57,263 nucleotides of DNA from a virus (taxonomy: Duplodnaviria; Caudoviricetes). The DNA is taken from positions 1-57,263 of the IMG/VR virus record IMGVR_UViG_3300042114_000075; one strand, written 5' to 3'. Of this stretch, positions 1 through 57,263 are shown piece by piece; within the stretch, counting starts at the first letter, position 1; the number at the start of each line of letters is the position of its first letter. Below the pieces are notes generated by a model, which saw nothing but the letters and a program-made list of their open reading frames with translations, did no database searches and was not told the origin of the DNA. A program made the translations under genes and the position numbers.

Positions 1-714
1 CGTGGTACTCTTGCAGTAACTGGTACAACTACTCTTAGTGCTAAAGCAAGTTATTTAACTAACTTAGCTCCATTCACTGCACTTCAAATTCCAGATGCTG
101 CTTATGTAACTGGTTTAACTTCACAAGCTATTTTAACAGCAAGCAACGGCTTAACTAAAACAGGTCAAAATGTAACTCTTGGTGGTGCGTTGGTTGGTAA
201 CACCACAATTAATGGTGCATTCAACTTAGGTTTCAACAATACAAATGTAAATATTAGTGGTAGTACTGGCGTAAATATTACAACTGCTGCTGCTGGTTTA
301 AAATTAGTAACTGCTCCTTCAACTGGTAGTGCAGTAACCGATTTGGTTCTTGTTAGAGCAACTGACGGTACTGTAAAAACTGTTGCATCAAGTTCTGTTG
401 GTGATAAAAACAATATCTATAGCATAACTGCTGTAACTACTAACGTAACGTTAACAACAGCTTCACCATATGTGATTCTTGTTAATGGTGCTGCTCCTGT
501 AACAATTACTTTACCTGCTGTTCCAGTTACTGGTGAAGCATTCAAAATTAAGGATATTAGTAATGCTGCTGTTACAAACAACATCACAATCAATAGAAAT
601 GGTAAAAACGTTGATGGTGCTGCTGCTGATGCTTTGATTAATACGTCTGGTGGTGCAATTGAACTTGTTTATGACGGTTCAGCATCATGGTACACATTAT
701 CATTCGTCAACTAA
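1..714 (+). CDS. Tail fibre/virion protein, 5' truncated by window edge
   Basis: Frame 1 open from base 1 to TAA at 712-714; Thr/Gly/Ala-rich; has the ASNGLTKTGQNVTLGGALVG connector shared with downstream fibres and a C-terminal ITLP..GEAFKIKD..NNITINRNG..ELVYDG..W domain typical of phage fibre/baseplate repeats. Confidence 0.75.
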   Translation, partial: RGTLAVTGTTTLSAKASYLTNLAPFTALQIPDAAYVTGLTSQAILTASNGLTKTGQNVTLGGALVGNTTINGAFNLGFNNTNVNISGSTGVNITTAAAGLKLVTAPSTGSAVTDLVLVRATDGTVKTVASSSVGDKNNIYSITAVTTNVTLTTASPYVILVNGAAPVTITLPAVPVTGEAFKIKDISNAAVTNNITINRNGKNVDGAAADALINTSGGAIELVYDGSASWYTLSFVN

Positions 715-731
715 TCAACGAATGGATTTTG

Positions 732-773
732 AAAAGGGAGCACATGTTGGTACATGTTGCTCCTTTTTTTTTT
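732..773 (+). terminator. Rho-independent terminator
   Basis: AAAAGGGAGCACATGT-TGGT-ACATGTTGCTCC followed by a long T run. Confidence 0.8.
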
Positions 774-840
774 CATTTTTTTTCATAATTATTCAAGATT
801 TTTCAAATTTTTACGTATCAATATAAAATCATACATTATA

Positions 841-1542
841 ATGAGTGTTGTGTACATTTATGGTCTGATTGACCCTCGAAACGAATTAACTGTTGAAAAT
901 GTTCGATATGTTGGGAAGACGAAAAATGCTGTTAGACGTAGATTATCAAAACATGTGGAAGATAGTAAAAATAGTCAACTACCCGTGCATAAATGGGTAC
1001 GAAACATAATTTTAAAAGGTCAAAGACCAGTTTATATTGTACTTGAAGAATGCGATGAAAATAACTGGAAAGAGGGAGAAAGAAAGCATATTGCTCTGCT
1101 TCGAAAGTCAAATAGACTATTAAATGTGACTGATGGTGGAGAAGAGGCTGGAAACTATTATCATCCATCAATAGAATTATATTGTTATGATGAAAACGGT
1201 GATTTTAGGAAAAAATATGTGTCAATGACAGAGGCTTGTAACGATGTTCATGTTAGCATGTCAAAAATATTATTGGCATTAAATCAAAAAATGAATAAAA
1301 GTTCTGCTGGTTGCTATTGGTTTACAACACCACAAGAAAAAGAAAATATTGTATTTAGAAAAGCAGCAAAAAGAAATATTCCAATTATTCAAAAAACATT
1401 GAATGGAGAATTTATTGCTGAATTTAGTGGTCAAGGTGAAGCAGAAAAATTAACGGGAATTAGTTCGAAATTAATAAATAAGTGCTTAAGAATCCCAACT
1501 TATACACAAACAAATAGTTATAAATGGGAATATAAAAAATAA
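841..1542 (+). CDS. GIY-YIG homing endonuclease with NUMOD1-like C-terminal repeats
   Basis: VYIYGLIDPR..VRYVGKT..RRRLSKH..E..LLNVTDGGE catalytic domain and two NUMOD1-like repeats; start moved to ATG 841 because the 754 extension runs through the terminator. Confidence 0.85.
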   Translation: MSVVYIYGLIDPRNELTVENVRYVGKTKNAVRRRLSKHVEDSKNSQLPVHKWVRNIILKGQRPVYIVLEECDENNWKEGERKHIALLRKSNRLLNVTDGGEEAGNYYHPSIELYCYDENGDFRKKYVSMTEACNDVHVSMSKILLALNQKMNKSSAGCYWFTTPQEKENIVFRKAAKRNIPIIQKTLNGEFIAEFSGQGEAEKLTGISSKLINKCLRIPTYTQTNSYKWEYKK

Positions 1543-1549
1543 TTTTATT

Positions 1550-2494
1550 ATGAAAAATAACAAGATAACAAAAAATGACAATATGAAAAATGATGGAACA
1601 ATAAAGCCTGATGATAAATTTGTAATATTTCATGCAGAGGGTGGGCACGGAAAAATGTGTGTGGCGACTGCTGTTTGTCGTGCATTAAAGAAAGCATATC
1701 CAGACAGAAAATTAATTGTAGTTACAGCGTGGGACGGTCCGTTCTTTTATAATCCAGATGTGTGGCGTTTCTATACATTCGGACAAATGCAGTATTTTTA
1801 CGATGACTACATCAATGCAGACACTAAAATATTTAGACAAGAAGTTTATCATACCGAAGACCATATTTTACAGAGAAAACATATTGTGCAATCTTGGTGC
1901 GATATGATTGGTATTCCTTCTGATGGTATTACACCTAAAATCTATTTAAACCCTAGAGAGCTTGAAATAGCGAAGGATAAAATCAAACCAGATGGTAGAC
2001 CCATAATGTTATTACAGACGCATGGCGGGTCTCCTACAGGGCAATACAGCAAGAAATCTTGGTATAGAGATATGCCAATCGAAATTGCACAGAAACTTGC
2101 TAATTATTTCAGTAAGTCATATCGTATTTTGCATATTAAAGCACCAGAGCAACCTGTTCTACAAAATGTAGAGCCACTTATTCTGCCATTTAGAGAATTA
2201 TATGCAGTATTTCCATTATCAACAAAAAGATTATTTATTGATAGTTTTTCTCAGCATGTGGCTGCTGCGTTGGACTTACAGAGCACAGTTGTATGGATTG
2301 GAAACAAACCCGAAGTGTTCGGATATCCCGAACACATCAACATCAGTCCAAATGCAAATTATGTAAGAGAATTGAATAAGTTCAGTTATCTTGACCAGTT
2401 CGATATTAGTGGTCAGATTCAACAATTTCCATATGATACAGTTAATTTATTGGATGTAAACCAAATAATTGATGCTGTAAATAGACAAAAATAA
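1550..2494 (+). CDS. Glycosyltransferase, GT9 (heptosyltransferase)-like GT-B fold
   Basis: EGGHGK..ATAVCRALKKAYPDRKLIVVT N-terminus and IDSFSQHVAAALDLQSTVVW C-terminal motif resemble GT9. Confidence 0.75.
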   Translation: MKNNKITKNDNMKNDGTIKPDDKFVIFHAEGGHGKMCVATAVCRALKKAYPDRKLIVVTAWDGPFFYNPDVWRFYTFGQMQYFYDDYINADTKIFRQEVYHTEDHILQRKHIVQSWCDMIGIPSDGITPKIYLNPRELEIAKDKIKPDGRPIMLLQTHGGSPTGQYSKKSWYRDMPIEIAQKLANYFSKSYRILHIKAPEQPVLQNVEPLILPFRELYAVFPLSTKRLFIDSFSQHVAAALDLQSTVVWIGNKPEVFGYPEHINISPNANYVRELNKFSYLDQFDISGQIQQFPYDTVNLLDVNQIIDAVNRQK

Positions 2495-2517
2495 TTTCTT
2501 GTTTCTTTTGTTTCATT

Positions 2518-2549
2518 AAAAAACCTGTCCATTTCGACAGGTTTTTTTT
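2518..2549 (+). terminator. Rho-independent terminator
   Basis: AAAAAACCTGTC-CATTTC-GACAGGTTTTTTTT. Confidence 0.85.
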
Positions 2550-2579
2550 ATTTGGTTTAAATTAAGTTCTGTTTGTAAA

Positions 2580-2587
2580 GTATTTAT
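2580..2587 (+). promoter_or_regulatory. GTATTTAT putative late promoter
   Basis: Recurrent motif, after a terminator and 21 nt before ATG 2609. Confidence 0.65.
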
Positions 2588-2608
2588 CTTTAATAATTAT
2601 AAGATAAT

Positions 2609-5155
2609 ATGGGATACGACAATAAACCAAATATTAATGATAGACAATTTGCGCAGGCAAGTGGTGATACTATGCATCTTTATGGTACAAATATCATTAG
2701 TAGAGCAAGTGGTGCTACTACGGGTGGAACCATAAGTTCCAATAGAGGTTATCAAATTAGTGGATGTACAATACTTAAATTATCATCATACCCAAACAAT
2801 AATTCAATTTATTTAGGTAATCTTGCGGGAAATGCTAACGGAAATGGAAATAATAATCTTGGTATTGGTAGTTCTTCTCTTTATTTAAATACTACTGGAT
2901 ATGATAATATTGCTATTGGTAGTTCTGCTCTATGTGGTAATTCTACGGGAAGTTCAAATACAGTAATTGGTGTTGAAGCATTAGCTCAGACTGTTAATAT
3001 TGGAAGTAAAAATGTTGCAATTGGTTATCAATCACTATATCAAAATAGTAGTGGTTCGGGAAACAGTGCCAATGGCTATAAATCAATGTGGACTAATGCA
3101 AATGGTAATTGTAATGTTGCTTTAGGATATTGTTCATTATATTCAAATGTAGGCGGTTGCTATAATGTTGGAATTGGTGTGTGTAGTTTGATTAAAAACA
3201 TAAATGGTTGTAATAACGTAGCAAATGGCTATCAGGCACTTTATTGTAATACAACTGGTTGTGAAAATGTTGCAATTGGTACTTCGACACTGTGTTATAA
3301 TCAAACAGGTTTAAATAATATTGCAATTGGTCAACAAGCCTTACAAAATAATCTTGGTGGTAATTTTAATATTGCACATGGTTTTCAGGCATTATTAGCT
3401 AATAGTGGTGGAGCATTAAACATTGCACTTGGATATCAGGCGTTAGCAGCAAATAATGGTAGTTATAATATTGCACTTGGCTATAAAGCAAATACCAGTA
3501 ATACGACTGCTTCAAATAATGTTGCAATTGGCCATTGTAGTTTATGTAAAAACACAATAGGTGCTGGCAATGTCGCAATTGGTGGATATGCAATGATTTG
3601 TAATATTAGTGGCAGCAATAATGTTGTTGAAGGCACATGTGCTGGATTTTGTAATGTTGGTGGTAATGGTAATGTTATGATTGGCTGTGGTGCTGGTTAT
3701 TTTACCAGTGGTTCATCAAATGTGTTTCTTGGTAGATGTGCTGGTTATTTTGAAACTGGTTCAAATAAATTATATATTGCTAATACAACATTGTGTACTT
3801 TAATTTATGGCGACTTTAGTGGAAACACAGTCACTCTTCCAACACTATTAATCTGTAATATTCCCGCAACTGGTGTGTGTACTGATAATGTATTGGTTTG
3901 GAATGCCAGTACTTGTTCAGTAAAAAAACTTCCATATTCAAGCGGTGGAACTGGCGGTGGAATATCGACAGCTAATAATGGTTTAAACGTTGCAGGTACA
4001 AATGTACGTTTAGGCGGTGCTCTAACTGGTAATACTTCGTTAAGTGGCAACTATACACTAACTTTTAGTGGTGGAAGTAAATTAAATACTATATGTGGAT
4101 ATCAAATTTGTGGTCAGACTATATTTAAAACATCCCCAAATGATATTAATTCGATTTATTTGGGCAATCTTACTGGCAATCTTACGGGTACAGGCACTTC
4201 TAATATTGGAATTGGTCAGAATAGTTTAGTTGGCATTACCACTGGTATTGATAATATTGGTATTGGTCAACGGACACTGTATAGTAATACTGGTGGTACT
4301 TATAATGTTGGTATTGGTAGTTGTGCCTCATATTCCAATAAAATTGGAAGTTATATTACTTCTGTTGGATATCGTGCACTATATAACAATCTTGGAAGTG
4401 GAAATGTCGGTATTGGCGCAGATGCAATGTATTCAAATAGTACCGGTATCCTTAATGTTGCTGTTGGTGTACATGCAATGCAACTTAATACTGTTGCTTG
4501 TAATAATACGGCAATTGGTGCAAATGCATCGTTTTGTAATGTTACTGGTACTCTTAATACTGCAATTGGTTCATGTTCTTTACATTTGAATACAAGTAGT
4601 TGTAATACTGCAAGTGGTTTTCAAGCGTTATATAGTAATATTTCTGGAAGTGGTAATACTGCAACAGGTCTTCAAGCATTATTTAGCAATACTACTGGTT
4701 GTAATAATGCCGCTTTTGGCTATAAATCTGGTGCAGAGGCTCTGTTAAATATTACTACACAATGTAATCAAGTGGTTATTGGTAATAATAATACTACTGA
4801 TGCTACTATTAAAGTAGCTTGGACGGTTGTTTCAGATGAACGCGATAAAATGTGTTTTGGTTGTGTTGCACACGGATTGAATTTTGTTAATGAACTTAAA
4901 CCAATTTCATATCAATTTAAGGAATCTCGTGAATGTGAAATACCTGTTGGTAGTATAAGATATGGCTTTAAGGCACAAGATATTTTAGCTTTAGAAGGCG
5001 AAAATCCTGTTGTTATTGGTTGTGATGACCCAGAACATTTGAAATACAATGAATCCAATTTGATTCCAATATATGCAAATGCAATTAAAGAACTTAGTCA
5101 GAAGATTTTATTATTGGAAAATGAAATGATGTTATTAAAAAGTAGAATCCAATAA
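2609..5155 (+). CDS. Cys-rich trimeric beta-roll tail fibre/adhesin with C-terminal intramolecular chaperone (peptidase S74-like)
   Basis: About 14-aa NxAIGxxAL repeats (YadA-head-like); SDERDK..GLNFVNELKPISYQFK..YGFKAQD..NAIKELS chaperone signature. Confidence 0.8.
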   Translation: MGYDNKPNINDRQFAQASGDTMHLYGTNIISRASGATTGGTISSNRGYQISGCTILKLSSYPNNNSIYLGNLAGNANGNGNNNLGIGSSSLYLNTTGYDNIAIGSSALCGNSTGSSNTVIGVEALAQTVNIGSKNVAIGYQSLYQNSSGSGNSANGYKSMWTNANGNCNVALGYCSLYSNVGGCYNVGIGVCSLIKNINGCNNVANGYQALYCNTTGCENVAIGTSTLCYNQTGLNNIAIGQQALQNNLGGNFNIAHGFQALLANSGGALNIALGYQALAANNGSYNIALGYKANTSNTTASNNVAIGHCSLCKNTIGAGNVAIGGYAMICNISGSNNVVEGTCAGFCNVGGNGNVMIGCGAGYFTSGSSNVFLGRCAGYFETGSNKLYIANTTLCTLIYGDFSGNTVTLPTLLICNIPATGVCTDNVLVWNASTCSVKKLPYSSGGTGGGISTANNGLNVAGTNVRLGGALTGNTSLSGNYTLTFSGGSKLNTICGYQICGQTIFKTSPNDINSIYLGNLTGNLTGTGTSNIGIGQNSLVGITTGIDNIGIGQRTLYSNTGGTYNVGIGSCASYSNKIGSYITSVGYRALYNNLGSGNVGIGADAMYSNSTGILNVAVGVHAMQLNTVACNNTAIGANASFCNVTGTLNTAIGSCSLHLNTSSCNTASGFQALYSNISGSGNTATGLQALFSNTTGCNNAAFGYKSGAEALLNITTQCNQVVIGNNNTTDATIKVAWTVVSDERDKMCFGCVAHGLNFVNELKPISYQFKESRECEIPVGSIRYGFKAQDILALEGENPVVIGCDDPEHLKYNESNLIPIYANAIKELSQKILLLENEMMLLKSRIQ

Positions 5156-5200
5156 TATTTGATTTTTATTTTTAACTCTTAAATTAATAGGGAGTTTTTA

Positions 5201-5208
5201 GTATTTAT
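5201..5208 (+). promoter_or_regulatory. GTATTTAT putative late promoter
   Basis: Motif upstream of ATG 5247. Confidence 0.6.
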
Positions 5209-5246
5209 CTTAGGGTATTGATAATACCGAAATAAATTTTTATAAA

Positions 5247-8200
5247 ATGGGATTCGAAACAAAACCAAATCTAACAGACGGTAAATTTGAACAGTGCACT
5301 AGTGATATTCTAACGCTTTATGGTTGTACACAAGTAACTGGTACTCTGGATGTTCATCCATTAGGTAGCATTGATTCGTGTAGTGGATATAAGATTTCGG
5401 GTTCAACAGTATTAAGAACATCGAATAGTACAATTAATTCAATATATCTGGGTACACTTGCTGGTTCGAATGGAATTGGTGAATTTAATTTTGGTGTTGG
5501 TTGTCAGGTTTTACAAGCAAATACTTCTGGTAACAATAATATTGCAATGGGTTTTACCACAATGGCAACAAATACTATTGGCTGTTATAATACTGCAATT
5601 GGTGCATTGGCAATGTTTCACAATCTCAGTGGTAACTGGAATGTTGCAAATGGAGTGTGTACACTTCATACAAACACTACTGGTAATTATAATATTGCCG
5701 AAGGTTTTTGTGCTTTAGGTGCAAATACCAGTGGATGTTATAATGTCGGCATTGGTACAAACGCTGCATATAATAATGGTACGACAATAAATAATATTGC
5801 AATTGGTAATAGTGCTGCATTTAGTAATACTGGTGGTACTTGTAATATTGCAATTGGCTATCAGGCGTTTTATTTGGGATGTGGTGGCAATGATAATGTT
5901 GCTATTGGTGAATGCGCATTATATAATAATTGCACTGGCGTTGATAACATTGCAATCGGTACATGTTCATTAGAATCTAATACTAGTGGAAATCGAAACA
6001 TTGCCTTGGGATTGAAGACGTTAAATAATAATACAACTGGTGGTTCGAACTTTGCTGTTGGTTCTGCTACATTATTCGCCAATACTACAGGTGGTAATAA
6101 TATTGCAATTGGCGATGGTGCGTTAACAACAAACAATGGTAATAGTAATATTGCATTGGGATTTAATACCTTATGCTCAAATACAAGCGGTTGTTGTAAT
6201 ATTGGAATTGGTCATCAAGCATTGTTTTTCAACACAACTGGTTGTTTTAATATTGGTGAGGGTGTGCAAACATTATATAATAATATTTGTGGGTGTAATA
6301 ATGTAGCACTCGGTTGGTCTACTATGTGTGCTAATACATGTGGTAGTAATAATGTAGCAATTGGTGCACAGGCATTAACTAATAATACTTGTGGTGTTAA
6401 TAATGTGGCATTAGGCCAAAGTGCATTACAATATAATACACTTGGTATGAATAATGTTGCATTAGGTAATAATCCACTACCATCTAATACAACTGGTTGT
6501 GATAATTTTGCTGTTGGTTATCGTACTTTAAATTGTAACACTACTGGTTGCAATAATATTGCATTTGGATTTTGTGCATTACCAAAAAATGTTGCTGGTA
6601 GTGATAATATTTCACAGGGTGCATATTCTACATTTGTGCTTACTGGTGGTAGTAGTAACATTGGATTAGGTTTATTTACATTGGGACATCTTGTTAATGG
6701 AAATTATAACGTAGCTATTGGTCATAATGCTGGCTATGTAACAACGGGTTCTTCTAATGTTTTTATTGGACCTTTTGCTGGTTATACTGAAAGTGGGTCA
6801 AGTAAATTACATATTGGTAATACAACGACATGTACATTAATTTGTGGTGATTTTGTTGCAAAAACTGTTGCAATACCAATTTTAAAACTTAGTTCGACTC
6901 CTGCAACTGGTGTGTGTACAGATAGTGTATTAGTATGGAACTCAGCTACTTGCTGTATTAAAAAAGTGCCATATTATAGTGCTTCTACAGTTACTATAAC
7001 AGCAAATAATGGTTTAACAAAATCAGGTAATAATATACGTTTAGGTGGTGCTCTAACTGGTGATACTACAATTAGTGGCGCATATATTTTAAATATTTGT
7101 GATGGTGCTCAATTAAATACTAACTGTGGCCTTATGATTAGGGGCACAAAAATGCTTTCAAGTAATGCAAATTATTCAATATATATGGGTATTGGTACTG
7201 CTGGTAATACCTCTACTGGTGCTGGCAATTTTATTGCAGGAGCAAATTCATTTACTTCGGCTACTACTGCTGATAACAACATAGGAATTGGTGGTGGTGC
7301 ATTAAGTACACTTATTACTGGTAGTGATAATATTGCAATTGGAAGAAGTTCATTATATTCTTTGACTGGTGGAAGTAGTAATTTTGGATTCGGGATTAGT
7401 TCTTTATGTGGTAATATATGTGGTTGTAATAACATTGGATTCGGTGGTTTTGTGTTGTATAGTAATACAATTGGGTGTGGCAATATAGCATTTGGTCAAG
7501 AAGCATTATATAATAATGTAAATGGAAAATATAATGTAGCAATTGGTACTTGTGCTGGTTATAATGAAACTGGTTCAGCTAAATTTTATGTTGCAACAGG
7601 TGCAACTCGTAATTTGATTTATGGTGATTTTACTTCTAATATTATAACCCTACCAACACTTAAATTATGTAATATACCAACACTTGGAAGTGTTACTGAT
7701 GATGTATTAATCTATAATTCTGGCACAACCTGTGTCCAAAGAATTGCTGCATCAACATTAGTTAGTAGTGGTGGTGGAATAACAACAGCTAATAACGGTT
7801 TAAATAAAGCAGGTACAAATGTACGTTTAGGAGGCGCACTAACTGGCGACACTTCAATTACAGGTGCATATAAACTAAGAATTACTGGTGGTACATTACT
7901 TAGTACTGAGTGTGGCTATCAGATTAATGATGTTACATTATTTAAGTCTGGTAATGGTGGAAGCGACCCAATATCAAACATTTTCCTTGGTGATACTGCT
8001 GGTGGTGCTGGTCGTGCTGGTTGTAATAATGTCGTTGTTGGTCGTGTTGCTATGACGTTTGGTGCTAATGGCGATAATAATGTTGCAATAGGTACTGGTG
8101 CATTGGTATATAATCCAAGTGGTTGTCAAAACACAGCACTTGGTGCTGGTGCTGGTACTACACTAAGCGTGGCAAGTGGTTCACGTAACGTATTTGTTGG

Positions 8201-9398
8201 TTATCAAGCTGGTTATGGTGAATTTGGTTCAGATAAATTATATATTGCCAATTGTCCAACAACTACATTAATTTATGGTGATTTTGCTGCTAAGTGTTTA
8301 CAAATCGGTGGTCAGTTAAAAGTAACTGGTGTAACTACAGGTAACTTAGGAACTGATTGTGTTGTGATGTGGAATCCAACCGATAAATTATTCAAACAAA
8401 TTACGGCAGCATCTTTAGTTGGTAGTGGTAGTGGAATAACTGGTGCAACTAACGGCTTAAATACAACTGCTGACCATAAGGTTCATTTGGGTGGTGCTTT
8501 AACTGGTGATACTTTAATCAGTGGTGCACATACTTTGAGTTTCTGTAGTGGTGCATTACTTAACACTCAATGTGGTTATCAGATTTCAGGTCAGACAATA
8601 TTAAGAACGTCACCAAATAATTCCACTACAATATATTTGGGTAATGGTTCTGGTAGTAATACAAATACTGGTGCTAATAATATTGCGATTGGTTGTAACA
8701 CGCTTAGTTTTAATTCAATAGGTACTGATAATATTGCTGTGGGTCAGAGTGCAATATTCTGTAATATTAGTGGTTCTTCTAATATTGGTATTGGTGCAGG
8801 TACATTGGGTTTTAATTGTGTTGGTTGTGAAAATATAGCAATAGGTGAGGGAGCAATTTCAAGTAATAGTAGTGGTTGTTATAATATTGGTATTGGCGCA
8901 GGTGCTTTGTGGAGTAATAATACTGGTAAATATAATGTTGCCATTGGTACATGTGCTGGATATGGTGCTTCGAGTTCCGCCAAACTTTATATTGCAACAG
9001 GTTCTACTCGTAATTTAATTTATGGTGATTTTGCTACTAATCAAGTAACATTACCAGCATTAATACTTTGCGATACCCCTACTGGTGGCGTATGTACTGA
9101 TAGTGTATTGGTATGGAACTCAGCTACTTGTTGTGTTAAAAAAGTACCATATTATAGTGCTTCAACAATAACGTCTTCAATTTGTACAATGGAATTTACT
9201 GGAAATAGTAGTGCAACTGGTTTTACTTTAAATCACGCTATGAGTGTAGCATATCCAGTAGTACAAATTGTTAAAAAAATAAGTCCATATCCAACAGTTT
9301 ATACCGATGTTTCAAGACCAAATGCTAATTGTGTTTGTGTCACGTTTGATGTTGCACCTGCAAATGGTTTGGTTTATAAAGTATTGATAATAAAATAA
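5247..9398 (+). CDS. Cys-rich beta-roll tail fibre/adhesin, paralogue of 2609-5155, four repeat blocks
   Basis: Similar N-terminus (MGFETKPNL vs MGYDNKPNI); NIAIG repeat blocks joined by KLYIA..LIYGDF and NGL..VRLGGALTG connectors. Confidence 0.8.
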   Translation: MGFETKPNLTDGKFEQCTSDILTLYGCTQVTGTLDVHPLGSIDSCSGYKISGSTVLRTSNSTINSIYLGTLAGSNGIGEFNFGVGCQVLQANTSGNNNIAMGFTTMATNTIGCYNTAIGALAMFHNLSGNWNVANGVCTLHTNTTGNYNIAEGFCALGANTSGCYNVGIGTNAAYNNGTTINNIAIGNSAAFSNTGGTCNIAIGYQAFYLGCGGNDNVAIGECALYNNCTGVDNIAIGTCSLESNTSGNRNIALGLKTLNNNTTGGSNFAVGSATLFANTTGGNNIAIGDGALTTNNGNSNIALGFNTLCSNTSGCCNIGIGHQALFFNTTGCFNIGEGVQTLYNNICGCNNVALGWSTMCANTCGSNNVAIGAQALTNNTCGVNNVALGQSALQYNTLGMNNVALGNNPLPSNTTGCDNFAVGYRTLNCNTTGCNNIAFGFCALPKNVAGSDNISQGAYSTFVLTGGSSNIGLGLFTLGHLVNGNYNVAIGHNAGYVTTGSSNVFIGPFAGYTESGSSKLHIGNTTTCTLICGDFVAKTVAIPILKLSSTPATGVCTDSVLVWNSATCCIKKVPYYSASTVTITANNGLTKSGNNIRLGGALTGDTTISGAYILNICDGAQLNTNCGLMIRGTKMLSSNANYSIYMGIGTAGNTSTGAGNFIAGANSFTSATTADNNIGIGGGALSTLITGSDNIAIGRSSLYSLTGGSSNFGFGISSLCGNICGCNNIGFGGFVLYSNTIGCGNIAFGQEALYNNVNGKYNVAIGTCAGYNETGSAKFYVATGATRNLIYGDFTSNIITLPTLKLCNIPTLGSVTDDVLIYNSGTTCVQRIAASTLVSSGGGITTANNGLNKAGTNVRLGGALTGDTSITGAYKLRITGGTLLSTECGYQINDVTLFKSGNGGSDPISNIFLGDTAGGAGRAGCNNVVVGRVAMTFGANGDNNVAIGTGALVYNPSGCQNTALGAGAGTTLSVASGSRNVFVGYQAGYGEFGSDKLYIANCPTTTLIYGDFAAKCLQIGGQLKVTGVTTGNLGTDCVVMWNPTDKLFKQITAASLVGSGSGITGATNGLNTTADHKVHLGGALTGDTLISGAHTLSFCSGALLNTQCGYQISGQTILRTSPNNSTTIYLGNGSGSNTNTGANNIAIGCNTLSFNSIGTDNIAVGQSAIFCNISGSSNIGIGAGTLGFNCVGCENIAIGEGAISSNSSGCYNIGIGAGALWSNNTGKYNVAIGTCAGYGASSSAKLYIATGSTRNLIYGDFATNQVTLPALILCDTPTGGVCTDSVLVWNSATCCVKKVPYYSASTITSSICTMEFTGNSSATGFTLNHAMSVAYPVVQIVKKISPYPTVYTDVSRPNANCVCVTFDVAPANGLVYKVLIIK

Positions 9399-9419
9399 TG
9401 ACATTATTGAAATAAATAA

Positions 9420-9427
9420 GTATTTAT
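9420..9427 (+). promoter_or_regulatory. GTATTTAT putative late promoter
   Basis: Motif upstream of ATG 9458. Confidence 0.6.
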
Positions 9428-9457
9428 AGTAAAAACGAATACGTGATAGAATCAAAT

Positions 9458-9682
9458 ATGAACGACCCAATCATCTATACCGAACCATATGTGTTCGTTG
9501 ATGAAATATCTGGGACAACCAAATATACTGGTACGTCATCTAGTTTTTCTAATGCTGGTGAATCAATTTGGAGAATTAAAAAGGAATGGAAAGTCGGAAC
9601 GGTAACATATATGGGATTTCCAGATGGTAGCCAAGAATTTAAGTTCAAATGGAATGATAGAACAACATTAACATATATATAA
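9458..9682 (+). CDS. Small hypothetical virion-associated protein
   Basis: WRIKK..FP.G...F.F.W.DR....Y pattern shared with the next gene; ATG 9458 preferred over GTG 9443. Confidence 0.6.
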   Translation: MNDPIIYTEPYVFVDEISGTTKYTGTSSSFSNAGESIWRIKKEWKVGTVTYMGFPDGSQEFKFKWNDRTTLTYI

Positions 9683-9694
9683 AAACATAAAGAC

Positions 9695-9979
9695 ATGTTC
9701 GAAAATCAAACAGATATATCGGATTATCAAAATCCTAACATGGGTACTGCTGCTGGCAATCCAGCACCAACAATTGCACCAACAACGTTGATACATGAGT
9801 ATTCAGCTACTGAATATTATATTGGTATTTCTGTTAACAACAATAATACTGATGCAAACACATGGTCAATTAAAAAAATTCTGAAAACGGGTAACGTTTG
9901 GGCAACTACGCTCTATCCGTTTGGTAATCAAAATTATAATTTTGCATGGGATGAAAGGCTTAATTATATCTATCTTTAA
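9695..9979 (+). CDS. Small hypothetical protein, paralogue of 9458-9682
   Basis: WSIKK..YP.G...YNFAWDER..Y.Y. Confidence 0.6.
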   Translation: MFENQTDISDYQNPNMGTAAGNPAPTIAPTTLIHEYSATEYYIGISVNNNNTDANTWSIKKILKTGNVWATTLYPFGNQNYNFAWDERLNYIYL

Positions 9980-10001
9980 CATATGAAATTTATAATATTG
10001 G

Positions 10002-10027
10002 GGGAGGAACAAAAATTCCTCCCTTTT
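10002..10027 (+). terminator. Rho-independent terminator
   Basis: GGGAGGAA-CAAAAA-TTCCTCCC-TTTT. Confidence 0.8.
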
Positions 10028-10062
10028 CTTTTTCTATCTTATGCCAATTTACTTATTTAATA

Positions 10063-10070
10063 GTATTTAT
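10063..10070 (+). promoter_or_regulatory. GTATTTAT putative late promoter
   Basis: After terminator, 17 nt before ATG 10088. Confidence 0.65.
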
Positions 10071-10087
10071 AATTAAATGTTTATTAC

Positions 10088-11128
10088 ATGGCAACTTTCA
10101 CAGTAGATTTATTAACTGGCAACATATATTTATTTAATGGTGATTTTACTGGAAGTGGTAGTACACCAACTTCTGGCTCAACATATCCACAAGTTCAACT
10201 TTATGGTAATTTGCCTGCTGCTGGTATTGTGGGTGGTGAAATTTATGTAGTTAGACAAGGCACAAGTGGTGATGTTTTAAATAGAAAAAGTTCTGGTTTT
10301 TACTTTTCAACTGGTGCGGTTTGGAGATTTTTAGGTGACACGCCTGAATACTTTAAATCTGATGCATTCTTAGTATATGATAGCGTTAACTCAACAAAAG
10401 GATTGTCTTTTGTTACATCTGGTATTACAAGTGGCTTTAAGAAATTAACAGTACAAGATTCTGACGGTACGATTGCATACCTTTCAGATTTAAACACAAA
10501 AGTAGATGTTAGTGCATTTAATGACTATACTGGCACGACAGCACCAAACACATATGTATCTCAAACCACATTTAGTGGATATACGGGTACAACCCTATTA
10601 TTAATACAAAGTAAGCAAGATGTTTTGACTGCCGGTACGGGAATTTCAATTGCTGGTAATGTAATTAGTGTTACTGGAAGCAGTACAAGTATCAATAAAA
10701 GAATTCAAGTGGTTTGGACTGGTACTACAGCAACAACAAATGCTAATGTTGTTATTCCATTGGAAATTGTTTGGAATGTGATATCGGTCTCTGCTGATAC
10801 ATATTTATGGTCTGGTGGTTCTAATGTTTGGATTACGTCAGCAGGTACATATGAACTACAATATCATATAACATTGGTGAATGATACTGCGAACGAAACA
10901 CATAGTATTGGAGCAAATATATTGAAAAATGGTGTGGCGATACTAATTACTGCTGGTGCTGGAATTATTAGTGGTATTAGTGCAAGTGGTGAAATTTCGC
11001 TTCCACCGGTTGTATTAACATTTGCTGTTAATGATAAATTAGACTTAGCTGCGTTCAGAATTGGTGGCAGTGGTAATGCAAACTTAGTAAGTGGCTCAGT
11101 GTATTTAGTATTAAACAAACTAACTTAA
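10088..11128 (+). CDS. Virion fibre protein with C1q/BclA-C-like C-terminal domain
   Basis: YTGTTAP repeats; C-terminal beta-rich ITSAGTYELQYHITL..NDKLDL segment. Confidence 0.6.
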   Translation: MATFTVDLLTGNIYLFNGDFTGSGSTPTSGSTYPQVQLYGNLPAAGIVGGEIYVVRQGTSGDVLNRKSSGFYFSTGAVWRFLGDTPEYFKSDAFLVYDSVNSTKGLSFVTSGITSGFKKLTVQDSDGTIAYLSDLNTKVDVSAFNDYTGTTAPNTYVSQTTFSGYTGTTLLLIQSKQDVLTAGTGISIAGNVISVTGSSTSINKRIQVVWTGTTATTNANVVIPLEIVWNVISVSADTYLWSGGSNVWITSAGTYELQYHITLVNDTANETHSIGANILKNGVAILITAGAGIISGISASGEISLPPVVLTFAVNDKLDLAAFRIGGSGNANLVSGSVYLVLNKLT

Positions 11129-11134
11129 TAAATT

Positions 11135-14100
11135 ATGCAACAATATTTTCTATACAACGCAATATATGGTAATACCATAGTGGGCAAGAGTAATACTTCA
11201 TACTCTCCTGTTCCACCATACGATGAACTTTACATTGATTTCACAACACCTGATATTCAGCCACTATATCTATATAGAGTAGATAGTGGATTAACGTCAA
11301 TCATTGTTAATAGTCAAGATAATATTAATTCATATTTGGGTTCAAGTGGATTTACACATTCTGTTGATAGTAATGTGACATATGGGGAATTTACTGCAAA
11401 TACTACAACACAAAATGCTAAAATCGATGCATTAAGTGCATATACTACAACTGCTGGCTTACAACAAATCACAGCAATTAGTGCTACTACAACTATTGAA
11501 AGTACGTTTATTGGTGGTATTAAAACAGGTCACATCAGACCTACTGGTAATACCACAACTGCTATTCAAATTAGAAATGCAAGCGGTATTCCTATTATAA
11601 ATGTTGATTCTGTCAGTGGATTTACTGGCTTTAAAACAACAACACCATTAGGTCTTGTACATGCATATGGTACAGATGTGAATGGTAAAACACAGTCAAA
11701 TGCATTTATTATTGATGGTCTTTCAACAGCAGATAAAGATATTCAATGGGCAGAAAATGGTGTACCAAAATGGCTTGCAGAGATATATAGAAACGAAGAT
11801 GCTAAATTTTGGTATTTATATAATGTTGAAGACGATAATAGTCCAATTGTAATATCTGAAACAGGTCGTGTAGGTATTAATAACCCAAGTGATGTTCTGG
11901 ATTATCACTCGATTATGATTAATGGAGGTCTTGATGACTTGGTGGTTAGTGGATTATTTACACAGAGCTATAATGTTATTTTTGTTATTGAAATTGATTC
12001 AATTACTGGTATTACCGATACGTTCAAATGGAAAATTAGTGATGATGGTGGCAATACTTATGGTGCTTGGTCAGCATCAAGTGGATGTACTACTGGTGCA
12101 ACAACCATTATTTATGGTGTTGGTGTAGCGTTTGAAAATGTTACAGGACATACATTAGGAACTTCTTGGACATTTGTTGGATTTTCTCAACTTCCACTTG
12201 GTACGTTTGTAATATCACCAGTGGGATTAACAGAAGTATTATATAGCTTAGACTATACAACACCAACAATATCATATATCGATATTACTGGAAATATGAA
12301 TAGTAGTAATTTCGGTAATCTTATTACTATTTTCCCTACTGGTAGTACAGTAACTGCTATGTATAGTGGAACAAGAGTTCCGATTGATTCACTATATTTA
12401 AATTTAATAACGGCAGGTGCTGGTATTCAATTAGTTGCCGAATATTGGAATGGTAGTAGCTGGATTGTTATTGATGATGTGGTTAACAATTATAAAGACG
12501 GTACGTTTAATTTAACACGTTCTGGAGCAATTGCATGGGAAGCATCTACTTTGGGTGGTTGGATTCCCGCATATATGCAAGATTTGGTTGTGGATGAACA
12601 CGAATTATATTGGCTAAGAGCAAGAACCACTACAAGTCCAACAATTTCGCCAGTTGTGAATAGTTTGGCAAGAGGTGGTGATGTTAGATTAGGAGTAATG
12701 ACCTCTCCATTTGATGTTAAACCAAGTTTTTTTGTTGATAGTTTAGGAAGAACATCAATCGGTGGTGGTAATATCACTGGTAAGAATCTATTACAAATAA
12801 ATAAAAGCTATAATGTACCACCACCAACTGCTTTTCCAAGTCTTGTTGAAATAGATAGTGAAGATAGTGGTGCTGCGGATTTAAAAATCAGACTTTCATC
12901 TGACGATAATATTGGTGCTGGTATTGTTTTAGGTAATTCAAGAGGTACATTGGCTAATCAGACTAACGCAGTTAACGGTGATGAAACAGGACATTTAATA
13001 TTTAGAATATATGCTGGTAGTGTCCCCTTTAACTCGGGTAGTATTATTGGTAGATATCTTGGTGATGGAAATACTAAAAAATCTGCACTAATTCTATCAT
13101 CATATAATGATACAACATCTATTGAAACGATTAGACTACAGGGTGAACGTGTTGGTTTTGGTGGTGTTTCATCACCAACAGCAATCATACATATTACTGG
13201 TGGTACTACAAGTATTGCTCCACTGAGGTTTACAAGTGGTGCATTATTGTCTTCACCACAAACTGGTGGAGTAGAGTTTGATGGAAGTCAATGGTATGGC
13301 ACTACTGGAACTACAAGAAATACATTCGCATTTCTTGAAAGTCCTGTTTTTATTGGAATGCCAGAATTTCCTTCTGGAACAACATTTGCACAGGGTTTGA
13401 CGACATGCTCAATCAGACCATTGGTTGATAGCGTATGTTCAATACATATACGTAAAGCCAATAATATAACTCCAATTGTTACTTTTAATACACTTAGTGG
13501 CTTTACTGGCTTTGGTAAAACGCCTGATGCTTTGGTTAATTTATATGGTACTGATACATATCAAGATGCTGGTTGGAATTATCAAACAAATGGCGTAAGA
13601 CTTGATGGTTGTTTTGCCAGCGATAAAGATATTCAATGGTACAGTGAGGGTCAACCTAAATTCACAGCACAAATATATAGATGTGAAGATGGTAAATATT
13701 GGTATTTAAGTAGTCCACAAGGTAAAGTAAATCAGTTGACTGTTTCTGAAACGGGTAGGGTTGGTATTAACAATCAGAGTAATATCATGACTTATCATGC
13801 TATATTGGAAAATGGTGGTCCTAATGATATTGGTGTTGGTGGATTTTATACACAAAATTATACAACAGTATATCAAATTGAAATTGATGGTATTACTGGT
13901 ATAACAGATACATTTAAATGGAGAAAAAGTACTGATGAGGGACAGATATTTAATTCATGGTCACCTTCAAGTGGCTGTACTACTGGTACTACTGAATTAG
14001 AATACGGTGTAACAATTCAATTTGATAGTGTTATTGGACATACTCTGGGTACAAGATTTATTTTTACAGCGTTTGCTCAATTACCTGTTGGTTCATTGGT

Positions 14101-17100
14101 TGTGACTCCAAATAGTTTTACAGAAGTTCAAACTACTATTGATTATACTATTAGTGGCTCAACTGTGTATAATGATGTAACAGCAGAAGCAAATAGTAGT
14201 ACGTTTGGCTTGAATATTAAAATATTTGAAACAGGCACAACTGATAGTGCAATATATTTTGGTACGCTTGATAAATTAAATTCAATATTTGTAAATTTAT
14301 CACAGTTTGGTGTTGGTGTTACACTTATTGTAGAATATTGGACTGGTAGTGTTTGGGAAAATCTATCATTACTCAATAACTCATATATCGATGATACGGT
14401 GGATTTAACTAAAAGTGGTGCTGTTACTTGGGAAACCGGTTCAATGATAAATTGGATTCCAGCATATATGCCAAATTTAGTTGAAGATGGTTATCTGTTG
14501 TATTGGATAAGATTGAGAACATCAACCAACCCAACAGTATCACCAATTGCAATTAGTTTTGCAAGAAATGGAAAATATAGAATTGCTGTATTGTCGTCAC
14601 CATCAGATTTTAAACCAAGTTTCTATGTAGATAGTCTTGGTAGAACAAATGTTGGGGGTGGAAACATTACGGGTTGTAATTTATTACAAATAAATAAGGA
14701 TTACAACATGAAGACTGTGTCATTGGGTCGTAATAATTTAGTTGAAATTGACTCAAATTGTGCAGAAACTGTTGACTTAAAGATTAAATTATCTTCGAAT
14801 GATGCTTATAGCGGTGGTTTAACAATCGTTAAAACAAGGGGATGTTTGGCTTGTGCTTGTGATGTTCAATATAATGACATTCTTGGACATCTTGACTATC
14901 GTGCACAGGTTAATAATGCTGGTGGTAGCTTTAGCTGTATTTCATCACAATATAAAGGTAATGGCATTACGTGCTTTGCTGATTTGGTGTTTAGTACTGC
15001 TGGTGGTGGTTTTTCTGCTGAAAAAGTTAGAATAACTTCAAGTGGCACAACTGGTTTTGGTATTTCACCTACTGCTGTTATTCATGTAAAAGCAGGTACA
15101 ACAAGTATTGCTCCACTAAGATTTACAAGTGGTGCATTATTGACTTCACCACAATCAGGTGCTGTTGAGTTCTTAAGTGATAAATTTTATGGTACTACTA
15201 CTGGTGGTACAAGAAATACTTTCGCTTTCCTTGAAAGTCCACAATTTACTGGTGCTCCTAACTTACCTGTTGGAACAACATTAAATTCTCAGAGTTTATG
15301 TAATTACATCTTAACTTCTGGTGGTACAAACAATAGTGTGTTGTTAAATAAAGCTACTTTTGCTACATATACTGGCACAACTGCTCCTGCAACATATAAA
15401 ACAATTGCAAGCGTTGATTATTATACTGGCACAACTGCTCCTGCAACATATTTAACGAAAACTGTTTTTAACGCATTTACAGGAAGTACAGTACCAATTG
15501 TAAGCGTTGTAATTACTGGTGCTACAAATGGTTTAAATAAGCCAACTGTGCATAACGTTGAATTAGGTGGTAGCTTAACTAAAAATACTGTAATTACTGG
15601 TAGTACTTTCGATTTAACATTAAGCCCAAAAGCACTAAATCTACGTGCTGCTAATGGTGTTAGTGTTTGTGATGATAGTACAGCCGGTATTTGTATTCAC
15701 ACCAATGGTGGTAATATTGATATTAGAGGTAATAATGCCGTTAATATCGAAAAAACTAAATTAGTTTTAGGTGATACATTGGCTGCATTTACTGATAGTA
15801 GAGCAGTACCTGTTGGCATTCAATATAATGGTGATTATTCGGCTTCATATACAGCACGTTCACTTGTAGATAAAGCATATGTTGATGCTAATACTGGTGG
15901 TGGTGGACTTATAATAAAAACTGCCGTTACATTAGCGACAACTGGAAATTCTGGATTATCTGGATTAACCATAATTGATAGTATTCAGACAATGGCTGGT
16001 ATGAGAGTATTGGTGAAGAACCAAATTAATGGTGCTGATAATGGAGTATATTCTGCAAGTACTGGTACTTGGGGTCGTACATCTGACTTTGACCAAGATA
16101 TTGAAGTTGTAAATGGTTCATATTTCTATGTAATCACAGGTGCTACTAATGCAAGAAGTGCTTGGGTGTTAACAACACCAAACCCTATAACTGTTGGTGT
16201 GACTTTATTAACGTTTACTTTATTTAATACAGAATCGGGTGTTGTTGAAGGTAATGGAATATGCATTACACAATCAGGAGGAAATTATAATATTGCAGTT
16301 AAAACACCCCCTAATTCAAGTCTATGTACTGATAATAGTGGATTATATATAAACTGCGCAATTGCTGGAATTGGTTTGACTTATAATACTGGTGTATTGA
16401 ATGTTAATGGTTCTGCGCTTGCTGGCAATTCAATTTCTTGGACGGGTAATACTTTTAATGTTGACACTACTACTGGTACGTTGAACACTGCATTAAATTC
16501 TAAAACTAATGTTAGTGTATTTAATTCATTTACTGGTACAACACAAACATTGTATAATAACACACTAGAACCAACTGGATTTATAAATCAACAGAATTTA
16601 GATGTTACTTATAGTGTTGCTAATCGTACAATCAATATAACTGCAACAACTGGAACTATCCAATATTATTGGAGAGGTATTCTTCATGACCTTGGAACTT
16701 CATGGACTTCAACAGCACACACTAATGATTTGCAGGGATGGTATTTATATTCAACCGATGGTGATAATATTGTTTGGTCAACTGCTGATTGGAAATTTAG
16801 TGATTTACAAGTTGCAAGTCGTCAACCTAATGTGACATTTGGACTGAAAGAAATTCATGGTACTATGCCATATAGCGTTCATGAAGAACTTCACGATATT
16901 ATTGGAACATATGTTAATGCAGGATTCGGATTAACTTTTGGTAGCTATACCATACAACCTGCTGTGCCAAATAATGGTGACAATACTCCTTCATTTGATT
17001 CTGGTGTTATTCAGGATGAAGACTTACATACTGCAATTGCCGCATGGAATCAGGGTAGCTATACATTAGCATATTTTCCAAATACCACAAATGTTGTATT

Positions 17101-18895
17101 TGAGACAGGCGTAACTTCTATTTTTAAAACAGGTACAACATATCCACTAATTAATTCGTGGAACGGTGGTGTATTTAGTAATGTTGAAATGACAGATGGT
17201 TATTTTGCTAACTGGTATGCGTTTAGAATTCCCGTAACATCCGATGCTCATAGTCAAACATATCGTTTATTCATTGTTCAACCACAATATGAATATACTA
17301 CACTTTTATCTGCACAAGGCGAAAGCATTACATCACTACAATTAGATGGCTTGAAAAATAATTTTGATGAATATGTTCCTGTTGAAAGAATTACAATGGG
17401 TGCAAATGTTAATTATAGCGGTGCTACTGGTAGAGTTCGTATTGAAGCCGAAGGCATTTTGGTTGCAAATAAGTTTGGACGAGTTGGTAATATTGTTGGA
17501 GTTGGTACTACTGCTTCAAATGTTAGTGTTATGCCAACATCACCTTTCACAAGTACAAACTTACAAGGATTATCTGATGAATATGCTGCTGCGATAACCG
17601 CAAGATTAACTACAAGTAGTTTCAATTCATTTACTGGTACAACATTACCCGCAAACTATTACAATAAGGCTCAAATTAATGCATATACTGGTGCAACTGC
17701 AACAGCCATCAGTTTGAAAGCACCAATTACAAGTCCTACTTTCTTGGTAAGCGCAAATGCACCTAATCCTGCATTAAATGATAAGAGTACCCGCATTGCA
17801 ACAACATGCTGGTATTCATGTCAGTGTGCAACTGCGTTACCATTAATGGATGGAACTGCTAATGTTGGAACATCATTATTGTGGACTAAACAAGACCACG
17901 TACACCCAAGTGATACTTCAAGACTATCTACTACTTCATTCGCTACATATAGTGGTACAACTGCTCCTGCAGCATTTGCAACTAAAGCTTTTGTAAGCAA
18001 CTATACTGGCACAACTGCACCTGCAACTTATTTGAGTAAAACTGATTTTAACACATATTCTGGCACAACTGTACCAAATACTTATTATAATAAGATATGT
18101 ATTAATGCATATACTGCTTCAACTGCAACTGCAATTAACTTAAAAGCACCAATTACAAGTCCTACTTTCTTAGTAAGTGCAAGGTCAGTTACACCTATTG
18201 TTAACGATAATAGTACATGTATTGCTACTACTGCTTGGTATATTGGTCAGGGTGGTACTGCAACTCCGTTAATGGATAATATTGGTGCATGTGGTACATC
18301 AAACTTGTTTGCACGCCAAGACCATGTACATCCAAGTGATACTTCAAGGGTGGCAAAGTCTGGTGATACAATGACAGGTGCGTTGATAATAAACTCAGAT
18401 TTAACGGTAACTGGTGTTACTAAATTGGGTAATGTTACTCCAGATGTCAATCAACAGAATTTTACTGTTATTGATGTAACAACAAATAAAATAGCAGATA
18501 GTGGTACTAAGTTCCATGTTTATGGTAGTGAATATCAACTTGCAAGTGATTTGACAAGTACTTCAACAACAAGTTTAAGTCCTGTCATTAAAGTAACAAT
18601 GACAACCACAAGTTTACCTGCTGGTACGTATAAGATTGTTGTGCATTGGGTGTGGAGTCGTAATACAACATCAACTTCAGCAAGATTTGATGTTACTATT
18701 GGTGGTATTGCACAAGGTACAAGACCGACAATGGAAATGGAATCAGGTGATGTTACTGACATTAGACCTGAAACCAGAATATTTTATAAAGCACTTTCAG
18801 GAGTTAATACTATAGAGTTTAGACATTGGGCAGAAAACGTTGGAAATTCTACAGTTACCTCAGACGCAACAATTGAATTAATTAGAGTAACATAA
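11135..18895 (+). CDS. Giant (2586 aa) tail fibre/virion protein with internal duplication
   Basis: Duplicated block of about 620 aa; ATTGN..LSG..IDS....GMRVLVKNQ...NGVY phage fibre domain; APITSPTF, DHVHPSD and YTGTTAPATY repeats. Confidence 0.8.
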   Translation: MQQYFLYNAIYGNTIVGKSNTSYSPVPPYDELYIDFTTPDIQPLYLYRVDSGLTSIIVNSQDNINSYLGSSGFTHSVDSNVTYGEFTANTTTQNAKIDALSAYTTTAGLQQITAISATTTIESTFIGGIKTGHIRPTGNTTTAIQIRNASGIPIINVDSVSGFTGFKTTTPLGLVHAYGTDVNGKTQSNAFIIDGLSTADKDIQWAENGVPKWLAEIYRNEDAKFWYLYNVEDDNSPIVISETGRVGINNPSDVLDYHSIMINGGLDDLVVSGLFTQSYNVIFVIEIDSITGITDTFKWKISDDGGNTYGAWSASSGCTTGATTIIYGVGVAFENVTGHTLGTSWTFVGFSQLPLGTFVISPVGLTEVLYSLDYTTPTISYIDITGNMNSSNFGNLITIFPTGSTVTAMYSGTRVPIDSLYLNLITAGAGIQLVAEYWNGSSWIVIDDVVNNYKDGTFNLTRSGAIAWEASTLGGWIPAYMQDLVVDEHELYWLRARTTTSPTISPVVNSLARGGDVRLGVMTSPFDVKPSFFVDSLGRTSIGGGNITGKNLLQINKSYNVPPPTAFPSLVEIDSEDSGAADLKIRLSSDDNIGAGIVLGNSRGTLANQTNAVNGDETGHLIFRIYAGSVPFNSGSIIGRYLGDGNTKKSALILSSYNDTTSIETIRLQGERVGFGGVSSPTAIIHITGGTTSIAPLRFTSGALLSSPQTGGVEFDGSQWYGTTGTTRNTFAFLESPVFIGMPEFPSGTTFAQGLTTCSIRPLVDSVCSIHIRKANNITPIVTFNTLSGFTGFGKTPDALVNLYGTDTYQDAGWNYQTNGVRLDGCFASDKDIQWYSEGQPKFTAQIYRCEDGKYWYLSSPQGKVNQLTVSETGRVGINNQSNIMTYHAILENGGPNDIGVGGFYTQNYTTVYQIEIDGITGITDTFKWRKSTDEGQIFNSWSPSSGCTTGTTELEYGVTIQFDSVIGHTLGTRFIFTAFAQLPVGSLVVTPNSFTEVQTTIDYTISGSTVYNDVTAEANSSTFGLNIKIFETGTTDSAIYFGTLDKLNSIFVNLSQFGVGVTLIVEYWTGSVWENLSLLNNSYIDDTVDLTKSGAVTWETGSMINWIPAYMPNLVEDGYLLYWIRLRTSTNPTVSPIAISFARNGKYRIAVLSSPSDFKPSFYVDSLGRTNVGGGNITGCNLLQINKDYNMKTVSLGRNNLVEIDSNCAETVDLKIKLSSNDAYSGGLTIVKTRGCLACACDVQYNDILGHLDYRAQVNNAGGSFSCISSQYKGNGITCFADLVFSTAGGGFSAEKVRITSSGTTGFGISPTAVIHVKAGTTSIAPLRFTSGALLTSPQSGAVEFLSDKFYGTTTGGTRNTFAFLESPQFTGAPNLPVGTTLNSQSLCNYILTSGGTNNSVLLNKATFATYTGTTAPATYKTIASVDYYTGTTAPATYLTKTVFNAFTGSTVPIVSVVITGATNGLNKPTVHNVELGGSLTKNTVITGSTFDLTLSPKALNLRAANGVSVCDDSTAGICIHTNGGNIDIRGNNAVNIEKTKLVLGDTLAAFTDSRAVPVGIQYNGDYSASYTARSLVDKAYVDANTGGGGLIIKTAVTLATTGNSGLSGLTIIDSIQTMAGMRVLVKNQINGADNGVYSASTGTWGRTSDFDQDIEVVNGSYFYVITGATNARSAWVLTTPNPITVGVTLLTFTLFNTESGVVEGNGICITQSGGNYNIAVKTPPNSSLCTDNSGLYINCAIAGIGLTYNTGVLNVNGSALAGNSISWTGNTFNVDTTTGTLNTALNSKTNVSVFNSFTGTTQTLYNNTLEPTGFINQQNLDVTYSVANRTINITATTGTIQYYWRGILHDLGTSWTSTAHTNDLQGWYLYSTDGDNIVWSTADWKFSDLQVASRQPNVTFGLKEIHGTMPYSVHEELHDIIGTYVNAGFGLTFGSYTIQPAVPNNGDNTPSFDSGVIQDEDLHTAIAAWNQGSYTLAYFPNTTNVVFETGVTSIFKTGTTYPLINSWNGGVFSNVEMTDGYFANWYAFRIPVTSDAHSQTYRLFIVQPQYEYTTLLSAQGESITSLQLDGLKNNFDEYVPVERITMGANVNYSGATGRVRIEAEGILVANKFGRVGNIVGVGTTASNVSVMPTSPFTSTNLQGLSDEYAAAITARLTTSSFNSFTGTTLPANYYNKAQINAYTGATATAISLKAPITSPTFLVSANAPNPALNDKSTRIATTCWYSCQCATALPLMDGTANVGTSLLWTKQDHVHPSDTSRLSTTSFATYSGTTAPAAFATKAFVSNYTGTTAPATYLSKTDFNTYSGTTVPNTYYNKICINAYTASTATAINLKAPITSPTFLVSARSVTPIVNDNSTCIATTAWYIGQGGTATPLMDNIGACGTSNLFARQDHVHPSDTSRVAKSGDTMTGALIINSDLTVTGVTKLGNVTPDVNQQNFTVIDVTTNKIADSGTKFHVYGSEYQLASDLTSTSTTSLSPVIKVTMTTTSLPAGTYKIVVHWVWSRNTTSTSARFDVTIGGIAQGTRPTMEMESGDVTDIRPETRIFYKALSGVNTIEFRHWAENVGNSTVTSDATIELIRVT
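11513..15247 (+). repeat. Diverged tandem duplication inside the 2586-aa gene (about 11513-13350 and 13391-15247)
   Basis: Paired motifs DKDIQW, SETGRVGINN, ITGITDTFKW, WIPAYM, VDSLGRT, TTSIAPLRFTSGALL, RNTFAFLESP. Confidence 0.9.
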
Positions 18896-18905
18896 AAAAT
18901 ATTAT

Positions 18906-19613
18906 ATGAAAAAATATTTGTTAGCATATCAAATAAGTGGTCAAACAGTCGGAATTGATATTAAGTCATGGAATACTGATGACCTCAACAATAAAGCACC
19001 ATTTATGATTATTAATAGTGGTGATACAATTCCTGTTGGCTATGCCAACATATCTTCAATTGTCAATTGGGATAGTTTTGGTGAAGGCTATGCCAATGAC
19101 TATTTGGTTGTTCGTTTTGAAATAAAAGCATTGTTACTTGAAAAAGGTTGGGCAAATCTAACTAATACTGAAAAAGATTTATGCATAAAGCACTATGTTG
19201 GTGATACTACCGATGCTGTTATTTATTTAATGGGTAATGGCTATCCACAAGAAATGGCACAGGGATTTGTTTTACAAGCTTGGCATAAATATCATGCTAA
19301 ACTGCTTGAAGCCTGTCAGCAAAGACTATATTACTTAAAATTTATTGCACCACAATTCTTATCGTTAGAAGATAGTGAAAAACTATTTGATAATGCACAG
19401 ATGTTAATCTATGAATTTACTCAATTAGGTCGCTTTGGTCTTGCAAATGGTGATAAGAAGTCTGGAATTGTCGACTATTTAATGTCAACAAATGCCTATG
19501 TTGGCGTAGGTATGGAAGAAAGTGGTATTACCCTACTTCAAGGAACTTGGGATTATTTTAGAAATGAGTTAATTAAAATAACGATGTATGGTATTTATAC
19601 TAAATATCAATAA
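18906..19613 (+). CDS. Hypothetical protein
   Basis: 235-aa ORF tightly following the fibre gene; no recognised motif. Confidence 0.7.
   Translation: MKKYLLAYQISGQTVGIDIKSWNTDDLNNKAPFMIINSGDTIPVGYANISSIVNWDSFGEGYANDYLVVRFEIKALLLEKGWANLTNTEKDLCIKHYVGDTTDAVIYLMGNGYPQEMAQGFVLQAWHKYHAKLLEACQQRLYYLKFIAPQFLSLEDSEKLFDNAQMLIYEFTQLGRFGLANGDKKSGIVDYLMSTNAYVGVGMEESGITLLQGTWDYFRNELIKITMYGIYTKYQ
19591..19598 (+). promoter_or_regulatory. GTATTTAT putative late promoter inside 3' end of upstream gene
   Basis: Motif 39 nt before ATG 19638; may be chance because it is in coding sequence. Confidence 0.35.
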
Positions 19614-19637
19614 CAATTATTAAATAAAAACAAGCAT

Positions 19638-20030
19638 ATGAATGAAATAATTAAAATCCTTTTCGGTGAGTTTACTTTTGCTCAATTATTTGGATACCTT
19701 TGGTTCTTTATAATTGGTTACATTATTTATGGTCTAACGGAAGTTACTGGTCGTAACCCACAAAGTCCCGCAACACCCGTAAAATTTAGTTGGAAATTCT
19801 GGTTTCATGACAACTGGCGTAGATATTTAACTACGATTTTATGTACGTATATTCTTTTCAGATTTTATGCGGAAGTTAATGGACAGACATTCACTTATTT
19901 CGATGCAGTAACGTTAGGTCTTATTGGTGACGGTATTGCTGCCACCGTGAAAAACAGATTTAAGACAGTTGGTGGAAATAGAAGCGGACTCACAACTAAG
20001 ATAAATGAAGAACAAGAACAACAGCCATAA
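19638..20030 (+). CDS. Small membrane protein (holin-like topology)
   Basis: Two to three hydrophobic segments and a charged C-terminal tail; function inferred. Confidence 0.5.
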   Translation: MNEIIKILFGEFTFAQLFGYLWFFIIGYIIYGLTEVTGRNPQSPATPVKFSWKFWFHDNWRRYLTTILCTYILFRFYAEVNGQTFTYFDAVTLGLIGDGIAATVKNRFKTVGGNRSGLTTKINEEQEQQP

Positions 20031-20443
20031 TGAATTACTGGACATTTGACAAACACAATTTCTTTATCAAGAAGGATAGTACCCTTCCTGAATTAAAATA
20101 TCCGCTTGTTCAACAAGAAAGGGAGCAATATGATATTACTGACGACATGCTTCAAAATGTCGCAGTGACCTTTTCTATGATTGATGCAATGACTGGATTA
20201 TATCGTATTGCGAATGTCGCAGCAAACATTGTTATTGTTAATGACCCTGCAAGTCATCCAGACGAAGAAAAATACACACTAACATATAGATTCAAATTAC
20301 CACAAACAGCAAAGGCTGGAAGGTATTTAGGAAATTTTACCGTAGACTTTTTGGGAAATAATTGTGGTAAAATTGGATTGCCTGTTAGTGGATTCATTAA
20401 TATTATAATATCTGATTCATTAACAAAAACTACTGTTATCTAA
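20030..20443 (+). CDS. BppU-like baseplate/virion protein
   Basis: FFIKKDSTLP.L..VTFSM..YRF...TAKAGRYLGNFTVDF pattern resembles BppU N-terminal domains. Confidence 0.5.
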   Translation: MNYWTFDKHNFFIKKDSTLPELKYPLVQQEREQYDITDDMLQNVAVTFSMIDAMTGLYRIANVAANIVIVNDPASHPDEEKYTLTYRFKLPQTAKAGRYLGNFTVDFLGNNCGKIGLPVSGFINIIISDSLTKTTVI

Positions 20444-20449
20444 CCAACC

Positions 20450-20747
20450 TCAACGTAATCTTTTTACTATTTTATAAATAAACATATAATTTTTATTATA
20501 AATTATTTGTAATTCTGATATCGGAATTCCTTTATCGGAATCTTTTCGAATTGCAATGACTTCATTTTCATTTGTGATAGACATGGCATTTTTTTCACCT
20601 CTATTTTTTATTTTATTGTTTTTTATTGATTTACTTGGTTTTTCTGGTTTAATTATAAATTTACCATCTTTCACTGATGTCTTTAGCACTTCCAACATAT
20701 TTTTTACCATCGAAAAAATTTTCAATCACACATATTCCAGATTTCAT
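20450..20747 (-). pseudogene. Decayed GIY-YIG homing endonuclease
   Basis: Minus-strand ATG at 20747 reads MKSGICVIENFFDGKKYVGSAKDISERW*; another frame gives RGEKNAMSITNENEVIAIR..IYKIVKRLR DNA-binding tail; middle missing. Confidence 0.75.
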
Positions 20748-20759
20748 ATGAATTTTAAC

Positions 20760-20767
20760 ATAAATAC
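20760..20767 (-). promoter_or_regulatory. GTATTTAT putative late promoter on minus strand
   Basis: 12 nt upstream of the only minus-strand gene (ATG 20747). Confidence 0.6.
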
Positions 20768-20808
20768 TTTAAACTTAAATTTCTATCATTAAAATTGTGG
20801 TAAATTCA

Positions 20809-20839
20809 TTGTACCCAATAAAATTATGTTATATATTTG
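20809..20839 (+). promoter_or_regulatory. Bacteroidota-type housekeeping sigma promoter
   Basis: TTG (20809-11), 20-nt spacer, TATATTTG (20832-39); fits TTTG-N19-21-TAnnTTTG; precedes helicase ATG 20861. Confidence 0.7.
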
Positions 20840-20860
20840 CACACAAAATTATTAAATAAT

Positions 20861-22648
20861 ATGGAATTACCCGTTTTTAGGGTCTTTTGTGAAAGAATCC
20901 CAAGAAGGCAATACTATTATATTAGGTTTTTATATAATGATGGTCTTGTTGAAAAAATAAAGAGTTTACCAGAAGACACTCGTAAATGGAGTGGTCTTAA
21001 TCTGGCATGGGAAGTTAGCACATATTCCTTATTCCTTTTAATTAAAAAGTATGCTAAGTCCACTAAAATTCATTTTGATTTTGGTAACGATGATAGTCGT
21101 AGAATTTTCATTGAACAAATTAAAAAGATTGAAATAGCCGAAGAAGAAAAACGCTTGTTTATTGCTGACCTTAACATCAAGAAAGAGCATTGGGTTGAAT
21201 ATAAAAAGCAGTTAGAAACTGAATACGTTAAGTATAGTGAACAGGTTCATAAGTTTTTAAAGCCTAACATTTTATTATACCCACATCAGATTGTTAGTAT
21301 CATGTTTCTAAATGTGGTTAGAAATGTTTTATTAGCATTGGATATGGGAACTGGCAAAAGTTTAGTTTCAATAGCATATGTTGAAATGAATGATTTTAAG
21401 AAAGTATTTGTAATAACACCAAATTCACTTAAATATAACTACTATAATGAAGTAAATAAATTTACTCATTCTAACGCATTTATTGTGGGAAAAAAAAATA
21501 AATGTACAATTGAAAATGCTAAATATGTTATAACTAATTATGAGTATTTTAATTCATCTGACTTTGGTGGGGTTAGAAAAAAATTTAATGATTTAAATAT
21601 AGGTAAAATTGATTGTTTAATTGTAGATGAGTCTCATCGTATAAAATCTACAAAATCAAATACTTATATTAATTTTAAAAAGTTATTTAAAGATGATGCG
21701 TTTAAAAACAATAAACCATCGAAAATATTTATGTCAGGTACGCCAACACCTTCAAAATCAGCAGAAATGTATACTGTGTTACATCAAATATCACCAACAG
21801 ATTTTCCAACAAAAAATTATTATTATTCTTATTATTGTGGAATGGAATATAGTCTCGATGGTTTTGGATGGAAAACAAATATTAGTTTGACAAAGTTTGA
21901 AGAACTCTTTGATAAAATTGCGCCTTTTACTTATCGAAAGAAAAAAAGTGAAGTTTTAAAAGATTTGCCCGAAAAGACATATCAAAGAGTTATACTGGAA
22001 ATGACACCTAAAGAATATGAAATATATTATGAACTTGAAGAGGGAATTGCGAATGAATTTCTAAATAGGGAATTAAGCAATCCATTGTCAATAATGGGTA
22101 AATTAAGAGAATATACATCATCTTTAAAAGTCAATAATGTTAAAGAATTGATTGATTCTATTTTGGAGTGTGGTGAAAAGTTTGTTGCAATTGATTTCTA
22201 TAAAAATAGTTTATATGAACTTCATAAAGCATATCCCAATATATCAGCATTACATACTGGTGATGAAAAGGATTGGGAACGTGCAAAGGTGATAGAAAAT
22301 TTTCAAAGTGATGATGGTAGTATTAAAATTTTTTTGGGTTCAGAAAGTACCACTAAAGAAGGAATAACATTAACTGCTGCAAGTAAAGTTGGTATATTAA
22401 CAATTCCGTGGACACCAAGCACGCTTGACCAATGTACGGATAGGTTGGCGAGAATTGGGCAAAAAAACGCAGTTAATGCATATCTATTTATTTATAAAGA
22501 TACAATTGATGAATATGTGTTTGATTTGATTGAATCAAAAAGAAGTGAAATTTCGCAAATAATTGATGGTGAAAAATATGAATCAAATATTAACCAAAGT
22601 ATGATTCATGACCTTGTAAAAATAATTAAAGAAAAACATGGGAAGTAG
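20861..22648 (+). CDS. SNF2-family (SF2) helicase/ATPase
   Basis: LYPHQ, ALDMGTGKS (Walker A), IVDESH (DExH), MSGTP, EGITLTAAS, QCTDRLARIGQ. Confidence 0.9.
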   Translation: MELPVFRVFCERIPRRQYYYIRFLYNDGLVEKIKSLPEDTRKWSGLNLAWEVSTYSLFLLIKKYAKSTKIHFDFGNDDSRRIFIEQIKKIEIAEEEKRLFIADLNIKKEHWVEYKKQLETEYVKYSEQVHKFLKPNILLYPHQIVSIMFLNVVRNVLLALDMGTGKSLVSIAYVEMNDFKKVFVITPNSLKYNYYNEVNKFTHSNAFIVGKKNKCTIENAKYVITNYEYFNSSDFGGVRKKFNDLNIGKIDCLIVDESHRIKSTKSNTYINFKKLFKDDAFKNNKPSKIFMSGTPTPSKSAEMYTVLHQISPTDFPTKNYYYSYYCGMEYSLDGFGWKTNISLTKFEELFDKIAPFTYRKKKSEVLKDLPEKTYQRVILEMTPKEYEIYYELEEGIANEFLNRELSNPLSIMGKLREYTSSLKVNNVKELIDSILECGEKFVAIDFYKNSLYELHKAYPNISALHTGDEKDWERAKVIENFQSDDGSIKIFLGSESTTKEGITLTAASKVGILTIPWTPSTLDQCTDRLARIGQKNAVNAYLFIYKDTIDEYVFDLIESKRSEISQIIDGEKYESNINQSMIHDLVKIIKEKHGK

Positions 22649-22997
22649 TTATGTATATGGTATGAATCCTTTCAGGGATTACCTACTTGAAGCGATTAAA
22701 TATGAATTTGACATTTCAGATTCAAAGATGAAAGTCGAAATTGATGCGTCTTTTAAATTTATTTTAAAAAACGTTTTGAATAACGGAAAAGAGGCTGTAC
22801 ATTTGGACTTCGAAATAACTAGGGAAAATGACTTCTATAAAGTCATAGCCAAAAATGCACCAAGTGCATTGTGGCTCAGTGGAGTACTGGCTGAAAATGT
22901 CGATGATATGCTTAATTCAAAAGTGTTTATTATTGGTGATAGAAAATACAAATACAACAAAAAAACTGGTGGTTTAACTTTTACAGTAAAAAAATGA
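22638..22997 (+). CDS. Hypothetical protein
   Basis: 119-aa ORF overlapping both neighbours. Confidence 0.65.
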   Translation: MGSSYVYGMNPFRDYLLEAIKYEFDISDSKMKVEIDASFKFILKNVLNNGKEAVHLDFEITRENDFYKVIAKNAPSALWLSGVLAENVDDMLNSKVFIIGDRKYKYNKKTGGLTFTVKK

Positions 22998-23890
22998 GCA
23001 AAAAAGTCGCAGTATTGTTTTCAGGTGGATTAGACTCCACCTATTTGGTTTATAAGAATCTGAAAGAAGGAAACACGGTTTATCCTGTGTATATTGAAAT
23101 TACCAACAATCAAGTCAAGTCAGTGATTGAAAAAAACAGGATTGAGTTGTTGCGCAGGGAATTTCTAAAAGAGTTTAAACATCCAAATCATAGATATGAT
23201 GAACCAATAGCACGTATTAATTATCTGCTGAATGTTGGTGTTGTTGCTGATGAAAGTAGTTTACATTTAAGACAATTACCTGTTTGGATTCTTGGATTGT
23301 CATTTATGCAAAGCATGGGTGTTGACGAAATACAGATTGGCTATGTGTCGAATGATGATGCCATTTCATATCTGGATGAAATTCAAACCATTTACAAATC
23401 ATACCAATTGATTTGTGAGCCAATGAAACCATTGATGTTTCCATTGATTAAAAAGCATAAGTTTCAAATGGCTGATGAATTACCAAGTCAGTATATGGAT
23501 TTAATTTTTAGTTGTGAAAATGCTAAACTTGTCAATTCAAAAGATGATGCTAAACTCGATAAAATGGAAGAAAGACCTGTACATGATTTTGTTCGTGATA
23601 GTGATGAAGATACGATTGAAAAGATTGAATATGAAGCCTGTTGTAACTGTGTGCCATGTAGGACAATAATTTCAAGCAACTATTATGGTAAGAATTATTT
23701 TCCCGATAGTTATAAGAAAAACTTATATAATAACAGCATTAGTACATTGGAACGTGCAGGTTTTAAGGTTATTGGTGAAAGAGTTTGTGATAAAAAAATG
23801 GATGTGAAGAATGATGGTTGGGAAGTGCAAGCACCAATTAGGTGTAAAGAATATATTCAAATGGAAATACCATATGATATTAACGGTTGA
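22994..23890 (+). CDS. QueC-like PP-loop ATPase (7-cyano-7-deazaguanine synthase family)
   Basis: VAVLFSGGLDS PP-loop; FSCE ... ACCNCVPC Zn-binding Cys cluster. Confidence 0.75.
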   Translation: MSKKVAVLFSGGLDSTYLVYKNLKEGNTVYPVYIEITNNQVKSVIEKNRIELLRREFLKEFKHPNHRYDEPIARINYLLNVGVVADESSLHLRQLPVWILGLSFMQSMGVDEIQIGYVSNDDAISYLDEIQTIYKSYQLICEPMKPLMFPLIKKHKFQMADELPSQYMDLIFSCENAKLVNSKDDAKLDKMEERPVHDFVRDSDEDTIEKIEYEACCNCVPCRTIISSNYYGKNYFPDSYKKNLYNNSISTLERAGFKVIGERVCDKKMDVKNDGWEVQAPIRCKEYIQMEIPYDING

Positions 23891-24117
23891 TGGATATATT
23901 GAAAAATATAACATATGTGTTAAATGGGATGAAATAACTCATAGATATAATAAAAAAAATGATATAATTCGTGAACGATTTCTTACTGAAACATTCCAAT
24001 ATATTTTTTTTTAGGATTGACGAAAAGAAATTTTTGGAGGATGTTGAAACTGGAATTTCTTCTATTGTTAATGCAATTAGTGAAATGATTAATAGTATTG
24101 AGTGTGATGGAAAATAA
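23874..24117 (+). pseudogene. Small gene split by a +1 frameshift in a T9 run
   Basis: MILTVDG..FQYIFF* stops at TTT TTT TAG (24012-14); removing one T continues RIDEKKFLEDVETG..ECDGK* ending at 24117 over the polymerase ATG. Confidence 0.55.
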
Positions 24118-27100
24118 ATTAGAGAATTTAAGTTCAATAAAATTATTCCTTGAAGGTTATAATGACGAGCTTAAGTATTTGGTGAATGTTGAAACCGACA
24201 ATAATACAAACATTGCCGAGTGTGTCATCCATGAGCCAAATAAAGAACCCAAAATCGTTAAGGTAAAGTATGAACCTTTCATGTATATGAAAGATTTGGC
24301 TAAAACCAAGTATGTGTTGTATGAAGGTCATACCGAAGAATACATGCTTGGTAAGCAAATTAAGTACGGTATTACAATCACCAAGCTGAAAACTGGTAAT
24401 CAGAAGCGTTTGGTTAATGGTTATTGCTATAAGCTAACCAGTAAAAGGTCGTACAATGATATTATCAACTACATCAGGGATGGTGGTATTAATCCATATG
24501 AAAAGTTAACCGATGACGATGGTAGAGTAATTACAAATGCCAAGGGTGAATCAATACAGCCATACCGTGACTTATTTTATTCTGTAAGGGGAAGTGAACA
24601 ATTCTTTATTTCAAATCAAACCCGCTTGTTTAAGGGTTTTGAAGAATATAAGGACGTTCATAAACTCACGTTTGACATTGAAACCACTGGTTTGCGATAT
24701 GAGATAGCCAGAATGTTTACTATTGGTGTCAGGGACAACAGAGGGTTTGAAACCATACTTGAAGTCAGTAAACTGAATGACGATGAATCTGAAATCAGGT
24801 TAATTCAGGACTTCTTCAATTTAATTAACCTTTTGAAGCCAGCCGTTATTTCAGGATATAATTCCGAATTTTTCGACTTTGAGTTCATACTTGGTAGGGC
24901 AAAAATCCTTAAAATGGATTTAACTGCTGTACCTACAAGTCTTAAAGATGGTGTTCATTTAAAGAGAAGACCAAATTGTAGTGTTAAGTATGGCAATACT
25001 GCTGATAAGTTCACCGCTACCGAAATGTGGGGGTATTCTGTTATTGACATTATTCATGCTGCTAAGAAAACGGCTGCTGTAAATACCGAAATAAAGGCAA
25101 CAGGTCTTAAATATATTGCAAAACACGAAAAGATAGCCAAACCAAATCGTACCTACATTAAAGGTGAGGACAATTCGATTGGTAGGTTCTATGCTGAAAA
25201 CAAAATGTTTGTTATCAGTGACACCAACACATACATTAAAGTACCTTCTAAATATCAGGACACTGCTAAGAAGATGTATTTACTTCAAGCCAGTAAAGGT
25301 AAATTCAATGATGTACAATACAAAGCTTTAAGGGGAAAATTTCTTAGTGCCGACCCTGAATTTGTGGACTGGTTCAGGAGAGAAGCTCTACCAAATGGTA
25401 TGACTACCTTTATTGGTGGTAAGAATTTGGTAAAGCAATACTTACTTGATGACCTTTGGGAAACTGAGCGGGTTGACGAACTCTACAACCAATCATCTTT
25501 CATGGTTGCTAAGATTGTTCCAACCACATATCAGCGTGTCTGTACGATGGGTACTGCTGCTATTTGGAACTTACTATTAACTGCATGGAGTTATGAAAAT
25601 GACTTAGCTATCCCAATTTCAGATAAGAACGAAAAGTTCAGTGGTGGTTTAGCAAGATGCTATAAGGTTGGGTATTCAAGACGTATTAAAAAGATTGACT
25701 ACGCTTCTTTGTATCCTATGATTCAATTGAGTGATGACGTGTTCCCGATTTTCGATATTACTGGTGTAATGAAGAAGCTTTTGCTTTATCTTACTACCAC
25801 ACGTAATATTTATAAAAAACTGGCAACAAGCACTAAGCTGAATGAAGAAGAGGTTATGCTGCTTAAAGAAATTGACCATGAGGTTCACATTAAGTACCTT
25901 GCAGGTACAATTACGAATGCTGATACCGCCATGTTCAAAATTAAACAATTACCTATCAAGATTTTGAACAACTCGTTGTTCGGTGCTTTAGGGTCTGCTG
26001 TTTCATTTAACTGGTCGGACAATGTTTGTGCTGCTCGTATTACATGTACAGGTAGGTTGCATTTGAGACATGCAATTCATTACTTTACGAAGTATGATTG
26101 TATTGCATTACTTGCTGTTACTGACGGTATTAACTTTAATTATCCAGAGAAAACCAGAATCAGGGTTACTGATGATGGCGAGTGGATGGAAGAAGTTGAA
26201 CGTGACGTTGAAGAAATGTGGCAATATGTAGGTAAGAAAGGCTTGAATGCTATTATTGAAAAATACAATAAGGAAGAAATGATATCACCTTACATGTCAG
26301 TTGATGATGACGGTGATTCAATTTCATGTTTGAACCTTTCACGTATTAACTATGCCACACTTTCATTAGAAAAGGATAAGAAGACCAAAGAAATGAAGGA
26401 AAAGGTTAAACTTACTGGTAATACCATTAAGTCAAAGGTTATGCCAGAATATATCGAAGAATTTATTGATAAGGGTTTAACTATGATTCTTCATGGTCAG
26501 GGTAAAGAGTTTGTGGAGTATTACTATGACTATTGTGATAATATTCGTTACATGCAAATTCCACTAAAGAAAATTGCAAGTAAGAGTAAAATCAAAATGA
26601 CGTTAGCTAATTACAAAAAAAGGGGGTTGGATAAGAACGGTAGGGAAAAGGGTATTCAGGCACACATGGAATTGCTGATTGAAAAGCGTAACAAGCTTGC
26701 TGAAATACTTTTTGATGAACATAAAGAAACTCTGAATCTCGTTAAAATTAAAAAAGAGCTAACTTCTGACGATAAAGCCAGATTGGTTGCAAATTATATG
26801 CCACCAGAACCTGAATTGGATTCGGTTGTATATTACGTTAACTCTGGTACGAGAAAGTCACATGGTGATTCAAGAAAGATTGTTGTTAATAAAGAAACAG
26901 GTGAAACAAGATTTTGTGCTACCCTTATTGATAATGAAGACCTTATTGAAAACCCAAACATGACAGGTGTATATAATTACGAAAAATACCTTGCTGCGTT
27001 TAATATGCGTGTAGCTGTGCTATTGGCAGGATTTGACCCTGAAATTCAGAAGAAAATTATTGTTAAAGTAGCTCAAAAGGACGATAAAGGGGGTGAAACT

Positions 27101-27805
27101 AAAAGAGGGGACCTTAAGAAAGCGGGTTTCGGTCCTGATGATTTACAGTTAAAGAACTTTGACTTAGATAATTATGGTGATTCTATGTATTTGGAAGACA
27201 TGGAAGTTAATTTCTGGAATAAGACGGGTTATGACCCAAGGTTAGTATGGGATGGTTTTAAAATGAATCCCGACCATAAGGTGCATTATGAAATTTATGA
27301 AGGTGCTTTAAAGTACTTGAATGATAAGATGGATGCCATAGATAAACCAAAAGTTAAGTCAATTAATGAAAAGTATGGTGATGGTGATTTGGTTTTAATT
27401 AAAGATGGTATCGAATACCATGTTGGTTCATATAATGGCACATACATTCGGATTATCAGGGAAAATATTGATGTACCTAAATCTGAACTTGAATTAGAAC
27501 TTGACAGACAGCGTATTGAAAGTGAAAAGAAGTTGGAAGAACTAAGACTTAATGACTTAGCAACTGGCGGTGATAGGGATAAAGTGTTGGCTGTGATGCA
27601 GGAAAGAAGACAAAAGTATTTCATTACATTTAAGCAGAAGTTTGGTATCCCGCTTGTTGCTACAATGGAACAAGTGTTTGCTGAAATTGATAATTCACAG
27701 GATGTGTTTGATGACTATGTTTCACAAACAGATGGTGAACTTGAAGAACAGGCTGCTGAATATTTAGATGGAGATGATGTGAGTTATGACGATAATTATT
27801 TTTAA
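24107..27805 (+). CDS. Family B DNA polymerase with 3'-5' exonuclease
   Basis: ExoI TFDIETTG, ExoII GYNSEFFD, ExoIII YLLDD, motif A IDYASLYP, motif B KILNNSLFG, motif C AVTDG. Confidence 0.92.
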   Translation: MENKLENLSSIKLFLEGYNDELKYLVNVETDNNTNIAECVIHEPNKEPKIVKVKYEPFMYMKDLAKTKYVLYEGHTEEYMLGKQIKYGITITKLKTGNQKRLVNGYCYKLTSKRSYNDIINYIRDGGINPYEKLTDDDGRVITNAKGESIQPYRDLFYSVRGSEQFFISNQTRLFKGFEEYKDVHKLTFDIETTGLRYEIARMFTIGVRDNRGFETILEVSKLNDDESEIRLIQDFFNLINLLKPAVISGYNSEFFDFEFILGRAKILKMDLTAVPTSLKDGVHLKRRPNCSVKYGNTADKFTATEMWGYSVIDIIHAAKKTAAVNTEIKATGLKYIAKHEKIAKPNRTYIKGEDNSIGRFYAENKMFVISDTNTYIKVPSKYQDTAKKMYLLQASKGKFNDVQYKALRGKFLSADPEFVDWFRREALPNGMTTFIGGKNLVKQYLLDDLWETERVDELYNQSSFMVAKIVPTTYQRVCTMGTAAIWNLLLTAWSYENDLAIPISDKNEKFSGGLARCYKVGYSRRIKKIDYASLYPMIQLSDDVFPIFDITGVMKKLLLYLTTTRNIYKKLATSTKLNEEEVMLLKEIDHEVHIKYLAGTITNADTAMFKIKQLPIKILNNSLFGALGSAVSFNWSDNVCAARITCTGRLHLRHAIHYFTKYDCIALLAVTDGINFNYPEKTRIRVTDDGEWMEEVERDVEEMWQYVGKKGLNAIIEKYNKEEMISPYMSVDDDGDSISCLNLSRINYATLSLEKDKKTKEMKEKVKLTGNTIKSKVMPEYIEEFIDKGLTMILHGQGKEFVEYYYDYCDNIRYMQIPLKKIASKSKIKMTLANYKKRGLDKNGREKGIQAHMELLIEKRNKLAEILFDEHKETLNLVKIKKELTSDDKARLVANYMPPEPELDSVVYYVNSGTRKSHGDSRKIVVNKETGETRFCATLIDNEDLIENPNMTGVYNYEKYLAAFNMRVAVLLAGFDPEIQKKIIVKVAQKDDKGGETKRGDLKKAGFGPDDLQLKNFDLDNYGDSMYLEDMEVNFWNKTGYDPRLVWDGFKMNPDHKVHYEIYEGALKYLNDKMDAIDKPKVKSINEKYGDGDLVLIKDGIEYHVGSYNGTYIRIIRENIDVPKSELELELDRQRIESEKKLEELRLNDLATGGDRDKVLAVMQERRQKYFITFKQKFGIPLVATMEQVFAEIDNSQDVFDDYVSQTDGELEEQAAEYLDGDDVSYDDNYF

Positions 27806-27841
27806 AATAATGTTTTTGTTGAATTTCAATTGAAAACAGAA

Positions 27842-27849
27842 CTATTTAT
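27842..27849 (+). promoter_or_regulatory. CTATTTAT late-promoter variant
   Basis: 16 nt before ATG 27866. Confidence 0.55.
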
Positions 27850-27865
27850 GTAGAAACATGTAATC

Positions 27866-28711
27866 ATGGAATTTAAAAAGAAACATTTAAAGGAAATAAT
27901 CGATACAAATGGCGACCTAATTGGAACGGATGCCATACCAACAAATGATGCAAATGCAGATACTGCTGCTCATGGTACAACCGACCAAAATGCTAAAATA
28001 GGACAACAACCATTCAGGTATGATATGTTGGGTCGTTTCGGCTTTACGTTAATGCCATTCATGGAAGGTGTTGAAGAAAACGATGGTCAGGCGGCACTTG
28101 TTAATGACTTAGCCAAATTAATGTATGATAAGTACATGTCAACAATTGAGTATTATTACAAAAATCCGAATAAGTTAAAATCTGATTTTAGGGTGCATTC
28201 TGAACATGATTTTGAAAGTCAGCCGGAACATAATAAGAAAATTGATTTTGATTTAGCAAAAGATATTGTGAAAATTGTTCAGAAGCATTTCGAAGATGCA
28301 TTTAAAGAACCACAACAAATTGATGAATCATTTGATTTAACAATACCTTTTGATGATAAAATCAAAGAAATACTGAGAAATCTACTTAGGGGAAGTACTT
28401 ACGATAAAACAGACATACTTGACCAAAGAATAGACCAATTACTTGCCGTAAATGCAGTCTGGCTTGAAAAAGCAAAACAGATGTATGGTGCAGAAGAAAT
28501 TGCAAAAAAGTTAATCAAATATGAAGAGAACTTAAATGAAATCGATATGATTGAAGATAAGATGCTCGGCAAAAGGGGTGAAGATGAAATGACCAAAAAA
28601 ACTGATGATAATGGTGTTAGGTCAAAGAAACTTCAAAAGATTGCTGGTCTAATAAATAAATTGGAAAAGAAAGATATAGATAAACTTATTAATTTGTTGG
28701 AGAGGAAATGA
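27866..28711 (+). CDS. Hypothetical protein, possible head-internal protein
   Basis: Charged helical protein with several hydrophobic-x-E motifs (LKE, IDE, LNE, LLE). Confidence 0.6.
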   Translation: MEFKKKHLKEIIDTNGDLIGTDAIPTNDANADTAAHGTTDQNAKIGQQPFRYDMLGRFGFTLMPFMEGVEENDGQAALVNDLAKLMYDKYMSTIEYYYKNPNKLKSDFRVHSEHDFESQPEHNKKIDFDLAKDIVKIVQKHFEDAFKEPQQIDESFDLTIPFDDKIKEILRNLLRGSTYDKTDILDQRIDQLLAVNAVWLEKAKQMYGAEEIAKKLIKYEENLNEIDMIEDKMLGKRGEDEMTKKTDDNGVRSKKLQKIAGLINKLEKKDIDKLINLLERK

Positions 28712-28896
28712 AAAAATTAAATACTTGTGAATTTATCGATAAGGCATTAATTATTCATAAACATGAATACGATTATTCGTTGGTCGATTATGTGAACTCA
28801 GAAACAAATAATTATCATTTACTTCGAATAGGATTTAACGAAATAAATGAGATTGATAAAATATTAGATTCATATGAACCAATATTTAAAAGATAA
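28708..28896 (+). pseudogene. Internally deleted homing endonuclease remnant (same family as 42122-42878)
   Basis: N-terminal EFIDKALIIHKHEYDYSLVDY joined directly to C-terminal NNYHLLRIGFNE..IDKIL. Confidence 0.65.
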
Positions 28897-29623
28897 AACC
28901 TATATAATACCACCAGACGTACTTAAAGTTATTGAAATAGCAAAAGCATCAAGTCCTGATGGTAATGGTATTAAACGTGCTAATTATCTGCTTAAAAACG
29001 GTGTGGTAACATATCATGTTCTTAAGCGTTTGAAGAATTTCTTCGACCATTTTGATGCCAATACGGAGGATAAGAACCAACATGCTCTTGCTGGTGGTGA
29101 ATTGATGCGTTCTTTCGTTGAGAGAACATTAAATGCCAACAGGGATGCTGTTAGAAGGTCAAAAACTGCCAGAGCAATGCCATACCAAACGCCAAGGCTT
29201 ACCGAAGCTAAAGCTGAGAAGAAAAAAGAAATTGTTAAAAATGCTATTGCAATCATTGTTGATAAGGACAATAAGATTTTACTATTAAAACGTGCTGATG
29301 TTAAAAATGGTTGGGGAAATAATCAATATGGTTTAGTTGGGGGTGGTATTGAAAAAAATGAGACACCGCAACAAGCAGTTGAAAGAGAAATTGAGGAAGA
29401 AACAGGATTGAAAATTAAAAAATTTCATAAGACCTTTAAAATTCAAAGAAATCCCAATACTATTGAATATGTATTTGCTTGTAGATATAGTGGTGAGCCT
29501 ATTGATGTTACATTGAATGATGAACATGTTAATTATGGATGGTATGATATTAGTGAAATTATTTATTTAGATACTGTTCCAAATTTAAAAGGATATATAA
29601 CACTATCTTTCACTAAATATTAG
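28874..29623 (+). CDS. NUDIX hydrolase with N-terminal extension
   Basis: Nudix box GGGIEKNETPQQAVEREIEEETGL; RLTEAK linker before the domain. Confidence 0.88.
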   Translation: MNQYLKDKTYIIPPDVLKVIEIAKASSPDGNGIKRANYLLKNGVVTYHVLKRLKNFFDHFDANTEDKNQHALAGGELMRSFVERTLNANRDAVRRSKTARAMPYQTPRLTEAKAEKKKEIVKNAIAIIVDKDNKILLLKRADVKNGWGNNQYGLVGGGIEKNETPQQAVEREIEEETGLKIKKFHKTFKIQRNPNTIEYVFACRYSGEPIDVTLNDEHVNYGWYDISEIIYLDTVPNLKGYITLSFTKY

Positions 29624-29626
29624 ATT

Positions 29627-29960
29627 ATGATAATTTGTGAAATATATAAAATATTAAATTCTAAAACTAATAAAGTTTATATTGGTAGTTTAATTAATGT
29701 CAATAAAAGAATAAATAAGCACTTTAATGAACTAAGAAAAAATAAATACCACAACAAACACCTTCAATTTTCGTGATAATCATCTAGACTATAATGGCGA
29801 AAATTCGCCAAGAGCCAAATTAACCAATGAAATTGTATTGAAAATTAGAGAAGAATATAATAAAAATAAATCAACATATGTTGAATTAGGATTAATGTTT
29901 GGCGTTGACAAACGAAATGTTGGAAAAATTATTAAAAGAGAAAGATGGAAAAACCTATAA
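29627..29960 (+). pseudogene. Decayed GIY-YIG homing endonuclease
   Basis: MIICEIYKILNSKTNKVYIGS..R..KH..LRKNKYHNKHLQFS* then GENSPRAKLTNEIVLKIR..KIIKRERWKNL*. Confidence 0.8.
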
Positions 29961-29964
29961 TTAC

Positions 29965-29972
29965 GTATTTAT
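29965..29972 (+). promoter_or_regulatory. GTATTTAT putative late promoter
   Basis: Upstream of ATG 30006. Confidence 0.6.
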
Positions 29973-30005
29973 CATAAATAACTTAAAATATTAACACAAA
30001 ACAAA

Positions 30006-30245
30006 ATGAGTAGATTAGAAGACATTAGCTTACCATTCAGAGAATGCACAATAGCTAAGAACGATTACGATAATAATGACGCTTACGTTGCTGGACACCC
30101 TGACGCATTATCAACGGGTGATGAATTGGGTAAAGGTGAAATGAATGGCGAAGTTGGAAGTGCAACCGACATTAAAACCAGAAGTGTTTTATTGTCAAAA
30201 AATAGGTATAATAAAAACAGAGAATATAACGCTGGTACTGCATAA
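30006..30245 (+). CDS. Small hypothetical protein
   Basis: 79-aa ORF after promoter motif and A-rich leader. Confidence 0.65.
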   Translation: MSRLEDISLPFRECTIAKNDYDNNDAYVAGHPDALSTGDELGKGEMNGEVGSATDIKTRSVLLSKNRYNKNREYNAGTA

Positions 30246-30246
30246 T

Positions 30247-31119
30247 ATGTTGAATGAGCTAAAAATATTGTTTGATAACATCAAAACCTTTCGCCATTTA
30301 ATAACGGAGGCAGTAGGTCAGGAGGACATGGTTAAGTATATTGAAAACCATGAGCTTGTCTATATCTACTATGCTGGTGATGGAAAGAACCCAAGAGGTC
30401 AGCGAACAATAAGGCCGTATGTTTTAGGTACAAATACTTCTGGTCATTTGGTGATTAGAGCATGGCAGGAAAAAGGTAGAAGTGCTGACTTCATGAATGC
30501 TCCAACACGAGAGCCAAGTGTTGAACACGACTATTGGGATACCAGTAAGGGCAAAGTAGCTGGATGGCGTATGTTTAGACTCGATAAGATTGAAAAATTA
30601 TATCCTATAGGGAGAAAGTTTAACAATCCTGATGGTACTGTGATGATACCAGATAAATATAAAGAAGGTTCTGATGCTGACATACCTAATATTATTGCAT
30701 ATGTTTCAACTAAAACAGAGCCAATTACTGAACCTACACCGGTAAGCGGTACGACAAAAGCCGTTCCTGCAACATGGGGTGATAAAAATACTCGCAATAT
30801 TACAGCTAATGAGGTGACTATGTTACGTAACATAGCTAGGGATGTTTATAAGGAAAGAATTGGTAAATTTTATGTTGCTGTCAATGGTAATGGTGAATTT
30901 GTTGTAGTTCGTGACAAAAGTATTAACAAAGTACCAAAAAATGCTGTTGTGGGCAGTTTAACTGGTTTATATGATAAATTGGTTAATAAAAATGTTGAAC
31001 CAGACCAACAATTCTTTAAAGCAGCCAAGCAAAAATTTGACTCCGAAACTAAAAATCAACAGAAAAATACGGAACAACCAACAATTCCTTTTGAAAAGAA
31101 ATCTTTTTTTAAACCGTAA
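30247..31119 (+). CDS. WYL-domain protein
   Basis: VYIYY.G....GQRTIRPYVLG..VIRAWQ..GWRMFRLDKI; start ATG 30247 just after previous stop. Confidence 0.75.
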   Translation: MLNELKILFDNIKTFRHLITEAVGQEDMVKYIENHELVYIYYAGDGKNPRGQRTIRPYVLGTNTSGHLVIRAWQEKGRSADFMNAPTREPSVEHDYWDTSKGKVAGWRMFRLDKIEKLYPIGRKFNNPDGTVMIPDKYKEGSDADIPNIIAYVSTKTEPITEPTPVSGTTKAVPATWGDKNTRNITANEVTMLRNIARDVYKERIGKFYVAVNGNGEFVVVRDKSINKVPKNAVVGSLTGLYDKLVNKNVEPDQQFFKAAKQKFDSETKNQQKNTEQPTIPFEKKSFFKP

Positions 31120-31120
31120 C

Positions 31121-31128
31121 GTATTTAT
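31121..31128 (+). promoter_or_regulatory. GTATTTAT putative late promoter
   Basis: 13 nt before ATG 31142. Confidence 0.65.
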
Positions 31129-31141
31129 AAAAAATTATAAA

Positions 31142-31813
31142 ATGGCAGACAGGGTTAATTTAAACTTACTAAAGAATGAAATCGACAACCGTAAAAGGGA
31201 AAAGAATCAAATTTCAACAAATCCTAATGGTGTTTTCACTACAACGCCAACACGTGATGAGTTCCTGAGTGGATTACTTGAATCTTTTCAAACAGGTAGA
31301 GATACACATTCATCTGTATTAATTAAAGAAGTCGTAAATAAAGCAGCGGAGAAAATTGGTGAGCCTGCTCCAATGCGCAACACAGCAGTATTACCAATAT
31401 CAAATTCATCACCACAGCCACATAGAATATCAAATGTTGATATGTCGATAGAAAGGGAAGAACAATTATATATCGACCTTGAAAGAAAAAGAAAATCAAC
31501 AGTTATTGAATCAATCGAAGGTTTTAATAAGACACCACAGGTTGGTGCTCCTATGAATAATTATCAGCCACAATCTGCTCCAATGCAGTTAAACGAAGCA
31601 TATCTTACTGAAAACGTTAAGAAAATCGTCAATAATTATTTGATTGAGAATTTCGGACCAGTTGTTGAAGAAGCAATAAAGAGTACGATTCTTGAAATGT
31701 ATGCAGTTGAAAGGATAAAAGAAGTTCTGCAAGAAAATAAAGAACTGGTACGAACAGTAGTCTATGAAGTGTTTAAAGAAATACGTGAAAAACAAAATGC
31801 AAAGAAAGTGTAG
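31142..31813 (+). CDS. Hypothetical helical protein
   Basis: Start MADRVN at 31142; QLNEAYLTENVKK motif; helical C-terminus. Confidence 0.65.
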   Translation: MADRVNLNLLKNEIDNRKREKNQISTNPNGVFTTTPTRDEFLSGLLESFQTGRDTHSSVLIKEVVNKAAEKIGEPAPMRNTAVLPISNSSPQPHRISNVDMSIEREEQLYIDLERKRKSTVIESIEGFNKTPQVGAPMNNYQPQSAPMQLNEAYLTENVKKIVNNYLIENFGPVVEEAIKSTILEMYAVERIKEVLQENKELVRTVVYEVFKEIREKQNAKKV

Positions 31814-31832
31814 GCAACTACACTTTTTTTTT
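31805..31832 (+). terminator. Rho-independent terminator
   Basis: AAAGTGTAG-GCAA-CTACACTTT plus T run. Confidence 0.85.
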
Positions 31833-31844
31833 ACCATTATTTCT

Positions 31845-31852
31845 GTATTTAT
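31845..31852 (+). promoter_or_regulatory. GTATTTAT putative late promoter
   Basis: After terminator, 17 nt before ATG 31870. Confidence 0.65.
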
Positions 31853-31869
31853 GCATATAGTATAATTAT

Positions 31870-34800
31870 ATGACATACGATGAATTTAAGAATTTCAAAC
31901 CACAGTTTGAAGCAATAAGGTCTTTTGCTGGTAGAATAGAAGCTGCCAAACAATATTTTGGCAAACCAATTGGTAGTGGTAGTGGTAGAATGGTGTTTAG
32001 TGTTGACGATGACAAGGTATTGAAATTGGCAAAAAACGCTAAAGGCATTGCACAAAACGAAGCCGAAACAGGCATTGGGTACTATCATGATACTCAACAC
32101 ATTGTAACAAAAGTATTTGATTCTGATGATAATAACAGTTCGTGGCTGGTTTCCGAAAAGGGCAAAAAGGTAAATGAAAGAAGAATCAAAGAGTTAACTG
32201 GTATTCCAAGTTTAAATGATTTATACATGTATCTTAGAAATTTTACCGAGCAAAATAATGGCAAGAAAAAGATGTTTGGACAATCAGAAGAAATTGTTGA
32301 CCTTCTCAATGAGAATGAATTTGCACAAGATTTAGATAATTTTATTGCTAATTATAACCAATCTGCAGGTGATATGGGCAGACCAAGTTCGTATGGCGAA
32401 GTTCTTCGTGATGGTCAACCTTCAATAGTTTTAACTGATTATGGATTAAATGATGAAGTTTATAATACATACTATGCACCAAAGAGACAGGCTTATCGAA
32501 TGTATGAGTTATATAACTTTGCAGATGGCAATGATGATATACTTTCAGATGCTGGCGGTGGTATGGACATTAGACATGGCATGTGGGCGCAAATGCCTTA
32601 TGGCGTTGGTGATGGTGATGGGGTTATAAATGAAGAGTTTGTGCATTTTGTTTCAAACAGGGACAAATATCCCAATATTCCAATGCCAAGTATGCCTTAT
32701 ATTGTTGAAGGCTTCCACGACATTGTAAACAATTTAAAAGAAATACTTGATAATCATAAAGATAAGAAAGGTTTTTATAAAAATTTATTAATTCTCCAAG
32801 ATTATTTAATCAGACAAAAGTTTTACGATAGAGAGCCGTTGGCACTTGAAGAATATTCTATTGGTAAAAAAGAAGTTCTAAACGAAGTAACTTACGATAG
32901 AGAAACTGCCGATGAAATAGCCAAGGAAGTTGCTGCAAAGAAAGGACTAAGTGCTCCAAAATATATTGGTGGTGGCTTATTTGGATATGCGTATGATATC
33001 GGCAATAATTTAATATTAAAAATAACCAATGATAATAGTGAAGCGTTTGAAAACATGGAACTTCTTGGCAAACCATTAAAATATATTGCAAAGCCATATA
33101 ATGTTTTTCAAATTAAATCACTTTCAAGATTCACTGGTAGGATGTATGCTATCGTATTGGAAAAACTCAGAACCGATGAATCATCATTTGAAGCCAGAAT
33201 GAAAAGGCTAAAATATGTTTTTGAGAAAATATTGAAAGAAAGTATGGTTTCCGTTATTTTAACATACGTAAATGGAAACAATGGCTATGTTGATACTGAT
33301 AAAGTTGAAAAGTACCTAACTAAAAACCCACAGGATATGGAGTTCTTTAACGCATTGCTAAATATTGCCAAAGAACTGAAAAAATATGGTGTTGAAAGTG
33401 TAGAGTATACAAATCCAAAAAATCTTGGTTATACTAAAGATGGTGATATAGGACTTTTTGATGTCGGCTTTACTGATTTAACATTAAATCCAAAGCCAGA
33501 ACAAATTGATTTATATGAATTTGGTGGTGATTCGCTATATTCACACACAGATAGTATTGGTGGCGATGAATTTCCAACATACAATACAAATGATACTTCG
33601 CCTTCAATTCAGAATGACCTGAATGCCAATTCAGCCATGTATAACGAAGACCTTGATTATAATCGTGTTAGTGATGCCACTCAGGATGAATATGTTATTG
33701 ATGAAAGAGTTATGTCTTCAATGGCTGGTAGCAGTACTGTTGATGTTAAGAAGAAATGTAGATTAGCAGGCAATGGTAATACAAGTACTGCATGTAATCA
33801 GGGTGATATTAGTAATTTGAACATCAAACCATTAAGAGAAATAATTGCTTTAGATTCACCAATCGGTAGTGATGGATGGAAGTCGTATAAAATTATGAAT
33901 GATGGTCAACCTGTTGGTGAAATGGAATTGACAGCATATCATAATCATAAGAATTATATTCAGTTGAGTAAAATTTTCATAAATAAAGACCAAAGACATC
34001 AAGGATATGCCCAAGATGCAATGGAACTATTAATCAACTATGCCGATACCAATAAAAAAATATTGGTATTAACACCTGATAATGTTTGGGGTGCAAGTAA
34101 AGAAAAACTAAAAAAATGGTATAAGACATTTGGTTTTGTAATGAATAGCGGGAGAAATACTGATTTTACTACAAGAGAATCAATGTATAGACTTCCAAAG
34201 GGTATGAAATTTGGTCAGTCGTTACACGAAGAACTTCTTGGTACTATTGACTATGAAGATGAAGATTTTAAAGACCCGATTGAAGCATTTAAAAATCCCA
34301 AATCAATTAAAAATATGAAACCCGATATTAGGGGAGTTATTGATAGCAAAACTGGTGATTTTTATGTTGCAAATGCAGTTAATTTTTTACATGCTGCACT
34401 TAATTTTTGGCTTAATAATAAATTAGGATTTAATTATGCTACTGATTTTAATTTAATATATCAGAATCCGTTTAAAATTGTTCCAGTTCAAAGAGACGAC
34501 AGTACAAATGTATTTAAATTAGGTGAATTGTATACAAGTGCGTTTGATGCTGATGAAATGGAAAAACTGATGCCACAAATTCAAAAAGTTTTGGATATGG
34601 CTAAAGCAAAAAATCCCGAAATTGAATTTAGTACTGAGGTAATCGACACACCAACATATCCGTTGAGAGAGGATATTGATGCCAGTGAAGCATATAGGGA
34701 TGAAGACGGATTGCAAACAATTATTGACGGAAAACGAAATATTGCTGGCTTTGTAACGTATAACAGAAAAGATGTTATTCGGAAGTTGGAAGATACGGGA

Positions 34801-36792
34801 CTAAATATACTTCCACTTACTGGAAACCCACATGGGTTAGTAATTGTATTTAATGACAGAGGCAGAGAAAATGCCATGAAGTTATGGAAATACGCAACAT
34901 CTAAAGGTGGTTATTTTGAAGATAATACACCAGAAGAAGCACGTTTTATTGGTAAGATGCTCCAATATACTGATGATTCAATAAAACGTTTTATTCATAG
35001 AATATATGATGAGAACGGTCAAAGAAGAAAAAAAATATATAATGAAGAAAGTCACGTCATAAATATAAATGAATATCCACAACAAATGGTAAAGGCTTAT
35101 GGTAAAACTGGTCTATATGATAAGGAGGATATGGATGCTATTTTATCAGTAACTGGTGGAGACCCATATACTAAATGGATTGCAGATATTTTTTATTATT
35201 TGACAAATCGTTATAATAAAAAAACGGCTACGCCAACAAAATTAACTGAAAGGGACAGGCAAATTCTTGTGGATGCTCATGAAAATATAAAAAGATATGA
35301 TAAAAATATCATACCCATTCACGATTTATATGCCCAAGAACATAATGCACATCCATTAGATAAAATGAATGATTTGAGAACCAGAGAGTTAATTATTGAA
35401 AAATTAAGAAAATTTCCAAGCATTTTACTTCGTAATTTAAGAGCAGATATAAGAGTGGAAAGAGACCATTATGAGTTAAATGAGTTATTCCAAACAGTTA
35501 AAGAAATTCAAAATATTTTAAAACTATTGGAACAAGTAAAACCGGAAAATAGGGAAAAGATTTATAAGAAAGTGTTTTCAAGTGCCAACGATACTTTTGC
35601 TGGCATAAAGAAAAGGCTTGATGATACAACAATACCATATCTTTCACAGGGTTTGGAGCGTGAAGATATTATTAAAAAAGTAGATGATATGGGTAATGAA
35701 GCCGAAATTTTATATGATAACAATAATATTTTGGTTGTGAAGATTATGAGTGCAGAAGCAATGGGATACATTGGTTGTAGCTCACAATGGTGTTTTGCAT
35801 CAAATCCAGAACACTATTGGGACAATTATACAAATCATGGTTTTGCAACAATCGTGTTTAATTTTAATGAACCAGAAAGCGAACCAAATAGAATGGTTGT
35901 TGTATTGGAAGATGGTAGTGTTTATGGCATGTATAATGAATATATAGAAGATGGTTATCAATATCTTAGTGATATTGGTGTGAATGATGTGATAAATCAA
36001 GACGTTAAAGATTATACCGAAGTTGATAAACATTTCAGCAAAATTCCACGCATGGGTGAAGTGAAAAATTTCAAAGAAAGTGTTGGTGATAAATATGATG
36101 AGAAACGTTTCAATGTGAAACCAGAGTTCAGCGATTTTGAAGACAAATATTCTGATTATCTTGGTAAACAAGCACAGGACGAAGTGGTGTATGACGATAC
36201 TAATATGGGAGGTACGTTGAAAATTATAAAGAATCCCAAATCATTATCCAATATAGGTCCTAACGTCAGAGGTGTTATTGATAGGGAAGGAAATTTTTAC
36301 ACGGAACAAAAAGTATCAGGTAAAGTACATAATGCAATTCTTGGTGTTTTAGAAGATTTGAAATTAATATCGGAAAATCGGAATTGGACTGAGGTTTTAC
36401 CAGTTAATTTCATTACTGTGATGCGATTATATAATACTAATGACATATATCTCGGTGAATCGAACACGATGATGACACCAACGGAAGATAGAGACCCACA
36501 TTATTATGGTGAAGGATATTGGGAAACTTTTCCAACATATGAAGAAGCAGAGCCAGTCTTTCAGAGTTTTATGAATTCAGCAAAGGCTAAAAATCCAAGG
36601 ATTAACTTCATAAATAAAAACATTGTTTACACCGAATATATAAAAGAATATAATAATTCTGATAATGGTGTTGATGGCTTAGAAAATAGCAGTACTTTTG
36701 CAGCCGAAATTCCAGTAACTAATTCAAGTGAATTAATGAAAGAAGAAATTGAAATTAAATATAATATTAAAGAGGCAAGACAATTAATGTAA
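31870..36792 (+). CDS. 1640-aa polyvalent protein: two kinase-like domains, GNAT acetyltransferase, two NPKS domains, other unknown domains
   Basis: IGSGSGRMVF..VLKLAK..LTDYG; IGGGLFGYAY..ILKIT..PKNLG..LFDVG; KIFINKDQRHQGYAQ..KWYKTFGF; IGCSSQWCF domain. Confidence 0.75.
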   Translation: MTYDEFKNFKPQFEAIRSFAGRIEAAKQYFGKPIGSGSGRMVFSVDDDKVLKLAKNAKGIAQNEAETGIGYYHDTQHIVTKVFDSDDNNSSWLVSEKGKKVNERRIKELTGIPSLNDLYMYLRNFTEQNNGKKKMFGQSEEIVDLLNENEFAQDLDNFIANYNQSAGDMGRPSSYGEVLRDGQPSIVLTDYGLNDEVYNTYYAPKRQAYRMYELYNFADGNDDILSDAGGGMDIRHGMWAQMPYGVGDGDGVINEEFVHFVSNRDKYPNIPMPSMPYIVEGFHDIVNNLKEILDNHKDKKGFYKNLLILQDYLIRQKFYDREPLALEEYSIGKKEVLNEVTYDRETADEIAKEVAAKKGLSAPKYIGGGLFGYAYDIGNNLILKITNDNSEAFENMELLGKPLKYIAKPYNVFQIKSLSRFTGRMYAIVLEKLRTDESSFEARMKRLKYVFEKILKESMVSVILTYVNGNNGYVDTDKVEKYLTKNPQDMEFFNALLNIAKELKKYGVESVEYTNPKNLGYTKDGDIGLFDVGFTDLTLNPKPEQIDLYEFGGDSLYSHTDSIGGDEFPTYNTNDTSPSIQNDLNANSAMYNEDLDYNRVSDATQDEYVIDERVMSSMAGSSTVDVKKKCRLAGNGNTSTACNQGDISNLNIKPLREIIALDSPIGSDGWKSYKIMNDGQPVGEMELTAYHNHKNYIQLSKIFINKDQRHQGYAQDAMELLINYADTNKKILVLTPDNVWGASKEKLKKWYKTFGFVMNSGRNTDFTTRESMYRLPKGMKFGQSLHEELLGTIDYEDEDFKDPIEAFKNPKSIKNMKPDIRGVIDSKTGDFYVANAVNFLHAALNFWLNNKLGFNYATDFNLIYQNPFKIVPVQRDDSTNVFKLGELYTSAFDADEMEKLMPQIQKVLDMAKAKNPEIEFSTEVIDTPTYPLREDIDASEAYRDEDGLQTIIDGKRNIAGFVTYNRKDVIRKLEDTGLNILPLTGNPHGLVIVFNDRGRENAMKLWKYATSKGGYFEDNTPEEARFIGKMLQYTDDSIKRFIHRIYDENGQRRKKIYNEESHVININEYPQQMVKAYGKTGLYDKEDMDAILSVTGGDPYTKWIADIFYYLTNRYNKKTATPTKLTERDRQILVDAHENIKRYDKNIIPIHDLYAQEHNAHPLDKMNDLRTRELIIEKLRKFPSILLRNLRADIRVERDHYELNELFQTVKEIQNILKLLEQVKPENREKIYKKVFSSANDTFAGIKKRLDDTTIPYLSQGLEREDIIKKVDDMGNEAEILYDNNNILVVKIMSAEAMGYIGCSSQWCFASNPEHYWDNYTNHGFATIVFNFNEPESEPNRMVVVLEDGSVYGMYNEYIEDGYQYLSDIGVNDVINQDVKDYTEVDKHFSKIPRMGEVKNFKESVGDKYDEKRFNVKPEFSDFEDKYSDYLGKQAQDEVVYDDTNMGGTLKIIKNPKSLSNIGPNVRGVIDREGNFYTEQKVSGKVHNAILGVLEDLKLISENRNWTEVLPVNFITVMRLYNTNDIYLGESNTMMTPTEDRDPHYYGEGYWETFPTYEEAEPVFQSFMNSAKAKNPRINFINKNIVYTEYIKEYNNSDNGVDGLENSSTFAAEIPVTNSSELMKEEIEIKYNIKEARQLM
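36671..36700 (+). promoter_or_regulatory. Bacteroidota-type promoter embedded in 3' end of the 1640-aa gene
   Basis: TTG (36671-73), 19-nt spacer, TACTTTTG (36693-700) followed by CAGC. Confidence 0.45.
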
Positions 36793-36828
36793 TTTTGACC
36801 CATTGCGTATCTTTTGTGAGGTTCTATA

Positions 36829-36836
36829 CTATTTAT
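36829..36836 (+). promoter_or_regulatory. CTATTTAT late-promoter variant
   Basis: Upstream of ATG 36878. Confidence 0.5.
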
Positions 36837-36877
36837 GGTCATGGAAAATAAATGGAGTAATAACGAAATTAATCTAC

Positions 36878-39800
36878 ATGGGTAAAATAGAAGAATTTAT
36901 AGCAGTTATGCGTAGTAAGCCATTTATTAAATCATTAATCGATAATAAATCTGAGATTTTTGCTGTTGGTGGAGTTGTACGTGATTTAATATTAAATAAA
37001 CCGAATAAGGATATTGATTTAGTTGTGAGAAACAAGTCTATTGATGAATTAATATCTGAATTGGAAAAGTTTGGTAGGGTTGATGTTGTGGGTAAATCAT
37101 TCGGAGTTATAAAATTTATTGATTCAGAAGGAACTGATTATGATATTGCATTGCCACGACAAGATATAAAAAATGATGTTGGTGGATATCGTGGTTTTGA
37201 TGTGCAAAGTGATGCTAATTTATCTATTGGTGCTGATTTAAGCAGAAGGGATGCGAAGTTTAATGCAATGGCAATAAATTTAAATACTGGAAAATTTTTA
37301 GACCCATTAGGTGGATTAAAGGATATTGAAAATAAACAAACATCGGCAGCAAATCCACAAGCATTTTTAGATGACCCACTGAGGATGTTGAGAATGGTGA
37401 GTTTTAGTTCACGTTTTGGTTTCATAATTGAGCCAAGAACAATGAAAATGATTCAAGACACTGCCGAAAGAATAAAAGAGATAACACCCCAAAGAATTTT
37501 AATTGAGTTCGATAAGATAGTTAAAAAGGGAAATAAAAGGATTGCAGCACAACTGTTGAAAGACACTGGATTATTTAAACACATATTTGGGTTTGATATC
37601 CAGCAATCAACGATTGATAGGAGTCCGTTTGAAGACACACGTACAATGGGTGAATTTTTATATCTATTGACACGTCTTCTGCCAGACCCTGCAACATACT
37701 TTAAGACAAACATGAGGGGTGATATTGATACCTACAAAGAAATTAAAGCACTTAACATGGGTTTGTCAAATGAAAATGAAAACCCAATTGCTTTAAGGTC
37801 AGTTGCTTACAATATGTATGGAACATCACCACAGTCATTACAAAGTCAGATACTTCCTACTGCTCTTAGGACAGCAGCTGATGAATTATTGTCAGGTAAA
37901 TTTCCAAAGACACTTAGTGAAATGGCTGTAAATGGCAATGATTTGCTTGAAAAGGGTTTGAAGGGTAGCGAAATTGGTCAGGTATTAAAAAAAATGCTGT
38001 TGAAAGTATATTCAGGCAAAGTTGCTAATGATAAGGATGCTCTTTTGGCGTTACTTGATAACAATGACTTAGATGAAGCATTTGGCAGAAGAACAGATGA
38101 TGACGAAGAACTTGAAAGAAAATTATTAATCCAAAAGTATGACGAAATTGGAGAAATTGCTGGATATGTTTTAAGTGTTAATCGTGATGGGAAGAGGTAT
38201 TTGCCGATATTTATAAATCCAAAATCGCTTAAATATTTTGAAGCAAATGTTAAAGCACTTGGCAACATAAAAGGCAACATATATGTTGTATTGGAAAACG
38301 GTGGATTTATTCATGGTTATATTGCTGTTGGAGCTGGACTTTTTGGTGATAACAATGGAATTTATAATAATTATGATACCTATGCTACCCTAAACAGAAT
38401 TGATAAGACCGATACATTTGAAATAGGTGAAATGACGTTGGAAAGTGCTATTAATAATGATGCAATGTATAATGTTGATGCAATTTTGGATGCAATTAAA
38501 CAAAAGAATCCACAATATGACTACCTTAACACCAACAGAGAAATTGATAAAATAAAAGCAATGAGTGAAGGAGTTGGTGATAAGTATGCTGAAAAGAAAT
38601 TTGGAATACCTGATGCTGGTAGAGAGTTTGAAGACAAGTATCAACGACACAGATTAGTAATAGATGGTGAAGAACCATTTGGTTATGTAAGTGGCTTTAT
38701 TGACTGGAAAGGCAATATGTCACCAGAAAAAGTACCTGTTTATAAAAACCCTAAGTCGTTAATTAGGTTTGATTATGATGTAAGAGCAATTTCGGATAAT
38801 CAAGGCAATTTATATGTTGCACTGGTTAATGAAAGTTTTAATCATGGTGAAATGGCTGCACATATTGGTTTAGTTGGTGGTGATGATACTATATATGATA
38901 GAATCACTGACTACCTTTTATTGAACAGGGTTAAGGATAAAGATGTTTTTGGGTTCGCTGATAGTAGTGAAGAAGAATATAACCAGAGCAATGAAGACCG
39001 TAAACGTGTCATTGAATTACTTGGTCTGGTTGGTAGAAGAAATTCGCAATTCAAATTCATTCCTAAGTATTATGAGGAAATTACTGGTGATAAAAATATT
39101 GATGAAAGTCTTAATGAAACCATAAAGGGTGGTACTTACATAATGTATCATGGCAGTGACCATGCTTTTAATAAGTTCACCGATGAATTTGTTGGTGGTG
39201 AAAATGCTAATGACCAAGAGGGTGCTGGAATTTATTTCACAACTTCCGAAGAAGAAGCTAATAGGTATGGTAGATACATCTACAAAGTAGAATTGAAACC
39301 AAGAAAACTAATTGATGTTGCAAATAAAAGAGTTGTTTCAGCAACTAACATAGCCAAATTAATTAAAATGTCTCCCACATGGAAAGAAGATGTTTTAAAT
39401 TGGGATGAAAGTGTAATGAGAGGCTTGGCAGAAGCAATTAAAGGTATTTACAATTATTCTGACAACGAAAAAGACTTGTATCAGCAAATTGAGCATGACT
39501 TCTTTAGGTATCAGCCACGATTATATGTTCAAGGTATGACAAAATTGGGATTTGATGGTCAGTATATTAAAAAAGATTATGAAGGTATTACACATATCAT
39601 TGTTTATAATCCTGAAATCATTACCATACTTGAAAGCAATACAGAACAATTAAACGAAGAAGAAATGGGCAGAGTATTATATAGTGCCATCGTACTTGAC
39701 AACCAATCGAAGCAGAAACTAATTAAAGTGTTTAAGCCTATGATTCCAAAGGATTGGGAAATTATTGCACATCACATGACATTAAACATGGGTGCTATTG

Positions 39801-40924
39801 ATAAGAAGTTTGAACAGGATTTAGGCCGTGATATTGGGTTAAGTGTCATTGACTATGCTATAGACGATAAGGTTATGGCAGTTGGTGTTGAAGGCTATCC
39901 AACCAACAAAGGGAAAGCACATATAACACTTGCTGTAAATAGGGGCGATGGTGGCAAACCAATGATGTCAAATAATTTAACCGATTGGAAGCCATTAGAT
40001 TTCCCATTAAAATTAACTGGAACAGTAACAGAAGTAACGAATGCGCCAAAACTTAATGAAAATGTTGAAAATAAAAAAACAAAAGTTAATTATGGCTGTT
40101 TGATGACATTTCTTTCAATACCTAATTGGGAAAAAATTACATCAATCGTAAAACCAAAAGATTTATATGATAAAAAAGGATATGGCATTGAAAAAGAGCC
40201 ACATGTGACGATATTATATGGATTTCATGACGATGTTGATGTAAACGAAGTTTTTGAAAAATATAAGAACAATCAAGAACTGAAACCAATTGAACTTGAA
40301 TTAACAGGTATATCATATTTTGAAACACCAGAATTTGATGTAGTAAAATTTGATGTTCAATCCGATGTACTGACCAAAATGAATAAGATTATGAAAAGTT
40401 TTCCACATACATCGGATTTTCCAGATTATCATCCACATATGACAATTGCATATGTTAAAAAGGGACAGGGTAGCAAATATGTGAAAAAGTTCGAAAAAAA
40501 TAAAAAATTATTTGGAAACGAATTGGTTTATACCGAAAAAGAAAATAGTGAAAAAGAAAGTAGCGGAAAAGATGGCTATGTTTTAAATTTAGATACGTCA
40601 AACAGTATAAATGAATCACACGAAAAATCAAAATATACTAATACTAAGGATGCATTAATAAGGTCAAAATCAATTTCTAAAGAAATGAAAGAATTGATTG
40701 GTAAATATTTAATAAGTGGAAGCGAATATCATGAAGGTGGACATTTATATGAATTAAGTAAGCCTAATGCATTACGTGAAAAATCAACAAAGGCTAATGG
40801 TGTTAGCATGGGTGCAGATAAAAATGGTTTTTATGTTTATACTCATAGGGCAAGAAGCAAATCACACCCTACACCAGAGCAAATCACAATAAAAGAGATT
40901 GAATTTATAGAAAGTACTGGTTAA
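36878..40924 (+). CDS. About 1350-aa polyvalent protein: CCA-adding/poly(A) polymerase-family nucleotidyltransferase, two NPKS domains, ART-like domain, two 2H phosphoesterases, THRARSKS domain
   Basis: VGGVVRD..DIDL..DLSRRD..DDPLRMLR; YHGS..GIYFT..GFDG; HHMTL..HITL; EPHVTILYG..HPHMTIAY; start MGKIEE at 36878. Confidence 0.85.
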   Translation: MGKIEEFIAVMRSKPFIKSLIDNKSEIFAVGGVVRDLILNKPNKDIDLVVRNKSIDELISELEKFGRVDVVGKSFGVIKFIDSEGTDYDIALPRQDIKNDVGGYRGFDVQSDANLSIGADLSRRDAKFNAMAINLNTGKFLDPLGGLKDIENKQTSAANPQAFLDDPLRMLRMVSFSSRFGFIIEPRTMKMIQDTAERIKEITPQRILIEFDKIVKKGNKRIAAQLLKDTGLFKHIFGFDIQQSTIDRSPFEDTRTMGEFLYLLTRLLPDPATYFKTNMRGDIDTYKEIKALNMGLSNENENPIALRSVAYNMYGTSPQSLQSQILPTALRTAADELLSGKFPKTLSEMAVNGNDLLEKGLKGSEIGQVLKKMLLKVYSGKVANDKDALLALLDNNDLDEAFGRRTDDDEELERKLLIQKYDEIGEIAGYVLSVNRDGKRYLPIFINPKSLKYFEANVKALGNIKGNIYVVLENGGFIHGYIAVGAGLFGDNNGIYNNYDTYATLNRIDKTDTFEIGEMTLESAINNDAMYNVDAILDAIKQKNPQYDYLNTNREIDKIKAMSEGVGDKYAEKKFGIPDAGREFEDKYQRHRLVIDGEEPFGYVSGFIDWKGNMSPEKVPVYKNPKSLIRFDYDVRAISDNQGNLYVALVNESFNHGEMAAHIGLVGGDDTIYDRITDYLLLNRVKDKDVFGFADSSEEEYNQSNEDRKRVIELLGLVGRRNSQFKFIPKYYEEITGDKNIDESLNETIKGGTYIMYHGSDHAFNKFTDEFVGGENANDQEGAGIYFTTSEEEANRYGRYIYKVELKPRKLIDVANKRVVSATNIAKLIKMSPTWKEDVLNWDESVMRGLAEAIKGIYNYSDNEKDLYQQIEHDFFRYQPRLYVQGMTKLGFDGQYIKKDYEGITHIIVYNPEIITILESNTEQLNEEEMGRVLYSAIVLDNQSKQKLIKVFKPMIPKDWEIIAHHMTLNMGAIDKKFEQDLGRDIGLSVIDYAIDDKVMAVGVEGYPTNKGKAHITLAVNRGDGGKPMMSNNLTDWKPLDFPLKLTGTVTEVTNAPKLNENVENKKTKVNYGCLMTFLSIPNWEKITSIVKPKDLYDKKGYGIEKEPHVTILYGFHDDVDVNEVFEKYKNNQELKPIELELTGISYFETPEFDVVKFDVQSDVLTKMNKIMKSFPHTSDFPDYHPHMTIAYVKKGQGSKYVKKFEKNKKLFGNELVYTEKENSEKESSGKDGYVLNLDTSNSINESHEKSKYTNTKDALIRSKSISKEMKELIGKYLISGSEYHEGGHLYELSKPNALREKSTKANGVSMGADKNGFYVYTHRARSKSHPTPEQITIKEIEFIESTG

Positions 40925-41090
40925 TATTGATAGTTTACAAGAGAAAATTGAAAGGGATTTGGGTAAGGGGTTAACCAACAGTTAACAAAATCTTGAACAA
41001 TTTTACACATTATTTAACAATAGTTCTTTGAAATAATTAATTTGAAAAAAGTGATATTTTTAATTAATATATACTTATTTTAGCCAATGA

Positions 41091-41098
41091 GTATTTAT
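41091..41098 (+). promoter_or_regulatory. GTATTTAT putative late promoter
   Basis: Intergenic, about 90 nt before ATG 41186. Confidence 0.5.
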
Positions 41099-41185
41099 TA
41101 ATAAAATAATAATCAGCAATTTCATTTATGTTATAATTTTTCATGATTTTGTTGTTTTTATGGTAAATACTAAAAGTTTTGTGAA

Positions 41186-42091
41186 ATGACTACGGATAAT
41201 AAAATAAAAAGACTCCAAGTTTTTGATTTTGATGGAACACTTGCTAACACTGTTTCTCCAGAAGAAGGTAAACCAGCTTGGGAGAAATATTATGATAAGC
41301 CTTTTCCACATAAAGGATGGTGGAGTAAACCAGAAAGTTTAGACTTAGGAGTATTTGACATCAAAATGTTTCCAAGTTTGCTTAACCAGTTGAAACGTGA
41401 AGTTTCAACACCAGATACGTATGTGATAATTCTCACATCACGTCTGGAAAGATTACGTCCACAACTCAAAGCAGTTCTGGATGTAAATGGTGTACATGTT
41501 AATGCAATTGACATGAAGCACAACGAATTAACTAAAGGTGAAAAAATCCTGAAATATATCGACCATTTACCTGACTTGGAAGAAGTCAGCGTTTATGATG
41601 ATAGAGAAGGTGACATTGAATCATATGAAGCAGTTAGGGATAGAATACCAGAAGGTATTTCCTTCAACATATACATAGCTGATAATGGTAAGTTCGGGTT
41701 GGCAGAGAATAAGCTATTGAATATCATTAAGGAAGAAATCAAGAGCTTTACAGGCGATAATGAAATTTATCATGGCACACATACTGGTGCAGCTATTAGC
41801 ATTCAACGTGAAGGTGGTATGTGACTTAATACTGAACCATATATTTCATTTACCAGCAAACCACGTGTAGCATATTATTATGCTGAAATGAAAGGTGGTA
41901 CAGATAGAGCAGTTATTTTAAGAACAAAATTAACAAGCGACTTTAAGCAATCACCAAAGTTTAATAAAAAAGATGGTTATGAATGGATAACAACTCGTGA
42001 AATTCCGTCTAATGAATTAGAAGTTCAAACTAATCAGGGTTGGATACCACTAAACAATTGGGACTTTATCGACAAAGCAATAAAAAATTAA
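41186..42091 (+). CDS. HAD phosphatase (Swiss-Army-knife RNA-repair-like) fused to an ART-like domain interrupted by an in-frame TGA at 41822-41824
   Basis: VFDFDGTL..WWSKPESL..ILTSR..YDDR; then IIKEEI linker, YHGT..*..ISFTS..YYAE..YEW in one frame. Confidence 0.75.
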
Positions 42092-42098
42092 AATACCT

Positions 42099-42106
42099 GT
42101 ATTTAT
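42099..42106 (+). promoter_or_regulatory. GTATTTAT putative late promoter
   Basis: 15 nt before ATG 42122. Confidence 0.6.
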
Positions 42107-42121
42107 AATAAAATATTTACT

Positions 42122-42878
42122 ATGGGAAAGAAATCAACAAAAGAAGAATTTATATTGAATGCCGTAAATACACATGGTGAGAAATATGATTATTCAAATG
42201 TTGAATATGTTGGAAGTAAGATTAAGGTTATTATTATTTGTAAAGAACATGGCAAATTTCTACAAAGACCAAATGACCATTTAACAGGATATGGATGTAA
42301 AAAATGTCAGTACGATAAAACATCGAAAGAAAATAAATTCACTACTGAAAATTTTATCAGTAGAGCAAATAAACTACATGTTAATAAATTTGATTATTCG
42401 TTGGTAGTATATGATGGTTATGAAAAGAAAGTGAAAATTATTTGTAAAAAACATGGTATTTTTGAACAAACACCCCATAACCATTTGAGTGGTACTGGCT
42501 GTCATTCTTGTTGTGAGTCTCGTGGAGAAAAGAAGGTTGCTGAAATTTTAACAAAAAATAATATTGAATTTATTAGAGAATTTACATTCAGTGATTTAAA
42601 GGATAAATCTAACTTATTTTATGATTTTTATTTACCAAAGCACAAATTATTTATTGAATATCATGGAATTATTTATTGAATATCATGGAATCCAACATTG
42701 TACACCAGTTGACTTTTTTGGTGGAAGAATTGAATTTGTTGAAACACGAAAACGTGATGTGATTAAATATAAATATGCAATAAATAATGGTTATAAGATG
42801 ATGTGGATATTTAACATTCCACCCAATCACATAGATGAAACATTAATGAACAAGTTAAAAGAAATATCTGTTATATGA
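42122..42878 (+). pseudogene. Homing endonuclease (DUF723-like Cys/His repeats plus PD-(D/E)xK nuclease) frameshifted by a 22-bp duplication
   Basis: Two H..KYDYS.V.Y..KV.IIC..HG.F.Q.P..HL.G.GC repeats; SRGE..YDFYLP..IEYHG.QH. Confidence 0.85.
42645..42688 (+). repeat. Perfect 22-bp tandem duplication
   Basis: AATTATTTATTGAATATCATGG twice. Confidence 0.95.
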
Positions 42879-43684
42879 GTAAAATATCACCCAAATATTT
42901 ACCACAAATCAGTGCACCGATTGATGAAGTTTTAGCAAAACTTAGCGAAATTGATTGTGATTATGAGTATATCAAAGTAAATCCAGAAGATTTGAAAGCA
43001 TCCCAACCATTTACACTATCAGATGGCGTATATGATTCAATAAATGATGATATGAATCCAATTTGGATTGATATTGATTTAAACATTATTGATGGGCATC
43101 ATTCATGGGTTAAATCTCTACATGGTGGTATGTTATTGACCGCAGTTAAAATAAATGTCAATTTTAAAGATGCTTGTAGGTTGTTGAATAAAATTCAGGA
43201 TATCTATGAATACGAAGATGCACGTTCAGTTGAAGAAGTTGAATCACAAGACGCTATCAATTATTATGGCGGTGACGAAAATCAGTTCTTAAATAATCTG
43301 GAAGAAAGTAATGCTGAAATTCAACAAGAAATCCCAAGTAAAAACGAACAAACCGTAATAGCATACCGAAAAGAACCGATTAAGGAAAATTCTGCTGTTG
43401 GTAATTTCTTCACGCTTCAACCAATGGAAGGTTATGGCAAGTATCAGATTGAATTTGAAAACCTTCTTGACACACATGTGTTGGGAATGACATATAAAGA
43501 CGGTCAGCAGCCAGCCGAAATGCTTGCTAAAATATGGTTTCCGAATGTAAATTTCGAAAAATTGGGAGAACAATATAATATGCCACCCATCAATTTAAAA
43601 AACAAAGCAGTTGCGCAAAAAGCAATGAAAATGGGTTTTGATGGTATTAAATATGGCGATACATTAATTCAGGGATTAAAATAA
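42875..43684 (+). CDS. ParB/Srx-like N-terminal domain plus possible ART-like C-terminal domain
   Basis: VNPEDLKASQ..PIWID....IIDGHH; C-terminal GNFFTL..FENLLD..GFDGIKY. Confidence 0.6.
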   Translation: MSKISPKYLPQISAPIDEVLAKLSEIDCDYEYIKVNPEDLKASQPFTLSDGVYDSINDDMNPIWIDIDLNIIDGHHSWVKSLHGGMLLTAVKINVNFKDACRLLNKIQDIYEYEDARSVEEVESQDAINYYGGDENQFLNNLEESNAEIQQEIPSKNEQTVIAYRKEPIKENSAVGNFFTLQPMEGYGKYQIEFENLLDTHVLGMTYKDGQQPAEMLAKIWFPNVNFEKLGEQYNMPPINLKNKAVAQKAMKMGFDGIKYGDTLIQGLK

Positions 43685-43692
43685 AAAAAGAC

Positions 43693-44049
43693 ATGGGTAC
43701 ATTTAAAATCACAAACATAACACACCTTTTAGGTAAACGTGAACCTAAATTCAATTCAGTATTGGACGTTGACTATGTTGACAACATGATGAAGAAGACA
43801 ATTAAGATTAAAGCTGGCAATACTGTTTATTTAACAACGCCATCACTACCAATTTCGGCACACCTATTAAGAGTTAAAAATTTAATTACGGTTGTTGAAG
43901 TAAGCGATAATGAACTTGCAAGTGCTAAAGTAAAACCAACAGTAAAACCAGAAGCACAACCAGTTGTTAAAATTAAACCAGTGGTTCAAGTCGAAGAACC
44001 ACCAAAGCCTGCAAAAAAAAACGTAGTTAAAGAAGAGGTAACTAACTAA
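43693..44049 (+). CDS. Hypothetical protein with Pro/Lys/Val-rich tail
   Basis: 118-aa ORF ending before terminator. Confidence 0.7.
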   Translation: MGTFKITNITHLLGKREPKFNSVLDVDYVDNMMKKTIKIKAGNTVYLTTPSLPISAHLLRVKNLITVVEVSDNELASAKVKPTVKPEAQPVVKIKPVVQVEEPPKPAKKNVVKEEVTN

Positions 44050-44071
44050 TTATCAGTTAACAAGTCTATTG

Positions 44072-44097
44072 AAGCCAGCAATTAGCTGGCTTTTTTT
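44072..44097 (+). terminator. Rho-independent terminator
   Basis: AAGCCAGC-AATTA-GCTGGCTT plus T run. Confidence 0.85.
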
Positions 44098-44139
44098 GTG
44101 TTATTTTTACAATAAATTCAAGATTTTCCCCGATTTTAC

Positions 44140-44147
44140 GTATTTAT
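44140..44147 (+). promoter_or_regulatory. GTATTTAT putative late promoter
   Basis: Upstream of ATG 44189. Confidence 0.6.
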
Positions 44148-44188
44148 AATAAATTACATAAATTTATAAATTTTTATAGGCAGAGAAT

Positions 44189-46633
44189 ATGAACGGAAAA
44201 ATTAGAATATTATTCCACAATCTTGATGGTGCAGGCGTTAATTATTTTAGAACATTGACTCCTGCAATGGAACTTGAAAGAAATCATTCAGATGAATTTT
44301 ACGTAGAAATCAATCCTACGTTAGATTTTGCTGACCCAACAATTATTGATTATTTAAAATCATTTCATATTATACATTATCACCGTCAATTTCTTAATGA
44401 CCCAAAACAAATGGCTGAGTTGGCAAAAGAATTAAGGCAATCAGGAACTATCCTAATTGTTGATATTGATGACTACTGGCAGTTACATAAGAAGCACCCA
44501 TATTATCAAATGAGTCTTGAAAGTAATTTGGCTGCACCAATCATTGCAAACCTTAAAATTGCCGACTATGTTACCACAACAACAGATATTTTTGCTAATG
44601 AAATTCGTAAGGTAACTGGTAAAGATAATGTTAAAGTGTATTACAACTCTATTGACCCAATATGGATGAAACAATTTCAAAACAATTGGACTCCAGACCC
44701 AGATGGTCGTGTTAGAATTACATATATGGCTGGTTCTTGTTATGATGATGAGACTGAGATTTTTACTGAAAATGGTTGGAAATTATTTAAAGATTTAAAT
44801 AAAGAAGAGATGGTTGCAACATTAAATCCAGATAATAATCAGTTTGAATACCAAAAACCTACTGAATATATTGATGAACCATATTCTGGCGACATGTATT
44901 ATGGTAAAAATTCATTAATTGATTTTGCAGTCACACCCAATCATAAAATGTATGTTCACCCAACAAGACATTTAAATAGAAAGAGAATTAAATTTAATTT
45001 ATATCAAATGAGTGATGTTGAAAATTATGACTTAACTTTTAAAAAGAATTGTGAGTGGATTGGAAGGAATGATGAGTATATTGTAATTCCTGAACATATA
45101 ACAACTAATCAACATAAGGATAGGTGTGGTGAAATTAAAATTTTAATGACCGATTGGTTGAAATTCTTTGGTTTTTGGATGAGTGATGGTTGGACTACTA
45201 AGGATGAAAGTAATCAGGTGGGTATTTGTGGTTATAAAAAAATTGGTATTGAAACAATGGGTGAAATTAAATCACTGTTTGATAAATATGAAATAAGTTC
45301 AACATATACTAATGATGGTAATACGTTGAGAATTTTTAGTGTTCAATTATATAATTTTTTAAATAAATTTGGTTGTGCAAATGAAAAATATATACCAAGA
45401 GAAATTTTGAATTTGAGTAAAGAAAAATTAGAAATATTTTTAGAATATTACTTACGGGCAGATGGTCATATTGGAAAAAATGGAAGAAAAACAGCGTATA
45501 CTTCCTCAAAAATGTTGGCAGATAATTTAAATGAAATTGCGTTGAAATTGGGAGTATCTGCCACAATAAAAAATAGGGGCATTCGTAAGGGTGATAAATA
45601 TATTAAAGGAAGATTGATTAATCAAAGATATGATTCTTACGACATAAATTTTTATTTAAATTCAAGAAAGGGGAGTTTAACGCCAACATTACCCAACAAA
45701 AATATATTAATGAAAGAATATGTTGGTAATATTTATTGTGTAACTGTTCCCAATCATATTTTATATGTTAGAAGAAATGGTTCATCATATTGGTGTGGTA
45801 ATTCTCACATGGGTGATATTGAGCAGCTTGAAGGTGTAATGAATGTACTATCAAACGATTACGACCTGAAAGATAAGTTCAAAGTTATTGTTTCTGGTTG
45901 GGACACCGAAGGTAATACAACTGACATTACTTTCAACCAAGAATTTGGTACAGAACTTCAAAAGCGTAACCTATGGAATAAAGATGTTGTAAAAGCCATT
46001 AATAATTCAAGGGGTGATGTTGATAAAATACCAATTCCACAGGACTTGAAAGACAAATACCGTGGTGTTATATTCGACCAAAAGCAAAGGGACATTAAGT
46101 CAGAAGAAAGTGTTTATCTGGTATATGAAAACATCCTAACCGATAATCACCGTATGATTAAAAACCCAGATTATTTAGAATGGCTTGGTAATTTCGAAAG
46201 AAATGTACAATATGAAGATGAAGGTAATTTTGCAAGACGTTGGACTCAAAAAGCCAACACATATGCACAAGTACTTGATGAAACTGATATTGTAATTGCT
46301 CCGCTTGAAGACAATGCATTTAATCACATGAAATCAAACTTAAAACAGGTTGAATGTTGGACACGTAAGCTCCCAATTGTTTGCTCTGATGTTATACCAT
46401 ATAACGTACACGGCAGAAACATGGAAAACTGTGTGCTTATTCCGAATGAAAAGAATGCATTCAAATATTGGCATAAACAATTGAAAAAACTTATATTAGA
46501 TGCTGACCTAAGAAAGAGACTTGGTGAACAACTATATGAAGACTTCAAAGAAGAATATAATTTAGCTAACGTAACGACAAAGCGTGCTGAATTCTATAAA
46601 GAATGTATTGCCAAAACATTACAATTAGTTTAA
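44189..46633 (+). CDS. GT-B (GT4-like) glycosyltransferase containing an intein
   Basis: GVNYFR..P, VDIDDYW, ADYVTTTT, DIVIAPL..N.FN..KSNLK..E, PIVCSDV.PY. Confidence 0.85.
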   Translation: MNGKIRILFHNLDGAGVNYFRTLTPAMELERNHSDEFYVEINPTLDFADPTIIDYLKSFHIIHYHRQFLNDPKQMAELAKELRQSGTILIVDIDDYWQLHKKHPYYQMSLESNLAAPIIANLKIADYVTTTTDIFANEIRKVTGKDNVKVYYNSIDPIWMKQFQNNWTPDPDGRVRITYMAGSCYDDETEIFTENGWKLFKDLNKEEMVATLNPDNNQFEYQKPTEYIDEPYSGDMYYGKNSLIDFAVTPNHKMYVHPTRHLNRKRIKFNLYQMSDVENYDLTFKKNCEWIGRNDEYIVIPEHITTNQHKDRCGEIKILMTDWLKFFGFWMSDGWTTKDESNQVGICGYKKIGIETMGEIKSLFDKYEISSTYTNDGNTLRIFSVQLYNFLNKFGCANEKYIPREILNLSKEKLEIFLEYYLRADGHIGKNGRKTAYTSSKMLADNLNEIALKLGVSATIKNRGIRKGDKYIKGRLINQRYDSYDINFYLNSRKGSLTPTLPNKNILMKEYVGNIYCVTVPNHILYVRRNGSSYWCGNSHMGDIEQLEGVMNVLSNDYDLKDKFKVIVSGWDTEGNTTDITFNQEFGTELQKRNLWNKDVVKAINNSRGDVDKIPIPQDLKDKYRGVIFDQKQRDIKSEESVYLVYENILTDNHRMIKNPDYLEWLGNFERNVQYEDEGNFARRWTQKANTYAQVLDETDIVIAPLEDNAFNHMKSNLKQVECWTRKLPIVCSDVIPYNVHGRNMENCVLIPNEKNAFKYWHKQLKKLILDADLRKRLGEQLYEDFKEEYNLANVTTKRAEFYKECIAKTLQLV
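44738..45802 (+). mobile_element. Intein (355 aa) with LAGLIDADG endonuclease
   Basis: Starts CYDDETEIFTENGW, block B VTPNHKMYV, FFGFWMSDG and FLEYYLRADG, ends YCVTVPNH..WCGN followed by Ser; exteins rejoin as YMAGS-SHMGD. Confidence 0.92.
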
Positions 46634-46643
46634 ATTTATTTAT

Positions 46644-47063
46644 GTGAAAAAAGATATGAAAAAAGATAAGAAAGAAAAATTAATACATGAAGAAGAAAAG
46701 AAAACTCGTGTATTAGTAAAAGAAACTTTTAATGCAGAGAAATCCAAAAGCAAAACCAATCCTATGGTTGAAAATCTTGTGAAATCGGTTTTACTTAACA
46801 GAAGAATGGTAAAGAGAGATAAAAAAGCAAATAAAAAATGGCAGGATACATATTATCAGCATCTGTTTCTTCGATTTAAAGATTTGATTAACAGTCATAA
46901 TGAAAATTTTGGAATCAATATCAATAAACTGGATGATAAAATTACTGATAGAAAACGTGTACTAAAAATGCTTGAAGATAAGATAGATAAAGCAAAACTT
47001 GAATTGAGAAAAACAAAAAAAGATGCCAAAATTCCTAAAAAAGGTACTTCTCTGGATTTATAA
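46644..47063 (+). CDS. Basic hypothetical protein
   Basis: Lys-rich ORF; 3' end abuts an IS-end remnant. Confidence 0.6.
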   Translation: MKKDMKKDKKEKLIHEEEKKTRVLVKETFNAEKSKSKTNPMVENLVKSVLLNRRMVKRDKKANKKWQDTYYQHLFLRFKDLINSHNENFGININKLDDKITDRKRVLKMLEDKIDKAKLELRKTKKDAKIPKKGTSLDL

Positions 47064-47112
47064 AACGGAGCGTAAAACCCACCCATCGTTTTTACGTGGG
47101 TGGGTAGTTCAC
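47064..47112 (+). mobile_element. IS200/IS605-family right-end remnant (subterminal hairpin plus GTAGTTCAC end)
   Basis: ACCCACCCA-TCGTTTTTACG-TGGGTGGGT hairpin ending AGTTCAC; GC-rich island with no tnpA/tnpB adjacent. Confidence 0.6.
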
Positions 47113-47210
47113 CTTAAGTACCATATGATTATGGCCAGCCAAAAAAATAATATTAAGTTCACTGAGGATTGAATACAATAACTTAAATAATATTAAAACC
47201 ATATTAAATA

Positions 47211-48107
47211 ATGAAAAAATTATTTAAAAAAATATTATTGTGGGTATATCTTAAGATGCATTTGTCTGCATTTAACGTATCGTTGGCTATGCGTGAAGTT
47301 GAAATAGATATACTTAAGACTAATCAAAATAATTTAAAGGAGAGTGATAAAAAAATTCAAAGGATGCGCCACAGAAACAACATGCTTGAACAGTTCTATG
47401 CTGGTATAAGAAATGAAAAAACAATTGAATCGTATTATGAGATATTGAAGAAAGCTGACCATTTTATCAAGACTTCAACACCGCATAAAATTGCTGTTGC
47501 AACAGATAAACATTTACGTTTTGATGAAAAAGACCAATATGGTAAACGTTTTGCAATAACTGGTTTTTTTGATGAAAAACATAAGCACGCAGGTAAGACA
47601 ATTGCCGAAGTACTTGAATTGGAATATCAGGAAAGAAGAACCAATGACGATAAGTATGAATTATTGTATATTTTCAATAACAAACCAATTGAAGTAGGAC
47701 TTGCGAAGGTAATGGATATTATTGAAGAAAAGGGTGATAATGTGTTTGAAGTAAAAGACATTGAAAGCAAATCAAAACAATTTGAGTTTCCAATTAAAGC
47801 ATTTCGTGATAATTATGTCGTTAATAAGATAGAGCAACTTGCTGAATGTGTTCACATTAAGCAAACTTCCTTTGAATATAGACAATTAGAGTTCTTCATA
47901 CCACTAAAATATGGTACATCTGAAATTGAAGAAGGTTCACAAATATTTGAAGACCTTATAAATATAAAAGGGATATATGTCAAAAATGACTATGGTGAGC
48001 AGCTTGGATTTGGAATACTCAAACTAATAAAAAGAATAAAACATAACGATACTCATGAAGTCTGGAAATTCGATGGAATTGAAATGCAGAACGTGGGGCA
48101 ATATTAA
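47211..48107 (+). CDS. Hypothetical protein
   Basis: 298-aa ORF, no recognised motif. Confidence 0.7.
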   Translation: MKKLFKKILLWVYLKMHLSAFNVSLAMREVEIDILKTNQNNLKESDKKIQRMRHRNNMLEQFYAGIRNEKTIESYYEILKKADHFIKTSTPHKIAVATDKHLRFDEKDQYGKRFAITGFFDEKHKHAGKTIAEVLELEYQERRTNDDKYELLYIFNNKPIEVGLAKVMDIIEEKGDNVFEVKDIESKSKQFEFPIKAFRDNYVVNKIEQLAECVHIKQTSFEYRQLEFFIPLKYGTSEIEEGSQIFEDLINIKGIYVKNDYGEQLGFGILKLIKRIKHNDTHEVWKFDGIEMQNVGQY

Positions 48108-48119
48108 ACAATTAAACAT

Positions 48120-48560
48120 ATGGCATCAGATTTTTTAGACCAGTTAAAAAGGGCAGCAGATTCTGGAGAATTTAATTCGGAAGCAGCCAAAAAAATTATC
48201 GAAATAGCAGACCTTGCCGATAGGAAAATGGGTAGTACTAAGGCAATTGATGCTGCAATGGAAGCAGCCGAAAGAGAAGGAGCACTAAAAACAGTTACAG
48301 AACAAGAAGCAGCAGTTATTAATAGTGCCTATGAAGAAAAAATGGCTAATATTAAAAAGCAGGATGCAATTTTATTACAAATAGCAACGCTTAATGACTT
48401 TGAGGAAATAATTAAAGCAAGTGTGGACGAAATGTTTGCTTTTACCGATGAACTTGAAATAAAATTCGCAAAAGAATTTGAATCCGAAGACCCAATGTTT
48501 GGTGAATTATACCAAAAGATTGAAAACCTAAAATCACAATATAAAAAACCAATTATTTAA
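48120..48560 (+). CDS. Hypothetical acidic helical protein
   Basis: 146-aa ORF in operon spacing. Confidence 0.7.
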   Translation: MASDFLDQLKRAADSGEFNSEAAKKIIEIADLADRKMGSTKAIDAAMEAAEREGALKTVTEQEAAVINSAYEEKMANIKKQDAILLQIATLNDFEEIIKASVDEMFAFTDELEIKFAKEFESEDPMFGELYQKIENLKSQYKKPII

Positions 48561-48562
48561 TT

Positions 48563-49033
48563 ATGGCAAAATTTGAAGAAGCAGACGAAGATGTTGTAAA
48601 AATATTCGATGAAGTAAGGTACAACACTACAATTCATATTGATGTACAATTTACAGTTATTTGTAACAATAAACAGAAAACAATATGCAAGCTCGTTAAA
48701 TCAAGTGACCTTGTAGAATTACTTACCGAAGGACTAAATTTCGCAATGATTATTAACGAAGTAATTTTTAACGAATTGCCAGCAGACATGAAACGAATGG
48801 TGATTGATGAAGCACTTGCTGGTGTTAATGTCAATGAAAACGGCATTGTGTCAGATAGTAAACCAGACTTTTCTACTCACACGGGTATATTGCAGAAATA
48901 TGGTGGTGATAAAACAATTGTACTACATGAGTCAATCAAAACACTTTATACAGTACAAAAGCAGAAGGAAGATGAAGCAAAAGCTCAAACTAAAACCAAA
49001 AAAAGTCGAAAGCCGAAAGAAAGTGTAGAATAA
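48563..49033 (+). CDS. Phage putative-metallopeptidase-like protein, apparently lacking the HExxH motif
   Basis: FAMIINE..F..L..IDEALAGV..KPDF..ILQKYG pattern; tentative. Confidence 0.45.
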   Translation: MAKFEEADEDVVKIFDEVRYNTTIHIDVQFTVICNNKQKTICKLVKSSDLVELLTEGLNFAMIINEVIFNELPADMKRMVIDEALAGVNVNENGIVSDSKPDFSTHTGILQKYGGDKTIVLHESIKTLYTVQKQKEDEAKAQTKTKKSRKPKESVE

Positions 49034-49039
49034 AAACAG

Positions 49040-49068
49040 AAATCCAGACAAGTTGTCTGGATTTTTTT
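49040..49068 (+). terminator. Rho-independent terminator
   Basis: AAATCCAGAC-AAGTT-GTCTGGATTT plus T run. Confidence 0.85.
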
Positions 49069-49076
49069 CTTTATAA

Positions 49077-49084
49077 GTATTTAT
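49077..49084 (+). promoter_or_regulatory. GTATTTAT putative late promoter
   Basis: After terminator, 17 nt before baseplate ATG 49102. Confidence 0.7.
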
Positions 49085-49101
49085 AGAAAAACCGATTATA
49101 A

Positions 49102-49500
49102 ATGGCTACATACAATATTAAGTTTCCACTTGTTGATGATGTTGAAACAAACACCTATTTTCAGTTAACCAAGATAACTAAAGACGCTCTTAGTTCTGAC
49201 TTAGTACTACTTCTACTCACACAAAGGGGTGAAAGATACTATGAGCCTGATTATGGTACAAATTTATTGAAATACATATTTGAACCAAACGATGCTATAA
49301 CTGGTAGTGATGTGGAACAAGAAATTAAAAGAACTGTTTCACTATACATTCCAGCACTTACTATTGATAAAGTCACATTCAATTGGAATACAGATGATAA
49401 TGGTGAACCGATACTAGAAACGCAACTAAACGTTAACGTTAAATTCACATACAGCGAAGATGTGTTTAGTGAAGGCGGTGAATTAGATTTAAATTTTTAA
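49102..49500 (+). CDS. Baseplate protein, GPW/gp25 family
   Basis: LLLLTQRGERYYEPDYGTNL..IFEP signature. Confidence 0.88.
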   Translation: MATYNIKFPLVDDVETNTYFQLTKITKDALSSDLVLLLLTQRGERYYEPDYGTNLLKYIFEPNDAITGSDVEQEIKRTVSLYIPALTIDKVTFNWNTDDNGEPILETQLNVNVKFTYSEDVFSEGGELDLNF

Positions 49501-49510
49501 AATATAAAAT

Positions 49511-51370
49511 ATGGCAACAGACGTAACAACCAATGTAATCAGATATGGTAGCAGGACATTTGGAGAAATCAGGACTGATTTAATATCATTAATTAGACAA
49601 ACGTACCCAACAGTTCTTAGTGACTTCACCGATTCGAGTGTAGGTGCAATGCTTATTGACTTAAATGCTGGTGTAGCCAACAATTTGAGTATCAATACTG
49701 ATAGGGCATTTCAGGAAACGCAGCTTGAATATGCACAGCAAGACATGTCGATTCTTAATATTGCAAAAAATATGGGATTCAACATACCCGCAAAAAGACC
49801 GTCTGTGACTGTTGTGGATTTTACTGTTATTATTCCTGTATTGGGTAATTCACCCGATTCATCATATTATCCAACATTGGATGCTGGTGCACAGGTTATT
49901 GGTGGTGGTAAAACGTTTGAAACGCAAAGCATTATTGATTGGAGTTCACCGTTAAGTAATTTAGGTAATATTAATCGTTCAATTATCCCCAATTTTGATT
50001 CAAATGGTACTGTTATCAATTATAGCGTTACTAAAAGAGAGGTGGTATTAAATGGTTCAACATCAATATACAGGAGAACAATTTCATCTGCTGATATTAT
50101 ACCATTCTTTCAAATAACATTGCCAGACCCTAATGTAATTGGTATTGACAGTATTATTTTGGTTGAAGGTAATCCGACAACTAATCCAACTGCTGGCGAC
50201 TTCAATACTTCATCAAACAGATATTATGAAGTAGATTATCTTGCACAGCAAAGAGTATTTGTTGAAAATTATCAGGCTTCAGCAACATTAGCTGAATTGG
50301 CTGCAACAACTGGAATTAAAGCTGCTCGTTGGTTTGATGTTACAAAGAAATTCATAAAAGAATTTACAGCAAATGGTTATTGCCAAGTAACTTTTGGTTC
50401 TGGTGATGCTGATGCTGACGCATTTAAGTCAGGATTACTTAAGGTTGGTGTTAGTAATAAGTTCTTTCTTGAAAACTTTTTAAATAATACTGCATTGGGT
50501 GAAAAATTAAAAGCAAATTATACTCTATTCATTAAATATAGGACAGGTGGTGGCTCAAATTCTAATGTCGGTGCAAGAATATTAACACAAATGGGTAACT
50601 TTAACTTACGTGCTGATAGAGGGTCACGTCAGGATTTTAGACAAGCTGTTGTAAGAAGTTTAACAGTAAATAACCCAATACCTGCTATTGGTGGTAATAA
50701 TGGACTAAGTGTTGAACAAATCAGACAATTGATTAAGTACAATTTTTCTTCACAAATGAGGGATGTTACACTTACTGACTATTTGCTACAGGTTTATAAG
50801 ATGGATGGTAAATATGGTTCGGCTTTCCGTGCAAATGCGTTTGAAATAAACAATAAGGTGGTTATATCAATACTTGATATTGGTGCTGATGGAACTCTGT
50901 CAAATTCAAGTAATACGTTACTTAAAGAGAATATTACTGAATATCTTAGTCAATTCAGAATGGTAAATGATTATGTTGAAGTTAAAGACGGTAGAATATT
51001 CAATCTGGCTTTTGATATTGACGTATATGTTGAAAATGTTTCCGATAATCAGGTTGCAAACAGTATTATAACAATTGTTCAAAATTATATGGACGTTAAT
51101 AACTACGAAATGAACGAAGATGTGTTTCTTGGTCAATTACAGTCTAAAATACTTACAGCAAATGGCGTTATAAACCTTATTGGCATTAAAGCGTATAATA
51201 AAACAGGCGGAAATTATTCAAGCAATGTGGTTTCACAAGCTTTAGTTAGTACTGTAACTGGTGAAATACAAATTATCAACAACACCATATATTCTGCCGA
51301 AGACTCTATGTTTGAAATCAAATATCCGAGTAAGGATATTCGAGTATTTTTAAGAAAGAAGGTAGGTTAA
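49511..51370 (+). CDS. Baseplate wedge protein (T4 gp6/baseplate J-like)
   Basis: RTFGEIRTDL..FTDSSVG..ETQLEYAQ..IAKNMG; FG.G; YRTGGG..SNVG; A.GG..RDVTLTDY. Confidence 0.85.
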   Translation: MATDVTTNVIRYGSRTFGEIRTDLISLIRQTYPTVLSDFTDSSVGAMLIDLNAGVANNLSINTDRAFQETQLEYAQQDMSILNIAKNMGFNIPAKRPSVTVVDFTVIIPVLGNSPDSSYYPTLDAGAQVIGGGKTFETQSIIDWSSPLSNLGNINRSIIPNFDSNGTVINYSVTKREVVLNGSTSIYRRTISSADIIPFFQITLPDPNVIGIDSIILVEGNPTTNPTAGDFNTSSNRYYEVDYLAQQRVFVENYQASATLAELAATTGIKAARWFDVTKKFIKEFTANGYCQVTFGSGDADADAFKSGLLKVGVSNKFFLENFLNNTALGEKLKANYTLFIKYRTGGGSNSNVGARILTQMGNFNLRADRGSRQDFRQAVVRSLTVNNPIPAIGGNNGLSVEQIRQLIKYNFSSQMRDVTLTDYLLQVYKMDGKYGSAFRANAFEINNKVVISILDIGADGTLSNSSNTLLKENITEYLSQFRMVNDYVEVKDGRIFNLAFDIDVYVENVSDNQVANSIITIVQNYMDVNNYEMNEDVFLGQLQSKILTANGVINLIGIKAYNKTGGNYSSNVVSQALVSTVTGEIQIINNTIYSAEDSMFEIKYPSKDIRVFLRKKVG

Positions 51371-51615
51371 TGGAAGTAATTAAAAAAAGAATTCTACAGG
51401 CGTTAACAACAGGTATAACTGCTACCACTGGTGGCAATAAGTATATTATTATACCCGATTTAGCTGCTGTTTATAACATAAAAATCGGATTGTGTTCGGT
51501 AGTTAAAGACATTGGATTTTTTGATACATATGTTTTACCTGTCCCACCATATAATCCATACTATTATTCATATGGTGGAATATCAATTCCAATTGGTTTG
51601 GAAAATTTAATGTAA
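51370..51615 (+). CDS. Small hypothetical virion protein
   Basis: Coupled to baseplate gene (TAATG overlap); TTGITATTGG motif. Confidence 0.6.
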   Translation: MEVIKKRILQALTTGITATTGGNKYIIIPDLAAVYNIKIGLCSVVKDIGFFDTYVLPVPPYNPYYYSYGGISIPIGLENLM

Positions 51616-51621
51616 TGGCGT

Positions 51622-52494
51622 ATGAAGATAATACAATCATATTCACATTTTGATGAAGGAAGTCCTTATTTAAATAGTAAAGACAATGTTGAACGAAAAA
51701 TTTTAAATTTCTATAGTTTTTTTCTCAGTTATTTGACATTAAAAAAATATTATGGAAGTGTGACAATGCACTGTAACCAAAAGGGTTATGATATGCTAAT
51801 AAAATATATACCGTATGATAATGTTGAAATAGTTGAAAATCAAAACTCATTTAAGCATTGGAACTATTATAAGGTAGATATTATAAAACAAATGACCGAA
51901 GATTTTATACATGTTGATTCGGATGTGTTTATTTTTGGTGGGTTATTTTCTGAATATATTGCAAATCCTAAATATGATGTCATTGTACAAGACACGTTAG
52001 CTAAAAATCAAAACATTGCCAATGATTATGTCACAACATTTAACGATTATCTTTTAAAGAACAATATTTTTGACCCAAACATATATGATGGAAAATGTTT
52101 TAGCTGTGGTACTATTGGTATGAGAATTGAATTAAAAGATGGGTATACTGGAATGTGTGATGCAATTAAAAGTGGAATTGAAATGCAATCAAGTTACAAT
52201 CCATATTATATTGGAATGGTTTGTGAAGAGTTGGCAATGTATTTATATGCACAGAAGCATGGCTTGAAAACATATGAAGTGTTGCCGTTTGAACTGGTAC
52301 AAGAAAAAGGTCCTTTTGAAACAGGTAATATTGTAAAATATACCCACATGTGGTTTCAAACCAAATTTGACTCAAAATATGTAAAATTAATTAGGAATAA
52401 AATTCTCAAAGATTTTCCAGAACATCGTGGTAGTGTAGAAAAATACGAAAAGGAAATAATTTCAAAAACAAATATTTTAAAAGAAATATCTTAA
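51622..52494 (+). CDS. GT-A-like nucleotide-sugar transferase (DUF6734-like)
   Basis: MKIIQS..LSYLTLKKYY..W..YK..FIHVDSDVF (DxD)..EE..YTHMW. Confidence 0.6.
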   Translation: MKIIQSYSHFDEGSPYLNSKDNVERKILNFYSFFLSYLTLKKYYGSVTMHCNQKGYDMLIKYIPYDNVEIVENQNSFKHWNYYKVDIIKQMTEDFIHVDSDVFIFGGLFSEYIANPKYDVIVQDTLAKNQNIANDYVTTFNDYLLKNNIFDPNIYDGKCFSCGTIGMRIELKDGYTGMCDAIKSGIEMQSSYNPYYIGMVCEELAMYLYAQKHGLKTYEVLPFELVQEKGPFETGNIVKYTHMWFQTKFDSKYVKLIRNKILKDFPEHRGSVEKYEKEIISKTNILKEIS

Positions 52495-52496
52495 AC

Positions 52497-52943
52497 ATGG
52501 AAATAAGTGGTACATCAACAAGTAGGTTAGCTGAATTAAGAAAATACACGATAACATCTGTGTTTTCTAAGCAATATGTTACTGGCGGTACTTATACTAC
52601 TGATGGTGTTGATTTGGCACAATCCAATACTGGTTCAAGCGTAACATATTTTCTTGGTGGTATTAAATATGTTGATATGATAACTGGCAGTACATCTGGA
52701 ACTACATTTGTTTTCTATACTCCACAAGGAATCACAACCGCAAACTTTACTGACGCTCCATACTATAAAAACCCGAATAAAGAAAATATTATTAGTAATC
52801 CGAATATTGACGATGACGTATTTATAGTAAGACAACAACTATCAGCCTTTGACCAAAATTATAGGCTTGAATACATTAAGAATTTAAGTGATTTAACCAC
52901 ATATGCTGGTGGAAATTTCTTTAACATAGTAAACAACTCATAA
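52497..52943 (+). CDS. Hypothetical virion protein
   Basis: Thr/Gly-rich ORF in the baseplate block. Confidence 0.65.
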   Translation: MEISGTSTSRLAELRKYTITSVFSKQYVTGGTYTTDGVDLAQSNTGSSVTYFLGGIKYVDMITGSTSGTTFVFYTPQGITTANFTDAPYYKNPNKENIISNPNIDDDVFIVRQQLSAFDQNYRLEYIKNLSDLTTYAGGNFFNIVNNS

Positions 52944-52949
52944 ACAATG

Positions 52950-53159
52950 GGAAATCAACATATATACAAATAATTAAACTTTTTATGAAAAAGAAACCAT
53001 TTATATAACGAAACAAATAGGGACACGTTATCCCGAATTTACGCTTGTGGACAACCCAACTATGGATGACAAGGGAGTAATCCCCCTAAAAAGTAGTGGT
53101 TGGTTGAAACAAGAAGAAAAAACTAAGATACATAATTTTTCTTAGATTTTTTTAAACGG
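52950..53159 (+). mobile_element. Non-autonomous IS607-like remnant retaining the tnpB 3' end and right end
   Basis: 53011-53145 translates to KQIGTRYPEFTLVDNPTMDDKGVIPLKSSGWLKQEEK..*, resembling TnpB C-terminal tails, with no start codon; several hairpins; bounded by GG dinucleotides. Confidence 0.6.
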
Positions 53160-53234
53160 TAAATAATAATGTCATGCCAGTTGAAATTATTATCATGGAT
53201 AAAAATTATATTAAAGAAACTAAAACTATTTAAA

Positions 53235-54137
53235 GTGAGCATTGGAACATATGGTATTACTAGACCCTCAGACGTAAGTATCAACGATATTACGATGTAT
53301 TATAATTATACACCTGATAGGTATACCTTAAATAATGACATTCTTGCATTAACACCATCTGAGTTGTTACAGTATTGTTATTTACCAGCAGGCGATGAAA
53401 ATGCAGTTGGAAGTGAAAATCTTTTAGAAGGTCTATATAATTTAACTCTACCTGCATCAATTTTTAATCAAATAGGAATTTATACAATCTACATTAAACC
53501 GAAAATGGTTAATAGTGTCGTTGTCGATTGTAGTGTATTATCCGCATTACCAACAGTAAAAGGTATTGTTTTAGATTTAAATTCATTACCAACTGAATTG
53601 CAGACGAATAATGCAATGCAGGGTTATAGAATTGAATATCTCGATGGTAATTTGAATAAAATAAGAAATATTGTTAGATATGTTGTGACTTCAAATAAAG
53701 TATCACCTGTCAGTGAAAATATTGGTAATACAAGTCAAAAAGCAATTAGGTATCGTTTTGATGATGCTGGCACGTTGTTATTTCTACAGTTAACTCCAAG
53801 TAGTGCATCGGATGTAAAACCAAACGCTACACCATTTATTGGAAACATCGGTCAAACAATATTGATATCCAACACATATTTCTCACCAATTGTTATTGAG
53901 GTTGATTTGGTTGAAAACACCATTGATACTATTGCAAACATAGTTGCTGGTGAACAGGTTAAAGACGTTCAAAATGGTATACTAACATACTATGACCAAG
54001 ACAGAGTGATTACTAAACAGTTTAATTTATATGAAATTAAAGATAGTGTGCTTGACGTTCCATTGTATGAGGTAAAGGAAAAACGAACAACTATTGACGA
54101 AACACAAAGCTTTAACAATGTAATCTCAGTAGGATAA
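53235..54137 (+). CDS. Hypothetical virion/baseplate-region protein
   Basis: Probable GTG start at 53235 (SIGTYGITRP); long ORF in the structural block. Confidence 0.7.
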   Translation: MSIGTYGITRPSDVSINDITMYYNYTPDRYTLNNDILALTPSELLQYCYLPAGDENAVGSENLLEGLYNLTLPASIFNQIGIYTIYIKPKMVNSVVVDCSVLSALPTVKGIVLDLNSLPTELQTNNAMQGYRIEYLDGNLNKIRNIVRYVVTSNKVSPVSENIGNTSQKAIRYRFDDAGTLLFLQLTPSSASDVKPNATPFIGNIGQTILISNTYFSPIVIEVDLVENTIDTIANIVAGEQVKDVQNGILTYYDQDRVITKQFNLYEIKDSVLDVPLYEVKEKRTTIDETQSFNNVISVG

Positions 54138-54159
54138 TCATAATAATATGAAATAATGC

Positions 54160-54188
54160 AAAATCCCAAACCAATATTTTGGGATTTT
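54160..54188 (+). terminator. Rho-independent terminator
   Basis: AAAATCCCAAA-CCAATAT-TTTGGGATTTT. Confidence 0.75.
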
Positions 54189-54198
54189 CATTTTTATC

Positions 54199-54206
54199 GT
54201 ATTTAT
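54199..54206 (+). promoter_or_regulatory. GTATTTAT putative late promoter
   Basis: After terminator, 16 nt before GTG 54223. Confidence 0.65.
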
Positions 54207-54222
54207 ATTAAAATATAAGCTT

Positions 54223-57200
54223 GTGGCAAAAGTTAAAGTTATAAAGAATAATCTTGACCAGAATTTAAATGGTAATTTTTTTAACAATACTCCTTCTCAG
54301 ACAGTGTTTCAGTTTGGTAGTTTTGCTGTTACGTCAAATTTTGCAGGAAGAACACCTATTGACTATACAAATACATTAAGTTCATTTGTTCGTGCAGTAA
54401 CATTAGAAAACATGGGTGTTGATACCACCCAATCACAAATTCTTTATGGATATGCAACTAATGTTGTTCTAAACCTTGATAAATCTGATTTAAATACGTT
54501 CATTAGGTTCGGTTCTGCATATGAATTTCTTAGAATTTCAATTGAAAAGATAATAACAGCATATCCATATAGCTTATTTGTAAATTCACAGATATTAAGA
54601 GGTGGAAATACTACATTCGAAGAGTTTAAATATAATATAGTAACCAATACTTCAATATTCAAAGTACCTGTAAGTGCTATTGTTAATACATATGGTCTTA
54701 CATATAATCAGGGAAATGTCGCAATACCAGATAATAAACCATTAAGAAACCTGAACATATCATATGAAAAATATATTGTTTGGTTACCGTCAAATCCGAG
54801 TGGAAATAGCTTTAATGTTATTGGATTTACAGGTAATTCAAGCGGTAAATTATATGTGACAATTAAAACAACAGGTAATCCGTTCCCCAATGTTACTGGA
54901 AGTACTGGTCAAATGGACCTTCACATTAAGCCAAATAACTTTATTTTCGAAGAATTTAGAGCATTGTTAACCGATTATGAAAAATATATCGTTTCAGCAC
55001 GTGCTACAAATTATTCTGGATTTGAATTTACATTGAATGAACCAATATTACTTGATGACGGTAGTATCACCTATTCAAATGCCATGTTATTGTGGTCTAC
55101 GTCTGATGGTTATAATCTTGATATAAACACGTCTAGTTATCAGAACTTTTTGGAAGCCGTGTTGATAATTGGTGCTAAGTATGATAAGGTTAAAACTGAC
55201 TTAATTGCTAGATTTTTAACACCTGCTTCATTAAAAGTTTATGACCTTACCGAAGAAGGTAAGATGACTAAGCTATTGAGAATTTATGGTGCTGAGTTTG
55301 ACCAAATGCGAACATTTATTGACTCATTGGTGTATATTAATAGAGTTACATACCCAAAAATAAATAACATTCCAGACCAGTTAATAAAAAACCTATCAAG
55401 AACATTTGGCTGGGATTATTTTTCACTGGTTAATGAACAAGAACTTGTTAATAGTTTTTTAACTATTGATGAAAACGAAAGAAATTTAAATGAAGATTTA
55501 CTTCCAGCAGAAATTGATATTGAACTCTGGAGAAGAATCTTAATTAATACGAATTATTTTTGGAAATCAAAAGGCACGAGAGAAGCAATCAAATCGATGT
55601 TCTTATTAATTGGTATTCCCGAACCGTTTATTAATATCACCGAATATGTTTATACTGTTGATGGTAAAATAAATCCAAACACAGTTCCTTTCACTGAATT
55701 AGATTTTCCAAATGGTTCATTACCATATGATACCGATGGCTATCCTGTTGCACCGTTAGAAACAGCAGATTTTTATTTTCAAATATCCGGCAATAGTGAT
55801 AGCGGTCAGGCATATATGGATAACTTTAGGAAAGCTGGTTTTAATTTAAAAAGAACCATTGATAATAAAAAGTCATGGGTAGAAGCTGGTGCAACCAACA
55901 GGATTGATGATACAACACCGCAATATTATCAGGAAGACAGTAAATTGGTTATAAATACAAAGGAAATTGATGTGGCACTTGATACTGCACGTGGTATTGA
56001 ATATGACGTTTACCAATATATATTAACTGACTTCGCTGTTAATTCAAGCGGATATACATTACCCTTTTCGTATGTTAACATATCTTTGGGTGTTAGTGCA
56101 AGTCAACAGACATTTGCAATGCCACAGAAGACACAGGGCGACTTTGAAGTAAGATATAATGGTATTCTATTAAATGCTCCTAAAAGTGGTACTACTGGTG
56201 GTATATTTACAACTGGTCTAACAACTGGTGCTACTGAACAGAGTGATTATACTATCGATTATGGCGCAAATACGTTTACTATAACAAATCCAGCTATAAA
56301 TTTTGGAAATCGTAGAGACGTAATTCAGGCAACATATATTTATAGTGGTACTACATCACAAACAGGAATAACAACTTCTGTTCAATATGTTGTAACAAGA
56401 GTTAATGCAAATGTGAATGGAACAGCAATACCGTTACCAACAATGCCACGTGGTGATGTTCAGGTAACAATTAATGGTATTGCACTTACTAAAGGTACAC
56501 CACAATTTGTTGCTGATTATATTGTTGACCCAAATAATACATCTGGTTCGAGTCAAATTATTATACAAAATGCCGAAGTAATTGCATATTTAAGGGTTAA
56601 CCCAATGATTCAGGTTGCCTATGTTGAAGTTCAGAATAACAATGATATTGCTGCACGTAGTGAAATCGTGAGAGTAGATAGTTTCAGTAGTAGTAAAATA
56701 TACTTTAATCAGTCTGCAAATAAATATGTGTATAAGTTAAACTATAAAGCAAATAATGCCAGTAATATTAAAGTATTAGTTAACGGTATTGGATTAGAGC
56801 CAAATACTGATTATAGTATTAATGTGCAGAATCTTTACGAAGTTTTCCTACCTAAAGGAATTAAATATGGCGATGTTATTAGTGTTTATTATCTTGTTGG
56901 TGGAAATGCTGTTTTTAATCCTGTTGTAAGCGATATATTTGGTGTTGGTGATATAAGCCAGTTATCATTCCTTGAATTTATGGAATTGATACAGAGAAAA
57001 ATGATAAATGCCAGAAACAGAAAAACAATTTCTGACTTTAAGGGCGGCTGGTATCCATCATTGCAGAGAATATATTTAGAATACATGAGAAGGTCGTTGC
57101 TTCCAGAGAATGACCCATTACATTCTAATGGTTATACCTTTGCAAACCTATATCCGTTTTTAAATAAATATAATGCATTCTTTCAAAGATTTGTAGACCA

Positions 57201-57263
57201 ATTGCTTTCAGCAACAATTATTTTAAGAGGTTCTGGATTATTGGTTAGAAACAGTATATTCAC
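54223..57263 (+). CDS. Large baseplate/tail protein (over 1000 aa), 3' truncated; absent from the ORF track
   Basis: Frame 1 reads open from GTG 54223 (MAKVKVIKNN) to window end; NIPDQLIKNL..FGW and LWRRILIN..WKSKGTREAI resemble baseplate wedge (gp7/tail I-like) proteins. Confidence 0.75.
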   Translation, partial: MAKVKVIKNNLDQNLNGNFFNNTPSQTVFQFGSFAVTSNFAGRTPIDYTNTLSSFVRAVTLENMGVDTTQSQILYGYATNVVLNLDKSDLNTFIRFGSAYEFLRISIEKIITAYPYSLFVNSQILRGGNTTFEEFKYNIVTNTSIFKVPVSAIVNTYGLTYNQGNVAIPDNKPLRNLNISYEKYIVWLPSNPSGNSFNVIGFTGNSSGKLYVTIKTTGNPFPNVTGSTGQMDLHIKPNNFIFEEFRALLTDYEKYIVSARATNYSGFEFTLNEPILLDDGSITYSNAMLLWSTSDGYNLDINTSSYQNFLEAVLIIGAKYDKVKTDLIARFLTPASLKVYDLTEEGKMTKLLRIYGAEFDQMRTFIDSLVYINRVTYPKINNIPDQLIKNLSRTFGWDYFSLVNEQELVNSFLTIDENERNLNEDLLPAEIDIELWRRILINTNYFWKSKGTREAIKSMFLLIGIPEPFINITEYVYTVDGKINPNTVPFTELDFPNGSLPYDTDGYPVAPLETADFYFQISGNSDSGQAYMDNFRKAGFNLKRTIDNKKSWVEAGATNRIDDTTPQYYQEDSKLVINTKEIDVALDTARGIEYDVYQYILTDFAVNSSGYTLPFSYVNISLGVSASQQTFAMPQKTQGDFEVRYNGILLNAPKSGTTGGIFTTGLTTGATEQSDYTIDYGANTFTITNPAINFGNRRDVIQATYIYSGTTSQTGITTSVQYVVTRVNANVNGTAIPLPTMPRGDVQVTINGIALTKGTPQFVADYIVDPNNTSGSSQIIIQNAEVIAYLRVNPMIQVAYVEVQNNNDIAARSEIVRVDSFSSSKIYFNQSANKYVYKLNYKANNASNIKVLVNGIGLEPNTDYSINVQNLYEVFLPKGIKYGDVISVYYLVGGNAVFNPVVSDIFGVGDISQLSFLEFMELIQRKMINARNRKTISDFKGGWYPSLQRIYLEYMRRSLLPENDPLHSNGYTFANLYPFLNKYNAFFQRFVDQLLSATIILRGSGLLVRNSIF

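Follow-up and report, generated by a model that had tools for sequence, protein, structure and literature searches.

The window, by which we mean the whole stretch of 57,263 nucleotides analysed here (virus record IMGVR_UViG_3300042114_000075, Caudoviricetes), contains at positions 27866-43684 a block of genes in which two long multi-module proteins, P1640 and P1348, stand among smaller ones. The features are as follows, with a slash behind the Glu of each hydrophobic-x-Glu site.

27866-28711, +: A281, no family named; an inserted module lies between IDE/S (28319-28327) and LNE/I (28532-28540)
28874-29623, +: N-terminal domain and NUDIX hydrolase (Pfam NUDIX, E 4.2e-20); candidate site LTE/A at 29198-29206
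30247-31119, +: WYL-like protein (weak Pfam WYL match, E 0.0053, below the cut-off); true start Met35 of the listed ORF, where its orthologues begin
31142-31813, +: D280 family, true start Met58; always directly upstream of the polyprotein gene
31845-31852, +: promoter-like element GTATTTAT, 18 nt ahead of the P1640 start
31870-36792, +: P1640, 1640 aa
31870-32634, +: P1640 residues 1-255, kinase-like module 1 (motif inspection), ending INE/E
32635-33705, +: P1640 residues 256-612, spacer, kinase-like module 2 and polar linker, ending IDE/R
33706-33840, +: P1640 residues 613-657, 45-residue 'CNQGD' module with two Cys, ending LRE/I
33841-34230, +: P1640 residues 658-787, GNAT acetyltransferase (Pfam Acetyltransf_1, E 6.8e-5), ending LHE/E
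34231-34671, +: P1640 residues 788-934, R module copy 1 ('NPKS', internal repeat), ending LRE/D
34672-36078, +: P1640 residues 935-1403, modules X1 (935-1068, ending INE/Y) and X2 (1069-1403, ending FKE/S), limits from BLAST
36079-36789, +: P1640 residues 1404-1640, R module copy 2 (from SVGDKY), with MKE/E at 1623-1625 and then a 15-residue tail
36878-40924, +: P1348, 1348 aa from the real ATG at 36878 (1373 aa in the TTG reading)
36878-38077, +: P1348 residues 1-400, CCA-adding tRNA nucleotidyltransferase (Pfam PolyA_pol, E 3.7e-19; PDB 1miv, E 9.4e-20), ending LDE/A
38078-39118, +: P1348 residues 401-747, R module copies 3 and 4, with sites MSE/G (564) and IDE-S-LNE/T (743 and 747)
39119-39658, +: P1348 residues 748-927, ART-PolyVal ADP-ribosyltransferase (Pfam PF18760, E 2.4e-7), ending LNE/E
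39659-40615, +: P1348 residues 928-1246, two 2H phosphoesterase modules (Pfam 2_5_RNA_ligase2, E 1.7e-9; Acb1, E 1.5e-7), the first (928-1061) ending LNE/N, the second (1062-1246, Acb1-like) ending INE/S
40616-40921, +: P1348 residues 1247-1348, C-terminal module (phrog_3666)
41186-42088, +: HAD_SAK phosphatase (41186-41824; Pfam HAD_SAK_1, E 1.2e-6; candidate site LAE/N at 41699-41707), an in-frame TGA (41822-41824) and beyond it, in frame, an ART-like domain
42122-42679, +: HNH homing endonuclease (phrog_559, E 1.3e-43)
42875-43684, +: I269, protein of two domains, the N-terminal half containing 'DGHH' (only phrog_2859 above threshold); candidate linker site VEE/V at 43229-43237

Of the domains named by an earlier, sequence-only reading of this block, NUDIX, GNAT, CCA, ART, 2H and HAD were recovered by Pfam and WYL weakly, while the two P1640 'kinases' were recognised by none of Pfam, PHROGs and NCBIfam and are called kinase-like here from inspection of their motifs. 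Searches of the same three collections gave no family for X1 or X2, and the CNQGD module had no match in Pfam or Atlas. When compared by tblastn with the HAD-ART protein of a relative (G002; 300 aa), this gene aligns in one frame right across the TGA stop. The HNH gene is missing from the corresponding place in five relatives; it is an insertion and stands outside the effector set.

The same reading had pointed to hydrophobic-x-Glu peptides between the domains, and all that it quoted, including RLTEAK (NUDIX protein), LITEAV (WYL-like protein) and IIKEEI (HAD protein), are present in the translations: GVINEE (251), EVLNEV (335), VIDER (609), PLREI (654), SLHEE (784), PLRED (931), YNEE (1057), ININEY (1064) and NFKESVG (1400) in P1640, whose first 93 residues contain no motif, and DLDEAF (397), AMSEGVG (561), NIDESLNET (740), QLNEEE (924), KLNENV (1058) and SINESH (1243) in P1348. 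Counted over whole proteins, [ILVMF]-x-E is at chance level in P1640 (37 observed, 34.8 expected), with 32 against 30.3 in the 1373-aa reading of P1348 and 29 against 27.9 in PolB, taken for comparison. Although the overall count is that of chance, the position of the motif at module boundaries is far from it. In nine proteins it occurs at 39 of 54 module breakpoints (19.9 expected), and the linker enrichment that had been anticipated is borne out in 50 homologous polyproteins, where it lies within 8 residues of 300 of the 341 well-supported module breakpoints, against 130.8 expected from the whole-protein background and 167.7 from local-composition shuffles (z 15.7), with 41 breakpoints lacking it inside 8 residues. 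When BLAST alignments are binned by where they end and start, the Glu itself is the largest bin for ends (124) and P3 itself the largest for starts (102). Besides the shuffles, a control set of seven patterns was tested; relative to local shuffles at the 341 breakpoints, [ILVMF]xD (130 versus 116.3) and [ILVMF]xxE (170 versus 158.3) were flat and [ILVMF]E was depleted (104 versus 174.6). The reversed pattern E-x-[ILVMF] was likewise enriched (235 versus 166.6), which may come from a preference at P2' or from some structural property. The phiKZ-type motif is S/A-x-E, and the proposed analogy with phiKZ fails, since [AGST]xE occurred at 97 of the 341 breakpoints (90.5 expected from background, 126.5 from local shuffles) and is not enriched; the pattern is specifically T4-like. 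At P3 the 301 unique sites have L (.50), I (.28), V (.11), M (.09) or F (.02); N (.35) and D (.17) are the commonest residues at P2, and P1 is E, giving the junction consensus [L>I>V,M]-[N,D]-E.

Judged from alignments, the junction sites are unequal in conservation. The INE/E ending kinase-like module 1 is kept in 36/39 homologues (N254 invariant, E255 nearly so), the IDE at P1640 612 in 50/55, LRE/D after R copy 1 in 27/29, FKE/S after X2 in 19/22, LNE/E after ART-PolyVal in 10/11, LHE/E after GNAT in 9/13, and near YNEE the conserved site is the adjoining ININE/Y that ends X1 (6/8); the EVLNEV site (LNE 337-339) is weaker, kept in only 16/43. The CNQGD module, which is flanked by sites at both ends and occurs once per complete genome, is found as one copy in each of 44 polyproteins, with [LIMV]xE after it in 44/44. 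Among 101 further representatives at 50% identity the motif follows in 88, exactly at +11 in 85, the remaining 13, distant ones, having no [ILVMF]xE there; in a position-based count on a larger set, 13 proteins have [LIV]-x-Asp after the module and keep Glu at their other junctions. Every fused form of the CCA domain (5/5) has [LV]xE 12-17 residues past it; the one stand-alone gene (G005) lacks it. The motif and its exact boundary position are conserved across unrelated flanks: clustering the flanks of 304 sites gave 40 unrelated upstream and 43 unrelated downstream clusters, which pair in 114 combinations; 19 different modules occur behind the CNQGD module, and 17 different modules precede the CCA module. 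Flanks of junction sites are modestly more polar than those of other motif copies (hydrophobic fraction 0.289 versus 0.340).

Each of the block's six small proteins has a linker with a conserved [LIVM]xE; the HAD protein shows it (as L.E) in 5/6 orthologues and the other five in 6/6. In A281, aligned with five orthologues, [LI]xE precedes 'VVEDKM' in 6/6, and in the window and G002 two such sites enclose an additional module; the NUDIX protein has [LI]xE in a gapped linker (6/6) and I269 has [LIVM]-[EN]-E in its linker (6/6). In the WYL-like protein [LIV]-[TSN]-E lies about 20 residues from the start (6/6), and ITE/A at 30301-30309 is a candidate end of an N-terminal propeptide. D280 has a scaffold-like motif density ([LIVM]xE 14 versus 6.9 expected; in a ranking of 115 ORFs by enrichment, 6/6 orthologues stand near the top), and its sites LNE/A (31589-31597) and LTE/N (31604-31612) are kept in 6/6.

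The window's own contig contains no head genes, and the gp21-like protease that the sequence-only reading had called for is known only from relatives, defined by 61-73% PolB identity or by homologous polyproteins. Peptidase_S77 is above cut-off in 3/3 CheckV-complete related genomes and in 0/6 incomplete related contigs, which are 27-61% complete and hence uninformative. The three complete relatives also encode a gp23-like capsid protein and a scaffold-like protein. The capsid protein has 11 motifs, 6 of them within residues 1-66, and its propeptide end MINE/S is kept in 3/3; the scaffold-like protein has 30, 32 and 28, where about 13.6 would be expected, and 19 aligned columns are kept in all three. 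A 261-265-aa family is as motif-dense as the scaffold-like protein. The junction consensus of the polyproteins is the L/I-X-E rule given for T4 gp21, whose processing is blocked by Asp at P1 (PMC9026906), and the relatives' scaffold-like and capsid proteins bear the motif where T4 cuts. A T4-like N-terminal targeting sequence was looked for on the polyproteins and none was found.

The effector genes had been said to share an upstream element with baseplate and fibre genes. GTATTTAT has 20 matches against 8.1 expected, a number reached by 0/100 shuffles, and is found upstream of fibre and baseplate genes, P1640 (preceded there by a stem-loop with a T-run), D280 (at 31121), the HNH gene and x814; P1348 lies 10-85 nt behind P1640. 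In relatives it stands 25-37 nt ahead of the polyprotein gene (5/5) and ahead of the scaffold-like gene (3/3 complete genomes), and a one-mismatch variant, CTATTTAT, is upstream of A281 in the window and ahead of the protease gene in 3/3 relatives. The claim does not extend to the NUDIX, HAD and I269 genes, which have no GTATTTAT directly upstream, and PolB, the helicase and the QueC-like gene have no such element upstream either.

As the junction motif matches the site of a T4-type head-maturation protease, we suggest, with a probability of roughly 0.6, that the block encodes polyvalent effectors that are cut by a gp21-type S77 prohead protease, packaged and delivered with the DNA. Transcription would be driven by the GTATTTAT-type promoters common to effector, head, fibre and baseplate genes, the polyproteins would be incorporated in the prohead core, and the protease would cleave behind each junction Glu, with about 9 predicted pieces from P1640 and about 7 from P1348 (2 to 45 kDa). 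The separate enzymes could then enter the next host along with the DNA, where their tasks would be to mend tRNA and other RNA, clear signalling nucleotides and alter host proteins; we infer that expression is late and that packaging, cleavage and injection take place, as well as what each enzyme acts on. The proteins of the block are polyvalent proteins in the sense set out in passages of Iyer 2017 (PMC5512222), and packaging, injection and proteolytic release of their domains have therefore been proposed before. What is new is the punctuation by a trans-acting prohead protease, and 'candidate new system', as the sequence-only reading has it, says too much. The sequence-based checks proposed in that reading (linker enrichment, a gp21-like protease, a shared upstream element) all gave results in its favour. 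As a whole it is partly supported, because late expression, packaging, cleavage and injection are steps that we infer, its novelty was overstated and the phiKZ analogy fails.

An uncut tripeptide, kept at the module joint as linker cap, docking motif or by-product of cassette recombination, is an unlikely explanation, though one to be weighed. It would fit the hydrophobic preference at P2', the Asp at one site in a subgroup, and the conserved [LIVM]xE copies within folded domains (LIE 208 of P1348 in 35/35), which mean that the motif by itself is no mark of a cut. A joint of this kind accounts poorly for a motif common to so many unrelated flank families, for the specificity of spacing and Glu seen in the control patterns, and for the stand-alone CCA gene, which ends without it; fused 2H modules, the first of which is its own gene in 4/5 relatives, gain LNE immediately ahead of the former start Met. 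The codons at the window's junction sites are variable, which argues for selection at the protein level, and a stop-start relic (TAAATG, another frame) as the origin of the motif fits only 3/15 of these sites.

Somewhat less probable again is cutting outside the prohead by another protease, be it an embedded domain or a phage or host enzyme, acting in the producing cell or following delivery, in which case packaging would be unnecessary. Embedded peptidases are, in passages of Iyer 2017 (PMC5512222), a proposed general solution for polyvalent proteins, and X1, X2, the R repeats and the CNQGD module have no family assignment and could harbour one. Against this, Pfam peptidase families were found in 0 of 25 scanned polyprotein homologues (of 43; the longest fitting the size limit), MPTase-PolyVal and Trypsin_2 each in 0/3 complete genomes, the sole universal unassigned module is the 45-residue CNQGD peptide, and the motif follows the gp21 rule in genomes that also have it at the T4-type cutting positions of their scaffold-like and capsid proteins.

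We give still less weight to packaged and cut pieces that are core or inner-body material, or to uncut polyproteins that work late in the producing cell. The scaffold-like motif density of D280 and the 261-265-aa families suggests disposable core proteins, and most scaffold fragments of T4 are described as exiting the head (PMC9026906). However, ART-PolyVal, Acb1-like 2H, NUDIX, GNAT and CCA are of kinds whose delivery is argued from genomic context in passages of Iyer 2017 (PMC5512222), and T4 Alt and the internal proteins are described as an experimental precedent for delivered proteins (PMC9026906). An artefact of chance or of composition, in a proteome that is AT-rich and abounds in Glu, Asn and Leu, would explain the overall motif counts but is very improbable, as the boundary enrichment holds under every control tried.

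Returning to single modules, the tblastn matches of the GNAT module are DarB-like proteins, and the C-terminal phrog_3666 module of P1348 is joined to the HAD protein in G005.

We find that tripeptides of the form [ILVMF]xE (sites are written P3-P2-P1|, with a cut proposed after the Glu at P1) are concentrated at the module boundaries of two giant proteins, P1640 and P1348, and of their homologues. The sequence-only reading had proposed prohead-protease-like sites of this kind between the domains of these proteins, and the proposal holds for where the motif stands, far above expectation, but not for how often it occurs. The overall count is ordinary in P1640 (37 observed vs 34.8 expected) and in P1348 (32 vs 30.3, in a 1373-aa reading), as it is in two comparison proteins, PolB (29 vs 27.9) and the helicase (18 vs 15.0), and a bare list of such tripeptides therefore carries no meaning. 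Position-blind over-representation of tripeptides was rejected as evidence too, being dominated by homologous motifs and uninformative. The features of the window referred to here are as follows.

11135-18895, fibre-region open reading frame, 2586 aa
27866-43684, the block with the giant proteins
29627-29776, 49-codon remnant after the NUDIX gene
31142-31813, gene of D280, a small protein
31870-36792, gene of P1640, 1640 aa
34231-34671, 36079-36744 and 38078-39118, stretches with the four copies of the R (repeat) module
36878-40924, gene of P1348, 1348 aa
41186-42088, frame of the HAD_SAK gene, with an in-frame TGA at 41822-41824
42122-42679, HNH homing endonuclease gene
44189-46633, gene of a glycosyltransferase-like protein

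Boundaries were set from alignment ends, prior to inspection of motifs. Where alignments between the window and five related viral contigs with a syntenic block (G001-G005) break, the flanks have only a tripeptide in common, usually L/I-N-E. The CCA domain is followed by the motif in all five fused forms, regardless of the next domain, whereas the stand-alone CCA gene (n=1) is without it, and the first 2H module, a gene of its own in four relatives, carries LNE directly before its former start Met in its fused forms, those of the window and G004. In nine polyproteins from the window and G001-G005, with at least two alignment ends required for a breakpoint, [ILVMF]xE lies within 8 residues of 39 of the 54 breakpoints vs 19.9 expected, while the controls [ILVMF]xD (20 vs 21.1) and [AGST]xE (11 vs 14.2) show no excess. 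A search with the CNQGD module, a 45-residue module of P1640, returned 44 polyproteins of 927-2490 aa. In a larger set of 50 proteins (43 of these 44, one near-duplicate being left out, with P1348 and six chains of G001-G005; 81,489 residues), and with at least 15 supporting ends required, the motif lies within 8 residues of 300 of the 341 breakpoints vs 130.8 expected from background.

The corresponding background controls are close to or below expectation for [ILVMF]xD (130 vs 127.3) and [YW]xE (20 vs 27.1). Local shuffles of 19 residues per breakpoint raise the expectation for [ILVMF]xE to 167.7, against which the observed 300 has a z of 15.7; in the same shuffles [ILVMF]E (104 vs 174.6) and [KRDNQ]xE are depleted and [ILVMF]xxE is flat (170 vs 158.3). 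The motif of phiKZ is S/A-x-E (PMC9026906), whereas small P3 residues are not enriched here: [AGST]xE is found at 97 of the 341 breakpoints vs 90.5 expected from background, and is depleted against the 126.5 expected from local shuffles, so that the analogy with a protease of the phiKZ gp175 type had to be given up. The reversed pattern E-x-[ILVMF] is raised as well (235 vs 166.6 in local shuffles), which fits the preference of the site logo for V/I at P2'. In this logo, built from 301 unique sites, the frequencies at P3 are L.50, I.28, V.11, M.09 and F.02, and P2 is most often N (.35) or D (.17). The largest bin of alignment ends falls exactly on the Glu (124), and the largest bin of starts exactly on P3 (102). 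Homologous junctions are partly non-independent, and we answer this kinship by clustering the flanks: the 304 usable sites have 40 upstream and 43 downstream flank families, in 114 combinations. The 41 of 341 breakpoints with no motif within 8 residues include cases with the motif slightly farther off, ends of the kinase-like core, and R-module starts with Q/R at P3.

An origin at the DNA level, with the tripeptide as the relic of a stop-start string (TAAATG in another frame) or as a recombination joint, was rejected: the string is present at 3 of 15 window sites, and the site codons vary. P1640 and P1348 have 15 predicted cut sites. Those picked by the conservation of each site are listed below, and cuts there would give pieces of 1.9-44.7 kDa, nine from P1640 and seven from P1348. 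EVLNEV, one of the sites listed for P1640 by the sequence-only reading, exists but is weakly conserved (16/43).

Candidate cut sites (Glu at P1) and their conservation
P1640: E255, 36/39; E612, 50/55; E657, 47/50; E787, 9/13; E934, 27/29; E1068, 6/8; E1403, 19/22; E1625, 5/6
P1348: E400, 11/15; E564, 19/23; E747, 5/7; E927, 10/11; E1061, 1/3 covered; E1246, 7/8

The small proteins of the block also have conserved [LIVM]xE, kept in 6/6 orthologues in the linker of the NUDIX protein, some 20 residues from the start of the WYL-like protein, in the linker of I269, at two places in D280 and around the inserted module of A281, and in 5/6 orthologues after the HAD core.

Several modules of the block match known families in Pfam and PHROGs. 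P1348 has CCA/PolyA_pol (E 3.7e-19), ART-PolyVal (2.4e-7) and two 2H/Acb1 domains (1.7e-9 and 1.5e-7), a GNAT domain is located inside P1640, and the block further encodes NUDIX (4.2e-20) and HAD_SAK (1.2e-6) proteins and an HNH homing endonuclease; the WYL match is weak (0.0053) and under the cut-off. The start of P1348 is most likely ATG 36878 rather than TTG 36803, because the alignments of relatives begin there. The two kinases that had been read in P1640 have a Gly-loop and VLKLAK-type motifs by inspection, but gave no family match in Pfam, PHROGs and NCBIfam; P1640 likewise had no match to PDB by sequence. A special kinase family has been reported for polyvalent proteins of Bacteroidetes and Verrucomicrobia phages (PMC5512222). 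The R module, without family match, occurs in four copies across P1640 and P1348 and in up to three in one relative; all four copies have NPKS, and two of the four start as E|[SG][VI]GDKY.

PolB identifies nine related viral contigs, at 63-73% identity, and five of them (G001-G005) share the order A281, NUDIX, WYL-like, D280, polyprotein(s), small 2H, HAD, I269 and the gene x460. Fusion and splitting of modules vary among relatives (1466 aa, 2370 aa, 1776 aa, 961 + 608, 1387 + 394), and the ART-PolyVal, GNAT, 2H/Acb1 and CCA domains of P1640 and P1348 recur in homologues by Pfam. P1640 and P1348 are encoded in the window by two genes, each in a frame of its own (36790-36880), but the CCA enzyme and the CNQGD module share one chain in 23 of 25 scanned homologues, and the window thus shows a gene fission at a junction. 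The phage collection contained no close cultured phage; its closest match to PolB has 25% identity and that to the kinase-like module 31%. LR756504.1, the best cultured-collection match for CCA, was rejected as a polyprotein, its CCA gene being stand-alone (388 aa).

The CNQGD module (P1640 613-657) occurs in one copy in each of the 44 polyproteins, anywhere between residues 84 and 1850. It usually has [LI]xE ahead of it (50 of 55 aligned homologues) and ends in [LIMV]xE in 44/44, after which the sequences diverge into different modules. An exhaustive search over 1.84 billion representatives gave 162 proteins (50%-identity clusters) at E <= 0.001. Among the matches listed (150 of 162), 136 are new and 115 fit the regular expression, 14 of which end too early; the motif follows the module in 88 of the 101 assessed, 85 of the 88 at exactly +11, and is absent there in 13. 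Counted by position over a set larger than these 101, +11 is occupied by [LIV]-x-Asp in 13 proteins and by another residue in three. A general switch of the lineage's specificity from Glu to Asp was rejected, as the other boundaries of the 13 Asp proteins retain Glu (75 with Glu, 14 with Asp); in these proteins Asp stands at the single site after the module. In T4, Asp at P1 stops processing and leaves targeting intact. Proteins of a divergent subgroup (P0103, P0107, P0118, P0122 and others), whose CNQGD loop contains GDGTS, have Asp at that site, e.g. KPLKD|G. The module has no family match and nothing usable in the ESM Atlas, and a role as a targeting tag common to several proteins has no support, each complete genome having a single copy.

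The window's 57-kb contig is without head genes, so the gp21-like protease, for which the sequence-only reading had suggested a search elsewhere in the genome, is known only from relatives. All three CheckV-complete relatives have a Peptidase_S77 (S77, the T4 gp21-type prohead protease) above the Pfam cut-off (G001, E 1e-7, with an intein-like insert dividing it; G006, 1.9e-19, and G007, 1.6e-19, both intein-free and of 233 aa), and none was found in the six incomplete related contigs. Enzymes of the gp21 type may depend on the prohead core for their activity. The S77 gene is adjoined by a capsid gene and by a gene for a scaffold-like protein of 511-548 aa. In the three scaffold-like proteins [LIVM]xE occurs 30, 32 and 28 times vs 13.5-13.8 expected, each at the lowest p-value that the shuffle tests allow, with 19 aligned columns kept in 3/3. 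The capsid protein is a homologue of the gp23 of T4-like phages and matches 2592 phage records; 6 of its 11 motifs lie within the first 66 residues (binomial 7e-4). MINE|SSDS is kept in 3/3, directly before the PVIRRVF block, and by analogy with gp23 we would expect the capsid propeptide to be cut there. No protease domain was found by Pfam inside P1640, P1348 or the homologues scanned: peptidase families are absent from 25 scanned homologues and from the window's proteins, and MPTase-PolyVal (PF18818) and Trypsin_2 from the three complete genomes. P1640 has no motif in its first 93 residues, and the conserved N-terminus MTY.EF bears at most a resemblance to the T4 targeting tag.

A density of [LIVM]xE like that of the scaffold-like protein is seen in D280 and in a family of 261-265 aa (L038 529-1326, with homologues in L056 and L057). 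D280 is always encoded directly upstream of the polyprotein gene and has only 'hypothetical viral protein' clusters in the ESM Atlas; the 261-265-aa family adjoins the head genes. Both may be disposable prohead core proteins.

As the sequence-only reading had noticed, genes of the block share an upstream element, GTATTTAT, with fibre and baseplate genes: in the window it precedes D280, P1640, HNH, the gene x814, fibre and baseplate. The window has 20 copies vs 8.1 expected, a number reached in 0/100 shuffles, and they lie 13-63 nt ahead of start codons, in many cases preceded by a terminator-like stem-loop. The element is upstream of the polyprotein gene in 5/5 relatives, and upstream of the scaffold-like gene, a gene for 1537-1798 aa and the motif-dense 261-265-aa gene in 3/3 complete genomes; a variant, CTATTTAT, stands ahead of the protease (3/3) and A281. 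None was found before the helicase, the QueC-like gene or PolB, and a scan for sigma-70-type promoters was at chance (110 vs 98.8). The block sits between PolB and the baseplate genes, and the distribution of the element fits a single late promoter class.

Among known systems, the block is most like the polyvalent proteins of phages and conjugative elements (Iyer, Burroughs, Anand, de Souza and Aravind, 2017; PMC5512222), mosaic chains that combine ART-PolyVal, a special kinase, GNAT, 2H and other effectors near late or virion genes, for which packaging and delivery with the DNA were predicted and an analogy to RNA-virus polyproteins was drawn. Multi-effector chains, mosaic architectures (the 114 flank combinations) and a neighbourhood of late or virion genes are all present here. 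The difference lies in the release of domains, there assigned to an embedded MPTase or a C-terminal assemblin-like peptidase (PMC5512222); the embedded peptidase is frequent yet not obligatory in that class and was not found here (0/25 scanned homologues), and the junctions instead have the recognition motif of a separate prohead protease. In the searched passages of PMC5512222 'linker' does not occur and 'prohead' occurs in the reference list only; a jumbo-phage review (PMC7824862) mentions polyvalent proteins and never the prohead protease. No description of a prohead-protease motif between polyvalent-protein domains was found in the literature searched. The 'candidate new system' of the sequence-only reading is thus new in its punctuation by a T4-type capsid-protease site, but not in its polyvalent proteins, packaging and injection, which had been proposed already (PMC5512222), and we therefore rate the block, by its sequence, as a polyvalent-protein family without a peptidase of its own and with a novel punctuation.

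T4 provides the closest likeness for the processing. Its IPI-III and Alt, an ADP-ribosyltransferase among them, are late products that enter the prohead core, are cleaved by S77 after L/I-x-E and are ejected into the host (PMC9026906), and the head genes of the relatives, with gp23-like capsid protein, S77 and motif-rich scaffold, resemble its head module. The T4 rule is L/I-X-E, Asp at P1 blocks processing, Alt is cut at both ends, and a capsid targeting sequence is known (PMC9026906). T4 substrates differ in being single-domain proteins that lose short terminal propeptides, whereas up to about nine modules per chain are predicted from internal cuts here, and in having a targeting sequence at the N terminus, where none was recognised on the polyproteins. 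The giant myoviruses phiKZ and SPN3US are alike in that much head-internal protein is processed after Glu by a gp21-related protease, gp175 or gp245 (PMC9026906, PMC10052503), but their motif is S/A-x-E, and the cuts described for SPN3US, self-cleavage of the protease aside, all give N-terminal propeptides and separate no enzymes (PMC10052503). The P1 Dar proteins and the N4 virion RNA polymerase are likewise large, head-packaged and active on arrival, and the GNAT module matches DarB-like proteins by tblastn; their processing is attributed to an MPTase domain, or there is none (PMC5512222).

Going beyond the pattern in the sequence, we infer the rest, and predict delivery and processed fragments in the virion. 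The most far-reaching interpretation, tentative and given a probability of roughly 0.3, is a plug-and-play 'ejectome' locus, in which an effector module of whatever kind, once it stands between two [L/I]-x-E joints, would ride in the polyprotein, be packaged with it, be freed by the capsid protease and be injected. This would make it a dsDNA-phage counterpart of RNA-virus polyproteins, cut in trans by the capsid maturation protease, and would account for the free shuffling, duplication, fission and fusion of some 40 module families exactly at the joints. The invariant CNQGD peptide, cut out at the sites on both sides, could be the single prohead-entry handle or else a peptide effector, and the motif-dense D280 a disposable core partner of the polyprotein. 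The set of CCA, 2H/Acb1-like, HAD_SAK, NUDIX, ART, GNAT and kinase-like modules points to pre-made RNA repair and anti-signalling at DNA entry. If the cuts are real, the injected proteome of uncultured T4-like jumbo phages, a group in which 162 clusters have the CNQGD module, would be readable from sequence alone; the polyvalent-protein hypothesis would have its answer to how domains with different targets are released with no embedded peptidase, and the T4 paradigm of targeting and processing would widen from short propeptides to true polyproteins. The arrangement also suggests a design rule, taken from nature, by which phage heads could be loaded with several cargo enzymes.

The window is a 57-kb fragment that makes up the whole of its record, its source a large myovirus-like phage of 28-36% G+C. 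No tRNA genes were found in the window, which reads from tail-fibre, helicase, QueC-like gene and PolB (family B, 1235 aa) through the block to a glycosyltransferase-like gene with an intein and the baseplate wedge. The glycosyltransferase-like protein has 460 aa in five relatives and an insert of 348 residues in the window, which we read as an intein because of its Cys start and LAGLIDADG_3 domain (E 1.3e-9). A comparable insert, about 370 residues long, interrupts the prohead protease of G001 but not that of G006 or G007. The HNH gene lies between the HAD-ART gene and I269, where relatives have no counterpart, and the remnant after the NUDIX gene has a GIY-YIG-like start, 'IYKI...YIGS'. The HAD_SAK gene stops at its in-frame TGA, and the frame runs on for about 88 codons; these encode an ART-like domain ('IYHGT') with homology to the last third of the HAD-ART protein of G002 (300 aa). 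The TGA, with no second case found among the window's genes, may stem from a nonsense mutation or a sequencing error, or may be read through. The long fibre-region reading frame has a single recognisable stretch, at about residues 1576-1744, which matches head-decoration and virion-structural PHROGs.

Follow-up and report, generated by a model that had tools for sequence, protein, structure and literature searches.

In E. coli-type Cca, the CCA-adding nucleotidyltransferase is joined to an HD domain, for which work of Yakunin and colleagues from 2004 reportedly described cyclic phosphodiesterase and phosphatase activities. A similar combination, a CCA nucleotidyltransferase with predicted cyclic-phosphate-opening and phosphate-removing activities in one protein or operon, was found at positions 36878-42091 of a phage contig of 57,263 bp, the whole of which is referred to here as the window; all features described below lie on its + strand. 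In contrast to E. coli-type Cca, this locus divides the phosphoesterase work: one share falls to a 2H domain of unrelated fold, the other to a HAD domain encoded by a separate gene. The nucleotidyltransferase head matched the model of E. coli-type Cca (NF008137) at 2.4e-33, but only over positions 2-207 of 409 and with 115 bits vs the equivalog cut-off of 451 bits. An assignment to the E. coli Cca class (nucleotidyltransferase plus HD) was rejected, as no HD family was matched at E <= 0.1 in a Pfam search of the protein.

Other known systems share different parts of the locus. Trl1, Tpt1, and vertebrate CNPase resemble it in that its first 2H domain (2H-A) has a fold of the CNPase/CPD type, and the phosphatase of its relatives carries an ART domain similar to the NAD+ lobe of Tpt1. 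Unlike Trl1, whose CPD in fungi leaves 3'-OH,2'-PO4 ends according to the available text of PMC6379707, the cassette has no ligase or kinase domain. Furthermore, 2H-A is a minimal domain of 131 aa, whereas the catalytic domain of CNPase has about 210 aa, and the ART domain lacks the RNA-binding N lobe of Tpt1. T4 Pnkp/Rnl1 and bacterial Pnkp1/Rnl/Hen1 have 3'-phosphatases to which the HAD domain (DxDxT) is nearest, and they share with the locus, as proposed here, the character of a phage-encoded answer to tRNA damage. On the other hand, no kinase is fused to the HAD domain and no ligase adjoins it; the repair logic would be end rebuilding rather than religation, because the partner of the HAD enzyme is a CCA enzyme. 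The jumbo-phage list of Iyer et al. (2021; PMC7824862) includes the same three families for the same general purpose, RNA repair, although in its available text CCA enzymes, 2H proteins, and "Swiss-army-knife" HADs are treated separately, and no nucleotidyltransferase-2H fusion with an adjoining HAD gene is described there.

The source IMG/VR record consists of this contig alone, which is part of the genome of an uncultured jumbo phage (roughly 330 kb); CheckV estimated its completeness at 17%. Positions 36878-40924 formed a single open frame for a protein of 1348 aa (P0001), whose residue 1 aligned with residue 1 of 11 homologues, in agreement with the ATG start given in the original prediction. 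P0001 contained seven modules, and the order and content of the modules varied across 70 homologues. The nucleotidyltransferase, the 2H domain with HHMTL and HITL motifs and its likeness to tRNA-ligase CPDs, and the SAK-type HAD phosphatase as the next gene had all been recognized in that prediction and were recovered here. However, its list was incomplete, as two repeat modules, an ART-PolyVal domain, a second, Acb1-like 2H domain, a C-terminal module (C module), and an in-frame TGA in the HAD gene were overlooked; given the additional modules of P0001, the label of a "healing kit" was too narrow. Upstream, an open frame of 1640 aa (31870-36792) showed GNAT matches at aa 665-760 and contained two copies of the repeat module that also occurs in P0001. 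Its residues 1-325/620 aligned from residue 1 of many nucleotidyltransferase-bearing homologues (e.g., P0002, 1-993). In relatives, this kinase-like/GNAT frame is fused to the counterpart of P0001 and makes up the N-terminal half of the resulting giant protein.

The nucleotidyltransferase module (aa 1-400; 36878-38077) is of class II (CCA type). Its Pfam matches all exceeded the cut-offs, including the PolyA_pol head (PF01743, 3.5e-19), PolyA_pol_RNAbd (PF12627, 4.4e-13), and the tRNA_NucTran2_2 tail (PF13735, 27.8 bits vs a cut-off of 27). The NCBIfam model "CCA tRNA nucleotidyltransferase" (NF009814) scored 142 bits against an equivalog cut-off of 290, with its positions 12-396 (of 396) aligned to residues 8-393, whereas the PcnB and A-adding models scored 80 and 63 bits, respectively. 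CCA-adding enzymes in the PDB (1miv and 3h37) matched at about 1e-19, and poly(A) polymerases at 1e-13 to 6e-17. The head contained GGVVRDLILNKPNKDIDL (GGxVRD..DxD) and DLSRRDAKFNAMA (RRD), which we take to be motifs A and B, respectively, and both aligned to the corresponding motifs of 1miv and 3h37. Motif D, (E/D)DxxR, governs the choice between C and A in class II nucleotidyltransferases; here it reads DDPLRMLR, aligned with DDPTRILR in 3h37 and EDALRMMR in 1miv. By these comparisons, the nucleotidyltransferase resembles CCA-adding enzymes more closely than it does poly(A) polymerases, and CCA addition itself is predicted. Each of 17 related phage records contained exactly one PF01743 match.

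2H-A (aa 925-1055; 39650-40042) is a predicted minimal 2',3'-cyclic phosphodiesterase module. HHMTL and HITL, located at about aa 966 and 1015, correspond to its conserved HxT motifs; among 49 sequences, H42 and T44 were invariant and H91-I92-T93 nearly invariant. Its AF2 model (pLDDT 94.5) aligned in VIA-align with the catalytic domain of mouse CNPase (2xmi) at Z 13.0 and rmsd 2.2 over 127 of the 131 residues, which is 5.6 Z units above the other 2H families (Acb1-like, LigT, Appr>p-CPDase, and Usb1; Z 7.4-5.4). The best 40 Foldseek matches listed were CNPase/RICH, and the best viral ones were Trl1-like "RNA ligase" proteins of giant viruses (765-771 aa). PF08302 was precomputed on some homologues, and no match to it was found in the Pfam search of P0001 itself. 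The model thus places 2H-A in the CNPase/tRNA-ligase-CPD branch of the 2H superfamily, with a predicted activity.

The next gene (41186-41824, stop codon included) encodes a HAD_SAK/Pnkp-like polynucleotide 3'-phosphatase candidate of 212 aa (41186-41821), which matched HAD_SAK_1 (PF10307) with 28.9 vs 25.6 bits and phrog_415 ("polynucleotide kinase"). HAD motifs I-IV, represented by D14, D16, and T18 (DxDxT), T84/S85, K117, and D139, were invariant or nearly so in alignments of 15 and 113 sequences. The AF2 model (pLDDT 90.4) ranked Pnkp1 (4xrp, Z 13.7) first and the T4 Pnkp phosphatase second and fourth (5uj0, Z 13.5; 1ltq, Z 12.9), with unrelated HAD enzymes scoring less than one Z unit from these Pnkp structures (e.g., 8a0c, Z 13.2). 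The model is therefore closest to Pnkp 3'-phosphatases, and activity on RNA ends is predicted.

The HAD part itself is intact, and in this phage the gene is cut short by a TGA (41822-41824) with the same frame on both sides. Relatives have Lys (AAA/AAG) or Arg at this position, and a 970-nt contig from a second run (X2) had identical letters at the TGA. TGA is a normal stop in this contig because it terminates 6 of the 36 open frames of at least 100 aa, the HAD frame included. The 67-aa frame that closes the interval is the in-frame remainder of an ART-like second domain beyond the TGA. This domain, HADC (41756-42091), has an ART fold in structure models, and about 45 homologues carry HAD and HADC uninterrupted, with roughly 300 aa each. 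In the model, residues 190-281 aligned with residues 92-180 of the one solved match, 9ld3, which is Tpt1 of T. kodakarensis (PMC12678800), at Z 9.9 and rmsd 2.3 over 82 residues. The Atlas model of one homologue (P0073) matched an RNA 2'-phosphotransferase (PF01885) cluster with a TM of 0.64. In Pfam searches of 13 members, ART-PolyVal matches appeared in six (best E 0.013) and PF01885 in one (E 0.17); a search for PF01885 in five relatives gave no match. HADC was rejected as a Tpt1/KptA enzyme, as it comprises about 110 aa after the HAD domain, the alignment with 9ld3 covers only the NAD+ lobe, and it has no N-terminal RNA lobe, which in Tpt1 recognizes the 2'-phosphate (PMC12678800).

Linkage of the three parts was followed in 80 related IMG/VR viral loci that were retrieved via the HAD protein; several of these are near-duplicates, and the counts are thus not independent. 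Co-occurrence in related phages, which the original prediction had named as a check, was confirmed: 2H-A lay just upstream of HAD in 61/80 loci and the nucleotidyltransferase in 54/80, variously fused or split. The gap from 2H-A to HAD was at most 700 nt in 51 of the 61 loci. The nucleotidyltransferase and 2H-A shared one open frame in 25 of the 54 loci and were separate in 29, and in one locus (L028) all three parts formed a single frame of 1510 aa. The trio also occurred in minimal proteins without polyvalent extras (nucleotidyltransferase frames of 531-749 aa; P0026/P0023, ~780 aa). Loci that lacked the trio were mostly distant HAD homologues (<=39% identity) or truncated by the contig end. 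These data support the nucleotidyltransferase, the tRNA-ligase/CNPase-type 2H domain, and the Pnkp-like HAD as a conserved, ligase-independent unit.

The remaining modules of P0001 are accessory. R1 (aa 430-555) and R2 (aa 560-740), at 38165-39097, are two copies of one repeat module, which BLASTP also found twice in the upstream 1640-aa frame; R2 was present in 20/80 and R1 in 15/80 related loci, and neither gave Pfam or Atlas matches. The ART-PolyVal ADP-ribosyltransferase-like module (aa 742-930; 39101-39667) matched PF18760 at aa 751-915 with 32.0 bits vs a cut-off of 31.2, and phrog_25279 at 3.2e-21. YHGS, IYFT, and GFDGQ were conserved in an alignment of three sequences. In 6 of the 17 related records, PF18760 matched inside or adjoining the frame of the nucleotidyltransferase. 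2H-B (aa 1060-1232, with HVTIL and HMTIA; 40055-40573), a LigT/Acb1-like 2H phosphoesterase module present in 20/80 loci, matched PF13563 (1.7e-9) and the Acb1 family PF23474 (1.5e-7), as well as PF02834 (7e-5) and, below its cut-off, TIGR02258 (2.9e-5). In a profile search of the PDB, Acb1 structure 7t26 was the best match (E 8.8e-4), followed by 9q2g (0.064), with no non-Acb1 match at E <= 0.1. The C module (aa 1244-1348; 40607-40921) matched phrog_3666 (1.3e-10), had 24 invariant columns among nine sequences, and was found in 11/80 loci; its PDB profile search gave no significant match.

Acb1 (PF23474; PDB 7t26/7t27) is accordingly the best solved relative of 2H-B, including the PDYxPHIT region, and its nearest relative by sequence. 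On the other hand, PF13563 outscores PF23474 on 2H-B (38.4 vs 31.7 bits), and 2H-A is not Acb1-like. Acb1 stands alone with about 150 aa, whereas 2H-B forms part of a larger protein that also has the CCA enzyme; its cleavage of cyclic oligonucleotides, the CBASS signals, is putative. ART-PolyVal, 2H, GNAT, and kinase-like modules are likewise shuffled in the polyvalent proteins of Iyer, Burroughs, Anand, de Souza, and Aravind (2017; PMC5512222). P0001 fits this class by its many shuffled enzymatic domains, including ART-PolyVal, and virion packaging is putative; Pfam and PHROG searches gave neither MuF nor portal domains, nor any other tie of P0001 to packaging. The term "CCA" has 0 occurrences in the main text of that paper, which in its available text proposes that the 2H domains of polyvalent proteins are RNases or degraders of nucleotide signals.

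The window contained no tRNA genes, and tRNA counts come from the relatives rather than from this 17%-complete record: four complete relatives had 59, 36, 65, and 53 tRNA matches. In pieces of two relatives, 39 of 43 ARAGORN tRNAs had no CCA at or after the tRNA end. Pfam searches of 36 + strand frames and six-frame searches with PF09511, PF09414, and PF01139 revealed no RNA ligase in the window. The cassette had been predicted to act without a ligase, which is true of the cassette and the window but not of the phages, as 7/9 relatives of at least 90% completeness encode an Rnl1-type, PF09414-type, or RtcB ligase away from the cassette. No ligase match fell within the 20-kb cassette loci of relatives, and two complete relatives (G002 and G009) encode the cassette but lack all three ligase families. 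A polynucleotide 5'-kinase was not detected in the window by Pfam.

The interval is best explained, with a probability of about 60%, as a cassette for tRNA 3'-end maturation and ligase-independent repair of a jumbo phage, embedded in a polyvalent multi-enzyme protein. We infer the following substrates and order of steps. 2H-A would act on a truncated tRNA whose 3' end carries a 2',3'-cyclic phosphate and open this ring to a 2'-phosphate and a 3'-OH, the Pnkp-like HAD would strip the remaining phosphomonoester, and the class II nucleotidyltransferase would rebuild CCA. Ligation would be unnecessary, because the damage sits at the end of the molecule. The same nucleotidyltransferase would also put CCA onto the numerous tRNAs of the phage, most of which lack an encoded CCA. 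The conserved nucleotidyltransferase/2H/HAD unit of the original repair reading was thus retained; however, an ordinary maturation role, in which the enzyme completes the tRNAs of the phage with CCA, has support at least equal to that of repair, given the 36-65 tRNA genes in four complete relatives and the 39/43 tRNAs without CCA. Any role of the accessory modules (ART-PolyVal, the Acb1-like 2H-B, the repeats, the C module, and the truncated Tpt1-lobe-like domain) is presumptive.

The need to supply phage-encoded tRNAs with CCA accounts for the nucleotidyltransferase without any repair. One competing explanation limits the enzyme to this maturation and regards 2H-A, 2H-B, and HAD as counter-defence enzymes that destroy nucleotide signals, such as cyclic oligonucleotides, 2',3'-cNMPs, 2'-5' oligoadenylate-like molecules, or ADP-ribose cyclic phosphates, and that share one polyvalent protein merely for co-delivery. 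The CCA-less tRNA sets would then give the nucleotidyltransferase an independent job, and this view is consistent with ART-PolyVal as a marker of polyvalent proteins, with the shuffling of modules across the 70 homologues, and with the signal-degrading role suggested for polyvalent-protein 2H domains in the available text of PMC5512222. 2H-B in particular passes the Acb1 cut-off (31.7 vs 27), and its sole PDB profile matches at E <= 0.1 are Acb1. However, the 2H module that travels with the nucleotidyltransferase and HAD is 2H-A, which is CNPase-like (Z 13.0 vs 7.1-7.4 for Acb1), and the nearest relatives of HAD are polynucleotide-end phosphatases. Minimal proteins keep the trio without the polyvalent extras, and gene order is kept in most loci, which is unexpected under random co-delivery. 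Signal destruction is therefore considered rather unlikely.

A second view, to which we give still less credence, holds that 2H-A and HAD heal anticodon-loop cuts that phage ligases encoded elsewhere then seal, as in T4 Pnkp/Rnl1 or Trl1, and that linkage to the nucleotidyltransferase reflects merely a shared "tRNA care" regulon. The ligases of the near-complete relatives, the likeness of HAD to the phosphatase of ligase-partnered Pnkp enzymes, and that of 2H-A to the CPD of Trl1-like ligases agree with it, and the available text of the jumbo-phage review (PMC7824862) places 2H and SAK-HAD proteins in ligase-coupled repair. In contrast, G002 and G009 have the cassette without any of these ligases, the cassette loci are free of ligases, the window gave no 5'-kinase, and 2H-A is covalently joined to the CCA enzyme (25/54 loci) and never to a ligase; in the available text of PMC5512222, these 2H versions were never seen with ligases. 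It is very improbable that the transferase instead adds poly(A) or some other tail to RNA and that the locus remodels the 3' ends of mRNA or host RNA rather than tRNA. The PF01743 head family includes both types of enzyme, poly(A) polymerases in the PDB do match, and sequence alone gives no certain specificity. Nevertheless, the CCA models score higher and align over their full length of 396 positions, with the tail included, the tRNA_NucTran2_2 domain is present, and this is the sole class II nucleotidyltransferase in phages whose 36-65 tRNA genes mostly encode no CCA.

For the preferred reading, tRNA 3'-end maturation and repair, the truncated acceptor ends would presumably result from clipping by host nucleases as part of a defence. 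Cas12a3 is a defence that cleaves the CCA tail of tRNA; its RuvC nuclease releases ACCA, the cut takes away the discriminator base, and a cyclic-phosphate end is not reported in the Cas12a3 paper, where the term has 0 occurrences. Cas12a3 damage therefore needs no 2H/HAD pair and is not mendable by a CCA enzyme alone. This analysis identified no bacterial defence after which the tRNA 3' end carries a cyclic phosphate. The trio has been retained in many related phages, where it probably finishes and mends tRNA tails, and in the phage described here it is located inside a much larger multi-enzyme protein.

The long open frames of the window all lie on the + strand, with a GC content of 0.28-0.36, and its PHROG and Pfam matches include a family B DNA polymerase, an SNF2 helicase, homing endonucleases, and baseplate gp25-like, wedge and tail-spike-like proteins. 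CheckV estimated the completeness of the 57,263-bp IMG/VR record at 17%, which implies a full phage of about 330 kb. The nearest relative among those found was a 128-kb fragment (G001/L001, 39% complete), and the remoter relatives included complete jumbo phages of 322-365 kb. P0001, the 1348-aa product of the frame at 36878..40924 (+), was split into seven modules using Pfam and PHROG matches and BLAST against 70 homologues. These are a class II nucleotidyltransferase (NTase, aa 1-400), two repeats with no fold assigned that also occur twice in the upstream 1640-aa ORF (R1, aa 430-555, and R2, aa 560-740), an ART-PolyVal domain (ART, aa 742-930), two 2H domains (2H-A, aa 925-1055, motifs HHMTL/HITL, and 2H-B, aa 1060-1232, motifs HVTIL/HMTIA), and a conserved region with no fold assigned (C, aa 1244-1348). 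The next gene (41186..41824) encodes a HAD_SAK_1 phosphatase (HAD). The nucleotidyltransferase, 2H domain and adjacent HAD phosphatase of the original prediction, which form the cassette considered here, were all recovered by the Pfam, PHROG and BLAST modules at their predicted coordinates, although the description of P0001 had covered only about half of the protein. An ESM Atlas search with the repeat module returned nothing usable, the C module profile retrieved no PDB entry with E under 0.37, and PADLOC gave no meaningful match. A promoter and terminator scan of 36700-42200 was uninformative because it found 26 sites against 29.4 expected.

Several features of the neighborhood were recorded alongside the cassette. 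At a stretch of about 35 bases in the P0001-HAD intergenic region (40968-41002), contigs from three metagenome runs branch or break, with alternative flanks and a raised word depth (58.7 against about 12 in run X1), as would be expected if a short sequence had further copies elsewhere in this phage or its community. The 28-base contig-graph junction sequence (40968-40995) is single copy in the window. An HNH/homing-endonuclease-like gene at 42122-42878 (+) (phrog_559, 1.3e-43, treble-clef zinc finger) appears to be spread over two frames that overlap (42122..42679 and 42621..42878), as a frameshift would leave it. It is followed by a 269-aa ORF (42875-43684, +) whose sole match is phrog_2859 (no function assigned); the MGFDGIKYGD at its C-terminus is reminiscent of the GFDGQ strand in the ART-PolyVal module, and its IDGHHSW motif looks ParB/sulfiredoxin-like, without Pfam support. 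An 814-aa glycosyltransferase-like ORF (44189-46633, +) carries an inserted intein-like element with a LAGLIDADG_3 match at aa 417-478; its aa 182-294 match PHROG families annotated as thymidylate synthase and ribonucleotide reductase, which we infer to be intein segments. A NUDIX hydrolase (28874-29620, +; 4.2e-20) is encoded some 7 kb upstream of the cassette and could process ADP-ribose or nucleotide by-products; in some homologues (P0036 and P0059, precomputed Pfam) NTase proteins are fused to NUDIX. The ORFs 30145..31119 and 30971..31813 (+) are in different frames and overlap by 149 bases, which may reflect a frameshift or a programmed overlap.

The best curated model for the NTase was NF009814, the Bacillus-type CCA tRNA nucleotidyltransferase (142 bits, positions 12-396 of 396), against 80 bits for PcnB and 63 bits for an A-adding enzyme; all three scores fell short of the equivalog cut-offs. 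Matches to solved CCA enzymes reached about 1e-19, and the motifs for catalysis and nucleotide selection are present. For 2H-A, the sequence profile retrieved only Myb and endonuclease III rows from the PDB (E at least 0.038), which were judged spurious, and a fold search was therefore needed. A combined alignment of 2H-A, 2H-B and C fragments (A2) was dropped because the modules stacked on each other, and separate alignments (A3-A5) replaced it. The 2H-A model built from a 49-sequence alignment (pLDDT 94.5) superposed on the mouse CNPase catalytic domain with Z 13.0 and an rmsd of 2.2 Å over 127 of 131 residues, whereas the next 2H families (Acb1-like, Deinococcus CPDase, Arabidopsis Appr>p CPDase, LigT, Usb1 and viral 2-5A phosphodiesterases) reached Z 5.4-7.4. 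Foldseek concurred, and the earlier likening of the 2H domain to the cyclic phosphodiesterase of tRNA ligases was upheld by this model. The best viral-model matches of 2H-A were giant-virus proteins of 765-771 aa named RNA ligase, which are read as Trl1-like from their length and name. 2H-B belongs to another branch, with PF13563, Acb1 (PF23474) and LigT matches, and Acb1 structures were the only solved relatives of its profile at E ≤0.1. The HAD motifs are all conserved. The HAD model (pLDDT 90.4) came nearest, at Z 13.7, to the Pnkp1 protein of the repair complex Pnkp1/Rnl/Hen1 and, at Z 13.5 and 12.9, to the 3'-phosphatase of T4 Pnkp; an unrelated HAD enzyme tied with these Pnkp matches.

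Co-occurrence in related phages was examined by mapping the P0001 modules onto 80 viral loci retrieved with the HAD alignment. HAD was found in 79, 2H-A in 61 and NTase in 54, followed by 2H-B and R2 (20 each), R1 (15), HADC (a domain C-terminal to HAD; 13), C (11) and ART (2); some loci are near-duplicates, so these counts overstate independence. Loci with HAD alone were nearly all distant (≤39% identity) or clipped by contig ends. The distance from 2H-A to HAD was at most 700 nt in 51 of 61 loci. Of the 54 loci with NTase, 25 had it in a single frame with 2H-A and 29 had the two as separate genes. When fusion and fission of NTase, 2H-A and HAD recur while their order is kept, the classical interpretation is a shared pathway. 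The fullest natural fusion among the 80 loci, L028 in relative G004 (6038-10567), joins ART-PolyVal, NTase, 2H-A and HAD in one 1510-aa frame. A PF18760 (ART-PolyVal) match was located within the NTase frame or adjoining it in 6 of 17 relatives. The 2H-A family comprised 2,152 cluster representatives (E ≤1e-3), in which the domain either forms a free-standing protein of about 125 aa or makes up the extreme C-terminus of a long one. The first ~325-620 residues of the 1640-aa ORF (31870-36792, +) correspond to the N-terminus of many NTase-bearing giant homologues; thus, in relatives this ORF and P0001 form a single protein that can reach about 2,300 aa. The 1640-aa ORF had no match in the PDB; it showed GNAT matches at aa 665-760, two copies of the repeat module, and two glycine-loop/lysine motifs (~35-55 and ~365-385) that look protein-kinase-like by eye, without Pfam support.

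Each of the 17 related records contained a single PF01743 match, which was the cassette NTase. Four complete relatives had 59, 36, 65 and 53 tRNA matches, and in pieces of two relatives CCA was absent from 39 of 43 ARAGORN tRNAs, scored at either the final three bases of each call or the three that follow. The window, about one sixth of a genome, contained no tRNA. It also gave no RNA ligase match, as had been noted. When the search for Rnl and RtcB was extended to the relatives, the lack of a ligase held within the cassette loci but not for the genomes, since 7 of the 9 relatives at least 90% complete had an Rnl1-type, PF09414-type or RtcB match; the other two (G002 and G009) had no match of these types.

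The HAD frame stops at a TGA (41822-41824), and the same frame runs on to 42091. The read-through product (P0072) has 301 aa and is matched over 96-100% of its length by about 45 database proteins of about 300 aa (best identity 83%), none with a stop; homologues have Lys or Arg at this site, and the DNA of relatives reads AAA/AAG. Decoding of TGA as tryptophan or another sense codon was ruled out by these Lys/Arg residues and by TGA ending 6 of 36 long + strand frames, including that of HAD; the HAD frame was the only one among the 36 to be split by TGA. The 42 tRNAs in two pieces of relative G002 included no suppressor. The tRNA arrays of these pieces hold 42 genes within 17 kb, and two tRNA-like genes (L081 8680-8750 and L082 2629-2703) were assigned undetermined two-base anticodons by ARAGORN. 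An assembly error is unlikely, as a 970-nt contig of a second run has the TGA with identical letters; of the other runs in this cross-check, X1 may be the source and X3 had no coverage of the site. Because homologues are uninterrupted, TGA is an ordinary stop here and the second run agrees, this phage lineage carries a truncated HAD gene. Its 212-aa HAD part is unbroken and resembles the HAD-only form of about 190 aa, which is more common, whereas the C-terminal domain, HADC, is split. HADC aligned to the NAD+ lobe of Tpt1 from T. kodakarensis (PDB 9ld3, PMC12678800; residues 92-180, Z 9.9, rmsd 2.3), and the Atlas model of a natural homologue (P0073) matched an RNA 2'-phosphotransferase cluster (TM 0.64). 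Sequence matches were weak, with ART-PolyVal in 6 of 13 HADC members (best E 0.013), and hhalign gave no signal between HADC and the ART-PolyVal module (probability 0.7%). HADC lacks the RNA lobe of Tpt1 and is therefore named an ART-fold domain and not Tpt1; no Tpt1 family match was found in the 5 relatives searched.

These data are best accommodated by a predicted cassette for maturation and healing of tRNA 3' ends. The everyday task of the NTase is very probably CCA addition to the phage's own tRNAs, and repair in addition to maturation is suggested because two end-cleaning enzymes constantly accompany it. 2H-A would open a cyclic phosphate (CPD chemistry yields 2'-PO4/3'-OH ends; PMC6379707), the Pnkp-like HAD would take off the monoester, and the NTase would rebuild CCA. 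The nearest functional analogue is the multifunctional E. coli-type Cca, which has an HD domain for the job that other folds would fill in the cassette. In the accessible part of a study of jumbo phages, the CCA-adding, 2H and SAK-HAD families are treated as separate items (PMC7824862), and the available literature that was examined did not describe a conserved fusion of NTase and 2H next to a HAD gene. RNase or signal-degrading roles have been proposed for 2H domains in polyvalent proteins, with the remark that these domains never accompany ligases (PMC5512222). Should the NTase do no more than mature phage tRNAs, with signal degradation left to the remaining modules, the locus would be an ordinary, large polyvalent counter-defence protein.

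A more elaborate scheme, which we regard as rather unlikely, holds that the cassette is a complete, ligase-free and NAD+-assisted tRNA 3'-end pathway, a phage re-wiring of eukaryotic CPD/Tpt1 logic. The CNPase-like 2H-A would convert the cyclic phosphate to a terminal 2'-phosphate. This would be stripped through ADP-ribosyl transfer from NAD+ by ART-fold domains, namely HADC, which relatives carry joined to HAD, and the ART-PolyVal domain that 6 of the 17 relatives have within or next to the NTase protein, with the HAD domain standing in for the RNA-binding lobe of Tpt1. 2H-B, HAD and the nearby NUDIX would clear the ADP-ribose cyclic phosphate by-product, and the NTase would restore CCA.

tRNA is a favoured target in bacterial immunity. 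A CRISPR nuclease that severs tRNA CCA tails has been described, and its authors call phage countermeasures unknown (PMC12851939, 2026); this is a RuvC enzyme that removes ACCA, so that cyclic-phosphate ends would not obviously come from it. ToxSAS enzymes block the CCA end by pyrophosphorylation (PMC11559606), and such an end would be a plausible 3'-phosphatase substrate. The cassette is a concrete and testable countermeasure candidate, because a conserved module couples CCA addition to end-cleaning enzymes and 2H-A has 2,152 cluster representatives. If the NAD+-assisted scheme were true, the kit, perhaps delivered together with the DNA, would be the hitherto unknown phage resistance to defences that put tRNA tails out of action, either tail-cutting nucleases or the toxSAS enzymes that pyrophosphorylate the CCA end. 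Enzymology also gains from this locus very small domains of the CNPase and Tpt1-lobe types, and the cassette would give phage RNA repair a ligase-independent branch beside the T4 Pnkp/Rnl paradigm.
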